DNA from: a virus
Virus record (IMG/VR): IMGVR_UViG_3300028454_000103
Reading direction: 5' to 3' (one strand)
DNA: 31,481 nucleotides
Shown: positions 1 through 31,481 of the stretch, in pieces
How positions within the stretch are numbered: the first letter of the stretch is position 1
How the letters are laid out: each line of letters begins with the position of its first letter
Notes under the pieces: model-generated
What the model saw: only the letters and a program-made list of their open reading frames with translations
Told to the model about the DNA's origin: nothing
Databases searched by the model: none
Made by a program: the position numbers and the translations under genes

Positions 1-104
1 ATGGCTTGCCCGTTGGGCGCGCTTTGTCTGTGGGCTCTGCGCTTTCGGACTCGCTTTGGCGTTTCGGGCTTGCCTTGACTTGCGAGCAACCTTTAGCGGC
101 GTAA
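1..104 (+). CDS. Duplicate 3' end of the DGR target / tail-fibre gene (same sequence as 31341-31444), including part of the VR (1-81)
   Basis: Created by the terminal overlap. Stop codon TAA is at 102-104. This is not an independent gene. Confidence 0.8.
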   Translation, partial: GLPVGRALSVGSALSDSLWRFGLALTCEQPLAA

Positions 105-141
105 GCCGCAGGGGGAACGGGGGAGCACTCCCCCCGCATAC
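1..141. repeat. Terminal overlap: 1-141 is identical to 31341-31481 (closed circular or terminally redundant genome, unique length 31340 bp)
   Basis: Base-for-base comparison of both ends (atggcttgcccgttggg...ccccccgcatac). The tail-fibre ORF ending at 31444 runs through it. Confidence 0.95.
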
Positions 142-149
142 CCTATGCG
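96..149 (+). promoter_or_regulatory. Three consecutive hairpins at or after the target-gene stop codon (possible DGR target-site hairpin and/or late-operon terminator)
   Basis: GCGGC-GTAA-GCCGC (96-109, stop codon in the loop). GGGGGAG/CTCCCCC (119-125 / 128-134). CGCATA-CCC-TATGCG (135-149). Only a short TTT follows. Confidence 0.6.
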
Positions 150-213
150 CTTTGAAAGTGTAAATATATTAGGGGTTTAAGGGCACGACTTAGCGGAGCT
201 GCAAGCTGCTTTT

Positions 214-324
214 ACTTTGCCCGCTTTGGCAGCAATGGTAACAATGGCTTGCCCGTTGGGCGCGCTTTGAATGTGAACAATGCGCTTTCGAACTCGAATT
301 GGAATTACGGGCTTGCCTAGACTT
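214..324 (+). repeat. DGR template repeat (TR)
   Basis: 111 bp aligns without gaps to 31311-31421. All 19 mismatches are adenines in this copy and 0 of 88 non-A positions differ. This copy is non-coding (in-frame TAG at 318-320) and rich in AAY triplets. Confidence 0.93.
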
Positions 325-480
325 TTCTAATTATGGAATATTAACAAAATGTGCCCTTTTATCCTACACCGCAGGGCGTTGCAACACGCCTAGCTATTTA
401 GCAAGTGGAAATACACCCGCAAAAGGTAAGGGCTAGTAGTACAGAAATAACGAAAACCCTTTAGGAGAATAAGTCACACC

Positions 481-1626
481 TTGAAAACCTATAAACACCT
501 TTTAGAGCAGATCGCAGACAAAGACAACGTAAGAAAAGCAATACTTAACGCAAGCAAGAGAAAAAGACATAGAAAAGACGTTAAACAAGTGATAGAGAAT
601 ATAGACTACCACGTAGAAGTAGTACACAACATGCTACTTACTGGCAGCTATAAGGCACACGTAGACGCGCCGTGTATTGTTAATGAGGGTACACACCACA
701 AAGTACGGCGCATACGTAAGCCACATTACAAGTACGACCAGATTATACACCACTGTATTATACAAGTACTGCAGCCGATATTAACCGCACCTATGTACGA
801 GTACAGCTGCGGCAGTATTCCAAAGAGGGGCGCACACTACGGCAAGCGGCGGCTAGAAAAGTGGATAAGGAACGACGTAAAAGGCACTAAGTATGTTTTT
901 AAAATGGATATTAAGCACTTTTACGAGAGTGTAGACCAAGACGTACTTAAGAGCATGCTAAAGGCTAAAATAAAAGACTGGCGGGCACTAGAGCTTATAT
1001 ACACAGTTATAGACAGCTGCGAAAAGGGCTTACCGTTAGGCAATTATACTAGCCAGTGGTTTGCAAACTTTATGCTAACGCCACTAGACCACTACATAAA
1101 AGAAGAGCTGCACGCTAAGTACTATATGCGATACATGGACGACATAGTAATACTGGGCGGCAATAAGAAAGAACTACACAAGATACACAAGGCTATAGAG
1201 AAGTACTTAAGCGAGCGCTTACACTTACGCATTAAGGAAAACTGGCAAGTATTTAGGCTTGTATATACCGACAGGAACGGACGGCAGCGCGGCAGATCAC
1301 TAGACTTTATGGGCTGGCAATTTTACCGCGAGAAAACCATACTACGCGAAAGCATTTACTTACGTATTGTACGCAAGGCAAGGCACGTAGGTAAGCACAC
1401 GACCATACAGGGCGCGCAAGGTATGATTAGCTACATGGGCTATATTAAGCATACGGACTGTTACGGCACTTACAGAGACTATATACGCCCGTATGTAAAT
1501 ATAGGAAAACTAAAGAAATTCACATCAAAAAGAGCCAAGAAAGGAGCGCTAAAAAATGGAGCGGAGAAAAACGACAGGAACGCAGACGACACAGCCAGCA
1601 GTACTAGACCTAGACAGCAGCCCTAG
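481..1626 (+). CDS. DGR-type reverse transcriptase
   Basis: 381 aa with a TTG start 13 nt after AGGAG. RT motifs IPKRG, FKMDIKHFY and YMDD (nt 1132-1143). LGNYTSQ (nt 1033-1053) matches the DGR-clade [I/L]GxxxSQ signature. Adjacent TR. Confidence 0.93.
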   Translation: MKTYKHLLEQIADKDNVRKAILNASKRKRHRKDVKQVIENIDYHVEVVHNMLLTGSYKAHVDAPCIVNEGTHHKVRRIRKPHYKYDQIIHHCIIQVLQPILTAPMYEYSCGSIPKRGAHYGKRRLEKWIRNDVKGTKYVFKMDIKHFYESVDQDVLKSMLKAKIKDWRALELIYTVIDSCEKGLPLGNYTSQWFANFMLTPLDHYIKEELHAKYYMRYMDDIVILGGNKKELHKIHKAIEKYLSERLHLRIKENWQVFRLVYTDRNGRQRGRSLDFMGWQFYREKTILRESIYLRIVRKARHVGKHTTIQGAQGMISYMGYIKHTDCYGTYRDYIRPYVNIGKLKKFTSKRAKKGALKNGAEKNDRNADDTASSTRPRQQP

Positions 1627-1903
1627 TACGGTTTACATACGAAAGAACATTACCAAAGCGACAGTAAGAGACGCAGAGGGCGTTAAAGTGCCCGTATGGA
1701 AGTACGACGAGGCAGCAATTAGCCGCGCAGAGTATGAGAAAAACGAGGCAATTTACAGCGAGCTTGTAGTAATGATTGAGCAGCAGGCAGCTAACGACAG
1801 CATTTACAGCGAAGTACTTTTACAGCAGGCAGACGCACAGGCAACGCTAGAAGAGCAAGACCAGACGCTAGCAGACATTCTACTTACAGTACAGGGGGTT
1901 TAA
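1556..1903 (+). CDS. Hypothetical protein, possibly XkdW-like (tail-fibre-associated); overlaps the RT 3' end by 71 nt
   Basis: AGGAG lies 10 nt upstream of the ATG. Acidic helical C-terminus ending LADILLTVQGV. Sits directly before an XkdX-like ORF, as in PBSX-type tail modules. Confidence 0.5.
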   Translation: MERRKTTGTQTTQPAVLDLDSSPSTVYIRKNITKATVRDAEGVKVPVWKYDEAAISRAEYEKNEAIYSELVVMIEQQAANDSIYSEVLLQQADAQATLEEQDQTLADILLTVQGV

Positions 1904-1906
1904 ACC

Positions 1907-2050
1907 ATGAGCAGACTTTATAAGACCGTAAAAAGATACTACGACAAAGGCTACTACGACGAGGCAGACGTAGCAGTATTTGTTAGAGCGGGGAGCATTA
2001 CACCAGAAGAGTACGAGCTTATTACTGGCGAGCCTTACGAGGAAGAGTAA
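1907..2050 (+). CDS. XkdX-family small phage protein (47 aa; below the ORF-track cutoff)
   Basis: Translation MSRLYKTVKRYYDKGYYDEADVAVFVRAGSITPEEYELITGEPYEEE. The KRYYD...ITxEEYExITGE pattern is typical of XkdX. Confidence 0.6.
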   Translation: MSRLYKTVKRYYDKGYYDEADVAVFVRAGSITPEEYELITGEPYEEE

Positions 2051-2056
2051 CGGCGT

Positions 2057-2410
2057 ATGACACCAGCAAACTACATAAGCATAGGCGCTTTGCTCGTTTC
2101 CTGCATTATGGCTTTTGTGAACATCAAAAACGGAAAGCTAAGCAACAGACGAGCAGACAGCGCAGAGGACGAACAGAGGGCGCAGCGCGCCAGAGAGGAA
2201 CAAGCGAAAGACACACAAGTAATGCTTACCCTTAACAATATCGAGAAACAGCTTAACAAGATAGACGGCGCGATAGATACAGTACGACAGGACACCAGAG
2301 ACAACCACGACAAGCTACTTATAGCGCTGGAAAGTCAAAAGAGCATGCACAAGCGCATAGACGAACACGAGCAGCGTATTAACGACTTAGAGCAGGCGCT
2401 TAGAAAGTAG
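2057..2410 (+). CDS. Membrane-anchored coiled-coil protein of the lysis cassette (XhlA-like role possible)
   Basis: N-terminal TM segment (ISIGALLVSCIMAFV) followed by a long charged coiled coil. Positioned upstream of the holin and endolysin. Confidence 0.6.
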   Translation: MTPANYISIGALLVSCIMAFVNIKNGKLSNRRADSAEDEQRAQRAREEQAKDTQVMLTLNNIEKQLNKIDGAIDTVRQDTRDNHDKLLIALESQKSMHKRIDEHEQRINDLEQALRK

Positions 2411-2420
2411 GGCAGTAGAA

Positions 2421-2714
2421 GTGGAAAAGAGAAAGCGCATAAGAGCTGCGGGGCGCTGGCTATGGGAATTTAGCAAGCGCGTTGTAGTGATTATGGCGGC
2501 ACTCTATTTTATATCTTTTATCTATGCTATGGTATGCTGCTGCATAGCTGTAGAGCTTGCAGCAGACACCACAGCGCTAGCTACGCTTATTACAGAGACT
2601 AACGAGACATTTAGAGTAGTAGTAGGCGGCTACATGATAAAGGCAGGAGTAGAGAACGCCACCAAGATACTAAGAAATAGCCGCGAGGACGGCTACGACG
2701 AGCCACAGGGCTAG
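2421..2714 (+). CDS. Small membrane protein (holin-like or lysis accessory)
   Basis: GTG start. Basic N-terminus, then hydrophobic VVVIMAALYFISFIYAMVCCCIAVELAA. Confidence 0.5.
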   Translation: MEKRKRIRAAGRWLWEFSKRVVVIMAALYFISFIYAMVCCCIAVELAADTTALATLITETNETFRVVVGGYMIKAGVENATKILRNSREDGYDEPQG

Positions 2715-2729
2715 AAAAGAGGTATAAAC

Positions 2730-3089
2730 ATGGAGCAGATTATTAACAACTGGGCGCTTATTATTGCAGCAGTAGCGCTCGTAGTATCAGTGGTAACAGC
2801 TGTAATTAAGTTTACCAACATGCCAACAGCCGCCCAGATCGCAAAAGTAAAAGAGTGGCTGCTTTATGCAGTGACTATGGCAGAGAAAGAGCTAGGCGGC
2901 GGCACTGGCAAGCTAAAGCTACGCTACGTGTACGACTTGTTTTTAACTAAGTTTAACTGGCTGGCAAAGGTTATTAGTTTCGAGCAGTTTAGCGACCTAG
3001 TAGACGAGGCACTAGAGGAAATGAAACGCCTATTAGAGAGTAACAACGCAGTAAAAGAAATTGTAAATAACAACGTTAAAGAGGAATAG
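2730..3089 (+). CDS. Holin, LL-H-family-like
   Basis: Single N-terminal TM (WALIIAAVALVVSVVTAVI) plus a helical cytoplasmic domain. Lies immediately upstream of the endolysin. RBS agaggt. Confidence 0.65.
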   Translation: MEQIINNWALIIAAVALVVSVVTAVIKFTNMPTAAQIAKVKEWLLYAVTMAEKELGGGTGKLKLRYVYDLFLTKFNWLAKVISFEQFSDLVDEALEEMKRLLESNNAVKEIVNNNVKEE

Positions 3090-3101
3090 GGGGCGCAGAT
3101 C

Positions 3102-3998
3102 ATGGCAACAGCAGCACAAGTAGCAACATTTATACAGACGATAGCGCCGCTAGTACAAAAGTACGCCAAGCAGTACGGCTACAAGGTAGCTAGCCCTATT
3201 ATTGCGCAAGCGTGCTGCGAGAGCGCATACGGTACAAGCTGGATAAGCAAAGAGCCATACTTTAATTTTTTCGGCATGAAGTGCGGCAGCGCATGGAAAG
3301 GGCGCAGCGTTTCTGCCAGAACAAAAGAAGAGTACCAAGTAGGCGTACTTACTAGCATTGTAGACAACTTTAGAGCATACGACAGTTACGAAGAGGGCGT
3401 AGAGGGCTACTTTAAGTTTATTAACTGGAGCAGATACGCTAACCTTAAGACAGCCACCACACCAAAGCAGTACTTAGAGTACATCAAAGCAGACGGCTAC
3501 GCGACCAGCAGCACGTATGTTAATACAAACATGAATATTATTAACACTTACGGGCTAACTAAGTACGATAATTTGGACTTAATCGAGGCAGCGCCAGTGC
3601 AGCAGCCAGCGCAGCAGCCTACTTTTAAGGCGACAGGCACAGCAGTTACGACAGCTAACTTACGCATGAGGGCGGGAGCTGGCACGAGCTTTAGTACACT
3701 CTTAGTAGTTAACAAGGGCTGCACCGTACAAGTAGACGGCACAGTAGTTAACGGCTGGTATCATTGCAAATATGGTAACGTAGTGGGCTACATGAGCGGC
3801 AACTACCTTAAGAACATACAAACAACCAGCAGCACGCCTGCTGCCACACGCACGCACAAAGTAAAGAGGGGCGACACTCTTAGCCAGATCGCAAAGAAAT
3901 ACGGCACAACCGTTAACGCTATTGTACTGGCTAACCGCAGCAAGTACCCTAAGATTACAGCTAACTATATTGTAGTGGGCTGGGAGCTTGTAGTATAA
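3102..3998 (+). CDS. Endolysin: N-acetylglucosaminidase (GH73) + SH3 + LysM
   Basis: AQACCESAYGTS...FNFFGMK glucosaminidase motif. SH3-like TANLRMRAGAGTSF...GWYHCKYGNVVGYMSGNYL. C-terminal LysM HKVKRGDTLSQIAKKYGTTVNAIV. Confidence 0.9.
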   Translation: MATAAQVATFIQTIAPLVQKYAKQYGYKVASPIIAQACCESAYGTSWISKEPYFNFFGMKCGSAWKGRSVSARTKEEYQVGVLTSIVDNFRAYDSYEEGVEGYFKFINWSRYANLKTATTPKQYLEYIKADGYATSSTYVNTNMNIINTYGLTKYDNLDLIEAAPVQQPAQQPTFKATGTAVTTANLRMRAGAGTSFSTLLVVNKGCTVQVDGTVVNGWYHCKYGNVVGYMSGNYLKNIQTTSSTPAATRTHKVKRGDTLSQIAKKYGTTVNAIVLANRSKYPKITANYIVVGWELVV

Positions 3999-4222
3999 TG
4001 GGGCACGACGAGGCAGTAAGAATACTAGCAGCTAATGCAGCATGCCAGCTGCAAAACGGCTGCAATGTTTGCCCGCTGCTGCCGTTTTTGGTAGATCATG
4101 GACGGCAAGAGGGTTACTGCAGAGAGAATACAAGCCCAGAAAAAGTGCGAGAGGCAGTTACAGTTATACACCAAGAGGCGACGCTTAAGGCAGTCTTAGA
4201 CGGCACAGCAAAGCTGCAGTAA
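3998..4222 (+). CDS. Small Cys-containing hypothetical protein (moron position between lysis genes and attP)
   Basis: 74-aa ORF whose ATG overlaps the endolysin stop (TAATG). No recognisable domain. Confidence 0.5.
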   Translation: MGHDEAVRILAANAACQLQNGCNVCPLLPFLVDHGRQEGYCRENTSPEKVREAVTVIHQEATLKAVLDGTAKLQ

Positions 4223-4227
4223 GTGAC

Positions 4228-4425
4228 ACGTAACTAACAACCGATAGAGAAAAGCCCAGAAAATGCGCGCCCGCCGTTTCAATCGAGGAGGCGGCAAAGG
4301 CTGGCAAGTTTTAAGAAATGCCGTATTTTCTAGGCTTTGCAAAAATCTAAAACAATGTGAGATAGTACAAAATAGTACGGGTAACTAACACGTAACTAAC
4401 AAGTAACTAACACACGTAACTAACA
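4228..4425. repeat. Five copies of GTAACTAACA (three as ACGTAACTAACA): candidate integrase arm-type sites
   Basis: Copies at 4230-4239, 4381-4390, 4392-4401, 4403-4412 and 4416-4425. The last four are spaced 11, 11 and 13 bp apart. Confidence 0.8.
4251..4338. repeat. 14-bp inverted repeat (13/14 match) flanking about 60 bp: candidate attP core region
   Basis: AAAGCCCAGAAAAT (4251-4264) against ATTTTCTAGGCTTT (4325-4338). Lies between the solitary and clustered GTAACTAACA copies. Confidence 0.5.
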
Positions 4426-4427
4426 AA

Positions 4428-4464
4428 AGAGCTAACCAGTATAGCAGCTGGCTAGCTCTTTTTT
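4428..4464. terminator. Bidirectional rho-independent terminator between the lysis operon (+) and integrase (-)
   Basis: Stem AGAGCTAACCAG / CTGGCTAGCTCT (12 bp, 1 mismatch) followed by TTTTTT and preceded by AAAA. Confidence 0.8.
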
Positions 4465-4504
4465 ATGTCGGAATATGTCGGAATATGTCGGAATACGTCG
4501 GACG
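4465..4504. repeat. Tandem 10-bp repeat ATGTCGGAAT x3 plus a degenerate fourth copy
   Basis: Copies at 4465-4474, 4475-4484 and 4485-4494, then ACGTCGGACG. Followed by CATTATGCG x2 and ACTTGCGTA x2 up to the integrase stop codon. Confidence 0.85.
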
Positions 4505-4594
4505 CATGCGACATTATGCGGCATTATGCGTATACATGAGGTTTACAAAATGCAAGGCGTAGGACTTGCGTATAACTTGCGTACGAGTTGCGCG

Positions 4595-5650
4595 TTATGT
4601 TATTTTCTCTATTTCCTGCTTAAGCTCGTCTATTGTTCTATGCGTATACACCTTTTCTGTTACGTCGTCTATGGCGTGCCCTACAATGAGCTTAAGTATA
4701 TACTCGTCTACGCCGCTTTCTTTCGCTTTAGTTATGAACGTGTGGCGGGTATCGTGGGGCGTGTGCTGCATTTTAAAGCGTTTCATAATCTTTTTAAAGC
4801 GCCCGCGCCACTTATCGTACGTAAGCTCTTTACCAGTCTGGCTGCTTTCATCATAAAAGAGGGTATCGCAGCCAGCGGCAGCAGCTTTGTTATAGCAGCT
4901 TTCGACCAGATCATAAACGCGGCTATGTATCGGTACTACCCTATTGCGCCCTGCGTCAGTCTTAAGCCCGCCTATTATGGTACGCTCTTTTAAGTCTACG
5001 TCGCTTAGTTTAAGTATAGCTAGCTCTTGTGGACGAAAGCCGCTATATATTCCTATAAGCAGCATGTCTACAAACGGGTAAGCCAGATTACTAAACAGCG
5101 TTTCTATTTCATTATCAGAGAACGGCACACGCTTAATAACCTTTTCGCCCTTTTTAACGCTATTACACAGCGCCGCGTAGTCTTTGTCGCATATTTCATG
5201 CTTAAGAGCGTACTTGTACATGAGATTATAAAGGCTTTTCATGCGCTGCTTAGTGGGCTGCCCTGCTGCCGCGTCTTTAATAGTTTGTTCTAAGTGGTTT
5301 ACGCGTATATCTCTAAAGCGCATATCGTGCAGCGGGGCGCTATGGTTATATGCGCTTATCCATGTGCGGCGGGCGCTGGGTACTATAAGCTCGAAATGCT
5401 CTTTAGCCCACTTTTCGTACACTTCCTTAAATGTAATCGTATTTACTTGTATGTCGTAGGGGTTAGCGTTGAAGTCTGCCAGCGCTTGCAGTGCAGCAGC
5501 CTTAGTAGGATAATAGCCGACTGTTACGAAATGCTGCTTAGCTTTTCCGCTATCATCAATAGACCAGCCCGTAGTTTTACGGGCTATATATGGGTTACGT
5601 CGTTTGCCAGATAGTTTATAAACAGAGCCGTAGCCGTTTGGTAGTTTCAT
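4595..5650 (-). CDS. int: Tyrosine site-specific integrase
   Basis: 351 aa. C-terminal catalytic pattern HDTRHTF...GH...EKVYTHR. N-terminal arm-binding-like MKLPNGYGSVYKLSGKRRNPYIARK. Confidence 0.95.
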   Translation of the reverse strand: MKLPNGYGSVYKLSGKRRNPYIARKTTGWSIDDSGKAKQHFVTVGYYPTKAAALQALADFNANPYDIQVNTITFKEVYEKWAKEHFELIVPSARRTWISAYNHSAPLHDMRFRDIRVNHLEQTIKDAAAGQPTKQRMKSLYNLMYKYALKHEICDKDYAALCNSVKKGEKVIKRVPFSDNEIETLFSNLAYPFVDMLLIGIYSGFRPQELAILKLSDVDLKERTIIGGLKTDAGRNRVVPIHSRVYDLVESCYNKAAAAGCDTLFYDESSQTGKELTYDKWRGRFKKIMKRFKMQHTPHDTRHTFITKAKESGVDEYILKLIVGHAIDDVTEKVYTHRTIDELKQEIEKIT

Positions 5651-5694
5651 ATAATCACGCTTTCGTATGTAAAATGTGTATAAACGCTCTTAAA

Positions 5695-5729
5695 AGTGAC
5701 TAAAAAGGGGATATAGTGACTAAAAAGGG
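5695..5729. repeat. 15-bp direct repeat AGTGACTAAAAAGGG x2 with 20-bp periodicity (candidate regulator binding sites)
   Basis: Copies at 5695-5709 and 5715-5729, between the integrase start and a small + strand ORF. Confidence 0.85.
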
Positions 5730-5780
5730 CGTTAATATGTCTGTACCGCAAAATATATTAAGAAAGTGAGGTACTAAGAC

Positions 5781-5891
5781 ATGAGTAACAAGGAACTTAA
5801 GCAGCAGATCATAGACGCACTGGACGGTATTAACGACCAGAGGGCGCTTAAAATCATACTGCAGTTTATCTTAGGCATAAAAGACAAGCTA
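5781..5891 (+). CDS. Possible 36-aa micro-ORF (MSNKELKQQIIDALDGINDQRALKIILQFILGIKTS)
   Basis: GAGGT lies 8 nt upstream of the ATG and a terminator hairpin follows directly. Very short and has no homology call. Confidence 0.35.
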
Positions 5892-5904
5892 ATAAGGTAA
5901 AAAA

Positions 5905-5927
5905 TAAGCGGCGCATTACGTGCCGCT
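5905..5927. terminator. Bidirectional terminator hairpin
   Basis: AAGCGGC / GCCGCTT stem. TTTTAATTTT follows on + and ATTTTTT follows on -. The repressor stop codon lies in the loop. Confidence 0.75.
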
Positions 5928-6278
5928 TTTAATTTTGTCTACAAAGTCTTTTACTAGCTGCCACTGCTGCGGGCTAAGCTGCCCTAGCGCTAAGAAAGTC
6001 TTTTTAACGAACTCGTCGCCGTCTGTAAATACAGCGCCCAGCAGTTTAGCTAGTTGCTCGTCGTCGGACACTTTAACGAACATATCGCCGCTGCCAGTCT
6101 CTAAGTATTCTTTATTAACGTTAAACTCCCTGCAGATACTAATAAGCATTTGAGGGGTAACGTTATTAACGCCGCTTTCTATTCTGGAAATAGTAGCGCG
6201 CGTAACACCTAAGCGAGCGCCGAAACTTTCCATAGACATATCTAACGCTATTCTAATTGCTTTAACTCTTTCTTTCAT
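5916..6278 (-). CDS. XRE/cI-type HTH repressor
   Basis: HTH_3 pattern MSMESFGARLGVTRATISRIESGVNNVTPQMLISICREFNV. Divergent from the early operon and adjacent to the integrase. Confidence 0.9.
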   Translation of the reverse strand: MKERVKAIRIALDMSMESFGARLGVTRATISRIESGVNNVTPQMLISICREFNVNKEYLETGSGDMFVKVSDDEQLAKLLGAVFTDGDEFVKKTFLALGQLSPQQWQLVKDFVDKIKSGT

Positions 6279-6322
6279 AGTCTCAATTCCTTAATAAGTA
6301 TAAAATGCCTTTTTCTACCTAG

Positions 6323-6351
6323 ATTATAAGGCGTAAAGTTACTAAACGCAA
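6323..6351 (-). promoter_or_regulatory. Candidate repressor promoter (TTGCGT - 17 nt - TATAAT on the minus strand)
   Basis: Read on the reverse complement: -35 at 6346-6351 and -10 at 6323-6328. Confidence 0.6.
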
Positions 6352-6370
6352 CAGAAATATAAATTATATG

Positions 6371-6399
6371 TTGACACGCGTACGCGACGTAACTATAAT
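6371..6399 (+). promoter_or_regulatory. Early lytic promoter with perfect sigma-70 consensus; 10-bp palindrome CGCGTACGCG (6377-6386) in the spacer is a candidate operator
   Basis: TTGACA (6371-6376), exact 17-nt spacer, TATAAT (6394-6399). Confidence 0.8.
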
Positions 6400-6485
6400 G
6401 TTACATATAGAAACACAACAGCACTACATTTAGTACATGCGGAAACGCAAAACCACAATTTAACTTACGAAAGAGAGGTAACAAC

Positions 6486-7244
6486 ATGACACAGTACAAG
6501 ACATTAGAGGCACAGCAGAGCGCGGCAAAGGTTATTACAGGCTGCATAGACGCGATTAACAACGAAAAGGGCTTACCGTACCAGCTGGGCACATTAACAG
6601 TAGAGTACATAACGAAATACTTAGCAGAGTATAGAAAACTAATCGAAAAGGACATAGAAGAGAGCCAGAAAGCAGCAGAGGCAGCAGGCGACGCAGAAAC
6701 AGTTATTAAGATATGGGCAGCAAACAAAGAGAACGGCTACAGAGCTTACCCGCCAGAGTATGAAGTAATGTTTTGGAATGTTGCAGGCGAGGCTTTAAGA
6801 ATACCAGACGGAAAGCCTAACCATGAATACCAAACTAAGTTTGGCTTTGACACTTTCGAAGAGGCAGCGCTTTTTATTGAAAGCGTAAACGTACCAGACG
6901 CAGTACAAGTAAGTATTAACGACGAGTGCTACGACGTTTACCCAGCAGAGCTGCAAGTAAAGGGCAATAAAATGCAAGAACGCAGCCGCCTAGACTTTGA
7001 CGACGTACGCAGCTTTTGTATAAGCAAAAACCTTTACACACGAGGCACTAACGAGGAATACACACGCCTTGCTAATATGCTTTTCTACTGGCAGGAAACA
7101 GGGCAGAACATAGACACAGCTAAGCTGCAGATAGTAGCGCAGAATATCTTAGACCACAGCGACACAGAGTACGAGCTAGAAAGTCTTATGTTTTCACTTA
7201 AGCGCGAGGCAGTTATTACTAGCTACTGCGTAGCAGATCACTAA
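6486..7244 (+). CDS. Hypothetical early protein (first gene of the early operon)
   Basis: 252-aa ORF with RBS gagaggt. No recognisable domain. Confidence 0.75.
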   Translation: MTQYKTLEAQQSAAKVITGCIDAINNEKGLPYQLGTLTVEYITKYLAEYRKLIEKDIEESQKAAEAAGDAETVIKIWAANKENGYRAYPPEYEVMFWNVAGEALRIPDGKPNHEYQTKFGFDTFEEAALFIESVNVPDAVQVSINDECYDVYPAELQVKGNKMQERSRLDFDDVRSFCISKNLYTRGTNEEYTRLANMLFYWQETGQNIDTAKLQIVAQNILDHSDTEYELESLMFSLKREAVITSYCVADH

Positions 7245-7265
7245 GCGACAGAGGGGGCAGCGGGT

Positions 7266-7547
7266 ATGGAAAGCTACAGAACTTTAGAAGATATACAAGC
7301 ATATAGCGCAGGCTATGCAGCAGCAGTAGCAGACATGGTAGAGCGTGAGGCAAAGCGCAGAAAGCGGCAAAGGGCAGCAGCCCAGCGCCGCAAGCACATG
7401 CTTATACAAAAGCTGGCAGGCTTTGTGCTGGTAACAGCAAACGTACTAGCCGCTTACATCATGGACGGCGACATAACGGCGGCAGTAGTGCTAGTACCGC
7501 TAGGCATATACATAATGCTTACTAAAGAGCTGGTACTAGAAATTTAA
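7266..7547 (+). CDS. Hypothetical membrane protein
   Basis: Basic stretch KRRKRQRAAAQRRK followed by two hydrophobic segments. Confidence 0.65.
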   Translation: MESYRTLEDIQAYSAGYAAAVADMVEREAKRRKRQRAAAQRRKHMLIQKLAGFVLVTANVLAAYIMDGDITAAVVLVPLGIYIMLTKELVLEI

Positions 7548-7562
7548 CGAGGTAAAAAGGAA

Positions 7563-7766
7563 ATGAGAAAAAAGCAGAACGTAGACCAGATCATAGAAGA
7601 GACACAGCAGAGAACATTTTTAGAGAATAACCCGCAGTACAACGAGTTTAACGACCTTGCAAAAGAAGTAGCGCAGCTGCCAAGAGAGCAGCAGGCAAAA
7701 GTAGCTATTTTCGCACAGGGCGTTATAGCTGCAACGGCAGCAGGGGTAGGAAATGCAACAGAGTAA
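7563..7766 (+). CDS. Hypothetical small protein
   Basis: 67-aa ORF with RBS aggtaaaaagga. Confidence 0.55.
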   Translation: MRKKQNVDQIIEETQQRTFLENNPQYNEFNDLAKEVAQLPREQQAKVAIFAQGVIAATAAGVGNATE

Positions 7767-7977
7767 GAACTTAACGCCAGCAGAGGCGGCAAAGATATTA
7801 GGCGTAAGCCCACAATATGTGCGCGTAGGCTTGCAGCAGGGCGTATTACCGATAGGCAGCGCCGTTAAAATGTCTAGCCGCTGGGCGTACAACATACCAG
7901 AGGCAGCACTTAAAAACTACATAGAGTACGGGGGAAAAATGCAGCATGAACTTACAGAGCCAGCTAGAAGTAATTAA
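7753..7977 (+). CDS. Excisionase-family / MerR-like HTH DNA-binding protein
   Basis: LTPAEAAKILGVSPQYVRVGLQQGVLP matches the HTH_17 (excisionase-type) pattern. Confidence 0.65.
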   Translation: MQQSKNLTPAEAAKILGVSPQYVRVGLQQGVLPIGSAVKMSSRWAYNIPEAALKNYIEYGGKMQHELTEPARSN

Positions 7978-8284
7978 CCATAGCTGCCGCGTACGTATCA
8001 TAGACAGGCGGGTAACGGGCGACGAGTTTAAAGTATTCGACGACTACAAAGCGTTTGCAATAGACGACAGCGGCAAACTGGGCAGCCGCTTAGACAGGAA
8101 ATACTTAGGCTATAAGGTTATAGCTCTTTATATGCGCCCAGAGATAAGCCACAAGAGAGCTAAAGAGCTGGGCTTAATTGAGCCACTGCACCCAGAGGAC
8201 ACGCCAGCATATAGCTTTAGCGACTTAGAGCTAAGGCTTTACTACGAAATAGTAATAGAGAAAGACGAGGCAGTACATATTTAA
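7946..8284 (+). CDS. Hypothetical protein
   Basis: 112-aa ORF in the early operon. Confidence 0.6.
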   Translation: MNLQSQLEVINHSCRVRIIDRRVTGDEFKVFDDYKAFAIDDSGKLGSRLDRKYLGYKVIALYMRPEISHKRAKELGLIEPLHPEDTPAYSFSDLELRLYYEIVIEKDEAVHI

Positions 8285-8314
8285 GGACACAAGCGACAGA
8301 GGGGCGCGTAGATC

Positions 8315-8587
8315 ATGGCAACTAATAAGGAATTATTAGAGCAAGTACGGACGCTTAAAGGCAAGCTCTTAAGAGCAAGCCACGAGAAAAGAAAACTAGA
8401 AGAGAAAAACGCAGCACTGGCTATGGAGATAGACGCAGCAGAGCAGCTGCTTATTAACACCAGAAACAACTTAGCAGAGTGCGGCGAGAAAATGCTAAAA
8501 GCGCAAAAAGAGGCTTACGACTGGCAGCAGGCAGCAGAGGGGCTGGCACGCATGCTAGAAGAGCTTAAGGCGCAGGGCAAGTGGTAA
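8315..8587 (+). CDS. Hypothetical coiled-coil protein
   Basis: 90 aa, heptad-like and charged. RBS agagggg. Confidence 0.65.
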   Translation: MATNKELLEQVRTLKGKLLRASHEKRKLEEKNAALAMEIDAAEQLLINTRNNLAECGEKMLKAQKEAYDWQQAAEGLARMLEELKAQGKW

Positions 8588-8619
8588 CTATAAACACGCA
8601 ACGAAAGAGAGGTAGAAAC

Positions 8620-8985
8620 ATGGCACATTATACGGGCTGCTGCATTTATTGCGGACAGTTAGCAAACGTAGTAGCAGGCGAGGGCTTAACAGAGGACGAA
8701 ATTAACAAGCTGGCTACTTTGCAGTGCAATTGCGACGAGGCACAGGCACTACAGAAAGTAGAGCAAAAGAAAACGTACGCAGAGGCGAACATTAAGCAGC
8801 TTTTCGAGAACGACGGCGCAGGGCTTAAGAATATCTTATTAGAGGCTTGCGGCTGCCTTGCAGCACAGAACATAAAGAAAATTAGTATCACGACAGCAGA
8901 GGGCGTAAAGGCAACACTTACAGCCAAAGAAAATAGCATTAAATGCGAAAGAACGGTAACGGATAAAAAGAGCTTAGAGGACTAA
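8620..8985 (+). CDS. Hypothetical Cys-rich protein
   Basis: The ATG at 8620 has RBS agagaggt 6 nt upstream. The track's GTG start at 8581 has no RBS. Contains CCIYCGQ...CNCDEA. Confidence 0.65.
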   Translation: MAHYTGCCIYCGQLANVVAGEGLTEDEINKLATLQCNCDEAQALQKVEQKKTYAEANIKQLFENDGAGLKNILLEACGCLAAQNIKKISITTAEGVKATLTAKENSIKCERTVTDKKSLED

Positions 8986-9019
8986 GCACCAGATCATTAA
9001 CACGCGAGAGGTAATAAGC

Positions 9020-9400
9020 ATGCAGCAGTATAAGCAGCTAAGTATATGGGATATTTTAGGGAATATAGAGGACAACCCAGCGGCAGCGCTGCCGTGTGAA
9101 AAATGCGTTTTTAGTAAGTCTGCATGCTGCGCTTATGAGACAGAGGGCAACAGCTGCACAGACGGCAACAAAATGCTACTTAAGTCTGACGGCTGGCACT
9201 TAGTAGACGACGGGCGAGACATACCGCATAACAAAGACTGGCAGCTAGCAGAGTGTATTACTTATTACCAGCGTACAGACAAGTACAACCGCGAGAAATG
9301 GCTAGTAAAAGACAGCACCTTTAAAAGTACACAACAGTATAAACCTAACAACACGCCAGAGGTAATAGCATGGCGCTACACAAGCGAAAGCGAGGGCTAA
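9020..9400 (+). CDS. Hypothetical protein
   Basis: 126-aa ORF with RBS gagaggt. Confidence 0.7.
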   Translation: MQQYKQLSIWDILGNIEDNPAAALPCEKCVFSKSACCAYETEGNSCTDGNKMLLKSDGWHLVDDGRDIPHNKDWQLAECITYYQRTDKYNREKWLVKDSTFKSTQQYKPNNTPEVIAWRYTSESEG

Positions 9401-9404
9401 AAGC

Positions 9405-9719
9405 ATGGGGGAACTAAGAAAGACAACAGACCTAGTATACGACATTTTAAAGCAGGACGAGGCGGCACGAGACAGCGACAACGTACTTTACTGCAAAGTC
9501 TTAGAGTATTACGGCAAGCGCCTTAACGTAGACTTTAACAGGGTTTCTGTAATGAGCTTTTTTAGCAGCGTAAAACGCAGCCAGATACCGAGCATAGAAA
9601 CAGTAGGACGCTGCAGGCGAAAGCTGCAAGAGGAATACTACGAGCTTAGAGGCAGCGAGAACGTAGAGCGCGAGAGGCGGGCGCGCGAAAAGGACTTTAG
9701 GAGCTACGCACATTACTAA
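9405..9719 (+). CDS. Hypothetical protein
   Basis: 104-aa ORF. Confidence 0.7.
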   Translation: MGELRKTTDLVYDILKQDEAARDSDNVLYCKVLEYYGKRLNVDFNRVSVMSFFSSVKRSQIPSIETVGRCRRKLQEEYYELRGSENVERERRAREKDFRSYAHY

Positions 9720-9743
9720 TAATTGTTGGGAGATATGGGAGAA

Positions 9744-10121
9744 ATGAAAACAGTATATATATGCAGCCCTTATAGGGCGACAAGTGAGGCACAGCTAGAC
9801 AATAACATAGACTATGCGCAGGAACTAACACGCACAGCCCTAAACGCAGGACTAGCACCGATAACGCCGCACTTGTATTTAACGCAAGTTACGGACGATA
9901 GCAAACCAGCAGAACGCGAGCGAGGCTTAGCAGCTGGTACAGCGCTATTACTAACTTGCGATTTTTGCGTTATGGGCAACCGTTACGGCATAAGCGCTGG
10001 TATGCAGGGCGAGCTAGACGCGGCAGCAGGCGCAGACATACCAGTAATAGTTATAGACGGCGAGGACGACTTAGGCGTATTACTCCATGCCGTAGAGAGG
10101 TACACACATGGCGAAAAATAA
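9744..10121 (+). CDS. DUF4406 / nucleoside 2-deoxyribosyltransferase-like protein
   Basis: VYICSPYRA...APITPHLYLTQVTDDSKPAERERGLAAG...CDFCVMG..ISAGMQGELDAA resembles the DUF4406 pattern. The start is uncertain (9723 TTG, 9735 or 9744 ATG). Confidence 0.65.
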   Translation: MKTVYICSPYRATSEAQLDNNIDYAQELTRTALNAGLAPITPHLYLTQVTDDSKPAERERGLAAGTALLLTCDFCVMGNRYGISAGMQGELDAAAGADIPVIVIDGEDDLGVLLHAVERYTHGEK

Positions 10122-10485
10122 CAACATGGTTACAGCAGATCACATAAAAATAGTACTGCTTAAGTTTAAAGTCGAGCTTACAGACAGGCGCAACGGCAAA
10201 AACAGCAAAGCAGAGGCTATAGAGATTATGGGCGCAGACTTTGACGTAGACGCAGCCCAGAAAAAAGTAGAGCAGAAATACGCAGCACTGGGCTACGACG
10301 TTTACGACATAGAGGTAGTAGGGCAGCGCACATACGATACTACAGCCTTAGAGCTTTACGAGACACTAACAGACGACGAGCTAGGCAAGCCAGTAAAAGG
10401 CATTACGAGCCTTTTTAATAGCGCCGATAGCTGGCGCACAGCTGCAGAGGACGCAGCACGAGAAGAGCTTAAGGGGGATATATAG
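10108..10485 (+). CDS. Hypothetical protein
   Basis: 125-aa ORF with RBS gagagg. Confidence 0.7.
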   Translation: MAKNNNMVTADHIKIVLLKFKVELTDRRNGKNSKAEAIEIMGADFDVDAAQKKVEQKYAALGYDVYDIEVVGQRTYDTTALELYETLTDDELGKPVKGITSLFNSADSWRTAAEDAAREELKGDI

Positions 10486-10489
10486 ACCT

Positions 10490-11110
10490 ATGGAAACACA
10501 AAACCTTATTACGCTGCTAGGAATTGCAGAAACAGACGCAGAGCCGCAAGAGTTTATTAACGGCACTAAAGTTAAGTGCTGGCATATCCTGCTTAGGACA
10601 GATAGACACAGCGGCACGCCAGATTATGAGCACATCTATTTTACAGAGAAAGCCAACAGCAACGACCTACTACCATTTATTAAGGGCATGCCCGTTATGG
10701 TTATAGGCTGCATGCAGACAGCTAAGGACTTTAAAACAAATAGAGTGCTTACTTTTGTGTCTGCAGATTACGTGGGCGTGGTTAAGGGGGATAACTACGA
10801 GCTACAGAACGACGTAAAGATAGTAGGCAAGCTGGGCAAGGGCATAGAGTACCGCGTAAAGAAGAGCGGCAAGCGCATTACTAACTTAATGCTGGAAGTG
10901 CCCAGCGTATTTAGAGCAAGCACTAACTGTTATATACCTTGTATCTGCTGGCAGTCACTAGCAGACAAAGCTAAAGACTGGCAAGTAGGCGACACAGTAG
11001 AGCTTACAGGCAGACTGCAGAGCCGCGACTTTATCAAAAAACAAGAGGGCGCAGAGGATATTAAGCGCACCAGCTACGAGGTATCTATATGCAATATGAC
11101 CAGACTATAA
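10490..11110 (+). CDS. OB-fold, SSB-like protein (non-canonical)
   Basis: The C-terminal half (ITNLMLEV...YIPCICWQSLADKAKDWQVGDTVELTGRLQSRDF...RTSYEVSI) follows the SSB OB-fold pattern but lacks an acidic tail. Confidence 0.5.
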   Translation: METQNLITLLGIAETDAEPQEFINGTKVKCWHILLRTDRHSGTPDYEHIYFTEKANSNDLLPFIKGMPVMVIGCMQTAKDFKTNRVLTFVSADYVGVVKGDNYELQNDVKIVGKLGKGIEYRVKKSGKRITNLMLEVPSVFRASTNCYIPCICWQSLADKAKDWQVGDTVELTGRLQSRDFIKKQEGAEDIKRTSYEVSICNMTRL

Positions 11111-12168
11111 CAGCACACGTAATTATATACGCAGAACTACTAGCGCCAGTAGGCGGCATAGAGACTTTTATATATAACCTATGCTGCGCACTCCATAAAG
11201 AGTACGACATAAAGGTTATATATAAGAACGGCGACGACAAGCAAATAGAGAGGCTGCAGGGCTTAGTAATGACATTGCAGTTAAGCAGCGTGCTAGAGGC
11301 TAGCTGCGACTTGCTTATTATGAATAGCATTTTTGATAAGCAGCCCGTACAGATCACAGCGGGGCGCGTACTGCAAATGGTACATAGCTGCAAGCTACGC
11401 GACTTTTACAAAATACCAGAGGGGCGCGACCAGTACATAGCAGTTAGTGAGGCGGCAAGGGTTACTTATCCTAAAGAGCTGCCAGACGACACGGGGGTAC
11501 TGCACAATATCGGAAACAGCAAAGAGCCTAAGCGCCTACTTAAGCTCTTAAGCGCTACCCGTCTTACAGAGGAAAAGGGCGGCGACAGGATAAAGCAACT
11601 AGCAGCGCAGCTTAACGCAGCGGACATACCTTTTATATGGCTTATATTTACGGCTAACGAGTTTAGACCAGTACCAAAAGGCGTAATACTTATGCAGCCA
11701 GACTTAGAGATTAAGCCATATATTGCAGCAGCAGACTACCTAGTACAACTAAGCGACAACGAGAGCTACTGCTACAGCATTGTAGAGGCATTTAGCTTAG
11801 GCACGCCAGTAATTACTACACCTATTAGCGTAGCAGACGAAATAGGCGTAGAGGACGGCGTTAACGGTTATGTCGTGCCGTTTGATATGCAGGGCATAGA
11901 CGTTAAAAAGATATACGAGCATATACCTACTGGCTTTACTTACAAGAGCGAGGACAAGGAAATATTAAAGCGCTGGCGGCAGATCATAGGCAAGCCAACT
12001 AGAAAGCCTACATATAAGCCAGCAGAAAAAATGCACGTAGAGGCGACGCAGGACTACTTAGACAATGCGCTAGGCAAGCTGGTAGTAAAAGGCGAGCGCC
12101 ACTACATGAGCATACAGAGAGCAAACAAGCTGCAGAGCATGGGCTTAGTAAAGCTGCTTGAAAATTAA
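11089..12168 (+). CDS. Glycosyltransferase family 1 (GT-B fold)
   Basis: LSATRLTEEKG...DYLVQLSDNESYCYSIVEAFSLGTPVITTP...GVNGYVV is a typical GT1 C-terminal domain with an EX7E-type motif. Confidence 0.85.
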   Translation: MQYDQTITAHVIIYAELLAPVGGIETFIYNLCCALHKEYDIKVIYKNGDDKQIERLQGLVMTLQLSSVLEASCDLLIMNSIFDKQPVQITAGRVLQMVHSCKLRDFYKIPEGRDQYIAVSEAARVTYPKELPDDTGVLHNIGNSKEPKRLLKLLSATRLTEEKGGDRIKQLAAQLNAADIPFIWLIFTANEFRPVPKGVILMQPDLEIKPYIAAADYLVQLSDNESYCYSIVEAFSLGTPVITTPISVADEIGVEDGVNGYVVPFDMQGIDVKKIYEHIPTGFTYKSEDKEILKRWRQIIGKPTRKPTYKPAEKMHVEATQDYLDNALGKLVVKGERHYMSIQRANKLQSMGLVKLLEN

Positions 12169-12259
12169 CTACATATATATAAGAAGAAACAGGCGCGGTA
12201 AGCGCTCTTAAAACACTTGATAAAAGTATTAACTTACCGACAGGGGGATAAAAAATAAT

Positions 12260-13018
12260 ATGCCTTATGTTAAGAGAACAACCCAAGCAGGAAAGACTAT
12301 AGAGGTAGAGTACTACTACACCAGCCAGTACAACCGTAAAGGGCAATGCAGAGCCGATAAAGTTAAGCCTACTAAAGAGGCACAGAAAAAAATTAACAAT
12401 AAGCAGGCAGAGAGAAAGCTAAGGCTACTGCTTAACGCTAACTTTGGCTATGGAGACTACCACGTAATACTTGACTACATCAGACAAGAGGGTAAGCCAG
12501 ATCGTACCAAAGAGGAAATGCAGACAGATATAGCTAAGTTTCTACGAGAGCTTAGAAAGCTATACAGGAAAGCAGGCAAAGAGCTTAAGTACGTGCATGT
12601 AATGGAGATAGGCAAAAAGGGAGCACGCCACCACCACTTAGTAATCAATAAGCTAGATACAGAGCTATTGCAGCAGGCGTGGTACAAAGCATACGAGGGG
12701 CACAACCGCGTTAAGGTATTCCCACTAGACGACACGGGCAACTATGCAGACCTAGCGGCATATCTGATTAAGTACACCAGCGAGCACCGCAGAGACGAGG
12801 GCGCACTTATGGGCAAGCGCTATAACTGCAGCCGCAACCTAGTACACCCAGAGCCTAAGTACGAGATATGCACAAGCAAGGCATACTTTAGAGTGCGCGA
12901 GAACATCAAAGCACCAAAGGGCTACTACATACCAGCAGACAGCATAGAGCAGGGCGTAACAAGCCCAGAGTATTACGGCTATGGCTGGTTTAGGTACACA
13001 ATGGTACGGCTAGAGTAA
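12260..13018 (+). CDS. HUH-superfamily rolling-circle replication initiator-like protein (two-tyrosine type)
   Basis: HHHLVIN (HUH motif). AAYLIKYTSEH has two Tyr separated by three residues, as in the phiX174 A / P2 A class. Confidence 0.6.
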   Translation: MPYVKRTTQAGKTIEVEYYYTSQYNRKGQCRADKVKPTKEAQKKINNKQAERKLRLLLNANFGYGDYHVILDYIRQEGKPDRTKEEMQTDIAKFLRELRKLYRKAGKELKYVHVMEIGKKGARHHHLVINKLDTELLQQAWYKAYEGHNRVKVFPLDDTGNYADLAAYLIKYTSEHRRDEGALMGKRYNCSRNLVHPEPKYEICTSKAYFRVRENIKAPKGYYIPADSIEQGVTSPEYYGYGWFRYTMVRLE

Positions 13019-13033
13019 AGAGAGGGGCGCAAC

Positions 13034-13687
13034 ATGACAAAGGCAAAGAGAGTAATAGCAATAACGGCAGCGGCACTACTTGTACTGGCATTACTGGGCA
13101 GCTGCTTTGTATCAGATCACGAGGGCGACGAGGCAGCAGAGGCTAAGAGCGAGCCTATAGACACGGTAGAGCTGGTTATAGTGCAGCAGGCAGTGCAGCT
13201 GGCAGAGGCAGCAGAAACAGACGAGCTGCAGGCAGAGTACGAGTATATACCCAGCACGCAGGCAGACGAGGGCTACATAAGCGAGCTAGAGCTTATAGAG
13301 ATTACCGAGGAATACGGCAGACAGTACAATATATGCCCAGAGCTGCTGCAGGCAATAGCAATGCGAGAGAGCACGCTATACTTACAGGCTACTAACGGCG
13401 ACTGCAAAGGGCTTATGCAGATTAGCGAGAAGTGGCACACAGAGCGCATGCAGCGCTTAGGCGTTACAGACATATACGACGCAAGAGGCAACATACTACT
13501 AGCTGCAGACTACATAGCAGAGCTAAGAGACACCACAGAGTACGGCTACGACTTAGTATACGTGCTTATGCGTTACAACATGGCGACAGACACAGCAAAC
13601 CAGCTGTATAAACAGGGCGAGTATACAGACTATGCGCTAGAGATCATAGAGGAAAGCAAACGCCTAGAGAGGTTACACGGGAAATAA
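13034..13687 (+). CDS. Membrane-anchored lytic transglycosylase (SLT domain)
   Basis: N-terminal TM/signal anchor AITAAALLVLALLGSC. SLT motifs AMRESTL, GLMQI and AADYI. Confidence 0.85.
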   Translation: MTKAKRVIAITAAALLVLALLGSCFVSDHEGDEAAEAKSEPIDTVELVIVQQAVQLAEAAETDELQAEYEYIPSTQADEGYISELELIEITEEYGRQYNICPELLQAIAMRESTLYLQATNGDCKGLMQISEKWHTERMQRLGVTDIYDARGNILLAADYIAELRDTTEYGYDLVYVLMRYNMATDTANQLYKQGEYTDYALEIIEESKRLERLHGK

Positions 13688-13830
13688 TGAGCGAGACATT
13701 TTTAACTATCAGTGCAGCAGTAGTAGCGGCGCTGCTTGTGGCAGCAGGCGTGGCAGTATATAAAGCTGGCAGGCAGCAGGCAGCAGAGGACGAGGGCAGG
13801 CACTTAAGAGAACGAGGGGGCAAAACATGA
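13687..13830 (+). CDS. Small single-pass membrane protein (47 aa; below the ORF-track cutoff)
   Basis: The ATG overlaps the upstream stop (TAATG) and its own stop overlaps the next start (ATGA). TM segment ISAAVVAALLVAAGVAVY. Confidence 0.5.
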   Translation: MSETFLTISAAVVAALLVAAGVAVYKAGRQQAAEDEGRHLRERGGKT

Positions 13831-14216
13831 GGCACAACTACAGACTAGACACAGAGGCGGGCGCGCAAGAGGCTATATTTAGCTGGTGTGACATTATGCG
13901 CAATACATACCCAGAGCTTAAGCTACTGCACCACATACCTAACGGCGGGCAGCGTAACAAGGCTACAGCCATTGCGTTAAAGAGGCAGGGCGTAAAGGCT
14001 GGCGTACCAGACTTAATGCTACCAGTATCACGGCTGGGCTATCACGGCTTATATATCGAGCTTAAGAAGAGCGACCACACAAACAGACCTACAAAGCTGC
14101 AGAGAGAGTGGCTAGAGGCACTAGAGCAGCAGGGCTACTTTACTGCAGTATGCTACGGCTACGACGAGGCAGTACAAACACTAACAGACTACCTAGAAAG
14201 CGAGGTAGAGATATGA
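13827..14216 (+). CDS. VRR-NUC domain nuclease
   Basis: HIPNGG...GVKAGVPDLMLP...GLYIELKK...LQREWLEALEQQGY matches VRR-NUC catalytic motifs. Confidence 0.85.
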   Translation: MRHNYRLDTEAGAQEAIFSWCDIMRNTYPELKLLHHIPNGGQRNKATAIALKRQGVKAGVPDLMLPVSRLGYHGLYIELKKSDHTNRPTKLQREWLEALEQQGYFTAVCYGYDEAVQTLTDYLESEVEI

Positions 14217-14452
14217 ACAAAAGACAGAGGAAAAAGCGAGCGCGGCAGCAGGGCAAGCTAACAATAGTTATAGGCTGCGACATGGTACTAAGGGCAGAGG
14301 AATACGTAAGACTACGCGCGACAGTGCAGCGGCAAGTAGACAGCGGCAACGTGGTACTACTGCCAAGCTACATGCACGTAGAGGCAATAGTAAAAGACAC
14401 GGCAGCGCGCCAGATAGAAATTAAGACAAAAGAAAGCGAGGTAGAGACATGA
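14213..14452 (+). CDS. Hypothetical protein (79 aa)
   Basis: ATGA overlap with the VRR-NUC stop and RBS gcgaggt. The track's 14108 start is an out-of-frame overlap extension. Confidence 0.6.
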   Translation: MNKRQRKKRARQQGKLTIVIGCDMVLRAEEYVRLRATVQRQVDSGNVVLLPSYMHVEAIVKDTAARQIEIKTKESEVET

Positions 14453-14595
14453 ACACAACAGCAATAGCAATTACAGGCATTATCTGCTTAACGCTCTTAG
14501 CGTTTCAGATCATTAGCGAGGTAGGCAAGACAAAGAGACATACTACAGAGCTTGCAGCAGGACTTAGAGAGAAAGAAAGCGAGGGCAAGGCATGA
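14449..14595 (+). CDS. Small membrane protein (48 aa; below the ORF-track cutoff)
   Basis: ATGA-coupled at both ends. TM segment AIAITGIICLTLLAFQII. Confidence 0.5.
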   Translation: MNTTAIAITGIICLTLLAFQIISEVGKTKRHTTELAAGLREKESEGKA

Positions 14596-14999
14596 ACATA
14601 GCGGCGCTTGTAGGTAGGCTTACCAAAGAGCCAGTAATAACCTACACACAGGACAGCAGAGCAGTAGCACGCTTTACGCTGGCAGTAGACGACTACAAAG
14701 ACACAGACTTTATTAGCTGCGTTGCTTTCGATAAGCAGGCAGAGTGGTTAGAGAAGTGGGCAAGCAAAGGCACAAAGGTAGAGCTAACAGGAAAGATTAA
14801 GACAGGCAGCTACACAAACAGAGACGGCGCTAAGGTTTACTACACAGAGGTTAGAGCTAATAGCGTAGGCTTTGGAGAGAGCAAGACCGAGGCAGAGAAA
14901 AGAGGACAGACACAAGAGCAGCAGCCAGCGCAGCAGGACAACGGCAGCGGCTTTATGGATATACCAGACGGACTAGACGAAGAGCTACCGTTTAAGTGA
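14592..14999 (+). CDS. ssb: Single-stranded DNA-binding protein
   Basis: Canonical OB fold (NIAALVGRLTKEPV...FISCVAFDKQAE...GTKVELTGKIKTGSY), Gln/Gly-rich linker and acidic C-terminal tip DEELPF. Confidence 0.92.
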   Translation: MNIAALVGRLTKEPVITYTQDSRAVARFTLAVDDYKDTDFISCVAFDKQAEWLEKWASKGTKVELTGKIKTGSYTNRDGAKVYYTEVRANSVGFGESKTEAEKRGQTQEQQPAQQDNGSGFMDIPDGLDEELPFK

Positions 15000-15011
15000 G
15001 AGGGGGCGCGC

Positions 15012-15473
15012 ATGGAGATTACGCAGAGCGAGTTAAGCCAGATCATAACCCAAGCTGTAGCAGCTGGCGTAAGAGAATACAAGCGCCAAGAGAAAGCAGA
15101 ACGGCTAACGCGTGACAGATACCAAGACACGTTTAACCTTATGAAGAGCTACAGGGCTGCGCTATTCAGCACAAAGCAAGAGCCTACAGAGGGCAAGCTA
15201 TTGCAGCAGGCTAAGCTAAGGGTTAACAGGCTTAAGACAGAAATAGCAGTAGAGCATATCGACGCTGCGCTAAAAGAGATAGAGGCAGACAAAGCTAAAG
15301 ACGGCAGGCAGTTAGAGTATGAGGCGTTTAGGCTTTACTTTATCGAGGGGCGCACGTACCAGTACATAGCAGAGGCGCTTAACGTAGGCGAGGCAACACC
15401 GCGCCGCTGGGTAACATCAATAGTGCAAGACCTAAGCGTAATGCTATGGGGGATAGACGACAGCATAATATAA
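15012..15473 (+). CDS. Late-gene transcriptional regulator (sigma-70 region-4-like HTH; ArpU/RinA-type position)
   Basis: EAFRLYFIEGRTYQYIAEALNVGEATPRRWV is a region-4-type HTH. Last gene before the HNH and terminase genes. Confidence 0.65.
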   Translation: MEITQSELSQIITQAVAAGVREYKRQEKAERLTRDRYQDTFNLMKSYRAALFSTKQEPTEGKLLQQAKLRVNRLKTEIAVEHIDAALKEIEADKAKDGRQLEYEAFRLYFIEGRTYQYIAEALNVGEATPRRWVTSIVQDLSVMLWGIDDSII

Positions 15474-15505
15474 CAAGCACATTAAATGGCAGCTGTGATT
15501 TTTTC

Positions 15506-15533
15506 TTGATATTTTTTAGCACTAAAGTATTTT
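15506..15533 (+). promoter_or_regulatory. Weak candidate late promoter (TTGATA - 16 nt - TATTTT)
   Basis: This is the only sigma-70-like arrangement in the 85-bp AT-rich gap before the HNH gene. Confidence 0.3.
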
Positions 15534-15558
15534 ATACAATGTTATTGAGTGAGAGAGT

Positions 15559-15855
15559 ATGAAAGAGTGGGCAAAGGACTTTTACACAAGCAAGAGCTGG
15601 CGGCAATGCAAAGCAGCTTACCTAGTAAGCCAGCAGAATATATGCGAGCGCTGCGGCGACATTGCAAAGGTAGTACACCACAAGAAATACTTAACACCTA
15701 AGAATATCAACGACACGAGCATAACGCTTAACTGGGATAACCTAGAGGCGCTATGCCAAGACTGCCATAACAAAGAACACCACCAGCACACGAGGCGCTA
15801 CAGTTTCGACGCAGACGGCAACGTAATACAAAACGAAAAGAATAAAAAACAATAA
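15559..15855 (+). CDS. HNH endonuclease (terminase-associated)
   Basis: CERCG...VHHKKYL...LEALCQDCHNKEH. Lies immediately upstream of the terminase genes, as in HK97-like cos phages. Confidence 0.9.
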   Translation: MKEWAKDFYTSKSWRQCKAAYLVSQQNICERCGDIAKVVHHKKYLTPKNINDTSITLNWDNLEALCQDCHNKEHHQHTRRYSFDADGNVIQNEKNKKQ

Positions 15856-15895
15856 TATTTTTTAAAAATTCTTTTCGTTTAACCCTACGGTAGAT

Positions 15896-15948
15896 ACTCC
15901 CCCCAGTATTTTAAAAATATTAAGGGGTACAGTAACCGAGGGGGGAAC
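15896..15948. other. G/C-run inverted repeat in the HNH-TerS gap (candidate cos/terminase recognition region)
   Basis: ACTCCCCCC (15896-15904) and GGGGGGAAC (15940-15948) flank an AT-rich palindromic core. Confidence 0.4.
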
Positions 15949-16014
15949 TCTAATTTTACTCCGCAGGCGGGCGCACGCGTAGTGTAGTAGGGGGTGGGGT
16001 AGAGAGGTAAGGAC

Positions 16015-16413
16015 ATGGCAAGAGCGACAGAGAAAAAAACGGCAGCAGCCAAAAAAGCAGCGCCAAAAAAGAAAGAGTTAACCAAAGAAGAGCAGATTAA
16101 GAAAGAGCAGCGCAGACTTAGAGGTATCTTTAAGGACTTAGACGCAAACAAGAAAAAGTTAGTAACGCCGCTAATTGATAAGGCGGCATTTATGAGCATA
16201 GAACTAGACGAGCTGCAGAAAGTCTTAGAGCACGACGGCTGGATAAGCGAGTATAAGAACGGCGAAAACCAGTACGGAACTAAGCGCAGCCCAGAGGCAG
16301 ACACTTATATAGCTTTATCCAAAAATTACGCCGCAGTAATTAAGCAGCTTGTGGACTTAGTACCAGAGCCAAAGCGAAAAGCCAGCAGGCTAGCCGCTTT
16401 AAGAGACGAGTAA
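16015..16413 (+). CDS. Terminase small subunit (P27-family-like)
   Basis: 132 aa with a Lys-rich N-terminus. Position between the HNH gene and TerL. Confidence 0.7.
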   Translation: MARATEKKTAAAKKAAPKKKELTKEEQIKKEQRRLRGIFKDLDANKKKLVTPLIDKAAFMSIELDELQKVLEHDGWISEYKNGENQYGTKRSPEADTYIALSKNYAAVIKQLVDLVPEPKRKASRLAALRDE

Positions 16414-16423
16414 GGCTTAAGGC

Positions 16424-18076
16424 GTGGCAACAGTACACAATTACATTTACGAGTACTACGACCAGATCACACGCGGCGAGGTAGTCGTAGGCGAGTGGAT
16501 AAGGCTAGCATATAAAATGCTGGTTGACGACCTAGAAAAAGGCGCAACCCAGTACAACGCCAAAGCTGTAAACAAGGCTATTAAGTTTATCGAGGAATTT
16601 TGCCACCACAGCAAAGGGCGCAGCGACTTACTAAAGCTAGAGCTTTGGCAAAAGGCAGCAGTAGCCGCTATCTTTGGAATTGTAGACGACAACGGCGTTA
16701 GGATATACCGAGAGGTATTTATAGTTATAGCTCGAAAGAACGGCAAGAGCTTACTAGCTAGCGCGATTATTGCATATATGGCTTACCTAGAGCCAGAGTA
16801 CGGGCAAGAAATTTACTGCCTAGCGCCAAAGCTAGACCAAGCGGCGCTTGTGTACGACGGCTTTTACAAAATGGTACTAGCAGAGCCAGAACTAGAAGAG
16901 CTGGCACAAAAACGCCGCAGTGATATTTACATTGCGGATAATAACACGTTTATTAAGCCTATCGCATTTAACGCACGAAAGAGCGACGGCTTTAACCCGC
17001 AGCTTGTAATATGTGACGAGCTGGCAGCGTGGCAGGGCGACGGCGGGCTTAAGCAGTACGAAGTTATGAAAAGTGCGCTAGGCGCAAGACGGCAGCCGCT
17101 TATACTGGGCATTACCACAGCAGGCTACGTTAACGACGGTATATACGACGAGCTTTTTAAGAGAGCTACAGGCGTGCTTAAGGGCGGCAGCAAAGAGCGC
17201 AGGCTTTTACCGCTGCTATACACCATAGACGACGTAGACAAGTGGAACGACCTAACAGAGCTGCGAAAAGCTAACCCTAACATAAACGTAAGCGTTAGCG
17301 AGGAATTTTTTAAGGACGAAATAGCCGTAGCAGAGACGAGCTTAAGTAAGCGTAGCGAGTTTCTTTGCAAATATTGCAACATCAAACAGAACGCCAGCAC
17401 CGCATTTTTAGACTACGTAGTAGTAGACGGCGCGGCAGCAGACGTAACGCTAGAGGACTTTAGGGGCAGCTATTGCGTAGGCGGCTTAGACCTAAGCCAG
17501 ACTACAGACTTAACAGCAGCTAGCGTGGTAATTGAAAAGAGCGGCATATTATATGCCTTTACTCAATTCTTTATGCCAGCGTCTAGGGTAGAGACATTGC
17601 AGGCTACGGACGGCGTACCTTACGACCTTTTCGTTAAAAAGGGTATCGTAACGCTAAGCGGCGACAACTACGTAGACTATAACGACGTATACAACTGGTT
17701 TATGCAGATCATACGAGACTATGAGCTATACATACTGCAGATAGGCTACGACAGATACAGCGCCAAGTACTTAATAGAGCAGCTAGAGGGCGCGGGGCTG
17801 CATTGCGACGACGTATACCAAGGCGAGAACTTAACGCCAGTTATACGAGAGTTTGAGGGAATTATAAAAGACGGCAACTTTAAAATTGCTAACAATAACT
17901 TGCTTAAGAGCCACTTTTTAAACGTCGCACTTAAGCAGAACATGGAAACAAGAAAGTTTCGACCAGTCAAAATAGAGCAGCGGGCACATATAGACGGCTT
18001 TGTATCAGTTATAGACGCTATGACAGTGCGGCAGAAATGGTACGCAGAAATAGGGCAGCTGCTTAGAAACGAGTAA
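16424..18076 (+). CDS. Terminase large subunit
   Basis: 550 aa. Walker-A-like ARKNGKS, Walker-B-like LVICDE and a C-terminal nuclease region. Confidence 0.92.
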   Translation: MATVHNYIYEYYDQITRGEVVVGEWIRLAYKMLVDDLEKGATQYNAKAVNKAIKFIEEFCHHSKGRSDLLKLELWQKAAVAAIFGIVDDNGVRIYREVFIVIARKNGKSLLASAIIAYMAYLEPEYGQEIYCLAPKLDQAALVYDGFYKMVLAEPELEELAQKRRSDIYIADNNTFIKPIAFNARKSDGFNPQLVICDELAAWQGDGGLKQYEVMKSALGARRQPLILGITTAGYVNDGIYDELFKRATGVLKGGSKERRLLPLLYTIDDVDKWNDLTELRKANPNINVSVSEEFFKDEIAVAETSLSKRSEFLCKYCNIKQNASTAFLDYVVVDGAAADVTLEDFRGSYCVGGLDLSQTTDLTAASVVIEKSGILYAFTQFFMPASRVETLQATDGVPYDLFVKKGIVTLSGDNYVDYNDVYNWFMQIIRDYELYILQIGYDRYSAKYLIEQLEGAGLHCDDVYQGENLTPVIREFEGIIKDGNFKIANNNLLKSHFLNVALKQNMETRKFRPVKIEQRAHIDGFVSVIDAMTVRQKWYAEIGQLLRNE

Positions 18077-18089
18077 GCGAGGTAAAACA

Positions 18090-19319
18090 GTGGGGCTTTT
18101 TGATTATATTTTCAAGAAAAAGAACGAGGCTATTTTAGGCGAGTACTTTAAAATGCTTAACACCTACAGCCCAGTATTTACGACCTACGACGGCGGCGTA
18201 TACGAAATGGACTTAACACGCACAGCTATTAACAGCTTTGCGACACACTGCAGCAAACTTAAGCCAGAAATGAGCGGCAGCGCACATAGAAAGCTACAGA
18301 AAGCGCTAGAGTTTAAGCCTAACTACTTTACGGACACGCCAAAGTTTATAGCTCGTATCGCAACTATACTAGAGTGCGAGCACACTTGCTTTATTGCACC
18401 AGTAGAGGACAAGTACGGCGAGCTGGTAGGCTTTTACCCGCTCTTACCTAGCAGCTGCGAGGTAGTAGACGTAAAAGGGCAGCTATACTTACGCTACACT
18501 TTCTCTAACGGGCAGCGCGGCGCTATTGAGTTTGAGCGCGTGGGCATTATGACAAGCCACCAGTACCGTAACGACCTTTTCGGAGAAAGCAACACAACGC
18601 TTAAGCCTACTATGCAGCTTATGCAGACCAGCAACGAGGGTATTATAAACGCCGTTAAGAATAGCGCTAATATACGTTTCATGGCAAAAATAGCAAACAT
18701 GCTTAAGCCAGAGGACATTAAGAAAGAGCGCGAGCGCTTTACAGAGGACAACTTAAGCGCAGAAAACACTAGCGGCATGATCATATACGACAGCAAGTTT
18801 GCAGACCTTAAGCAAGTAGAGAGCAAGCCGTATACACCAAACGCGCTGCAGACACAGCAGATTAACGAGAATGTCTGCACACACTTTGGCACTAACATGC
18901 ACATACTGCAAAACGACTTTACAGAGGAACAGTGGAACGCCTACTACGAGGGCAAAATAGAGCCGTTTGCAATTCAGTTAAGCATAGTACTTAGTAACAT
19001 GGTTTACACAGAGCGCGAGCTTGCTACTGGCAACATGATTACGTTTAGCGCAAACAGGCTGCAGTATGCGAGCAACGCTACTAAGCTGCAAGTAAGTACG
19101 CAGCTTTTCGACAGGGCGCTAATTAACCGCAATACGGTTATGGATATATGGAACATGCCGCACGTAGAGGACGGCGACAAGTACTACATCAGAAAAGAAT
19201 ACACAGAGGTTACTAAGCTGGATAACGGCAGCAGCGACGACAACGTAGACGTAAACGAGCCTACAGACGAGCCAGCAGAGGACACCACAACACCTACAGA
19301 CGAGGGGGTACAGGAATAA
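18090..19319 (+). CDS. Portal protein (HK97 family)
   Basis: 409 aa with a GTG start after gcgaggt. Lies between TerL and the prohead protease and has an acidic C-terminus. Confidence 0.88.
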   Translation: MGLFDYIFKKKNEAILGEYFKMLNTYSPVFTTYDGGVYEMDLTRTAINSFATHCSKLKPEMSGSAHRKLQKALEFKPNYFTDTPKFIARIATILECEHTCFIAPVEDKYGELVGFYPLLPSSCEVVDVKGQLYLRYTFSNGQRGAIEFERVGIMTSHQYRNDLFGESNTTLKPTMQLMQTSNEGIINAVKNSANIRFMAKIANMLKPEDIKKERERFTEDNLSAENTSGMIIYDSKFADLKQVESKPYTPNALQTQQINENVCTHFGTNMHILQNDFTEEQWNAYYEGKIEPFAIQLSIVLSNMVYTERELATGNMITFSANRLQYASNATKLQVSTQLFDRALINRNTVMDIWNMPHVEDGDKYYIRKEYTEVTKLDNGSSDDNVDVNEPTDEPAEDTTTPTDEGVQE

Positions 19320-19918
19320 TGCCAGTAGTTAAAGAGAGAGAATACAGAGAGCTAGCGCAGCCGCTAGCAGTAAGAAAAAAAGAGGACAGTAACGAGCCTA
19401 GCTACATGGTAGAGGGCTACGCTACTACTTTCGATAAGCCGTACGTGCTTTTTGAGGACTACGACGGCACAAAGTACTACGAACAGATAGACAGGCACGC
19501 GTTAGACAACGCGGACATGTCAGACGTTATTATGCAGTACGACCACAGCGGCAGAGTGTTTGCTAGAAATTCTAACGGCACGCTTAAGCTGGACTTAGAC
19601 GACACAGGCTTTAAGGTTACAGCAGACTTAAGCCGCACAGAACTTGCAAAAGGACTGTACGAGGATATTGCAGCAGGCATGATTACTAAAATGTCGTGGG
19701 CTTTTGTCGTAACAAAAGACGCTTACGACCAGAAAACACGTACACGTACAGTACTAGAGGTTAAGAAAGTATACGACGTTAGCGCGGTATCTATCCCAGC
19801 TAACGACGATACAACTATAGCAGCACGTAACTATGTTAACGGGAGACGGGAACTAGAACAGCGGGAGCAGCTGGCAAAGCGTGTAGCAAAACTTAAGATA
19901 GACACTTTAGGCATTTAA
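19319..19918 (+). CDS. Prohead maturation protease (HK97 / S78 family)
   Basis: YMVEGYATTF...QYDHSG...GMITKMSWAF...VSAVSIPAND follows the HK97 protease pattern. Confidence 0.88.
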   Translation: MPVVKEREYRELAQPLAVRKKEDSNEPSYMVEGYATTFDKPYVLFEDYDGTKYYEQIDRHALDNADMSDVIMQYDHSGRVFARNSNGTLKLDLDDTGFKVTADLSRTELAKGLYEDIAAGMITKMSWAFVVTKDAYDQKTRTRTVLEVKKVYDVSAVSIPANDDTTIAARNYVNGRRELEQREQLAKRVAKLKIDTLGI

Positions 19919-19955
19919 TAACCAGATCACAAAGAAAAATAAGAGAGGTAAAGAC

Positions 19956-21155
19956 ATGAACTTAAAAGAAATCGAGGCACGCATTGCCGAAATTAAGAAC
20001 GAACTCGAAACAAGAGGCGCAGAGCTTTCAGTAGAAGAGAGCAACAAGCTCGTAGACGAGGCAGAGCAGCTTAACGAGCAGCGCAAGGCGCTTGTTGAGG
20101 CAGCAGAAAAGAGAAACGCTGCACTTGCAAACATTGCAGCAGGCGAGGGCAAGACCGTAAGAACTTTCGCAGCACCTAACGGCGCAGCACCAGAGCAGGA
20201 CGACGACAAGTACGGCAGCATGGCATACCGTAAGGCATTTATGCAGTACGTAACCAGAGGCGCTGCTATTCCTGCAGAGTACAGAACAGACGCAAACACA
20301 AAGACAACCGACGTAGGCGCAGTTATCCCTACAACCGTTGTAGACCAGATCATTAGCAAGCTCGAAAACGTAGGCGGCATTTTGGCGCTTGTTACCAAGA
20401 CTGCTTACAAAGGCGGCGTAGCTATCCCTAAGAACTCTGTTAAGCCAGTAGCTACATGGGTAGCAGAGGGCGCAGGCAGCACCAAGCAGAAACTTGCAAC
20501 AGGCAGCATTACTTTTGCATACCACAAGTTACGCTGCGCAGTTTCCGTATCTCTTGAAGTAGACACAATGTCTATTGCAGCTTTCGAGGCTTACTTAGTA
20601 AGAGTAGTCGTAGAGGCTATGACTAAGAAACTCGAAGAGAGCATTATTAAGGGCAGCGGCAGCGGCGAGCCTACAGGAATTATTAACACTGCAGCAGACG
20701 AGGGAGAGAGCATTGCTACTGTTAACGTAGCTGCGCTTTCATACGCTGCACTTTGCGACGCAGAGGGAGAACTCCCAGAAGAGTACGAGGGTAACGCTAA
20801 GTGGTGCATGTCTAAAAAGACCTTTATGGGCTTTATCGGACTTGTAGACGAGAACGGGCAGCCTATTGCACGCGTTAACCACGGCTTAGACGGCAAGGTA
20901 GAGCGCTACTTGCTCGGTAGAGAGGTAGTATGCACACAGCACTTGCCTAGCTTTGCAGCTGCAGAGACTAACGCTAAGTTTGGTTTCCTTTTCGACTTCT
21001 CTAACTACGACCTTAACACTAACTATGCTATGGGCGTTAAGAAGTACGAGGACAACGACACAGACGACCAGATCACAAAGGCTATCATGCTTGCAGACGG
21101 TAAGGTAGTAGACTACTACGGTCTTGTAATCCTTAAGAAGATCGCAAGCGTGTAA
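19956..21155 (+). CDS. Major capsid protein (HK97 fold) with N-terminal coiled-coil delta domain
   Basis: 399 aa. Starts with the MNLKEIEARIAEIKNELE scaffold-like domain. Standard codon-optimised region and synteny. Confidence 0.9.
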   Translation: MNLKEIEARIAEIKNELETRGAELSVEESNKLVDEAEQLNEQRKALVEAAEKRNAALANIAAGEGKTVRTFAAPNGAAPEQDDDKYGSMAYRKAFMQYVTRGAAIPAEYRTDANTKTTDVGAVIPTTVVDQIISKLENVGGILALVTKTAYKGGVAIPKNSVKPVATWVAEGAGSTKQKLATGSITFAYHKLRCAVSVSLEVDTMSIAAFEAYLVRVVVEAMTKKLEESIIKGSGSGEPTGIINTAADEGESIATVNVAALSYAALCDAEGELPEEYEGNAKWCMSKKTFMGFIGLVDENGQPIARVNHGLDGKVERYLLGREVVCTQHLPSFAAAETNAKFGFLFDFSNYDLNTNYAMGVKKYEDNDTDDQITKAIMLADGKVVDYYGLVILKKIASV

Positions 21156-21178
21156 TACCAGAAAGCGAGGGCTAAGTT

Positions 21179-21418
21179 ATGGCAGCAACTAAGAAAGCAG
21201 CAGAAAAGGCAGCTACTAAAGCTGCAGCAGCACCCGTAGCAGAGAAAGAGCAGCCAAAGGCAGCAGCTAAGAAAGCAGCTGCAGCTATCGAGGTAAGAGT
21301 ACGTACGCTTTACTTTGACGTAGCACTTAACCGTATCGTAGCAGAGGGCGAGACTTTCGAGACTAACGAGGAACGCTTAGAACTGCTTAGCGGCTTAGGA
21401 CTGGTAGAGAAAGTATAA
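21179..21418 (+). CDS. Small Ala/Lys-rich protein of unknown function (head-associated position)
   Basis: 79 aa. Low-complexity AAEKAATKAAAAP...KAAAKKAAAA N-terminus. Confidence 0.6.
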   Translation: MAATKKAAEKAATKAAAAPVAEKEQPKAAAKKAAAAIEVRVRTLYFDVALNRIVAEGETFETNEERLELLSGLGLVEKV

Positions 21419-21481
21419 GAGCAACGGGCGGGCGGCTTTCATGGGCTACCCGCCTATAATGCAAGAAAAGAGGGCGCAGAC

Positions 21482-21790
21482 ATGGAAATAACAGTTACAA
21501 CAGAACTAACAGAAAAGGTTAGAAATGCGCTGCGTATCTCTAATACCAGCGAGGCAATAACCGCAGAAATTAACGACACTATACTAGCGTGCTTATACGA
21601 CTTAAGCGCACAGGGCGTAGTTAAGTTAGACCAAGACGACGCGCTTATTATTAGAGCCGTAAAGCTCTATGCCCGTAGCGAGTTTAACTACAACGGGAAA
21701 GCCGAGCAGTTTAGAAACAGCTACGACATGCAGAAAATGAGCTTAGCGCTAGACATTGACTACAACACAGCACAAGAAAGCGAGGGCTAA
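21482..21790 (+). CDS. Head-tail connector (gp6-like)
   Basis: LRISNTSEAITAEINDTILACLYDL...IIRAVKLYARSEF resembles the gp6-like connector family. Synteny supports it. Confidence 0.75.
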   Translation: MEITVTTELTEKVRNALRISNTSEAITAEINDTILACLYDLSAQGVVKLDQDDALIIRAVKLYARSEFNYNGKAEQFRNSYDMQKMSLALDIDYNTAQESEG

Positions 21791-21793
21791 GTT

Positions 21794-22117
21794 ATGGCAA
21801 TGTGGGCACATGAGCTTACGCTTATTACATCAGACGAGCCAGCAGAGAGAACTAACGGAAACGGGTTTCCTAACGCTGGCGAGCCTACAGAGCGTACAGT
21901 TTTTTGCAATAAAAAAAGCGTGGGCTACGCAGAGTACTTTAGCAGCCAGCAGGCAGGACATACAGCCAGCTTAAAAGTGGAGCTGCACAAGGTAGACTAC
22001 GAGGGCGAGCTATTAGTAACGTTAGAGGGCAGACGCTACAGCGTGCTTAAGACATACGAAATAGACGACGACTTAATAGAGCTTACCTTAAGCGACTTGC
22101 GGCAGCAGGCGCAGTAG
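21794..22117 (+). CDS. Head closure / head-tail adaptor protein
   Basis: 107 aa. Supported by synteny and size. Confidence 0.7.
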   Translation: MAMWAHELTLITSDEPAERTNGNGFPNAGEPTERTVFCNKKSVGYAEYFSSQQAGHTASLKVELHKVDYEGELLVTLEGRRYSVLKTYEIDDDLIELTLSDLRQQAQ

Positions 22118-22136
22118 CCCAGAAACGGGGGCTATT

Positions 22137-22616
22137 ATGGCAGAGATTAACACCACAGGGCTAGAGGAATTAAGCGACGCTTTTATGAGGCACGAGGCAG
22201 CAGCCGACAAAGCAGTAGAGGAAATGCTACTAGCAGAGGCAGACGAGTACGTTAAAGCCTACAAGCATGCAGCAGCAGGCTACGGCATAAGAAAGACTGG
22301 CGGCTTTATCGAAAGCATAAAAGCAGGCAGCATAAAGGACGAGGGCACAGCTAAAAGTATCGAAATAATACCAGAGGGGCGCACAGATCATGGCGCGGAC
22401 TATGGCGGCGGCTATTCCAACAAAGGAAACAAGAGAAAAGGCAAAGCGCAAAACGGCAAAGTACGCTACGCCACAATAGGCTATATTTTCGAGTACGGCA
22501 CTAGCACACTTGCAGCGCGCCCGTGGTTAACACAAGGACAGCTACAAGCAGAGCAGCCAGCGTATGAGAAAGCGCAGGAAATATGGGGCAAGTACGTAGA
22601 GGGTACTTTAAGCTAG
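22137..22616 (+). CDS. HK97 gp10-family neck/tail component
   Basis: 159 aa. N-terminal LEELSDAFMRHEAAADKAVEEML pattern and synteny. Confidence 0.7.
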   Translation: MAEINTTGLEELSDAFMRHEAAADKAVEEMLLAEADEYVKAYKHAAAGYGIRKTGGFIESIKAGSIKDEGTAKSIEIIPEGRTDHGADYGGGYSNKGNKRKGKAQNGKVRYATIGYIFEYGTSTLAARPWLTQGQLQAEQPAYEKAQEIWGKYVEGTLS

Positions 22617-22629
22617 AGAGGGGCGCAGC

Positions 22630-22953
22630 ATGAGTAACATTAACGAGATATTAGCCGCTATCTTACCTACAGAGCGGGTAATTTACACAGGAAAAGACAA
22701 GCCACGCACCTACTGCACTTTTCAGAGAGTGCTAGAAAACGCGGCGCTAAGTGCAGACGACGACGAGAAAGCAGGGCAGATTACCTACAGGGTAACGCTC
22801 TTTAGCAAGACCGACTACGAAAGCACCTTAGAGACTATAAAGGCAGCGCTTAAGGCAGCGGGCTTTTATATAAACGCCGTAGAGGGCGAGGACTACGAGA
22901 CAGACACAGGGTATTACAAAATACCTATTACAGTACAAACTATCAAAAGTTAA
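22630..22953 (+). CDS. Tail completion / tail terminator protein (by position)
   Basis: 107 aa, directly upstream of the major tail protein. Confidence 0.55.
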   Translation: MSNINEILAAILPTERVIYTGKDKPRTYCTFQRVLENAALSADDDEKAGQITYRVTLFSKTDYESTLETIKAALKAAGFYINAVEGEDYETDTGYYKIPITVQTIKS

Positions 22954-22968
22954 GAGAGGTAAAAGACC

Positions 22969-23526
22969 ATGACTACAGGATTAAAAGACCTTTACTTTGC
23001 ACCTATCACAATGACAGACGGGCAGGAAGTTTGGGGCACACCCGCTAAGCTCGCAGAGGCAATTACTGCAGACCTTAGCGTAAACGTAGCAGAGGCTACA
23101 CTTTACGCAGACGACGCGCTTAACCAGTCTGTTAAGGAATTTACCAGCGGCACTATTAAGCTGGGCGTTGCAGACCTTGACGCAGAGACACTGGCAAGCG
23201 TTTTAGGACAGGCAACAGACGCAGCAGGCATTACATGGGCAAGCGGCGACGACGTAGCGCCTTATGTAGCAGTAGGCTTTAGAGCTGCTAAGATTAACGG
23301 CATTTACCGTTATATCTGGCTGCAGAAAGTGCAGTTTAAAATCCCTAGCGAGAGCTTTGAGACTAAGGGCGAGAGCATTAGCTTTAAGACACCAGAAATC
23401 GAGGGCACTTTTATGAAAGCCATTAAAAACGGCATGTGGAAAGCAGACTATACAGGACTGCCTACAAGCGCCGTAGCTGCTAGCTGGTTTACATCAGTTA
23501 AGACAGAAAAGGTAACAAGCGCCTAA
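22969..23526 (+). CDS. Major tail protein (phi13-family-like); no sheath gene, so a non-contractile tail
   Basis: MTTGLKDLYFAPIT... N-terminus. Followed by a hairpin, the chaperone and the tape measure gene. Confidence 0.8.
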   Translation: MTTGLKDLYFAPITMTDGQEVWGTPAKLAEAITADLSVNVAEATLYADDALNQSVKEFTSGTIKLGVADLDAETLASVLGQATDAAGITWASGDDVAPYVAVGFRAAKINGIYRYIWLQKVQFKIPSESFETKGESISFKTPEIEGTFMKAIKNGMWKADYTGLPTSAVAASWFTSVKTEKVTSA

Positions 23527-23555
23527 CAGTTAACCAGATCATAAGAAAGGTAAAG

Positions 23556-23582
23556 AGGGCGCAGTAATGATAGCTGCGCCCT
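23556..23582 (+). terminator. 9-bp GC-rich hairpin after the major tail gene (weak or partial terminator)
   Basis: AGGGCGCAG / CTGCGCCCT with a 9-nt loop. Only TTT follows. Confidence 0.45.
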
Positions 23583-23598
23583 TTATAGGTAAAAGAAA

Positions 23599-23985
23599 AT
23601 GAGTGCAATTAAAGATGGTAGATACGAAATAGAACTTAACGGCAAAAAGTACTATATGCTTTTTAGCCTTAACGCATTGGACGAGATACAAGACCGTTTC
23701 GGCGGCTATGACAAGCTCGATACTGCAATGTCAGAGGGTAAAGACATGATTAAAAATATTCGTTGGCTTTTTACCCTGCTTTTAAATGAGGGCAGAGCAG
23801 AGGACGAGCCAGAGCTTACAGAGCAGCAAGTAGGTAGGCTTATCCATGTGGGAAACCTTGCAGAGATTAAGGGCGCTATTTTTAACGCTTTCGCTTTCGG
23901 CGCAACAGGCGGCGAGGAAACAGAGACAGAGGAAACAGCAGGCGAGGGCGACGCGGGAAACATGACGAGCGCGCAGGAAAATTAG
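23599..23985 (+). CDS. Tail assembly chaperone (gpG analogue)
   Basis: 128 aa with an acidic C-terminus. Lies immediately upstream of the tape measure gene. Confidence 0.8.
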   Translation: MSAIKDGRYEIELNGKKYYMLFSLNALDEIQDRFGGYDKLDTAMSEGKDMIKNIRWLFTLLLNEGRAEDEPELTEQQVGRLIHVGNLAEIKGAIFNAFAFGATGGEETETEETAGEGDAGNMTSAQEN

Positions 23986-24173
23986 ACACTGCGCGCCTTA
24001 TTTACATTGCAATAGTTATGCTGCGCTTACCAGAGCGCGAGGCATGGAAAAAAACGCCGTACCAGATCATGCGACTATTTAGGCTGCATAAAGAATATAA
24101 CGGCATGAACACAACGACAGCCACCAAAGGCGAACAACTAGCGCCTATAGACATAGCACTAGGGGGCTTTTAA
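23599..24173 (+). CDS. Tail assembly chaperone -1 frameshift product (gpGT analogue)
   Basis: The -1 frame is open from 23886 to the TAA at 24171-24173, which abuts the tape measure ATG at 24174. The slippery heptamer lies within the overlap. Confidence 0.65.
23955..23961 (+). promoter_or_regulatory. Candidate -1 programmed frameshift site G GGA AAC
   Basis: X XXY YYZ heptamer in the zero frame of the chaperone gene (codons gcG GGA AAC). Compare lambda G GGA AAG. Confidence 0.6.
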
Positions 24174-26822
24174 ATGGCAGATACAGTAGAAAAACAAGTC
24201 AAAACTAAAATAAGTTTCGACGGCGAGGCAGACTACAAGAAAGCCGTAGCGGATATTAACAGCAACCTTAAAACGCTTAATAGCGAAATGAAGTTAGTAA
24301 CCGCAGAGTACAAGGCTAACGGGGCTAGCGTTGAGACTTTGAAAGCTAAACAAGAGACGCTGCAGAAAGTCTACGCAGAGCAGAAAGCAAAAGTAGAGGC
24401 TACAGAGAAAGCACTAGAGCGCTGCCGTAAGGAAACAGGCGAAAACAGCGACGCTAGCAAAAAGCTAGAGCAGCAGCTTAACTACCAGAAAGCAGCTTTA
24501 GTAGGCACAGAGGGCGAGCTTAAAAAGACAGCTACAGAGCTAGACAACGTAGAGAAAGAGGCAGACGGCGCAGGCAAAGAGCTTAAGAAGAGCGGCGACG
24601 CAGCCACAGACGGCGCTAACAAGTTTGAGGCAGCAGGCAACGCACTTAAGGCTACAGGCGCAGCCATTGCAGCAGCTACAGCAGCTATAGCGGCAGCAGC
24701 CGTGGCAGCTGGTAAGGCTATCTGGGATATGGCTAACGACGTAGCAAGCGCTGGCGACGAGATAGACAAGGAAAGCCAAAAACTGCAGATAAGCAGCGAC
24801 CTTTACCAAGAGCTTAGCTACGCATGCGAGCGCAGCGGGGCAAGCATTGACGACCTTAAAAAAGGCGTTAAGAACATTACCGACGAGCTAGGCAAAGCGC
24901 AGGACGGCACAGCGGGCGCGGGCGAGAAATTCGAAAAGCTAGGCGTATCGCTTAAGGACGCTAACGGCAACTTTAAGAGCACAGAGCAAGTGCTTATGGA
25001 AAGCATAGACGCACTGGCAGCTATGGACGACGAGACAGCCAGAAACGCTGCAGCTAACGAGATATTCGGAAAGAGCGCAGCAGAGCTTTTACCACTGCTT
25101 AACAGCGGCAGCGAGGGCATAAAGGAACTTATGCAAGAGGCAGACGCTTACGGCATGGTAATGAGCGCAGACGCAGTAGCAGCTAGCGCAGCTTTCGAGG
25201 ATAGCTTAAAAAGACTGCAGGGCACTTTTACAGGGCTTAAAAATAGTATCGTAAGCGAGCTTTTACCGTCTCTTACTACCCTTATGGACGGCTTTAGCGA
25301 CATGCTGGCAGGCAAGGACGGCGCAGCAGAAAAGGTTAAAGAGGGCGTTAAGGGCGTAGTAGACAGCATAACGGACACGTTACCGCAGCTAGTAAGCATG
25401 CTTTCTACTATCGTGCAGGCTATTGCAGACGTAGCGCCAGACATTATAGCAGCGCTTGCAGAGGGAATTATAAACGAGCTGCCAGCACTTGCAGAGAGTG
25501 CGCTACAGATCGTAGAAAAACTGGCAGACGCATTGCTTAAATTGCTGCCACAGTTACTAGAGGCTGGCGTACAGATCATATTACAGCTGGCGCAGGGTAT
25601 CGCGCAGGCATTGCCGCAGCTTATACCTACAGTAGTAGAGGTAGTACTAGAGCTGGTAGACACGCTTATAGACAACATACCGCTACTTATTGACGCAGCT
25701 TTGCAGCTGGTAACTGGTTTAGCAGAGGGAATTATAGCAGCTATACCCGTTATTATTGAAAAGCTACCAGAGCTTATTACTAGCATTATTAACGCGCTTA
25801 TCGAGGGCATACCGCTGCTTATACAGGGAGCTATACAACTCTTTATGGCGCTTGTGCAGGCAATACCCGTAATTATTGAGGCGTTAACAGCAGCTTTGCC
25901 GCAGATCATAGAGGCAATAGTTAACGGACTTATTAACGGCTTGCCTATGATTATTGAGGGCAGCATACAATTATTTATGGCGCTTTTAGAGGCTATACCA
26001 GTAATTGTAGAGGCGCTTATAAATGCTTTGCCGCAGATAGTGCAGGCTATCGCTACAGGACTTGCAGCAGCATTGCCAGAACTTGCAGCGTGGGGCGCTA
26101 ATATGCTTAACGGCTTTGTTACTATCTTTAGCAATGTGCTTAATAGTGTTATTCAGTGGGGCGGCAACATGCTTACACAGGCAGTAACCAGCATTACAGC
26201 TTTTGTTAACGGCATTATTAACACAGCCAAAGACATACCAGTAAAGCTATACAACGCTATCATAGGCGCAGTAGCACAAGTGCAGCAGTGGGGGCAGAGA
26301 GTGCTAGAGACTGCTAAAAACGGTATGAACATGGTTAAAAACGGCATACTTAATGTGTTTAGTAACATAGGCGAGAGCTTTAAGACCGTAGGCAGCAACA
26401 TTGTTAACGGTATCTGGAACGGCATAAGCGCTGGCTGGGACTGGCTAAAAGAAAAGGTTAGCAACATTGCCAGCAGCTTACTAGACGCAGCAAAGGACGC
26501 TCTAGGCATTGCCAGCCCGTCTAAGAAATTTAGAGACGAAGTGGGCGTATTTATGGCGCAGGGTATCGGCGTAGGCTTTGAAAACGAAATGCAAAGCGTA
26601 TCTAAGCAAATTGCTAACGCTATCCCTACAGACTTTGACGTAACGCCACATGTTACTACTGGCTTATCTGCTACAGACTATGCGAGCGAGAACGGGCAGC
26701 AGCCTACATTACTTAGCCGCGGCGTAACCGTAATACAGAACATTTACGCAAACACGACAGACTACGCTAAGCAGCAGAGAGAGGCAGAGAAAAACTTTAG
26801 AATGATCGCGAGGACGGTATAA
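24174..26822 (+). CDS. Tape measure protein
   Basis: 882 aa. Coiled-coil N-terminus, hydrophobic repeat core. Largest gene of the tail module. Confidence 0.93.
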   Translation: MADTVEKQVKTKISFDGEADYKKAVADINSNLKTLNSEMKLVTAEYKANGASVETLKAKQETLQKVYAEQKAKVEATEKALERCRKETGENSDASKKLEQQLNYQKAALVGTEGELKKTATELDNVEKEADGAGKELKKSGDAATDGANKFEAAGNALKATGAAIAAATAAIAAAAVAAGKAIWDMANDVASAGDEIDKESQKLQISSDLYQELSYACERSGASIDDLKKGVKNITDELGKAQDGTAGAGEKFEKLGVSLKDANGNFKSTEQVLMESIDALAAMDDETARNAAANEIFGKSAAELLPLLNSGSEGIKELMQEADAYGMVMSADAVAASAAFEDSLKRLQGTFTGLKNSIVSELLPSLTTLMDGFSDMLAGKDGAAEKVKEGVKGVVDSITDTLPQLVSMLSTIVQAIADVAPDIIAALAEGIINELPALAESALQIVEKLADALLKLLPQLLEAGVQIILQLAQGIAQALPQLIPTVVEVVLELVDTLIDNIPLLIDAALQLVTGLAEGIIAAIPVIIEKLPELITSIINALIEGIPLLIQGAIQLFMALVQAIPVIIEALTAALPQIIEAIVNGLINGLPMIIEGSIQLFMALLEAIPVIVEALINALPQIVQAIATGLAAALPELAAWGANMLNGFVTIFSNVLNSVIQWGGNMLTQAVTSITAFVNGIINTAKDIPVKLYNAIIGAVAQVQQWGQRVLETAKNGMNMVKNGILNVFSNIGESFKTVGSNIVNGIWNGISAGWDWLKEKVSNIASSLLDAAKDALGIASPSKKFRDEVGVFMAQGIGVGFENEMQSVSKQIANAIPTDFDVTPHVTTGLSATDYASENGQQPTLLSRGVTVIQNIYANTTDYAKQQREAEKNFRMIARTV
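25610..26065 (+). repeat. Three degenerate tandem repeats of about 132 nt (44 aa) inside the tape measure gene
   Basis: TTTATGG recurs at 25842 and 25974 (132-nt period). Peptide units are ..IPLLIQGAIQLFMALVQAIPVIIEAL..ALPQIIEAI.. and ..LPMIIEGSIQLFMALLEAIPVIVEAL..ALPQIVQAI.. Confidence 0.7.
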
Positions 26823-26824
26823 GC

Positions 26825-27718
26825 ATGGCAAAGTTTATAAACTATGAGCGGCTTATATATGAGAACGAAAACGGCGGCGCTATAGAGTTTAGCGTAGGCA
26901 GCGACTTTTACGTTAACGTCTCTAAGGACGTAAACGGCATAGCAGACATACGTAATACGCTGTATACGTCTAGCTCTATGGGGCAGCATGGCGAGACATT
27001 TATAAGCCAGAAAATTAACAGCAGAGACATAGACATAGCAGGCGTGATTAACAGAAAAGACAAAGACAACATGCTTACATTGCGCCGCGCTATGCAAAAG
27101 ATACTTAACCCAGAGCTTAAGGCTACGCTTACATACATTTACGGCGACTTTGTAAAGGTAATAGACGTAAAGGTAGACAACGCGCCAGTATTTAAGCGCG
27201 GGGCAGTGCTAGAGCAATTTACTGTACAGTTTACTTGCCCGTCTCCATTTTGGCGCGACCAGCAGGAAACTAAGAAAGATATAGCGAGCTGGATAGGTAG
27301 CTTTTACTTTCCGCTCGAAATACCTATTAACGAGGGCATACAGTTTGGTTACAGAGAGCCTAGCGTAATTGTAGACGTATACAACGAGGGCGACGTAGAC
27401 ACAGGCATGCGAGTAGCTTTTAAGGCTATCGGTACTGTAGTTAACCCGCTTTTGTTGAACATCAACACGGGCGAGTTTATACAAGTTAACCAGACGCTAG
27501 CAGCAGGCGACACGGTAACAGTTAACACAGAATACGGCAGCAAAGGGGCAACGCTTACAAGAGGCGGCGTAGATAGCGACTACTTTAGATACATAGACGT
27601 AGACAGCACATTTATGCAGCTTAAAATAGGCGACAACGTATTTAGATACAACGCAGCCAGCGGACTAGACCAGCTAGAAGTATCTATTTATTACAGCCCT
27701 AAGTATTTAGGAGTGTAA
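26825..27718 (+). CDS. Distal tail protein (Dit / siphovirus tail family)
   Basis: 297 aa, directly after the tape measure gene. Confidence 0.75.
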   Translation: MAKFINYERLIYENENGGAIEFSVGSDFYVNVSKDVNGIADIRNTLYTSSSMGQHGETFISQKINSRDIDIAGVINRKDKDNMLTLRRAMQKILNPELKATLTYIYGDFVKVIDVKVDNAPVFKRGAVLEQFTVQFTCPSPFWRDQQETKKDIASWIGSFYFPLEIPINEGIQFGYREPSVIVDVYNEGDVDTGMRVAFKAIGTVVNPLLLNINTGEFIQVNQTLAAGDTVTVNTEYGSKGATLTRGGVDSDYFRYIDVDSTFMQLKIGDNVFRYNAASGLDQLEVSIYYSPKYLGV

Positions 27719-27721
27719 CGC

Positions 27722-28885
27722 ATGGAGCTAAGAGTATTTACAAGAGACCTAGAGCCGTTAGGAATTGTAGACGAGCTTATAAGCACAATATGGCAGCCTA
27801 CATACTGGCAGCAGGGCAACTACGACGACTGCAAACTACTTGCGCCCGTAACAGACAATAACAACAACTTGCTTGTAAAGGGCAACATAGTAGTACTGCA
27901 TGGCGAGGCAGCAGAGTACACAGACGAGTACGGCGAGTGGCGGCGCGCTATGCAGATTACCTACAGGCACATAACAAAGGACGAAAACAACACAGAGCAA
28001 ATAGAGCTACAAGGCTGCTTTTTAAAGAAATGGCTTTCTAAGCGTGTGCTGCTTTCTAATCAGATCATAACGGGCACTAACCAGAGCATTATTAACGCGC
28101 TGGTAGTTAACAACGTAGGCGACAATGCCATAAGCGCCCGCCAGTTTGAAAACTTTATTATGTTGCAGCAGGACGACTTAGGCGGCAGCAGCGTAGACTA
28201 CACGACCAAGTACGGCGACGGACTAGCAGACGCGGTATACGAGAGAGCTTTAAGCGGCAAGCTGGGCTACGACATACTCGTAAACGAGCGCAATAGGTTA
28301 TACGGCTTTTGGCTGTATAAAGGCGACGACATGAGCAGCGGCAACAGCGAGGGTAACACGCCCTGCATATTTAGCCGCGACTTTGACAACGTAACAGAGC
28401 AGGACTACACAGAGAGCATAGAGAACATTAAAAACGTATGCTACTGCACCAGTGCTGCAGACGAGGACGGCACAATATATACGCAAGAGGTTTACGAGGA
28501 CGAGCAGGCGGGCATAGATCGCGACGAGTTTTACGTAGACATGACTAATATAAGCTGGACTGTTAAGGACGAGCAGGGGCAAGAGACAAGGCTAACACCA
28601 GAGCAGTACATAGAGCTTATGACTACAGAGGGCTACGCGCAGCTGGACGACTACGGCGAGGTTATGACGTTTGAAAGTACTATTAACACCAGTAAAAACT
28701 TGCAGTACAAGCGCGACTTTAACGTAGGCGACATAGTAACAACGATAGAGAAAAACTGGGGAATACGTATAGACGCTCGTATAACCAAAATAGGCGAGAC
28801 ATGGCAGAACGGTAAGCACACGCTAGAAGTTACTTTTGGCGAGAGCATGCCGACTTTGCTAGATAAAATTAAGAAAGTGAGGTAA
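27722..28885 (+). CDS. Tail-associated / baseplate hub protein (Sipho_Gp37-like)
   Basis: 387 aa. N-terminal MELRVFTRDLEPLGIVDELISTIWQPTYW pattern and position after Dit. Confidence 0.7.
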   Translation: MELRVFTRDLEPLGIVDELISTIWQPTYWQQGNYDDCKLLAPVTDNNNNLLVKGNIVVLHGEAAEYTDEYGEWRRAMQITYRHITKDENNTEQIELQGCFLKKWLSKRVLLSNQIITGTNQSIINALVVNNVGDNAISARQFENFIMLQQDDLGGSSVDYTTKYGDGLADAVYERALSGKLGYDILVNERNRLYGFWLYKGDDMSSGNSEGNTPCIFSRDFDNVTEQDYTESIENIKNVCYCTSAADEDGTIYTQEVYEDEQAGIDRDEFYVDMTNISWTVKDEQGQETRLTPEQYIELMTTEGYAQLDDYGEVMTFESTINTSKNLQYKRDFNVGDIVTTIEKNWGIRIDARITKIGETWQNGKHTLEVTFGESMPTLLDKIKKVR

Positions 28886-28889
28886 GGAC

Positions 28890-29876
28890 ATGGCACAAAA
28901 ATGCTTTCCGTTTAACAGCGACAGCGGCGACAGAGTTTATAAAGCAGAGGACTTTAGGGCATACTTTGCGCAGTTTATCGGTAACGGCGTATTTTATGCG
29001 AACTCTAACGCCCTTAAGGTAGTAGAAAGTAGCGGCATGAGCGTTAACGTAAATGCAGGCGCAGGCTGGATAGCTGGCGCAGGATATATTAACGACAGTG
29101 TGCTACAGCTTACGCTTGCAAATGCAGACGGCGCACTTAACCGTATAGACAGAGTAGTACTACGCTGCAGCTACACAGAGCGCGACGTATACGTAGTAGT
29201 AAAGCAGGGTAGCTTATCAGCACAGCCAACAGCACCAGCGCTTACACGTAACGCAGATAATTACGAGCTGGCACTTGCAGACATTTACGTAGCAGCAGGC
29301 GCTACAAGCATTACGCAGCAGGATATTACAGACCAGAGGCTTAATACAACGCTTTGCGGTATCGTTACGGGGCTTATTGAGCAGGCAGACACGACAGACA
29401 TTTTTAACCAGTTTGAGAGCTACTTAACACAGTTTAAGGCGCAGTACATTGCAGACATTGAAGAGTGGACGAGCGCGCAGGAAAGTGCTTTTACATCATG
29501 GAGCACACAGCAGCAGCAGGACTTTACAGACTGGGTAGACACAATTAGAGACATTTTGGACGAGGCGACAGCAGGACACTTACAGCTAGAAATAGAGGCA
29601 GCCGTTAAAGATACTTTCGAGCGTTTCTACGGCATGGCAGAGCAGCAGACAGACATTAAAACTAACGGGCAGATCGTAGTAACAAACGACGACGGCACGC
29701 TAACAGTTACTAAGGGCGTGGACGCAGAAACGGGCTACAAGACAATTACAGAGGTACTGGAAACAGCAGCCACAAGTAGCCAAGGCGCACACACTTACAC
29801 TAAGGTAACTACATTTATACCAGAGCCGACAGCCACAGTTAAAAAGCGCATTAGAGAGGAGTACAGCATAGCATGA
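28890..29876 (+). CDS. Tail fibre / baseplate structural protein
   Basis: 328 aa. ATGA-coupled to the DGR target gene. No enzymatic motif. Confidence 0.6.
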   Translation: MAQKCFPFNSDSGDRVYKAEDFRAYFAQFIGNGVFYANSNALKVVESSGMSVNVNAGAGWIAGAGYINDSVLQLTLANADGALNRIDRVVLRCSYTERDVYVVVKQGSLSAQPTAPALTRNADNYELALADIYVAAGATSITQQDITDQRLNTTLCGIVTGLIEQADTTDIFNQFESYLTQFKAQYIADIEEWTSAQESAFTSWSTQQQQDFTDWVDTIRDILDEATAGHLQLEIEAAVKDTFERFYGMAEQQTDIKTNGQIVVTNDDGTLTVTKGVDAETGYKTITEVLETAATSSQGAHTYTKVTTFIPEPTATVKKRIREEYSIA

Positions 29877-31444
29877 GTTACGCAGAGCAAAATTATACTA
29901 TCGACGAGTTAACAGAGGTTATTAACGCCGCTGCCACTGGCATACCACCCGCCAACATGCAGCAGTTTAGCGTATCTGCAGGCGACACTAAAGTAAGTAT
30001 CGTAGCTTTAGAGCCAGCAGACACAGAGGTAGACGGGCAGCTAGTAGCAAGCTGCAAGGGCTTTAAAATCGTTATGAACGACGACCACTACCCAGTAGAC
30101 GAGACAGACGGCACAGTAGTAGTAGACCACGTAGCAACTGGCAGCGCATTGCAGCAGGAAGTTACAGGACTTACAAACGACCAGCAGTACTACTTTGCAG
30201 CTTTCCCTTATACAGATCATGGCGTAGTTAACAGGGCAGCAGGCTTAAGAGTACTTGCGGGCAGCCACCCTAACAGACAGACAGCAACGCCTAAAGCATA
30301 CGTACTTTACGGCTTTAAGAGAACTAAGGCAGACAGCAACCCGCAGACAAGAGTAGTAGCTACAGACATGGCAGTAGGGCTTACACCCGCAAGCATGGAC
30401 GCAAGCACAGGCGAAATTAACTTAGGCGGCTGGGCTAATGCGTGGTTTGTAACAGGCAACAAGCCAGTAATGCTTAAGAGCGACGGCACTATAGACTACG
30501 AGCTTAACCCTAACGACTACACAAAGAAAGCAGACGGCACAGCCAGCGACGTAGCTAACACAAGTTACGACGGTAACGCTATGGCGCTCTTTCCTACATG
30601 CTGGGTTAAGCGCTGGCAAGACAGCACTTACGAGTATTTCCAAGTTTGCAACATCAAACTTAACGACGACTTTAAGGCGTACGCACACCAGCGCAGCGAC
30701 GGTACTATTATGGAGTGGTTTGCGCGCTCTATCTATGACGCTGGCGTAGTAAACAGCAAGGCACGTAGTATTAGCGGGCTTACACCTAACAACACGGTAG
30801 CGGGCGGCACACAGCTTAGCTATGCACAGGCTAACGGCAGCTTATGGGATAGCGACACATGGAGCAGGGTAGCTCTTATCTGGGATTTATTAACCCTTAT
30901 GTCGTTAGACGACGACGTACAGCACGCGTGGGGCTATGGCTGGTATACTGGCATGTCGCAGGCTAGCCACCTTAAGGCAGCAGGCTTAGGCAATACTAAG
31001 GGGCAATTCTGGGGCAAGAGAGAAAACAACACCGTTAAGGTATTCCACTTAGAGAATTTTTGGGGCAATATCTGGAAAATTGTACAGGGGCTTGTATATA
31101 ACACCACTGGCAAGTACGGCGTAAAAATGACTGCACCATACAACAACAGCGGCAGCGGCTACGTAGCTACGAGCTTTGGTTTATCTGGTACAAGTGGCGG
31201 CTATCAGTCAGCCCACAATATGAGCGAGCACGGCTGCTTACCTACAACAGCAAGCGGCAGCGAAACCACTTATATACCAGACGGCGCGTGGTGGAATACT
31301 ACGCAGCAGAACTTTGCCCGCTTTGGCTGCGCTGGTGGCTATGGCTTGCCCGTTGGGCGCGCTTTGTCTGTGGGCTCTGCGCTTTCGGACTCGCTTTGGC
31401 GTTTCGGGCTTGCCTTGACTTGCGAGCAACCTTTAGCGGCGTAA
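29873..31444 (+). CDS. DGR target protein: tail fibre / receptor-binding protein with a C-terminal C-type-lectin-like variable region
   Basis: 523 aa. The last 45 codons contain the VR. The TR-encoded version reads ..FGSNGNNGLPVGRALNVNNALSNSNWNYGLA.., a typical DGR CLec ligand-binding segment. Confidence 0.9.
   Translation: MSYAEQNYTIDELTEVINAAATGIPPANMQQFSVSAGDTKVSIVALEPADTEVDGQLVASCKGFKIVMNDDHYPVDETDGTVVVDHVATGSALQQEVTGLTNDQQYYFAAFPYTDHGVVNRAAGLRVLAGSHPNRQTATPKAYVLYGFKRTKADSNPQTRVVATDMAVGLTPASMDASTGEINLGGWANAWFVTGNKPVMLKSDGTIDYELNPNDYTKKADGTASDVANTSYDGNAMALFPTCWVKRWQDSTYEYFQVCNIKLNDDFKAYAHQRSDGTIMEWFARSIYDAGVVNSKARSISGLTPNNTVAGGTQLSYAQANGSLWDSDTWSRVALIWDLLTLMSLDDDVQHAWGYGWYTGMSQASHLKAAGLGNTKGQFWGKRENNTVKVFHLENFWGNIWKIVQGLVYNTTGKYGVKMTAPYNNSGSGYVATSFGLSGTSGGYQSAHNMSEHGCLPTTASGSETTYIPDGAWWNTTQQNFARFGCAGGYGLPVGRALSVGSALSDSLWRFGLALTCEQPLAA
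31311..31421 (+). repeat. DGR variable region (VR)
   Basis: Gap-free 111-bp match to TR 214-324 with 19 substitutions, all opposite TR adenines. Ends 23 nt before the stop codon. Confidence 0.93.
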
Positions 31445-31481
31445 GCCGCAGGGGGAACGGGGGAGCACTCCCCCCGCATAC
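31341..31481. repeat. Second copy of the 141-bp terminal overlap
   Basis: Identical to 1-141. Confidence 0.95.

Follow-up and report, generated by a model that had tools for sequence, protein, structure and literature searches.

Diversity-generating retroelements (DGRs) are abundant and well catalogued, so that meeting one more of them is in itself no surprise, and to our knowledge published mechanistic work rests on the Avd-dependent element of Bordetella phage BPP-1. In that prototype (gene order mtd-avd-TR-brt), sequence is transferred adenine-specifically from a template copy (TR) to a variable copy (VR) in the 3′ end of a phage tail/receptor-binding gene; the variable domain is of the C-type-lectin type, and the VR has a GC-rich IMH-like end with a hairpin after it. 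The locus described here shares the type of transfer, the (predicted) type of variable domain and the VR end with BPP-1. In architecture A1 (target-TR-RT; "Lineage 3 lacks avd", Wu et al. 2018, PMC5758913) the genes are ordered as in our locus, accessory genes are lacking and the variable region is of the CLec type. Among orphan RNA motifs lying upstream of reverse transcriptase (RT) genes are RT-4 and RT-18, described by Weinberg et al. (2017, PMC5737381), and only RT-10 was tied to a DGR in that study. Close relatives are the cultured rumen phages Arawn and Idris (MN882550, MN882554; genus Arawnvirus), which share about 96% identity with our locus across the cassette and have the same architecture, each with its own distinct VR. 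In their annotation the public records go no further than "putative reverse transcriptase" and "hypothetical protein"; the publication on these phages proposed the RT as a possible prophage immunity gene (PMC7372960).

We analyzed a viral DNA of 31,481 nucleotides (IMG/VR record IMGVR_UViG_3300028454_000103), here called the window; all features given below lie on its plus strand. The element at positions 214–1626 is almost certainly a real, accessory-less DGR ("TR-RT" architecture) of a temperate siphovirus in the genus Arawnvirus, whose host is a rumen Butyrivibrio. It is an ordinary representative of a known class, with the usual helper Avd absent and with cultured relatives in existence. 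A preliminary description of the window had already read the locus as a DGR, and that reading is upheld by an adenine-only repeat pair, by an RT closest to the BPP-1 enzyme (bRT) and by natural variants that are hypervariable only at TR-adenine codons; we also document a conserved cassette and the predicted fold of the target. Compared with BPP-1, the avd gene is absent, VR and TR are separated by only 132 nt and the host is Gram-positive.

The repeat pair and its cassette

Exact ungapped comparison (offset 31097) of the TR (214–324) with the VR (31311–31421) reproduced the pattern first described for this pair: 19 of 111 positions differ, and every one of the 19 falls on a TR adenine (p = 7.6e-18 for all of them landing on the 23 adenines by chance). 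The adenines at 214, 244, 292 and 321 are unchanged, none of the 88 non-adenine positions differs, as had also been reported, and the similarity breaks off sharply at both ends. The VR occupies codons 480–517 of the 523-codon target gene, whereas the TR is non-coding: no ORF of at least 60 aa covering it was found, and it contains an in-frame TAG (318–320). Of its adenines, 11 occupy first, 12 second and none third codon positions; nine of its codons are AAY. When both strands were scanned in an adenine-tolerant way, no further VR came to light in the window.

The rewritten tract of the VR spans 31328–31404 and matches TR 231–307, with 20 TR adenines in 11 codons. Positions in this tract vary when the window is compared with Arawn, Idris and relatives from metagenomes; the VR positions outside it are invariant. 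One of the 19 mismatches must be read differently from the others. The counterpart of A319 is a T in all related VRs and, in a sister clade, TR adenines equivalent to A319 are fixed across 19 different VRs, including at a third codon position where a change would be synonymous. Judged from these alignments, the A319 mismatch is a fixed TR/VR difference and not, as the preliminary description had it, a footprint of mutagenesis.

The assembly is circular, with a terminal repeat of 141 nt (1–141 = 31341–31481). As a result of the circularity the VR lies only those 132 nt upstream of the TR, and owing to the 141-nt overlap bases 1–81 are a second copy of the 3′ part of the VR (31341–31421). The cassette therefore runs target gene, VR, 132 nt, TR, 156 nt, RT. 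An exact 25-mer from the invariant TR/VR core had zero matches in viral contigs, position 253 being C in the window but A or T in the relatives, and related loci were therefore retrieved by protein guidance. The identical order of VR, gap, TR, spacer and RT, with adenine-specific mismatches, was found in 119 of 127 phage or prophage loci with related RTs (57 of 60 loci from viruses, 62 of 67 from bacterial genomes), the VR-TR gap ranging from 86 to 342 nt.

The VR and TR differ in what follows them. The IMH-like 3′ end of the VR (31405–31435, copy at 65–95) begins with the GC-rich CGGGCTTGCC, continues with TTGACTT and then loses all relation to the TR; among all relatives it does not vary, and it has a single fixed difference from the TR, at 319. 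The corresponding IMH*-like end of the TR (308–324) contains that fixed difference, A319, and finishes in GACTT (320–324), the proposed template strand of a priming duplex. Downstream of the VR, hairpin 1 (96–109, also 31436–31449; GCGGC-GTAA-GCCGC) holds the target stop codon TAA (102–104) in its loop; DNA folding recovers it, and six stem sequences occur across related loci, all of them complementary (for example GCGTC/GACGC in Arawn). A G-run (111–115) and hairpin 2 (119–134; GGGGGA-GCAC-TCCCCC, a GC-rich stem with a 4-nt loop) follow, and the pattern G4-5 N3-4 G4-5 loop C4-5 is kept across related loci. Hairpin 2 resembles the GC-rich hairpins of 7–10 bp with a 4-nt loop that have been described after VRs (PMC3240598); the hairpin loops here do not match the published GRNA consensus. 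Both hairpins are absent downstream of the TR, and their stems covary.

RNA structure around the TR and the absence of an accessory protein

Neither the hairpin region (z = −1.2) nor the whole RNA (z = −0.07) is significantly more stable than shuffled sequence, and the case for these structures thus rests on covariation, not on energy. Unconstrained searches for the longest duplex have a high chance background, and for this reason we used positional rules and an independent set of loci.

Three structural elements were found in the RNA. The first is a duplex bracketing the TR. Its 5′ arm (170–186) pairs through 179–186 (AAGGGCAC) with 351–358 and through 170–174 with 362–366, and its 3′ arm (351–366) comprises GTGCCCTT plus TCCTA. 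The duplex appears in the MFE as well as in the centroid fold of the single sequence; 98.4% of alignment cells pair in 16 lineages, with compensatory changes in seven of eight pairs, and under a rule set beforehand the duplex is present in 35 of 52 independent loci as against 11% of shuffles.

The second is a structured core in the spacer (365–467) with helices P1 (367–369:405–407), P2 (374–379:386–391), P3 (393–395:400–402), P4 (417–418:464–465) and P5 (428–432:457–461). P4 overlaps the Shine-Dalgarno sequence of the RT (AGGAG, 463–467) and in the window contains a C-A mismatch. Like the Rfam motifs RT-4 (RF03025) and RT-18 (RF03021), this core sits directly 5′ of the RT start, and it shares helices and the conserved UAGUA and GAAA stretches with them. 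The window spacer scores below both gathering thresholds (RT-4, 49.1 bits against 73.5; RT-18, 34.6 against 41.3), and at the homologous site the RT-18 threshold is passed by seven relatives (L020, L022, L023, L076, L077, L080 and L083). Here, in distinction to the Rfam motifs, the core follows directly after the TR in every locus examined. RNAalifold applied to the raw MAFFT spacer alignment returned one helix only, and the remaining spacer helices came from the Rfam structure together with explicit pair counting; in the resulting alignment 90.8% of cells pair, compared with 28–40% when the alignment is slid as a control, and compensatory changes are seen at 18 of 23 pairs.

The third is a short candidate priming duplex in which AAGTC (471–475), lying downstream of the Shine-Dalgarno sequence and ahead of the RT start codon TTG, pairs with TR 320–324. 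This pairing emerged unprompted from RNAalifold. In an alignment of 19 lineages, with anchors chosen by hand, 83.6% of cells pair compared with 39–50% in slid controls, and, again under a rule set beforehand, duplexes of at least 6 bp occur in 90% of the loci of the independent set as against 24% of shuffles. In the window the duplex has only 5 bp and is the shortest among the lineages.

Going by the aligned loci, then, the RNA around the TR contains covariation-supported helices that resemble those of BPP-1, the duplex between TR end and spacer being like the template-primer duplex and the bracketing duplex like the cPRT-stop duplex. There are differences as well. Beyond the point where the cDNA is proposed to start, the homology extends for 5 nt here and for about 17 nt in BPP-1, and the strand proposed as primer occupies the extreme end of the spacer, between Shine-Dalgarno sequence and start codon, whereas in BPP-1 it lies mid-spacer.

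Searches for Avd, HRDC or another accessory protein (Pfam on 46 window proteins including 29 small ORFs; NCBIfam on six proteins) found none. A typical avd gene encodes about 128 aa, and the VR-TR gaps in the related loci leave little or no room for one. The missing accessory protein is compatible with membership of the DGR class since architecture A1, without accessory genes, accounts for 29% of DGRs (Wu et al. 2018, PMC5758913), but it also means that the canonical BPP-1 mechanism cannot apply unchanged.

A conserved acidic ORF of 115 aa (1556–1903) adjoins the cassette, overlapping the 3′ end of the RT gene by 71 nt. A homolog follows the RT in most related loci and is missing from several working cassettes. 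Searches of Pfam, NCBIfam, PADLOC and PDB sequences gave zero matches, homologs came from close relatives only, and the AF2 model (pLDDT 65), in which a single long helix accompanies beta strands, has no fold match. We rejected this ORF as a hidden Avd: it is acidic, is not predicted to be all-helical, has no database or fold match and is absent from several working cassettes. The reading as XkdW likewise found no support in Pfam, PDB or fold matches. The cassette had been placed between the last tail gene and XkdW/XkdX-like genes; the last tail gene and the XkdX-like gene (PF09693, E = 3e-17) are indeed there, and it is the XkdW assignment that is not borne out.

Recent activity, reverse transcriptase type and target gene

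Natural variants reveal how the TR and VR change together. Arawn and Idris show 15 differences in 3.5 kb, 13 of which are TR-adenine sites in the VR, and the TR-VR mismatches within each phage lie at TR adenines without exception (9 of 9 in Arawn, 17 of 17 in Idris). The TR itself is identical in the window and both phages except at 253, which is C in the window and A in the relatives. In the window both copies have C at this position; in Arawn the TR has A and the VR T. In another related locus (L006) a TR substitution, T287C, is also present in its own VR. These two TR substitutions (253 C/A and 287 T/C), mirrored in the VR of the same genome, show a transfer that, as far as genome comparison reports it, is faithful where the TR base is not adenine and altered where it is. 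Moreover, genomes that are about 96% identical or closer each have a distinct VR.

These variants and the lack of non-adenine drift support activity of the element in the very recent past. To that extent, and no further, the earlier statement that it is currently active is supported; for this particular genome activity is inferred rather than directly observed. The cassette might then be decayed or dormant, a historical footprint that no longer works in this genome, and the shortness of its priming duplex, the mismatch in P4 and the TTG start of the RT could all be taken in that sense. We nevertheless consider dormancy improbable. TR and VR show no drift outside adenines, the RT is intact with its catalytic motifs kept, close genomes differ in their VRs and the window TR and VR share a C at 253, a position at which its close relatives combine a TR adenine with an altered VR base, T.

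The RT (481–1626) has 381 aa, as against 328 in BPP-1, and a basic C-terminal tail. It matches RVT_1 (E = 8.5e-14) and phrog_1423 (E = 9e-108), and carries SIPKRG, FKMDIKHFY, the catalytic YMDD and LGNYTSQ, which is of the [I/L]GxxxSQ type. Its best PDB match is bRT (8ub7, residues 2–330, E = 9e-29), with 104 bits for the single sequence and 134 bits for the family profile compared with 68 and 88 bits for the best group II RT; R76 aligns with R74 of bRT and L186 with I181. These alignments show an RT of the DGR type, homologous to bRT over its full length. Earlier statements thus agree with ours in that a DGR-type RT adjoins the TR, that the adenine-bearing copy is non-coding and ends 156 nt upstream of the RT ORF, and that IPKRG, FKMDIKHFY, YMDD and LGNYTSQ are all present in it; the BPP-1 DGR enzyme is the closest solved relative over the full length, ahead of the group II RTs. 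A group II intron was rejected: TIGR04416 reaches 97.5 bits where its cut-off is 300, and positions 1–700 match no intron RNA family.

The enzyme might instead serve defense or superinfection immunity, as a retron, Abi or DRT type, with the repeat pair beside it incidental. This is how the original Arawn/Idris publication (PMC7372960) read the RT, and there are sub-threshold matches to Drt3a, retron and AbiA models. We rejected such an identity and regard it as highly improbable: all NCBIfam matches fall far below cut-off (Drt3a, for example, at 85 bits against 200), PADLOC gave generic RT-domain matches only, and the matches in both collections mostly span the central RT, whereas bRT is the top score and covers the full length. 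A defense RT would also leave unexplained an adenine-only repeat pair beside the RT in more than 100 related loci, tracking the hypervariation of the population.

The target gene (29873–31444, 523 aa) is the last of the tail module, coming after the Dit and Tal genes, and matches phrog_5302 "tail protein" (E = 9e-67). It encodes an N-terminal FN3-like domain followed by a large C-terminal domain that contains the VR, and no Pfam domain matched. The AF2 model (pLDDT 91.4) has as its best PDB fold match in Foldseek the DGR variable protein TaqVP of Thermus aquaticus (5vf4, E = 6e-9, prob 1.0), at 14% sequence identity and a TM-score of 0.35–0.46, with FN3 domains next. TaqVP has what we take to be a C-type-lectin fold, and the variable domain of the target is accordingly predicted to be a ligand-binding domain of the C-type-lectin type; the target differs from TaqVP in its extra N-terminal FN3-like domain and in its place in a phage tail module. 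We regard the target as a hypervariable tail protein, and probably the receptor-binding one. Its role in host recognition is only presumed, because Arawn and Idris, with very different VRs, were both isolated on one host strain. Both phages grow on Butyrivibrio fibrisolvens DSM 3071.

Among 24 population variants of the target protein, entropy peaks at TR-adenine codons only. Recombination or gene conversion between co-circulating tail-gene alleles, with no reverse transcription, can be given next to no weight, for although some population VRs differ at two to three codons or share one half (P0130 and P0131; P0123 and the window), such exchange would not limit the differences to the adenines of a nearby non-coding repeat or keep 88 of 88 non-adenine positions identical. 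Natural variation was judged throughout on assembled genomes and contigs, and chimeric metagenome assembly is also a possible source of mosaic-looking population VRs.

Proposed mechanism and significance

We propose that TR, flanking sequence and RT gene are transcribed jointly; on the plus strand ahead of the TR no sigma-70-like promoter was detected, and we therefore assume read-through from the late operon. By analogy with BPP-1, cDNA would be primed in cis from the spacer RNA through the short duplex 320–324:471–475, and copying would begin at about A319 because the priming duplex consists of TR 320–324 and spacer 471–475. The TR-bracketing duplex (179–186:351–358) may set the upstream limit of copying. 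The RT would copy the TR faithfully except opposite adenines, where any base is possible, and the cDNA would then take the place of the VR in the 3′-terminal part of the last tail gene. Transfer would be one-way, with the IMH-like end and the downstream hairpins, absent from the TR, marking the VR as recipient. Re-randomization would be confined to the 11 codons with TR adenines in 231–307, for which the codon table gives about 6e11 possible target proteins. As these codons lie in the predicted C-type-lectin-type ligand-binding domain, the result would presumably be retuned receptor binding.

On this scheme cDNA synthesis probably runs without Avd. We tentatively suggest, at somewhat less than an even chance, that the element is an Avd-independent DGR in which RNA alone serves as the scaffold, through the bracketing duplex, the RT-4/RT-18-type core and the priming strand, and in which one transcript may act either as RT mRNA or as self-priming template, but not as both at once.

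For the phages concerned, these results correct the record of a cultured rumen genus: in Arawn and Idris the RT belongs to a DGR rather than serving immunity, and the last tail gene, annotated as "hypothetical", encodes a hypervariable tail protein, probably receptor-binding. Arawn and Idris, which differ essentially only in the VR and grow on a culturable host, are a ready system for studying a DGR that lacks Avd. The helices described here extend the priming and stop duplexes of BPP-1 to an accessory-less lineage and suggest a role for the orphan motifs RT-4 and RT-18. If RNA does provide the scaffold, the element would offer a directly testable model of Avd-less mutagenic retrohoming in Butyrivibrio fibrisolvens DSM 3071 and would give a function to these two orphan Rfam families.

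Repeat pair and rewritten tract

Exact ungapped comparison of the template repeat (TR, 214-324) with the variable repeat (VR, 31311-31421) revealed mismatches at 19 of 111 positions, reproducing exactly every mismatch coordinate listed in the preliminary description. The adenine-only divergence claimed there was likewise borne out, since all 19 mismatches are an A in the 214-324 copy and the 88 non-adenine positions all match, as do four of the TR adenines; with 23 adenines in 111 positions, the probability of such a pattern by chance is 7.6e-18. The similarity stops abruptly at both ends of the repeats, and an adenine-tolerant scan of both strands of the window found no further VR. The exact 141-nt terminal direct repeat of the window (1-141 = 31341-31481) marks it as a circular assembly, 31,340 bp long. 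This terminal repeat cuts through the VR, leaving bases 1-81 as a second copy of the VR 3' part, and on the circular molecule the VR thus ends only 132 nt upstream of the TR.

One of the 19 positions, A319, had been counted as a mutagenesis footprint, a reading that we reject. A319 is part of an in-frame TAG in the TR, related VRs all have T at position 319 (codon L515), and A321 is never altered. A sister clade shows the same non-transfer: across 19 distinct VRs, TR CAA corresponds invariably to VR CTT and, because even the synonymous third position is fixed, selection for leucine is no explanation and the CAA bases are not transferred. These non-transferred 3' bases argue that the last 17 nt of TR and VR are IMH/IMH*-like. 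Rewriting is confined to TR 231-307, whose 20 adenines give a capacity, counted from the codon table, of ~1e12 DNA variants and ~6e11 protein variants.

The VR lies within the target gene (29873-31444, + strand; 523 aa), where it spans codons 480-517; this gene follows Dit and Tal and closes a siphovirus tail module. No Pfam domain was found in the target protein. Its AF2 model (pLDDT 91.4) has an FN3-like domain at the N-terminus by fold match, and its best fold match is TaqVP, the variable protein of a Thermus aquaticus diversity-generating retroelement (DGR; E 6e-9), a protein with a C-type-lectin fold. Read in the VR frame, the TR encodes S-N-G-N-N-G...N-V-N-N...N-S-N-W-N-Y; none of the 23 adenines is at a third codon position, and AAY accounts for nine of the codons, a codon design typical of DGR templates.

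Reverse transcriptase and compact cassette

The reverse transcriptase (RT) gene (481-1626, + strand) begins 156 nt downstream of the TR with a TTG codon (ATG in many relatives), preceded by an AGGAG Shine-Dalgarno sequence at 463-467. The ORF matches RVT_1 and phrog_1423 (E 9e-108), and its closest solved relative is bRT (8ub7; residues 2-330, E 9e-29), the RT of the prototype DGR of Bordetella phage BPP-1. As a single sequence it scores 104 bits with bRT versus 68 bits with the best group II intron RT, and a family profile of 37 members gives 134 versus 88 bits; every match to retron, Abi, DRT and group II models was far under the curated cut-off. R76 and L186 (the latter in LGNYTSQ) are invariant and align with bRT R74 and I181, which touch the incoming nucleotide and the template base (10.1101/2023.10.23.563531).

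Related RTs (41-98% identity) were gathered from viral contigs and bacterial genomes, the hosts being mostly Lachnospiraceae and other gut or rumen Bacillota. Of 60 viral and 67 genome loci, 57 and 62, respectively, have the order VR, gap, TR, spacer, RT, all of them with adenine-specific mismatches; the VR-TR gap is 86-342 nt, the TR ~78-126 nt (typically ~110) and the spacer 107-209 nt. A typical gene for Avd, the usual DGR helper protein (~128 aa), would hardly fit, if at all, into a gap that never exceeds 342 nt, and a Pfam search of 46 window proteins, 29 of them small ORFs, found no Avd-like protein. This agrees with the published accessory-less architecture A1 (TR-RT), which makes up 29% of catalogued DGRs, one RT lineage being entirely without avd (PMC5758913).

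A conserved 115-aa acidic ORF (1556-1903, + strand) overlaps the RT gene 3' end by 71 nt, in a different reading frame, and its homologues are publicly annotated as 115 aa or 71-72 aa. We discarded it as a candidate Avd: it is not Avd-like, yielded no fold match and is absent from several related cassettes. Three distant relatives with RTs ~34% identical (L157, L159 and L160, two of them from an archaeal MAG) are arranged differently: just ~24 nt separate the TR from the RT that follows it, and the VR is on the far side, downstream of the RT.

Predicted RNA and DNA structures around TR and after VR

Two duplexes around the TR resemble, in position and logic, those of the BPP-1 ribonucleoprotein. 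The first, which brackets the TR (179-186 with 351-358; also 170-174 with 362-366) and is recovered by single-sequence folding, corresponds to the cPRT-stop duplex. Across 16 lineages of the first locus set 98.4% of cells pair and seven of eight pairs show compensatory changes; in an independent set from bacterial genomes, a pre-set rule held at 35 of 52 loci versus 11% of shuffles. The second, first proposed by RNAalifold, joins the TR end to the spacer end (320-324 with 471-475) and corresponds to the template-primer duplex. With hand-chosen anchors, 83.6% of cells pair across 19 lineages versus 39-50% in slid controls, and in the independent bacterial set 90% of loci have a duplex of at least 6 bp versus 24% of shuffles; in the window itself it is just 5 bp. 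In the BPP-1 study, which surveyed Avd-containing DGRs only, cDNA synthesis was primed by an adenosine of the spacer and began at the TR nucleotide immediately 5' of the duplex (10.1101/2023.10.23.563531). An adenine lies directly 5' of the duplex in the TR at 31 of 46 independent loci and, by analogy with BPP-1, cDNA copying would begin at about A319, the fixed TR/VR difference.

The spacer (365-474) scores 49.1 bits against RT-4 (RF03025) and 34.6 bits against RT-18 (RF03021), Rfam RNA motifs found upstream of RT genes; both scores are sub-threshold, and the corresponding site exceeds the RT-18 threshold in seven relatives. In the spacer helices 90.8% of cells pair versus 28-40% in slid controls, with compensatory changes in 18 of 23 pairs. 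One helix (P4) overlaps the RT Shine-Dalgarno and pairs part of it. The proposed primer strand follows this sequence and precedes the start codon (463-483); RT translation and folding of the priming RNA may be mutually exclusive.

Downstream of the VR, and missing after the TR, is a 5-6 bp hairpin with the target stop codon in its loop, whose complementarity is kept in six different stem sequences. On its 3' side, and also missing after the TR, are a G-run and then a GC-rich hairpin with a 4-nt loop, the sequence directly 5' of this second hairpin being GGGGG-AAC-GGGGG (111-123). The hairpins are comparable to the one that BPP-1 homing requires, although their loops depart from the GRNA consensus (PMC3240598). 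The G-run pair is kept at this site across lineages whose RTs are just 42-50% identical.

Natural variation in cultured relatives

The window is ~96% identical to Butyrivibrio phages Arawn (MN882550) and Idris (MN882554), genus Arawnvirus, both isolated on B. fibrisolvens DSM 3071. Their records carry 'putative reverse transcriptase' and hypothetical proteins as the sole annotation, and in their original description (PMC7372960) the RT was proposed to confer prophage immunity, with no mention of DGRs; our literature search found no paper linking either phage to a DGR.

Arawn and Idris differ at 15 positions in 3.5 kb, 13 of which are TR-adenine sites in the VR, and the differences between each phage's own TR and VR are all at adenines (9/9 in Arawn, 17/17 in Idris). 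In the two protein clusters (90% identity) to which these phages belong, 24 full-length targets show entropy above 1.4 bits only at codons 486, 487, 489, 490, 493, 499, 501, 502, 506, 508, 510 and 511, which are TR-adenine codons (codon 493 has its adenine in the Arawn-type TR). Two sites serve as natural markers of transfer from the TR. The base at TR 253 is C in the window and is matched by C in its VR; in Arawn this TR base is A, and the VR there carries T. At a related locus (L006), the TR change T287C reappears in the VR. Taken together, these differences, footprints, entropies and markers show that TR-to-VR flow was one-way and adenine-mutagenic in the very recent past; from sequence, we infer activity in the exact window genome as well.

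Despite the common isolation host, nine codons differ between the Arawn and Idris VRs (eight window TR-adenine codons plus codon 490); either both variants bind DSM 3071 or the target protein is not the sole adsorption determinant. Closwp03 (L003, PQ069210), a Butyrivibrio phage represented by a partial genome obtained in South Africa from chicken cloacal swabs, agrees with Arawn, a UK rumen isolate, at all positions that vary among the four genomes in the 3.5-kb cassette region, hypervariable VR included. Such identity is unexpected at a diversifying locus and suggests the same clone or contamination. The sole indel in this comparison is in the C-run after the second hairpin (130-135), one base longer in the window than in Arawn, Idris and Closwp03. 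Among the population target proteins P0123, P0126, P0130, P0131 and P0134, some VRs differ at just 2-3 variable codons or have one half in common, and that of P0123 matches the window in its 3' two-thirds and not in its 5' third; partial conversion, recombination or chimeric metagenome assembly could produce such VRs. A 4.5-kb isolate contig of Butyrivibrio sp. CB08 (L084, NZ_RAIR01000019.1; ~2754x coverage according to its name) encodes an RT 90% identical to that of the window and may be a replicating phage relative in the CB08 culture.

The window further encodes a 351-aa tyrosine recombinase (4595-5650, - strand; Phage_integrase, E 3e-19), whose homologous gene is labelled 'hypothetical' in the Arawn and Idris records. 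The published temperate case rests mainly on an excisionase-like gene and PHACTS (PMC7372960), and the predicted recombinase adds direct support for this lifestyle. The early region encodes, all on the + strand, a group-1 glycosyltransferase (11089-12168), a Rep ORF2/G2P-like protein (12260-13018) and an SLT transglycosylase-domain protein (13034-13687).

The window element thus has every testable defining DGR feature bar the accessory protein, which is dispensable in a large minority of DGRs (PMC5758913), and it was previously unannotated. The presence of a DGR is in itself no surprise to a specialist. This one is carried by cultured phages in which VR variants occur naturally. With it, the BPP-1 architecture of RNA priming and stop duplexes extends to an Avd-less lineage, and a possible role is suggested for RT-4 and RT-18, both orphan Rfam motifs.

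Follow-up and report, generated by a model that had tools for sequence, protein, structure and literature searches.

In lambdoid phages that lack Rec modules, Chi sites are numerous on the top strand, the orientation in which Chi is active when the enzyme comes in from the right end; phage LLS has 20 on this strand against three on the other, about one per 1.9 kb, and the Pseudomonas phage MD8 has 32 against none (PMC12315714; PMC3784561). We have analysed a stretch of viral DNA of 31,481 nucleotides, IMGVR_UViG_3300028454_000103 (the window), that is rich in the 8-mer CAGATCRY. This motif has not been described before. Our analysis supports the idea that it is, very probably, a selected, orientation-dependent (polar) DNA signal with the core AGATCRY.

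Genome organization

The window derives from a rumen Butyrivibrio phage, an Arawnvirus related to the Butyrivibrio phages Arawn and Idris. Its last 141 nt repeat its beginning exactly, indicating an assembly overlap, and the true circle after removal of this overlap is 31,340 bp. The motif-bearing (+) strand is the strand with nearly all of the genes and runs from terS through terL to the structural genes. The following features relate to replication.

12260–13018, +, rolling-circle replication initiator Rep (PF23343 REP_ORF2-G2P; HUH motif RHHHLVI; two-tyrosine motif YLIKY)
12212–12225, +, putative double-strand origin AACACTTGATAAAA (CTTG/ATA nick consensus of phiX174/pC194-type Reps)
10490–11110, +, SSB paralogue 1 (OB fold, residues 107–204)
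14592–14999, +, SSB paralogue 2

The Rep is predicted to be of the phiX type and to nick the motif-bearing strand. The putative origin is 38 nt upstream of rep. About 50 loci, comprising close relatives and roughly 40 family relatives with 74–80% TerL identity, contain the exact 14-mer a single time, on +. Its placement on + would make this the nicked, displaced strand. No recombinase, exonuclease or RecBCD/AddAB inhibitor was detected among the phage proteins scanned. The genome avoids the short words GGCC, CCGG, AAGCTT, GATG, CTGA and GAAGS, and CATC displays a similar pattern of survivors in one context.

Distribution of the sites

The initial annotation had located 38 GATC sites by eye, and an exact recount returns the same 38 at the same positions. 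The contexts also agree: all 38 are followed by R-Y, A comes before 36 of them and CA before 31, 25 are CAGATCAY, nine share ACCAGATCA, and GATCY, GGATC, GATCC and GATCTG each number zero.

508–515, +, CAGATCGC, canonical; Q-I-A in reverse transcriptase gene
1293–1300, +, CAGATCAC, canonical; frame AGA-TCA
2835–2842, +, CAGATCGC, canonical
3096–3103, +, CAGATCAT, canonical; intergenic, continuing into endolysin start codon
3885–3892, +, CAGATCGC, canonical
4092–4099, +, TAGATCAT, variant; GAT-CAT
4907–4914, +, CAGATCAT, canonical; antisense in minus-strand integrase gene, GAT-CTG there
5805–5812, +, CAGATCAT, canonical; between integrase and repressor, inside possible 39-aa + strand ORF
7234–7241, +, CAGATCAC, canonical; GAT-CAC-TAA, last codons of gene
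7587–7594, +, CAGATCAT, canonical
8309–8316, +, TAGATCAT, variant; intergenic, continuing into start codon
8990–8997, +, CAGATCAT, canonical; intergenic
10136–10143, +, CAGATCAC, canonical; GAT-CAC
11350–11357, +, CAGATCAC, canonical
11980–11987, +, CAGATCAT, canonical
12498–12505, +, CAGATCGT, canonical; in rep, rare codons GAT, CGT (relatives GAC AGA)
13113–13120, +, CAGATCAC, canonical; GAT-CAC
13640–13647, +, GAGATCAT, variant
14506–14513, +, CAGATCAT, canonical
15039–15046, +, CAGATCAT, canonical; relatives Q/E-L-I
16463–16470, +, CAGATCAC, canonical; in TerL, relatives K-I-T, AAGATTAC
17705–17712, +, CAGATCAT, canonical; in TerL, relatives M-L-L or G-L-V
18777–18784, +, ATGATCAT, variant; window-specific, stands in for ACAGATCGTG of relatives
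19923–19930, +, CAGATCAC, canonical; intergenic
20346–20353, +, CAGATCAT, canonical
21069–21076, +, CAGATCAC, canonical
21138–21145, +, AAGATCGC, variant; window-specific, relatives ATT
22384–22391, +, CAGATCAT, canonical; T-D-H, relatives A-K-H
23535–23542, +, CAGATCAT, canonical; intergenic
24063–24070, +, CAGATCAT, canonical
25506–25513, +, CAGATCGT, canonical; in tape measure gene
25572–25579, +, CAGATCAT, canonical; window-specific, relatives ATT
25902–25909, +, CAGATCAT, canonical
26802–26809, +, ATGATCGC, variant
28061–28068, +, CAGATCAT, canonical
28515–28522, +, TAGATCGC, variant
29670–29677, +, CAGATCGT, canonical
30213–30220, +, CAGATCAT, canonical; GAT-CAT

An independent scan found CAGATCRY 31 times, always on +, where dinucleotide-preserving shuffles give 0.79 for both strands. 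Within gene calls the GATC sites are read as NNG-ATC (22), GAT-CNN (nine) or AGA-TCA (one); all three frames are represented, as had been claimed, but the excess is in two. Six GATC sites lie outside gene calls (3098, 5807, 8311, 8992, 19925 and 23537), among them the four previously called intergenic (3098, 8992, 19925 and 23537). Site 5807 falls in a 39-aa ORF called by other annotations. The site at 4909 is, as reported, antisense in the integrase gene, where the codons are TAT GAT CTG GTC.

Enrichment, orientation and spacing

A several-fold shortage of GATC had been proposed. It holds against a mononucleotide model, with about 114 sites expected, but not against nulls that take account of codons or dinucleotides. 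On the + strand the dinucleotide TC reaches only 0.30 of its expected frequency, and the 38 sites compare with 33.7 in synonymous-codon shuffles and 18.5 in dinucleotide-preserving synonymous shuffles; GATC is therefore not depleted. The notion that GATC simply survives a purge is not supported, since the motif is enriched, placed and spaced. Under the dinucleotide-preserving synonymous shuffles CAGATC is the top enriched 6-mer and CAGATCA the top 7-mer. The codon-shuffle control suggested by the initial annotation gives 7.8 (about seven of which are frozen) or 10.4 copies of CAGATCRY, well below the 31 observed (z = 11–18).

The absence of the motif from the other strand is confirmed as a count of zero but is by itself insignificant, with only 0.1–0.35 copies of RYGATCTG expected; for GATCY, also absent, the shuffles predict 3–7. 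The claim of orientation dependence is supported by the coding of D-L dipeptides, none of which (0 of 40) is GAT-CTN, the form that would create a reverse site, in + strand genes, whereas the single site in the minus-strand integrase is coded exactly as GAT-CTG.

The gaps between sites have a coefficient of variation (CV) of 0.507 in the window and 0.441 in Arawn, against a random expectation of 0.96 ± 0.14 (P < 1e-5), and these values are among the lowest of about 1600 k-mers. Measured GATC gaps are 66–1635 bp, rather than the 0.3–2.2 kb first estimated, and the largest, the wrap-around gap of the circle, compares with about 3500 expected. The density is about one CAGATCRY per kb, or about one selected copy per 0.8 kb overall. 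In Arawn and Idris the shortest gaps are not below about 200 bp. Arawn, Idris, Closwp03 and CB08 have a ACAGATCGTG site 232 nt downstream of the position at which only the window has ATGATCAT; in the window the one lost site is replaced by the other. What chance does not account for in the pattern is the surplus on + and the regularity of the spacing.

That selection acts on nucleotides and not on protein, as the initial annotation held, is borne out by the use of two frames, spacers, rare codons and amino-acid replacement. Isoleucine is ATC in 18 of 31 cases after CAG but in four of 59 after other G-ending codons (P = 2e-7), and the rare GAT codon serves five of nine [SPTA]-D-[HR] contexts compared with 10% overall (P = 1e-3). 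Intergenic CAGATCRY numbers five against 0.15 expected. Per 1000 aa, Q-I-[IMTVA] rises to 2.73 in the window from 1.13 in relatives and [EK]-I-x falls to 1.89 from 3.29; in TerL, KIT to QIT and MLL to QII are examples of replacements that create sites. Part of the apparent excess is a family-wide codon-context habit: NAG-ATC-RY use is 76–82% in GATC-permissive relatives and 75% in the window. All G-ATC contexts other than CAG-ATC-RY are purged.

Relatives and host DNA

Extending the analysis to relatives, as had been recommended, revealed the same pattern in Arawn and Idris. Most distant relatives are without any GATC, and this complete purging suggests strong restriction pressure on the tetramer. 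GATC is missing altogether from over 60 relatives that share the Rep and its nick site, and these have no other evenly spaced word; no comparable dominant motif was found in relatives with the same Rep from other hosts. The flank at −2 differs by lineage, being C in the window, C or G in the relative L162 and G in Arian.

Arian infects the same host but is unrelated to the window phage, and it has a replisome-organiser/DnaC-type replication module and no rolling-circle Rep. Its AGATCA count is 46 against 13.9 expected, with none in reverse; in minus-strand genes the count is seven against 1.9 (P < 5e-4), the same DNA strand being kept. Arian favours GAGATCAG, whereas in the window lineage GAGATC occurs a single time and GATCAG is absent. 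Although both plaque on the same strain, they have only the core AGATC(A/G) in common.

Putative host DNA was compared as well. The host genes that flank the prophage of the lysogen Butyrivibrio sp. CB08 (9.1 kb), a sample of 9 kb only and perhaps in part a mobile element, contain six CAGATCRY against 1.6 expected and, on the prophage's motif strand, 18 AGATCR against 6.8. The reverse orientation of CAGATCRY is absent among the GATC sites of this flank. There is no excess in the Butyrivibrio MAG L189 (CAGATCRY one against 1.4) or in 50 kb of B. proteoclasticus pCY360 (CAGATCRY six against 6.6, AGATCR 51 against 61.6).

Discussion

We tentatively interpret CAGATCRY as a polar signal that works like Chi on the host AddAB/RecBCD-type enzyme, an assignment that is possible rather than probable. 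The motif copies would then supply the phage with Chi-like sites to be recognized by a Butyrivibrio helicase-nuclease of this type. Double-strand ends would be exposed at the first-injected end, at cos-cut ends and where rolling-circle concatemers have their tails. From such an end the host enzyme would degrade the DNA up to a correctly oriented Chi, where it would begin to load RecA and promote recombination instead. A phage with neither a recombinase nor an inhibitor of the enzyme would profit from many sites in one active orientation, and even spacing might follow because an added site helps most in the largest existing gap. Dabert et al. are said to have found in 1992 that rolling-circle tails are shielded from RecBCD by correctly oriented Chi. 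In favour of this interpretation we count the enrichment, orientation and even spacing, the link to the host through Arian and CB08, the absent Rec module, the Rep with its conserved + strand nick site and the lambdoid precedent. Against it we count the lack of motif excess in L189 and pCY360, the small CB08 sample, the same-Rep relatives in other hosts without a dominant motif and the family codon-context habit. In addition, Arian and the window lineage differ around the core, so that one 8-nt host Chi cannot explain both.

The motif might alternatively be the target of a strand-specific nickase, giving T5- or tf-like interruptions, or of an enzyme that modifies one strand, which we consider unlikely. 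Modifications that come into question are adenine methylation by a Type III, IIL or ISP-like Mod, phosphorothioation and glycosylation. Nickases and methyltransferases typically recognize words of this kind, asymmetric 8-mers with degenerate R and Y positions, and the nick sites of tf-like phages are likewise confined to one strand and share a common consensus sequence. An HNH endonuclease gene adjoins the terminase genes, among 103 relatives only Arawnvirus has a GT-B glycosyltransferase in its replication module, and the lineage-specific −2 flanks suit lineage- or strain-specific enzymes better than a single host factor. However, HNH and VRR-NUC are family-wide, GATC-free relatives included, L162 shows the AGATCRY state without the glycosyltransferase, the early and replication-region proteins scanned yielded no methyltransferase domain, and there is no known reason for nicks or marks to be selected toward dense, even placement. 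Such placement would be expected of primer start signals on the displaced, SSB-coated + strand, about one per Okazaki-fragment length and resembling the 5'-..GTC sequences that T7 primase recognizes: a coverage requirement predicts gaps of 200–1650 nt with a CV of 0.44–0.51. The two-tyrosine Rep, the conserved CTTG/ATA + strand nick site and the two SSBs would make + the lagging-strand template, and a strand-specific signal at the DNA level fits. Priming is nevertheless improbable, as no primase was recognized in the phage proteins scanned, bacterial DnaG recognizes trinucleotides and not 8-mers, the over 60 relatives sharing Rep and nick site manage without GATC or another evenly spaced word, and Arian has the AGATCA bias but no rolling-circle Rep.

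The single orientation of AGATC, in 36 of 36 copies in the window and 51 of 51 in Arian, recalls the EcoP15I sites in T7 and could reflect evasion of an enzyme that acts only on sites in inverse orientation (Type III, Type ISP or MmeI-like), with codon context filling the allowed orientation. CAGATC resembles the Type III sites CAGAG and CAGCAG, CAG-ATC-RY use is at the family baseline while other G-ATC contexts are purged, and most relatives purge GATC completely. Evasion is very unlikely all the same: the reverse orientation is expected just 0.1–3 times, so its absence needs no selection, and Arian, in the same host, tolerates GATCAG and GAGATC. Nor does it predict any excess, and the intergenic copies, rare codons, E/K-to-Q changes, even spacing and site replacement mean that the Type III-like evasion first suggested is not the whole story. 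We find it equally hard to credit an RNA signal, with CAGAUCRY directing processing or protein binding near cistron junctions in long + transcripts, or no function at all. The latter would be a by-product of extreme codon bias and the avoidance of many restriction sites. Sixteen of the 38 sites lie no more than 60 nt from a gene boundary (P = 0.009), only one is clearly antisense to a gene, and the avoidance of many short words and the one-context survival of CATC are in keeping with a by-product. The antisense copies in the integrase and in Arian argue for DNA over RNA, no Rfam hit was obtained for the window and no shared structure was found around the sites. A by-product could not yield the even spacing, intergenic excess and amino-acid replacements.

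Two further points count against the Chi-like interpretation. The known Firmicute Chi sites AGCGG, GAAGCGG and GCGCGTG are G/C-rich, unlike CAGATCRY. The Chi sites of LLS are clustered at the right end, whereas the window motif is evenly spaced (PMC12315714). A Chi- or KOPS-type signal is still the best fit of the four ideas put forward in the initial annotation and is closely paralleled by the Chi-rich phages that lack Rec (PMC12315714).

Motif excess on one strand

The initial annotation listed 38 GATC sites in the window, 31 of them within the octamer CAGATCRY (core AGATCRY), and on recounting every number was reproduced, coordinates and sequence contexts included. The reading frames and intergenic positions are also as it described them, with the site at 4909 lying antisense within the integrase gene. 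Two of the conclusions drawn from these sites are not upheld. GATC had been thought to survive a purge, but the 38 observed copies compare with 33.7 in synonymous-codon shuffles and 18.5 in dinucleotide-preserving synonymous shuffles. The lack of copies on the other strand had been offered as evidence, but the reverse word RYGATCTG is expected merely 0.1–0.35 times. Since GATC is undepleted and the reverse word is so rarely expected, neither survival nor strand absence is evidence by itself. The + strand contains 32.9% A and 20.0% T, with TC and CC at 0.30 and 0.52 of expectation, and this bias tracks the coding strand.

The genuine anomaly lies in how often the word is met in its forward orientation. 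There are 31 copies of CAGATCRY against 10.4 or 7.8 expected, about seven of the 7.8 being frozen sites that are not shuffled (z = 11–18). In an unbiased scan of genome words the most enriched 6-mer is CAGATC and the most enriched 7-mer CAGATCA. All 31 canonical copies, and all 38 copies in total, lie on the strand that runs from terS through terL to the tail genes. The observation is real and statistically robust under proper nulls. Such sites are easily misread as restriction-site survivors, and in strand-asymmetric genomes nulls that respect both codons and dinucleotides are needed before depletion or strand bias is claimed.

Codon context and amino-acid replacement

The baseline for codon context was the set of 103 TerL-family loci, 63 of which are essentially without GATC and few of which are GATC-rich. 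In the GATC-rich relatives NAG-ATC-RY is the preferred context (76–82%), NAG-ATC-RR is used at 41–64% and NAG-ATC-Y never; the window uses CAG-ATC-RY at 75% and other G-ATC contexts almost never. Part of the enrichment over the shuffles is therefore a family habit. A coding habit general to Lachnospiraceae was rejected, as AGATCR and YGATCT are nearly equal (290 versus 229) in 330 kb of chromosomal genes.

The idea that the motif is purely a by-product of codon context was also rejected, because it leaves unexplained the intergenic copies, the GAT frame, the shift from Glu or Lys to Gln, the spacing and the turnover. The 2.7 kb of non-coding DNA holds five canonical copies against 0.15 expected, and that of the related phage Arawn eight against 0.15. 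GAT, a rare codon that accounts for 10% of Asp, builds the motif in the second frame: it is used in five of nine [S/P/T/A]-D-[H/R] contexts (P = 1e-3). Q-I-[IMTVA] is 2.4-fold commoner in the window than in relatives and [E/K]-I-[IMTVA] 0.58-fold as common, with the total unchanged; counts of Q:[E/K] before I-[IMTVA] are 26:18 in the window versus 232:676 in the relatives (z ~4.8). At orthologous positions of TerL, K-I-T is replaced by Q-I-T and M-L-L by Q-I-I in the window. From this shift and these replacements it follows that the C at position −2 has been bought by protein changes. Asp-Leu after a codon ending in RY is a cheap route to the reverse word; in the + strand genes none of 40 Asp-Leu pairs is encoded as GAT-CTN, and in the integrase GAT-CTG places a forward copy.

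Spacing, conservation and turnover

The coefficient of variation (CV) of the gaps between sites is 0.507 in the window and 0.441 in Arawn, whereas placing the sites at random gives 0.96 ± 0.14. No gap exceeds 1635 bp, while the maximum at random is about 3500 bp (P < 1e-5; 100,000 simulations). With codable positions as the null the evenness stands out even more, and the motif k-mers have some of the lowest CVs among about 1600 words. No strict periodicity of the sites, no common hairpin or longer repeat around them and no match to a known RNA family of the Rfam type was found.

The pattern is conserved in relatives, the sequences of Arawn, Idris, Closwp03 and the Butyrivibrio lysogen CB08 having 29–32 CAGATC and no GATCT. 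Motif bases have diverged by 2.5%, against 4.3% for the 20-nt flanks (P = 0.005), in relatives that are mutually non-independent. The three sites private to the window are two non-canonical ones (18779 and 21140) and one of two sites that lie 66 nt apart. A canonical site present at 19011 in the relatives is missing from the window, and 18779, which lies 232 nt away, is a compensating replacement. The motif behaves like a directional coverage signal on DNA, as if any stretch of ~1.6 kb needed a copy and close copies were redundant. Selection acting at the nucleotide level and dependent on orientation, as proposed in the initial annotation, is thus borne out by the nulls, the frames, the spacers, the amino-acid changes and the spacing.

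A second word restricted to one context and one strand, and one base off AGATCA, was also noted. CATC/GATG is 4.5-fold depleted (18 versus 81); 17 of the 18 copies are on the + strand (1523 to 30652), 14 occur as ACATCA and the sites are unusually even (CV 0.48).

Genome, relatives and gene content

The window is a circular metagenome contig (ENA ERZ27247021 k141_88346) in which 31341–31481 is an exact copy of 1–141. This 141-nt terminal direct repeat, which contains no GATC site, reflects k-mer overlap in the assembly of a circle, which makes the real genome 31,340 bp long. Arawn and Idris (genus Arawnvirus, host B. fibrisolvens DSM 3071) are 94–95% identical to the window and Closwp03 93%; Butyrivibrio sp. 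CB08 carries a related prophage at 87–93% identity. Almost all genes lie on the + strand, the minus strand carrying the integrase and the repressor.

Relatives identified by TerL (74–80% amino-acid identity) comprise at least 600 IMG/VR matches, plus prophages across many Lachnospiraceae, and have in common an odd composition with A/T of ~1.7 and TC observed/expected of 0.2–0.5. The composition is extreme on the coding strand in the window and in related loci L002–L040 and L109–L188 of this family of at least 600 contigs, with CC at 0.52 and with TT and CT enriched. In the window, T followed by C over codon junctions is nearly forbidden (CTTC 2, GTTC 2, GGTC 1 and CCTC 0, with GAGG 245). This composition looks like a footprint of YC avoidance. 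Against codon-aware nulls GGCC (0; 31–69 expected), CCGG (0; 32) and AAGCTT (0; 16–17) are absent, GATG (1; 40–49), CTGA (2; 30–88) and AGGAG (7; 58–63) are rare, and GAAGG and GAAGC do not occur (~45 expected of each); the absence of short words probably represents heavy avoidance of restriction sites and of internal Shine–Dalgarno sequences. The 63 of 103 related loci (~20 kb each) that are essentially GATC-free, with ATC after a G-ending codon in 0 of ~870 cases, have purged GATC completely, presumably because their hosts restrict with enzymes of the DpnII/MboI type. Enrichment of (G)TATCTG runs through the family (11 versus 1.6 in the window, 17 versus 5.4 in L019, and 12 versus 1.5 for ATCTGG in L029), and every relative is enriched in AGAGGC(A), with reverse copies almost nil.

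Searches of the early/replication region with Pfam and PHROGs detected no recombinase, exonuclease, Gam/Abc2-like inhibitor, primase or DNA methyltransferase, some ten small ORFs having no assignable role. The annotation of Arawn contains no recombination module and no RecBCD/AddAB inhibitor, and those of Arawn and Idris no methyltransferase. L162 is the sole other lineage in which all GATC sites are AGATCRY. It has in common with the window a 125-residue acidic protein (10108–10485), a lipoprotein lytic transglycosylase with the lipobox LLGSC (13034–13687) and a 48-residue membrane protein (14449–14595), all nearly absent elsewhere. At least two of these three resemble envelope proteins and so hint at a common type of host; the three more probably mark that host than read DNA.

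A complete diversity-generating retroelement is present, with TR at 214–324, the reverse transcriptase at 481–1626 and VR at 31311–31421, in the 3' end of the tail gene 29873–31444. TR and VR differ at 19 positions, all of them TR adenines (19 of the 23 in TR). The paper on Arawn reads the reverse transcriptase as a possible abortive-infection or immunity gene. A JGI contig of 60,256 bp (3300023707, Ga0257072_1000809; L091/L096), considered as a prophage junction, proved instead to be an assembly of two phage copies. One copy lacks the integrase, the repressor and a 252-residue ORF (window ~4223–7265), and this natural deletion variant is expected to be obligately lytic. CB08 is a lysogen (L098 NODE_2, L001, L269) in which the prophage adjoins a GGGtGRT-family gene. 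Other phage contigs in the CB08 assembly have ~2750–3000× coverage versus 155× for the chromosomal contig (~20-fold higher), implying that phage was being actively induced in the culture that was sequenced. No evidence of lysogeny is reported in the paper on Arawn.

Replication module

Features of the replication module

11089–12168, GT-B glycosyltransferase; no homologue in 103 relatives
12212–12225, + strand, 14-mer AACACTTGATAAAA, nick-site candidate with a conserved CTTGATA
12260–13018, + strand, rolling-circle initiator (PF23343; PHROG 'rolling circle DNA replication initiation'), HUH motif RHHHLVI and two-tyrosine motif YLIKY

The 14-mer, 38 nt upstream of the Rep ORF, holds the CTTG/ATA nick consensus of phiX174/pC194-type Reps. 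About 50 loci, comprising the close relatives and some 40 well-diverged members of the family, each have a single exact copy, which lies on the + strand upstream of TerL. We infer that the + strand would be the one nicked and displaced, and the two SSB genes would fit a mode of replication rich in single-stranded DNA.

These tailed temperate phages form a family whose replication uses a two-tyrosine HUH Rep of the phiX174 type and in which the CTTGATA nick site is perfectly conserved. A second CTTGATA lies at 15505–15511, in an AT-rich spacer before the HNH gene. The dispersed motifs were rejected as Rep nick sites: the conserved nick word is CTTGATA, which is retained in GATC-free relatives, and dispersed nick sites would also cut the genome into small circles. 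Among the 103 family loci, 63 of them essentially without GATC, no other evenly spaced word was found.

Other phages and host DNA

Arian (L084, MN882551) was isolated on the same host strain, and its early genes are unrelated to those of the window. The shared proteins (22–45% identity) are structural, TerS/TerL, HNH and SSB only, and no common candidate reader was found beyond these. Arian has 58 GATC, 51 of them AGATC, and no GATCT. Its top 6-mer is AGATCA (46 versus 13.9, with no TGATCT), other GATC contexts are reduced (7 versus 23.8) and GAGATCA occurs 22 times versus 2.8. The core AGATC(A/G) is enriched on one DNA strand (50 versus 18.7), and more weakly in a further phage, Ceridwen (36 versus 16.9); the octamer is unenriched, with five CAGATCRY in Arian. 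The flanks in Arian are GAGATCAG-like, unlike those in the window, and its sites are unevenly spaced. GGATC/GATCC is avoided in Arian and Ceridwen (2–3 and 0–2 copies versus 7–13 expected); in the window it is absent with less than one expected. In the lineage L162/L163 (IMG/VR 3300028454_000334) all 40 GATC are AGATCR, 37 of them followed by Y, with C or G at position −2.

In the minus-strand gene block of Arian (14952–17565) all seven GATC are AGATCR on the + strand versus 1.9 expected (P < 5e-4), and Asp-Leu is encoded as GAT-CTN in six of ten cases, against none of 64 elsewhere. In Arian the polarity therefore tracks the DNA strand and not transcription. We consider it very unlikely that the motif is an RNA-level signal or by-product.

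Host sequence came from a 9.8 kb flank of the CB08 prophage, located by integrase look-up. The 9.1 kb of host genes counted there contain six CAGATCRY versus 1.6, none in reverse, and 18 AGATCR versus 6.8, on the same strand as the motif in the prophage. Neither the Butyrivibrio metagenome-assembled genome L189 (CAGATCRY) nor the B. proteoclasticus megaplasmid pCY360 has an excess of the motif, and scans for host sequence with argH and endolysin returned hardly any further Butyrivibrio DNA.

Interpretation of the motif

We rank first, although tentatively, the possibility that the motif would be a Chi-like signal for the host AddAB. The ranking follows from the behaviour of the motif as a directional coverage signal, the existence of phages that accumulate Chi and the tails made in rolling-circle replication. 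Correctly oriented Chi is said, after work by Dabert and colleagues in 1992, to protect such tails, which are reportedly classic substrates. Several observations argue against this assignment: two phages plaquing on one and the same strain have different octamers, two other Butyrivibrio samples show no excess, known Firmicute Chi sites do not resemble the word, and the sites are evenly spaced and not clustered at the right end. A more doubtful proposal is a 'strand code', in which evenly spaced 8-mers on the displaced strand would serve complementary-strand priming, nicking or marking through a lineage-specific reader, which may be an unassigned early ORF or the glycosyltransferase found only in Arawnvirus.

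That the motif is a nick site or a target for one-strand modification seems to us unlikely; confinement of the consensus to one strand suits nicking, and the failure to find a DNA methyltransferase domain in the early/replication region, or in the annotation of Arawn and Idris, weighs against methylation. Priming on the displaced strand is distinctly unlikely. The position of CTTG/ATA on the + strand upstream of rep would, given nicking there, place the motif on the displaced, lagging-template strand, but the signal is not shared by relatives with the same replication machinery. Single-orientation evasion of Type III/ISP restriction as the sole cause accounts for a motif confined to one orientation, even though the reverse word is so seldom expected. 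It should leave the number and placement of the permitted sites neutral, whereas we observe an excess, intergenic enrichment, amino-acid replacement and even spacing, and we regard it as very unlikely.

Significance

The paper on Arawn and Idris makes no mention of the motif, restriction or methylation, and our literature searches for a CAGATC methyltransferase or Type III system, and for Butyrivibrio methylomes, found no relevant report. We know of no Chi or other polar genome signal in Lachnospiraceae or Clostridia. The motif is a case of polar over-represented oligomers on phages, and a concrete, testable candidate for the first Chi-like sequence in Lachnospiraceae. If it is the Butyrivibrio Chi, it provides a candidate, open to direct testing, for how AddAB is controlled in a major clade of the rumen and gut, and a Firmicutes siphovirus with rolling-circle replication would join the lambdoid phages of Proteobacteria in combining many Chi with no recombination module. 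Should it not be Chi, an octamer built by amino-acid change, with one-strand spacing of 0.2–1.6 kb, represents a new constraint on phage genome architecture, which could concern displaced-strand priming, nicking or marking. The strand code, if true, would be a new kind of signal for tailed phages, one that spans the genome under a constraint on spacing and serves replication or marking.

Comparison with known systems

In phage T7 the EcoP15I sites (CAGCAG) all have one orientation, which evades this Type III enzyme. The window resembles T7 in having an asymmetric short word that starts with CAG and keeps to one orientation, transcription of the genome also running one way; it differs in that the allowed orientation is strongly enriched, built by amino-acid change and evenly spaced. 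The nick sites of T5, tf and phiKMV-like phages, for which the tf consensus is TACT/RTGMC, are likewise a dispersed one-strand consensus in a degenerate style of 8–9 nt. They are far fewer (a handful of major sites up to ~14) and irregularly spaced, and no lineage-specific nickase was identified for the window. As with the 5'-GTC primase sites of T7 and the complementary-strand origins of G4 and phiX, the motif would lie on the lagging or displaced template, with a spacing of about Okazaki-fragment length. Known bacterial primase sites are, in contrast, 3 nt long and ssi signals are structured elements of 40–300 nt; no primase gene was detected here, and relatives with the same Rep lack the motif.

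The Chi-rich phages that lack Rec modules are E. coli LLS, Pseudomonas MD8 and P1 (PMC12315714, PMC3784561). LLS has 23 Chi, 20 of them on the top strand, at ~1 per 1.9 kb, and MD8 has 32 versus 0 (PMC12315714). Top-strand Chi has the orientation met by RecBCD from the right end, while terminase covers the left (PMC12315714, PMC3784561). As in these phages, an octamer occurs tens of times (31–38 in the window), all or nearly all on the terminase-first top strand, at a density far over chance for which codon usage is insufficient, and no recombinase or RecBCD/AddAB inhibitor is recognised. The differences are that the word in the window is no known Chi, has a palindromic GATC core and is evenly spaced rather than clustered at the right end; that the host enzyme would be AddAB, not RecBCD, with over-representation in the host seen in 9 kb only; and that a second phage of the same host shares the 6-nt core alone.

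Follow-up and report, generated by a model that had tools for sequence, protein, structure and literature searches.

A DGR with a lectin-fold tail-protein target and no detected Avd in a rumen Butyrivibrio phage

Known DGRs and the locus studied

The diversification of lectin-fold tail fibres by DGRs is a textbook strategy of phages, and a further instance is therefore in itself unsurprising. The prototype, the BPP-1 DGR (mtd-avd-TR-brt), shares with the locus described here (i) adenine-specific mutagenic homing from an AAY-rich TR to a VR in the C-terminal C-type-lectin (CLec) tip of a distal tail protein, (ii) a GC-rich block and a putative IMH/IMH* difference where the repeat ends on its 3' side, (iii) a GC-rich hairpin 3' of VR, and (iv) a structured RNA between TR and the reverse transcriptase (RT) gene. 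The BPP-1 mechanism requires Avd. Avd is present in 74 % of DGRs and hence not universal; accessory-free DGRs (Architecture A) account for 29 % and are common in Firmicutes and phages (PMC5758913). Within these, Architecture A1 (target-TR-RT; avd-less Lineage 3; Wu et al. 2018, PMC5758913) resembles the present locus in that TR is directly followed by RT without accessory gene and VR forms the C-terminus of a CLec-type target, a likeness that concerns the layout. The best structural match to the target is TaqVP, the DGR variable protein of Thermus aquaticus (PDB 5vf4, PMC6328139), which, unlike the present case, belongs to a DGR with avd.

The analysed window (the whole stretch of 31,481 nucleotides of IMG/VR virus record IMGVR_UViG_3300028454_000103) is a complete circular genome of 31,340 bp. 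The contig ends overlap by 141 bp (1-141 = 31341-31481), and the partial VR at 1-81 duplicates the contig end rather than representing a second VR. An assembly chimera in VR, within which the contig breaks, was considered and rejected by reasoning, since the whole 77-nt mutable span fits in single 141-mers of the k141 assembly. The genome shares about 96 % nucleotide identity, gene order and the DGR with the Butyrivibrio phages Arawn and Idris (Arawnvirus; NC_048848, MN882554), as well as with Closwp03, and is that of a rumen Butyrivibrio phage. Both Arawn and Idris were isolated on B. fibrisolvens DSM 3071. The DGR, a well-known kind of system, has so far been unrecognised in these cultured sister phages: it is unannotated in their records and paper, the RT being read there as an abortive-infection or 'prophage immunity' reverse transcriptase (PMC7372960).

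Unlike BPP-1, the window (i) lacks an avd gene, (ii) has a spacer RNA of RT-4/RT-18 type in place of RT-10, (iii) carries two hairpins, one with a stop codon in its loop and neither with a loop of GRNA type, (iv) encodes a target with an added FN3 domain that resembles TaqVP more than Mtd, and (v) derives from a phage with a Gram-positive host. The locus in all likelihood represents a functional Avd-less DGR that acts on a distal tail protein, varying the ligand-binding face at its CLec-fold tip. Its features, all on the + strand, are as follows.

214..324: TR, non-coding; mutable span 231-307 with 20 of its 23 adenines; last 6 nt (319-324) IMH*-like
365..474: structured spacer RNA between TR and RT (spacer 325-480), with Rfam RT-4 (RF03025) and RT-18 (RF03021) as relatives
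481..1626: DGR reverse transcriptase, 381 aa, TTG start; motifs LGNYTSQ and YMDD; basic low-complexity C-terminal tail
29873..31444: DGR target gene, 523 aa; helix (residues 3-19), FN3-like domain (about 31-113), predicted TaqVP-like C-type-lectin module (about 134-523)
31311..31421: VR, 111-bp ungapped match to TR; mutagenised span 31328-31404, codons 486-511
31405..31421: IMH-like 3' end of VR; GC-rich adenine-free block CGGGCTTGCCT, then TGACTT
31436..31449: hairpin 1, GCGGC-GTAA-GCCGC, target stop codon in loop; duplicated at 96-109
31451..31476: hairpin 2, CGGGGG(A)-loop-(T)CCCCCG, preceded by a G-run; duplicated at 111-136

Repeat pair, mutable codons and target protein

VR and TR differ at 19 of 111 ungapped positions, and all 19 mismatches fall on TR adenines (p = 7.6e-18 for 19 randomly placed mismatches, given 23 A in TR). 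Together with the DGR-type RT, this confirmed the DGR arrangement with AAY-rich TR that had originally been predicted from the sequence; the adenine-confined pattern recurs in about 58 of 80 related loci. VR occupies codons 480-516 of the 523-codon target gene. In the frame of this gene (29873-31444), TR contains AAT at 234, 243, 270, 279, 297 and 303, AAC at 240, 276 and 291, and as further adenine codons AGC (231), TAC (306), TAG (318) and ACT (321). This list matches the original prediction exactly, as do the translated peptides of TR (..FGSNGNNGLPVGRALNVNNALSNSNWNYGLA*) and VR (..FGCAGGYGLPVGRALSVGSALSDSLWRFGLAL).

While all 13 predicted adenine-containing codons are present, only 11 are mutable, TAG and ACT belonging to the invariant IMH-like end. 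A319 (TAG codon) and A321 (ACT codon) are invariant in 24 close relatives and about 60 related loci, and A214 at the 5' edge of TR is fixed too. Since these adenines never vary, the mutable set comprises 20 adenines in 11 codons (residues 486, 487, 489, 490, 499, 501, 502, 506, 508, 510 and 511), corresponding to 15^9 x 4 x 4 = 6.2e11 peptides. The earlier estimate of 7e12 variants was correctly multiplied (15^9 x 4 x 4 x 3 x 4 = 7.4e12), but with two of the 13 codons immutable the repertoire is about 12-fold smaller. The TR of Arawn and Idris is one base from that of the window and keeps an extra adenine (CAC, codon 493), resulting in 12 mutable codons. Between the variable sites, the scaffold residues G488, G491, L492, V494-L498, V500, A503-S505, S507, W509 and G512-L515 are invariant.

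Sequence searches with the target protein came back empty: there was no match in PADLOC and none at E<0.01 in Pfam or NCBIfam (FGE-sulfatase PF03781, DUF1566 and Mtd_N included), so that the HMM check originally suggested was negative, and phmmer against PDB provided no meaningful match. A sequence profile of the target family had TaqVP (VR included) as sole PDB match (E 0.08). The fold was therefore obtained by structure prediction. With the AF2 model of the full target (pLDDT 92.9), Foldseek retrieved TaqVP, Mtd and FGE as well as FN3 domains. For residues 134-523 (pLDDT 95.7, pTM 0.94), the top nine PDB matches were TaqVP 5vf4 (three chains), Mtd (1yu0 and 1yu3), PvdO and three FGE chains. 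TaqVP was the best structural match (E 7.5e-10, prob 1.0, about 385 aligned columns), albeit at only 14-15 % identity and TM 0.44-0.46, TM-scores being modest throughout (0.31-0.46 to solved CLec proteins, 0.25-0.46 over the top nine matches). The predicted structure thus confirmed a C-type-lectin fold of the VR-bearing domain behind an FN3 domain, and with it the CLec-like C-terminus proposed from the sequence. The proposed extent (residues about 380-523) is indeed lectin-like, but the modelled module reaches from about 134 to 523, with a core at about 300-523.

TaqVP and the target have in common VR at the extreme C-terminus, invariant last residues (512-516 in the 24 relatives), likewise assigned to IMH in TaqVP (PMC6328139), and an invariant Trp inside VR (Trp509 in the target). 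What sets the target apart from TaqVP is its extra N-terminal helix and FN3 domain, and its place in the tail module of a siphovirus. At each variable site, 6-11 residues of diverse chemistry are tolerated, and these sites alternate with the invariant scaffold, with i, i+2 spacing at 499/501 and 506/508/510. Judging from the tolerated residues and by analogy to TaqVP and Mtd, the variable residues are probably surface-exposed.

The target gene follows genes for the tape measure protein (24174-26822), Dit (26825-27718), a Tal-like protein (27722-28885, Sipho_Gp37) and an uncharacterised 328-aa protein (28890-29876). It matches PHROG 5302 'tail protein' (9e-67) and 'tail collar fiber' proteins of BFVD (E 8e-46, TM up to 0.88; these names being annotations). 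Gene order and matches agree with its earlier designation as last tail-fibre gene.

The varied surface may bind a Butyrivibrio receptor, in which case VR changes could retarget the phage. Alternatively, an active DGR could diversify a protein that is not the primary host-receptor binder and interacts with other ligands, e.g., by adhering, secondarily or reversibly, to variable surface glycans, or to plant or mucus material in the rumen; VR changes would then proceed without host-range retargeting. The FN3 domain, a type often tied to accessory adhesion, is compatible with this, as is the isolation of Arawn and Idris on the same host strain despite VRs differing at 13 of 111 nt, and receptor binding could reside in the Tal-like or the 328-aa protein just upstream. 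However, the target gene lies at the distal extreme of the tail module, and its product structurally resembles Mtd, the receptor-binding protein of BPP-1, as well as many phage proteins annotated as tail fibres. Moreover, the very high VR turnover among otherwise identical genomes suggests selection through infection, rendering the other-ligand assumption rather unlikely, if still worth weighing against a receptor-binding tip. Host-range predictions for the Arawn/Idris group, as needed in rumen ecology or phage therapy, must allow for rapid change of this putative receptor-binding tip.

Variation among relatives

That hypervariability, as originally predicted, is ongoing was directly evident from genome comparison. 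Between Arawn and Idris, no difference was found in 1438 positions upstream of VR or in the 111 of TR, compared to the 13 in VR; within the target gene, the two phages differ at TR-A sites of VR only. Their VR sequences also differ from that of the window. Over 7,572 nt, the two loci L084 and L085 deviate from the window at four positions, each of them a TR-A site in VR. Across 24 relatives (at least 90 % identity), TR-A codons encode a mean of 6.5 distinct residues versus 1.2 elsewhere. For six relatives, 20 of 24 TR-A columns vary in VR versus 2 of 87 other columns, their TRs differing by 0-2 and their VRs by 11-18 of 111 positions. The only two varying non-adenine VR columns are exactly those where the TRs differ, i.e., 253 (C in TR and VR of the window) and 287 (C in TR and VR of locus L007). 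This recurrence of non-adenine TR changes in the cognate VRs shows information flow from TR to VR. By these comparisons, the element is active in the lineage of Arawn, Idris and the window.

One may object that a single assembled sequence cannot demonstrate activity, and that the DGR of the window genome is inactive, its VR representing a frozen record of past events. The window TR has in fact lost an adenine kept by relatives (C at 253), and a TR promoter was not detected in the scan described below. Against this, the RT retains its catalytic motifs and is intact, as are spacer RNA and hairpins. Moreover, L084 and L085, identical over 7.5 kb and likewise with C253 in TR, depart from the window at four TR-adenine sites of VR. 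Diversification therefore continued after the C253 change, and an inactive element is very improbable.

Reverse transcriptase, spacer RNA and 3' signals

DGR-type RTs are distinguished by [LIV]GxxxSQ, which replaces QGxxxSP, together with YxDD. The RT encoded next to TR matches RVT_1 (8.5e-14) and PHROG 1423 (9e-108), and its LGNYTSQ and YMDD motifs are kept in relatives. The best PDB sequence match is 8ub7, a 328-aa RT (E 8.9e-29, versus 1.3e-17 for group II RTs), which we take to be the BPP-1 bRT; the PDB label is 'Reverse transcriptase' only, and a literature search on the PDB code gave no match. By motifs and closest solved relative, the protein qualifies as an RT of DGR type. The order VR, 83-255 bp, TR, 99-201 bp, RT is conserved in about 50 diverse loci.

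An abortive-infection or immunity RT with an incidental repeat, as proposed in the published Arawn/Idris annotation and echoed by weak sub-threshold likeness to Drt3a, retron and AbiA models, is hardly credible, since all matches to group II, retron, Drt and Abi models stay far under the curated cutoffs (e.g., Drt3a 84.6 bits versus 200), the protein has the [LIV]GxxxSQ motif and 8ub7 as best solved relative, the RT adjoins a TR whose adenines alone differ from the tail-gene VR, a linkage found in about 50 loci, and VRs turn over between near-identical phages. The published prophage-immunity reading is thus very probably wrong, which corrects the record on these cultured rumen phages.

No Avd-like protein was detected in a Pfam scan of essentially all genome ORFs of at least 45 aa (concatenated), and the VR-TR gap of 132 bp leaves no room for avd. 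Two candidates were rejected: ORF 1556-1903 (3' of RT) encodes an acidic protein matching a PHROG of unknown function only, and the C-terminal extension of RT is a basic low-complexity tail rather than a fused Avd domain. A DGR without Avd fits the accessory-free Architecture A already on record.

The structured RNA in the TR-RT spacer aligns to RT-4 over the full model length (49.1 bits, E 1.9e-7), missing the gathering score of 73.5, and to RT-18 with 34.6 bits (gathering score 41.3). Relatives of the same DGR family exceed these thresholds at the same position (locus L019 with RT-4, 74.4 bits; seven loci with RT-18, 51-63 bits); the window copy therefore represents a divergent relative of RT-4/RT-18. 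It resembles both motifs in being located directly upstream of the RT gene and in the blocks UACACCGC, a UUGAAAU loop, and AGUGGAAAU, the latter and CCUACACC being among its invariant blocks. Compensatory changes affect 11 of 16 consensus pairs. When folded as single sequences, neither the VR-TR gap nor TR plus spacer did better than shuffled sequences; spacer and hairpin structures are seen by comparative analysis only. RT-4 and RT-18 are without assigned function, only RT-10, the equivalent spacer RNA in BPP-1, being tied to DGRs (Weinberg et al. 2017, PMC5737381). The two orphan motifs now gain a context as TR-RT spacer of the DGR family of the window.

At their 3' ends, TR (308-324) reads AGACTT where VR has TGACTT, so that T at 31416 of VR and A at 319 of TR form a fixed difference. 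The preceding adenine-free GC-rich block of 11 nt and this invariant difference are found in about 60 related loci. Further downstream, hairpins of related loci were extracted by script, the small hairpin being misaligned in the MAFFT alignment of the post-VR region. Of 51 unique related loci, 41 have hairpin 1; its stem occurs in 15 different sequences (e.g., GCGTC/GACGC in Arawn), and its loop always holds the stop codon. Hairpin 2, which begins 36 nt past the VR end and folds as DNA, occurs in 49 of these 51 loci in 33 distinct, covarying versions. It has a G/C stem of 6-7 bp and, in the tighter reading, a 4-nt loop GCAC. The rules for the BPP-1 hairpin/cruciform are a GC-rich stem of 7-10 bp, a 4-nt GRNA loop and a distance of 4-34 bp from VR (PMC3240598). 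Compared to these, hairpin 2 has GCAC instead of GRNA and lies just outside the distance range, while hairpin 1 has a stem of 5 bp and the loop GTAA. Hairpin 2 is a candidate DGR target-recognition hairpin/cruciform. Its reading as intrinsic terminator is unsupported because a T-run is missing, and a promoter/terminator scan yielded neither a promoter-like site for a TR-RNA nor a terminator at the hairpins, nothing exceeding shuffle expectation.

For a functional Avd-less DGR, the following sequence of events may be envisaged. TR (214-324) would be transcribed together with the RT-4-like structured spacer RNA (325-480), which may have a priming role. RT (481-1626) would then synthesize cDNA from the 3' end of TR, with misincorporation opposite the 20 adenines of 231-307, and this cDNA would replace VR (31311-31421) in the target gene. 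The GC-rich block and the fixed T/A difference (IMH versus IMH*) would set the direction of homing, and the conserved hairpins just 3' of VR could aid target recognition. The outcome would be a repertoire of at most about 6e11 peptides, varied at 11 positions amid an invariant scaffold, presumably independent of any Avd.

The mechanism of Avd-less DGRs was flagged as an open question (PMC5758913). In any case, a culturable phage-host pair with an accessory-free DGR offers an experimental model; if the Avd-free reading is true, the plaque-forming Arawn and Idris with their culturable host would provide the first tractable model of Avd-independent mutagenic retrohoming. One may further speculate, tentatively and at somewhat less than even odds, that the Arawnvirus DGR works without any Avd in that the RT-4/RT-18-type spacer RNA, the basic RT tail and the two-hairpin signal, with the stop codon inside one hairpin, jointly stand in for the priming and targeting that depend on Avd in BPP-1, and that VR variants are also reshuffled in patches rather than by full-length homing alone. 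The VR differences between the window and L084/L085 are mosaic, deviating from the pattern predicted for a single full-length homing event.

Adenine-directed variation of the target gene

The variable repeat (VR, 31311-31421) in the last tail gene (the target, 523 aa) aligns ungapped over 111 bp with the template repeat (TR, 214-324). The two differ at 19 positions, and the TR carries an adenine at 19/19 of them; since the TR holds 23 adenines, random placement of all 19 mismatches on adenines has a p of 7.6e-18. The original prediction of a diversity-generating retroelement (DGR) with a hypervariable target C-terminus is borne out by (i) these adenine-only mismatches, (ii) the type of the reverse transcriptase (RT), and (iii) VR turnover among relatives. 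Its TR codon positions, TR and VR peptides and repertoire arithmetic were likewise reproduced on recomputation. From the 13 adenine-containing codons proposed as diversifiable, 11 were retained, while TAG (A319; VR TTG) and ACT (A321) proved invariant in every relative compared. A214, at the 5' repeat edge, does not vary either, which leaves 20 mutable adenines in 11 codons and lowers the repertoire from about 7e12 to 15^9 x 4 x 4 = 6.2e11 peptides.

In about 60 loci, a GC-rich adenine-free block is followed by A in the TR versus T in the VR, then by a few more matching bases, after which homology stops. Judged from these alignments, the A319/A321 region appears to be an IMH/IMH* arrangement (3' ends of VR and TR, respectively) rather than a mutagenesis site. 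In the Thermus aquaticus DGR variable protein (TaqVP), the final VR residues are likewise invariant and were assigned to the IMH (PMC6328139). Read in the target frame, TR 318-320 is a TAG stop, and every VR has TTG (Leu515); faithful transfer of the TAG base would cost the protein its last 9 residues. This base neither passes into the VR nor shows variation, in line with a place in IMH*.

At position 253 the window TR has C, whereas the TRs of phages Arawn and Idris and of three further related loci (L004, L005, L007) have A (codon CCC vs CAC); at the paired VR position 31350 the window has C and the others T. With this TR adenine lost, codon 493 can no longer be diversified in the window, whose VR is set to Pro at this site; relatives with the extra adenine display H/P/R/L.

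Between Arawn and Idris, 13/111 VR positions differ, compared to 0/111 in the TR and 0/1438 in the part of the target gene that precedes the VR. Among six Arawn-group genomes, 20/24 VR columns at TR adenines vary vs 2/87 elsewhere. The latter two coincide with positions where the TRs themselves differ (253 and 287; at 287, C is found in the TRs of L004 and L007 and in the VR of L007), i.e., the VR follows the TR, implying TR-to-VR information flow. Across 24 proteins of at least 90% identity, TR-adenine codons display a mean of 6.5 distinct residues vs 1.2 for other codons. Two near-identical contigs (L084, L085) match the window at all but four of 7,572 positions (31328, 31331, 31332 and 31340), and these four are all TR-adenine sites of the VR. 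By such comparisons, the DGR is active in the lineage of the window.

These four sites are confined to the 5', IMH-distal VR part (31328-31340; 4456-4468 in the L084/L085 locus), and further 3' in the VR all three contigs have 14 adenine-site substitutions in common. Similarly, residues 499 and 501 are the sole differences between the related proteins P0131 and P0132. Such a mosaic is not what one round of full-length homing would leave behind, since every site would be randomised anew. With partial tracts anchored 3', the IMH-proximal part should be the one altered, opposite to the distal changes seen. The mosaicism could stem from patchy heteroduplex repair, or from recombination in which VR variants exchange segments across the adenine-free stretch at the centre (31341-31366).

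Reverse transcriptase and structured elements

The components accompanying the repeats are:

481-1626 (+), RT gene with TTG start and RVT_1 match
365-474, spacer RNA matching Rfam motif RT-4 over the full model
31436-31449 (= 96-109), hairpin 1, GCGGC-GTAA-GCCGC, with the target stop codon in the loop
31458-31476, hairpin 2, preceded by a G-run, with a 6-7 bp G/C stem and usually a 4-nt loop

The closest solved relative of the RT is PDB 8ub7 ('Reverse transcriptase', 328 aa; E 8.9e-29), probably the bRT protein of Bordetella phage BPP-1; RTs of group II introns follow at E 1.3e-17. The DGR-type motif reads LGNYTSQ in the window and IGSLTSQ in 8ub7, and YMDD is common to both. Matches to group II, retron, Drt and AbiA models all score far under the curated cutoffs. 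Beyond the length of 8ub7, the RT carries a basic low-complexity C-terminal tail (residues ~331-381, window 1470-1626; pI ~10); relatives whose RTs reach ~440 aa have a longer one.

With the target protein as query, 80 related IMG/VR loci were gathered. About 58 of them contain a VR/TR pair with adenine-only mismatches, the remainder being mostly truncated. The layout is VR - 83-255 bp - TR - 99-201 bp - RT, and the RTs of related loci keep [LIV]GxxxSQ and YxDD. A domain search of ORFs retrieved no domain resembling Avd (accessory protein of BPP-1-type DGRs) anywhere in the phage genome, and the VR-TR gap of 132 bp is too short for avd. This layout corresponds to the accessory-free 'Architecture A', which represents 29% of DGRs, avd being absent from 26% (PMC5758913). 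With the search covering the phage genome, the DGR may work independently of Avd.

The match of the spacer RNA to RT-4 (49.1 bits, E 1.9e-7) is under the gathering score of 73.5, and that to RT-18 is weaker. Curated thresholds are passed at the same position in DGR relatives, by RT-4 in L019 (5823-5920) and by RT-18 in seven loci (e.g., L038, 5813-5890). The consensus structure of a 26-sequence alignment displays compensatory changes at 11/16 pairs, and the blocks TCCTACACC, AGTGRAAAT and AGTA are invariant. Weinberg et al. linked RT-10 alone to a DGR, as the spacer of BPP-1, and conjectured that further RT motifs are DGR-associated (PMC5737381). The spacer matches support this conjecture for RT-4 and RT-18, and tie two orphan Rfam motifs to an Avd-less DGR family.

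Hairpin 1 occurs in 41/51 unique loci with 15 different stems and thus clearly covaries; it is separate from the GC-rich hairpin resembling the BPP-1 cruciform. The latter, hairpin 2, occurs in 49/51 unique loci. Its geometry is like that of the BPP-1 target hairpin (7-10 bp GC stem, 4-nt GRNA loop, 4-34 bp from the VR; PMC3240598), except that the loop is GCAC and the hairpin begins 36 nt past the VR. Hairpin 2 lacks a trailing T-run and drew no call in a terminator scan. Its C-run (31470-31475) has six C in the window and five in its closest relatives, L001 (an Arawn-group record), L004, L005 and L007, which could reflect a homopolymer length change or a sequencing/assembly artefact.

The analysis establishes how the repeats are built, the restriction of changes to adenines, the direction of transfer, the recent turnover of the VR, the kind of RT, the fold of the target and the conserved structures in RNA and DNA. 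By analogy with the BPP-1 paradigm, TR and spacer (325-480) would be transcribed together, the spacer RNA would position and prime the RT, random bases would enter the cDNA opposite adenines, and the cDNA would integrate at the VR, directed by GC block, IMH and downstream hairpin(s).

Predicted fold of the target protein

AlphaFold models of the full-length target (pLDDT 92.9, pTM 0.85) and of residues 134-523 (pLDDT 95.7, pTM 0.94) were compared with the PDB using Foldseek. The full-length model retrieved TaqVP (5vf4) first (E 4.5e-9), followed by FN3 domains covering residues ~31-113. With the C-terminal module as query, TaqVP (three chains; best E 7.5e-10, TM 0.44-0.46), the BPP-1 variable protein Mtd (1yu0, 1yu3), PvdO and formylglycine-generating enzyme (FGE; three chains) made up the nine highest-ranking matches. 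Since all nine are CLec/FGE-type folds, the structural comparison suggested with the proposed CLec-type C-terminus came out positive at the level of the predicted model. The profile searches suggested alongside (FGE-sulfatase/CLec, DUF1566) yielded no match, Pfam and NCBIfam returning nothing for the target. A family profile matched solely TaqVP among PDB sequences (E 0.08); a second stretch of this comparison, non-significant on its own, pairs the two C-terminal variable regions. BFVD yielded strong matches (E 8e-46, TM up to 0.88) to many proteins of gut phages, crAss-like phages included, that are named either 'tail fiber' or 'tail collar fiber protein', and PHROG 5302 'tail protein' also matches.

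Variable sites tolerate 6-11 chemically diverse residues, interleaved with an invariant scaffold, and flank the invariant Trp509. This arrangement around an invariant Trp resembles TaqVP, Mtd and TvpA, in which the variable residues are solvent-exposed, and lends indirect support to their exposure in the target. The varied surface of the target presumably binds the host receptor.

Phage genome and annotation

Bases 1-141 are identical to 31341-31481; from this 141-bp terminal repeat, the window is a complete circular contig with a unit of 31,340 bp. A partial VR at 1-81 was rejected as second VR, being a copy of the contig end. The contig break falls exactly within the VR (31340/31341) beside the four sites differing from sister contig L085, a pattern suggestive of a population bubble at which the assembly was cut. 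The genome is ~96% identical to Butyrivibrio phages Arawn and Idris and to Closwp03; Arawn and Idris are cultured rumen siphoviruses (genus Arawnvirus, host B. fibrisolvens DSM 3071). Gene content points to a temperate siphovirus, with replication, terminase, portal, protease and capsid genes also present:

4595-5650 (-), integrase
5916-6278 (-), HTH repressor
24174-26822, tape measure
26825-27718, Dit
27722-28885, Tal-like Sipho_Gp37 protein
28890-29876, 328-aa protein of unknown function
29873-31444 (+), target gene
1907-2050, XkdX gene 3' of the DGR, followed by holin-like genes and endolysin

The RT 3' end overlaps an acidic 115-aa ORF (1556-1903; PHROG 20201, unknown function), followed by the XkdX gene; by this order, the TR-RT cassette sits between the tail fibre gene and XkdX-type genes, which usually come after tail fibres.

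In the paper on Arawn and Idris, the RT is taken for a possible prophage-immunity gene and a DGR goes unmentioned; a literature search retrieved no description of a DGR from this phage group. Public records (NC_048848.1, MN882550.2, MN882554.2, PQ069210.1) contain no TR, VR or DGR feature. In RefSeq, 'head protein' is the label of the gene that separates the Tal-like gene from the target; UniProt names the target 'Capsid protein', and the Closwp03 RT is annotated from a later start, 150 nt short. These annotations look wrong or incomplete. The DGR is a previously unannotated example of a well-known system, and its location on a lectin-fold tail fibre is unsurprising to a specialist; its added value lies in a culturable accessory-free model, a context for the two orphan Rfam motifs and corrected annotation.

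The genome further encodes two SSB-domain proteins (10490-11110, 14592-14999), a group-1 glycosyltransferase (11089-12168) and a Rep ORF2/G2P-type replication protein (12260-13018). The glycosyltransferase could modify host surface glycans and hence be relevant to receptor availability. L084 (JGI 3300023707) is a 60,256-nt contig with a near-identical copy of the 31.3-kb phage; it could represent a prophage integrated between host sequences, or a concatemer, and might reveal both host and att site.
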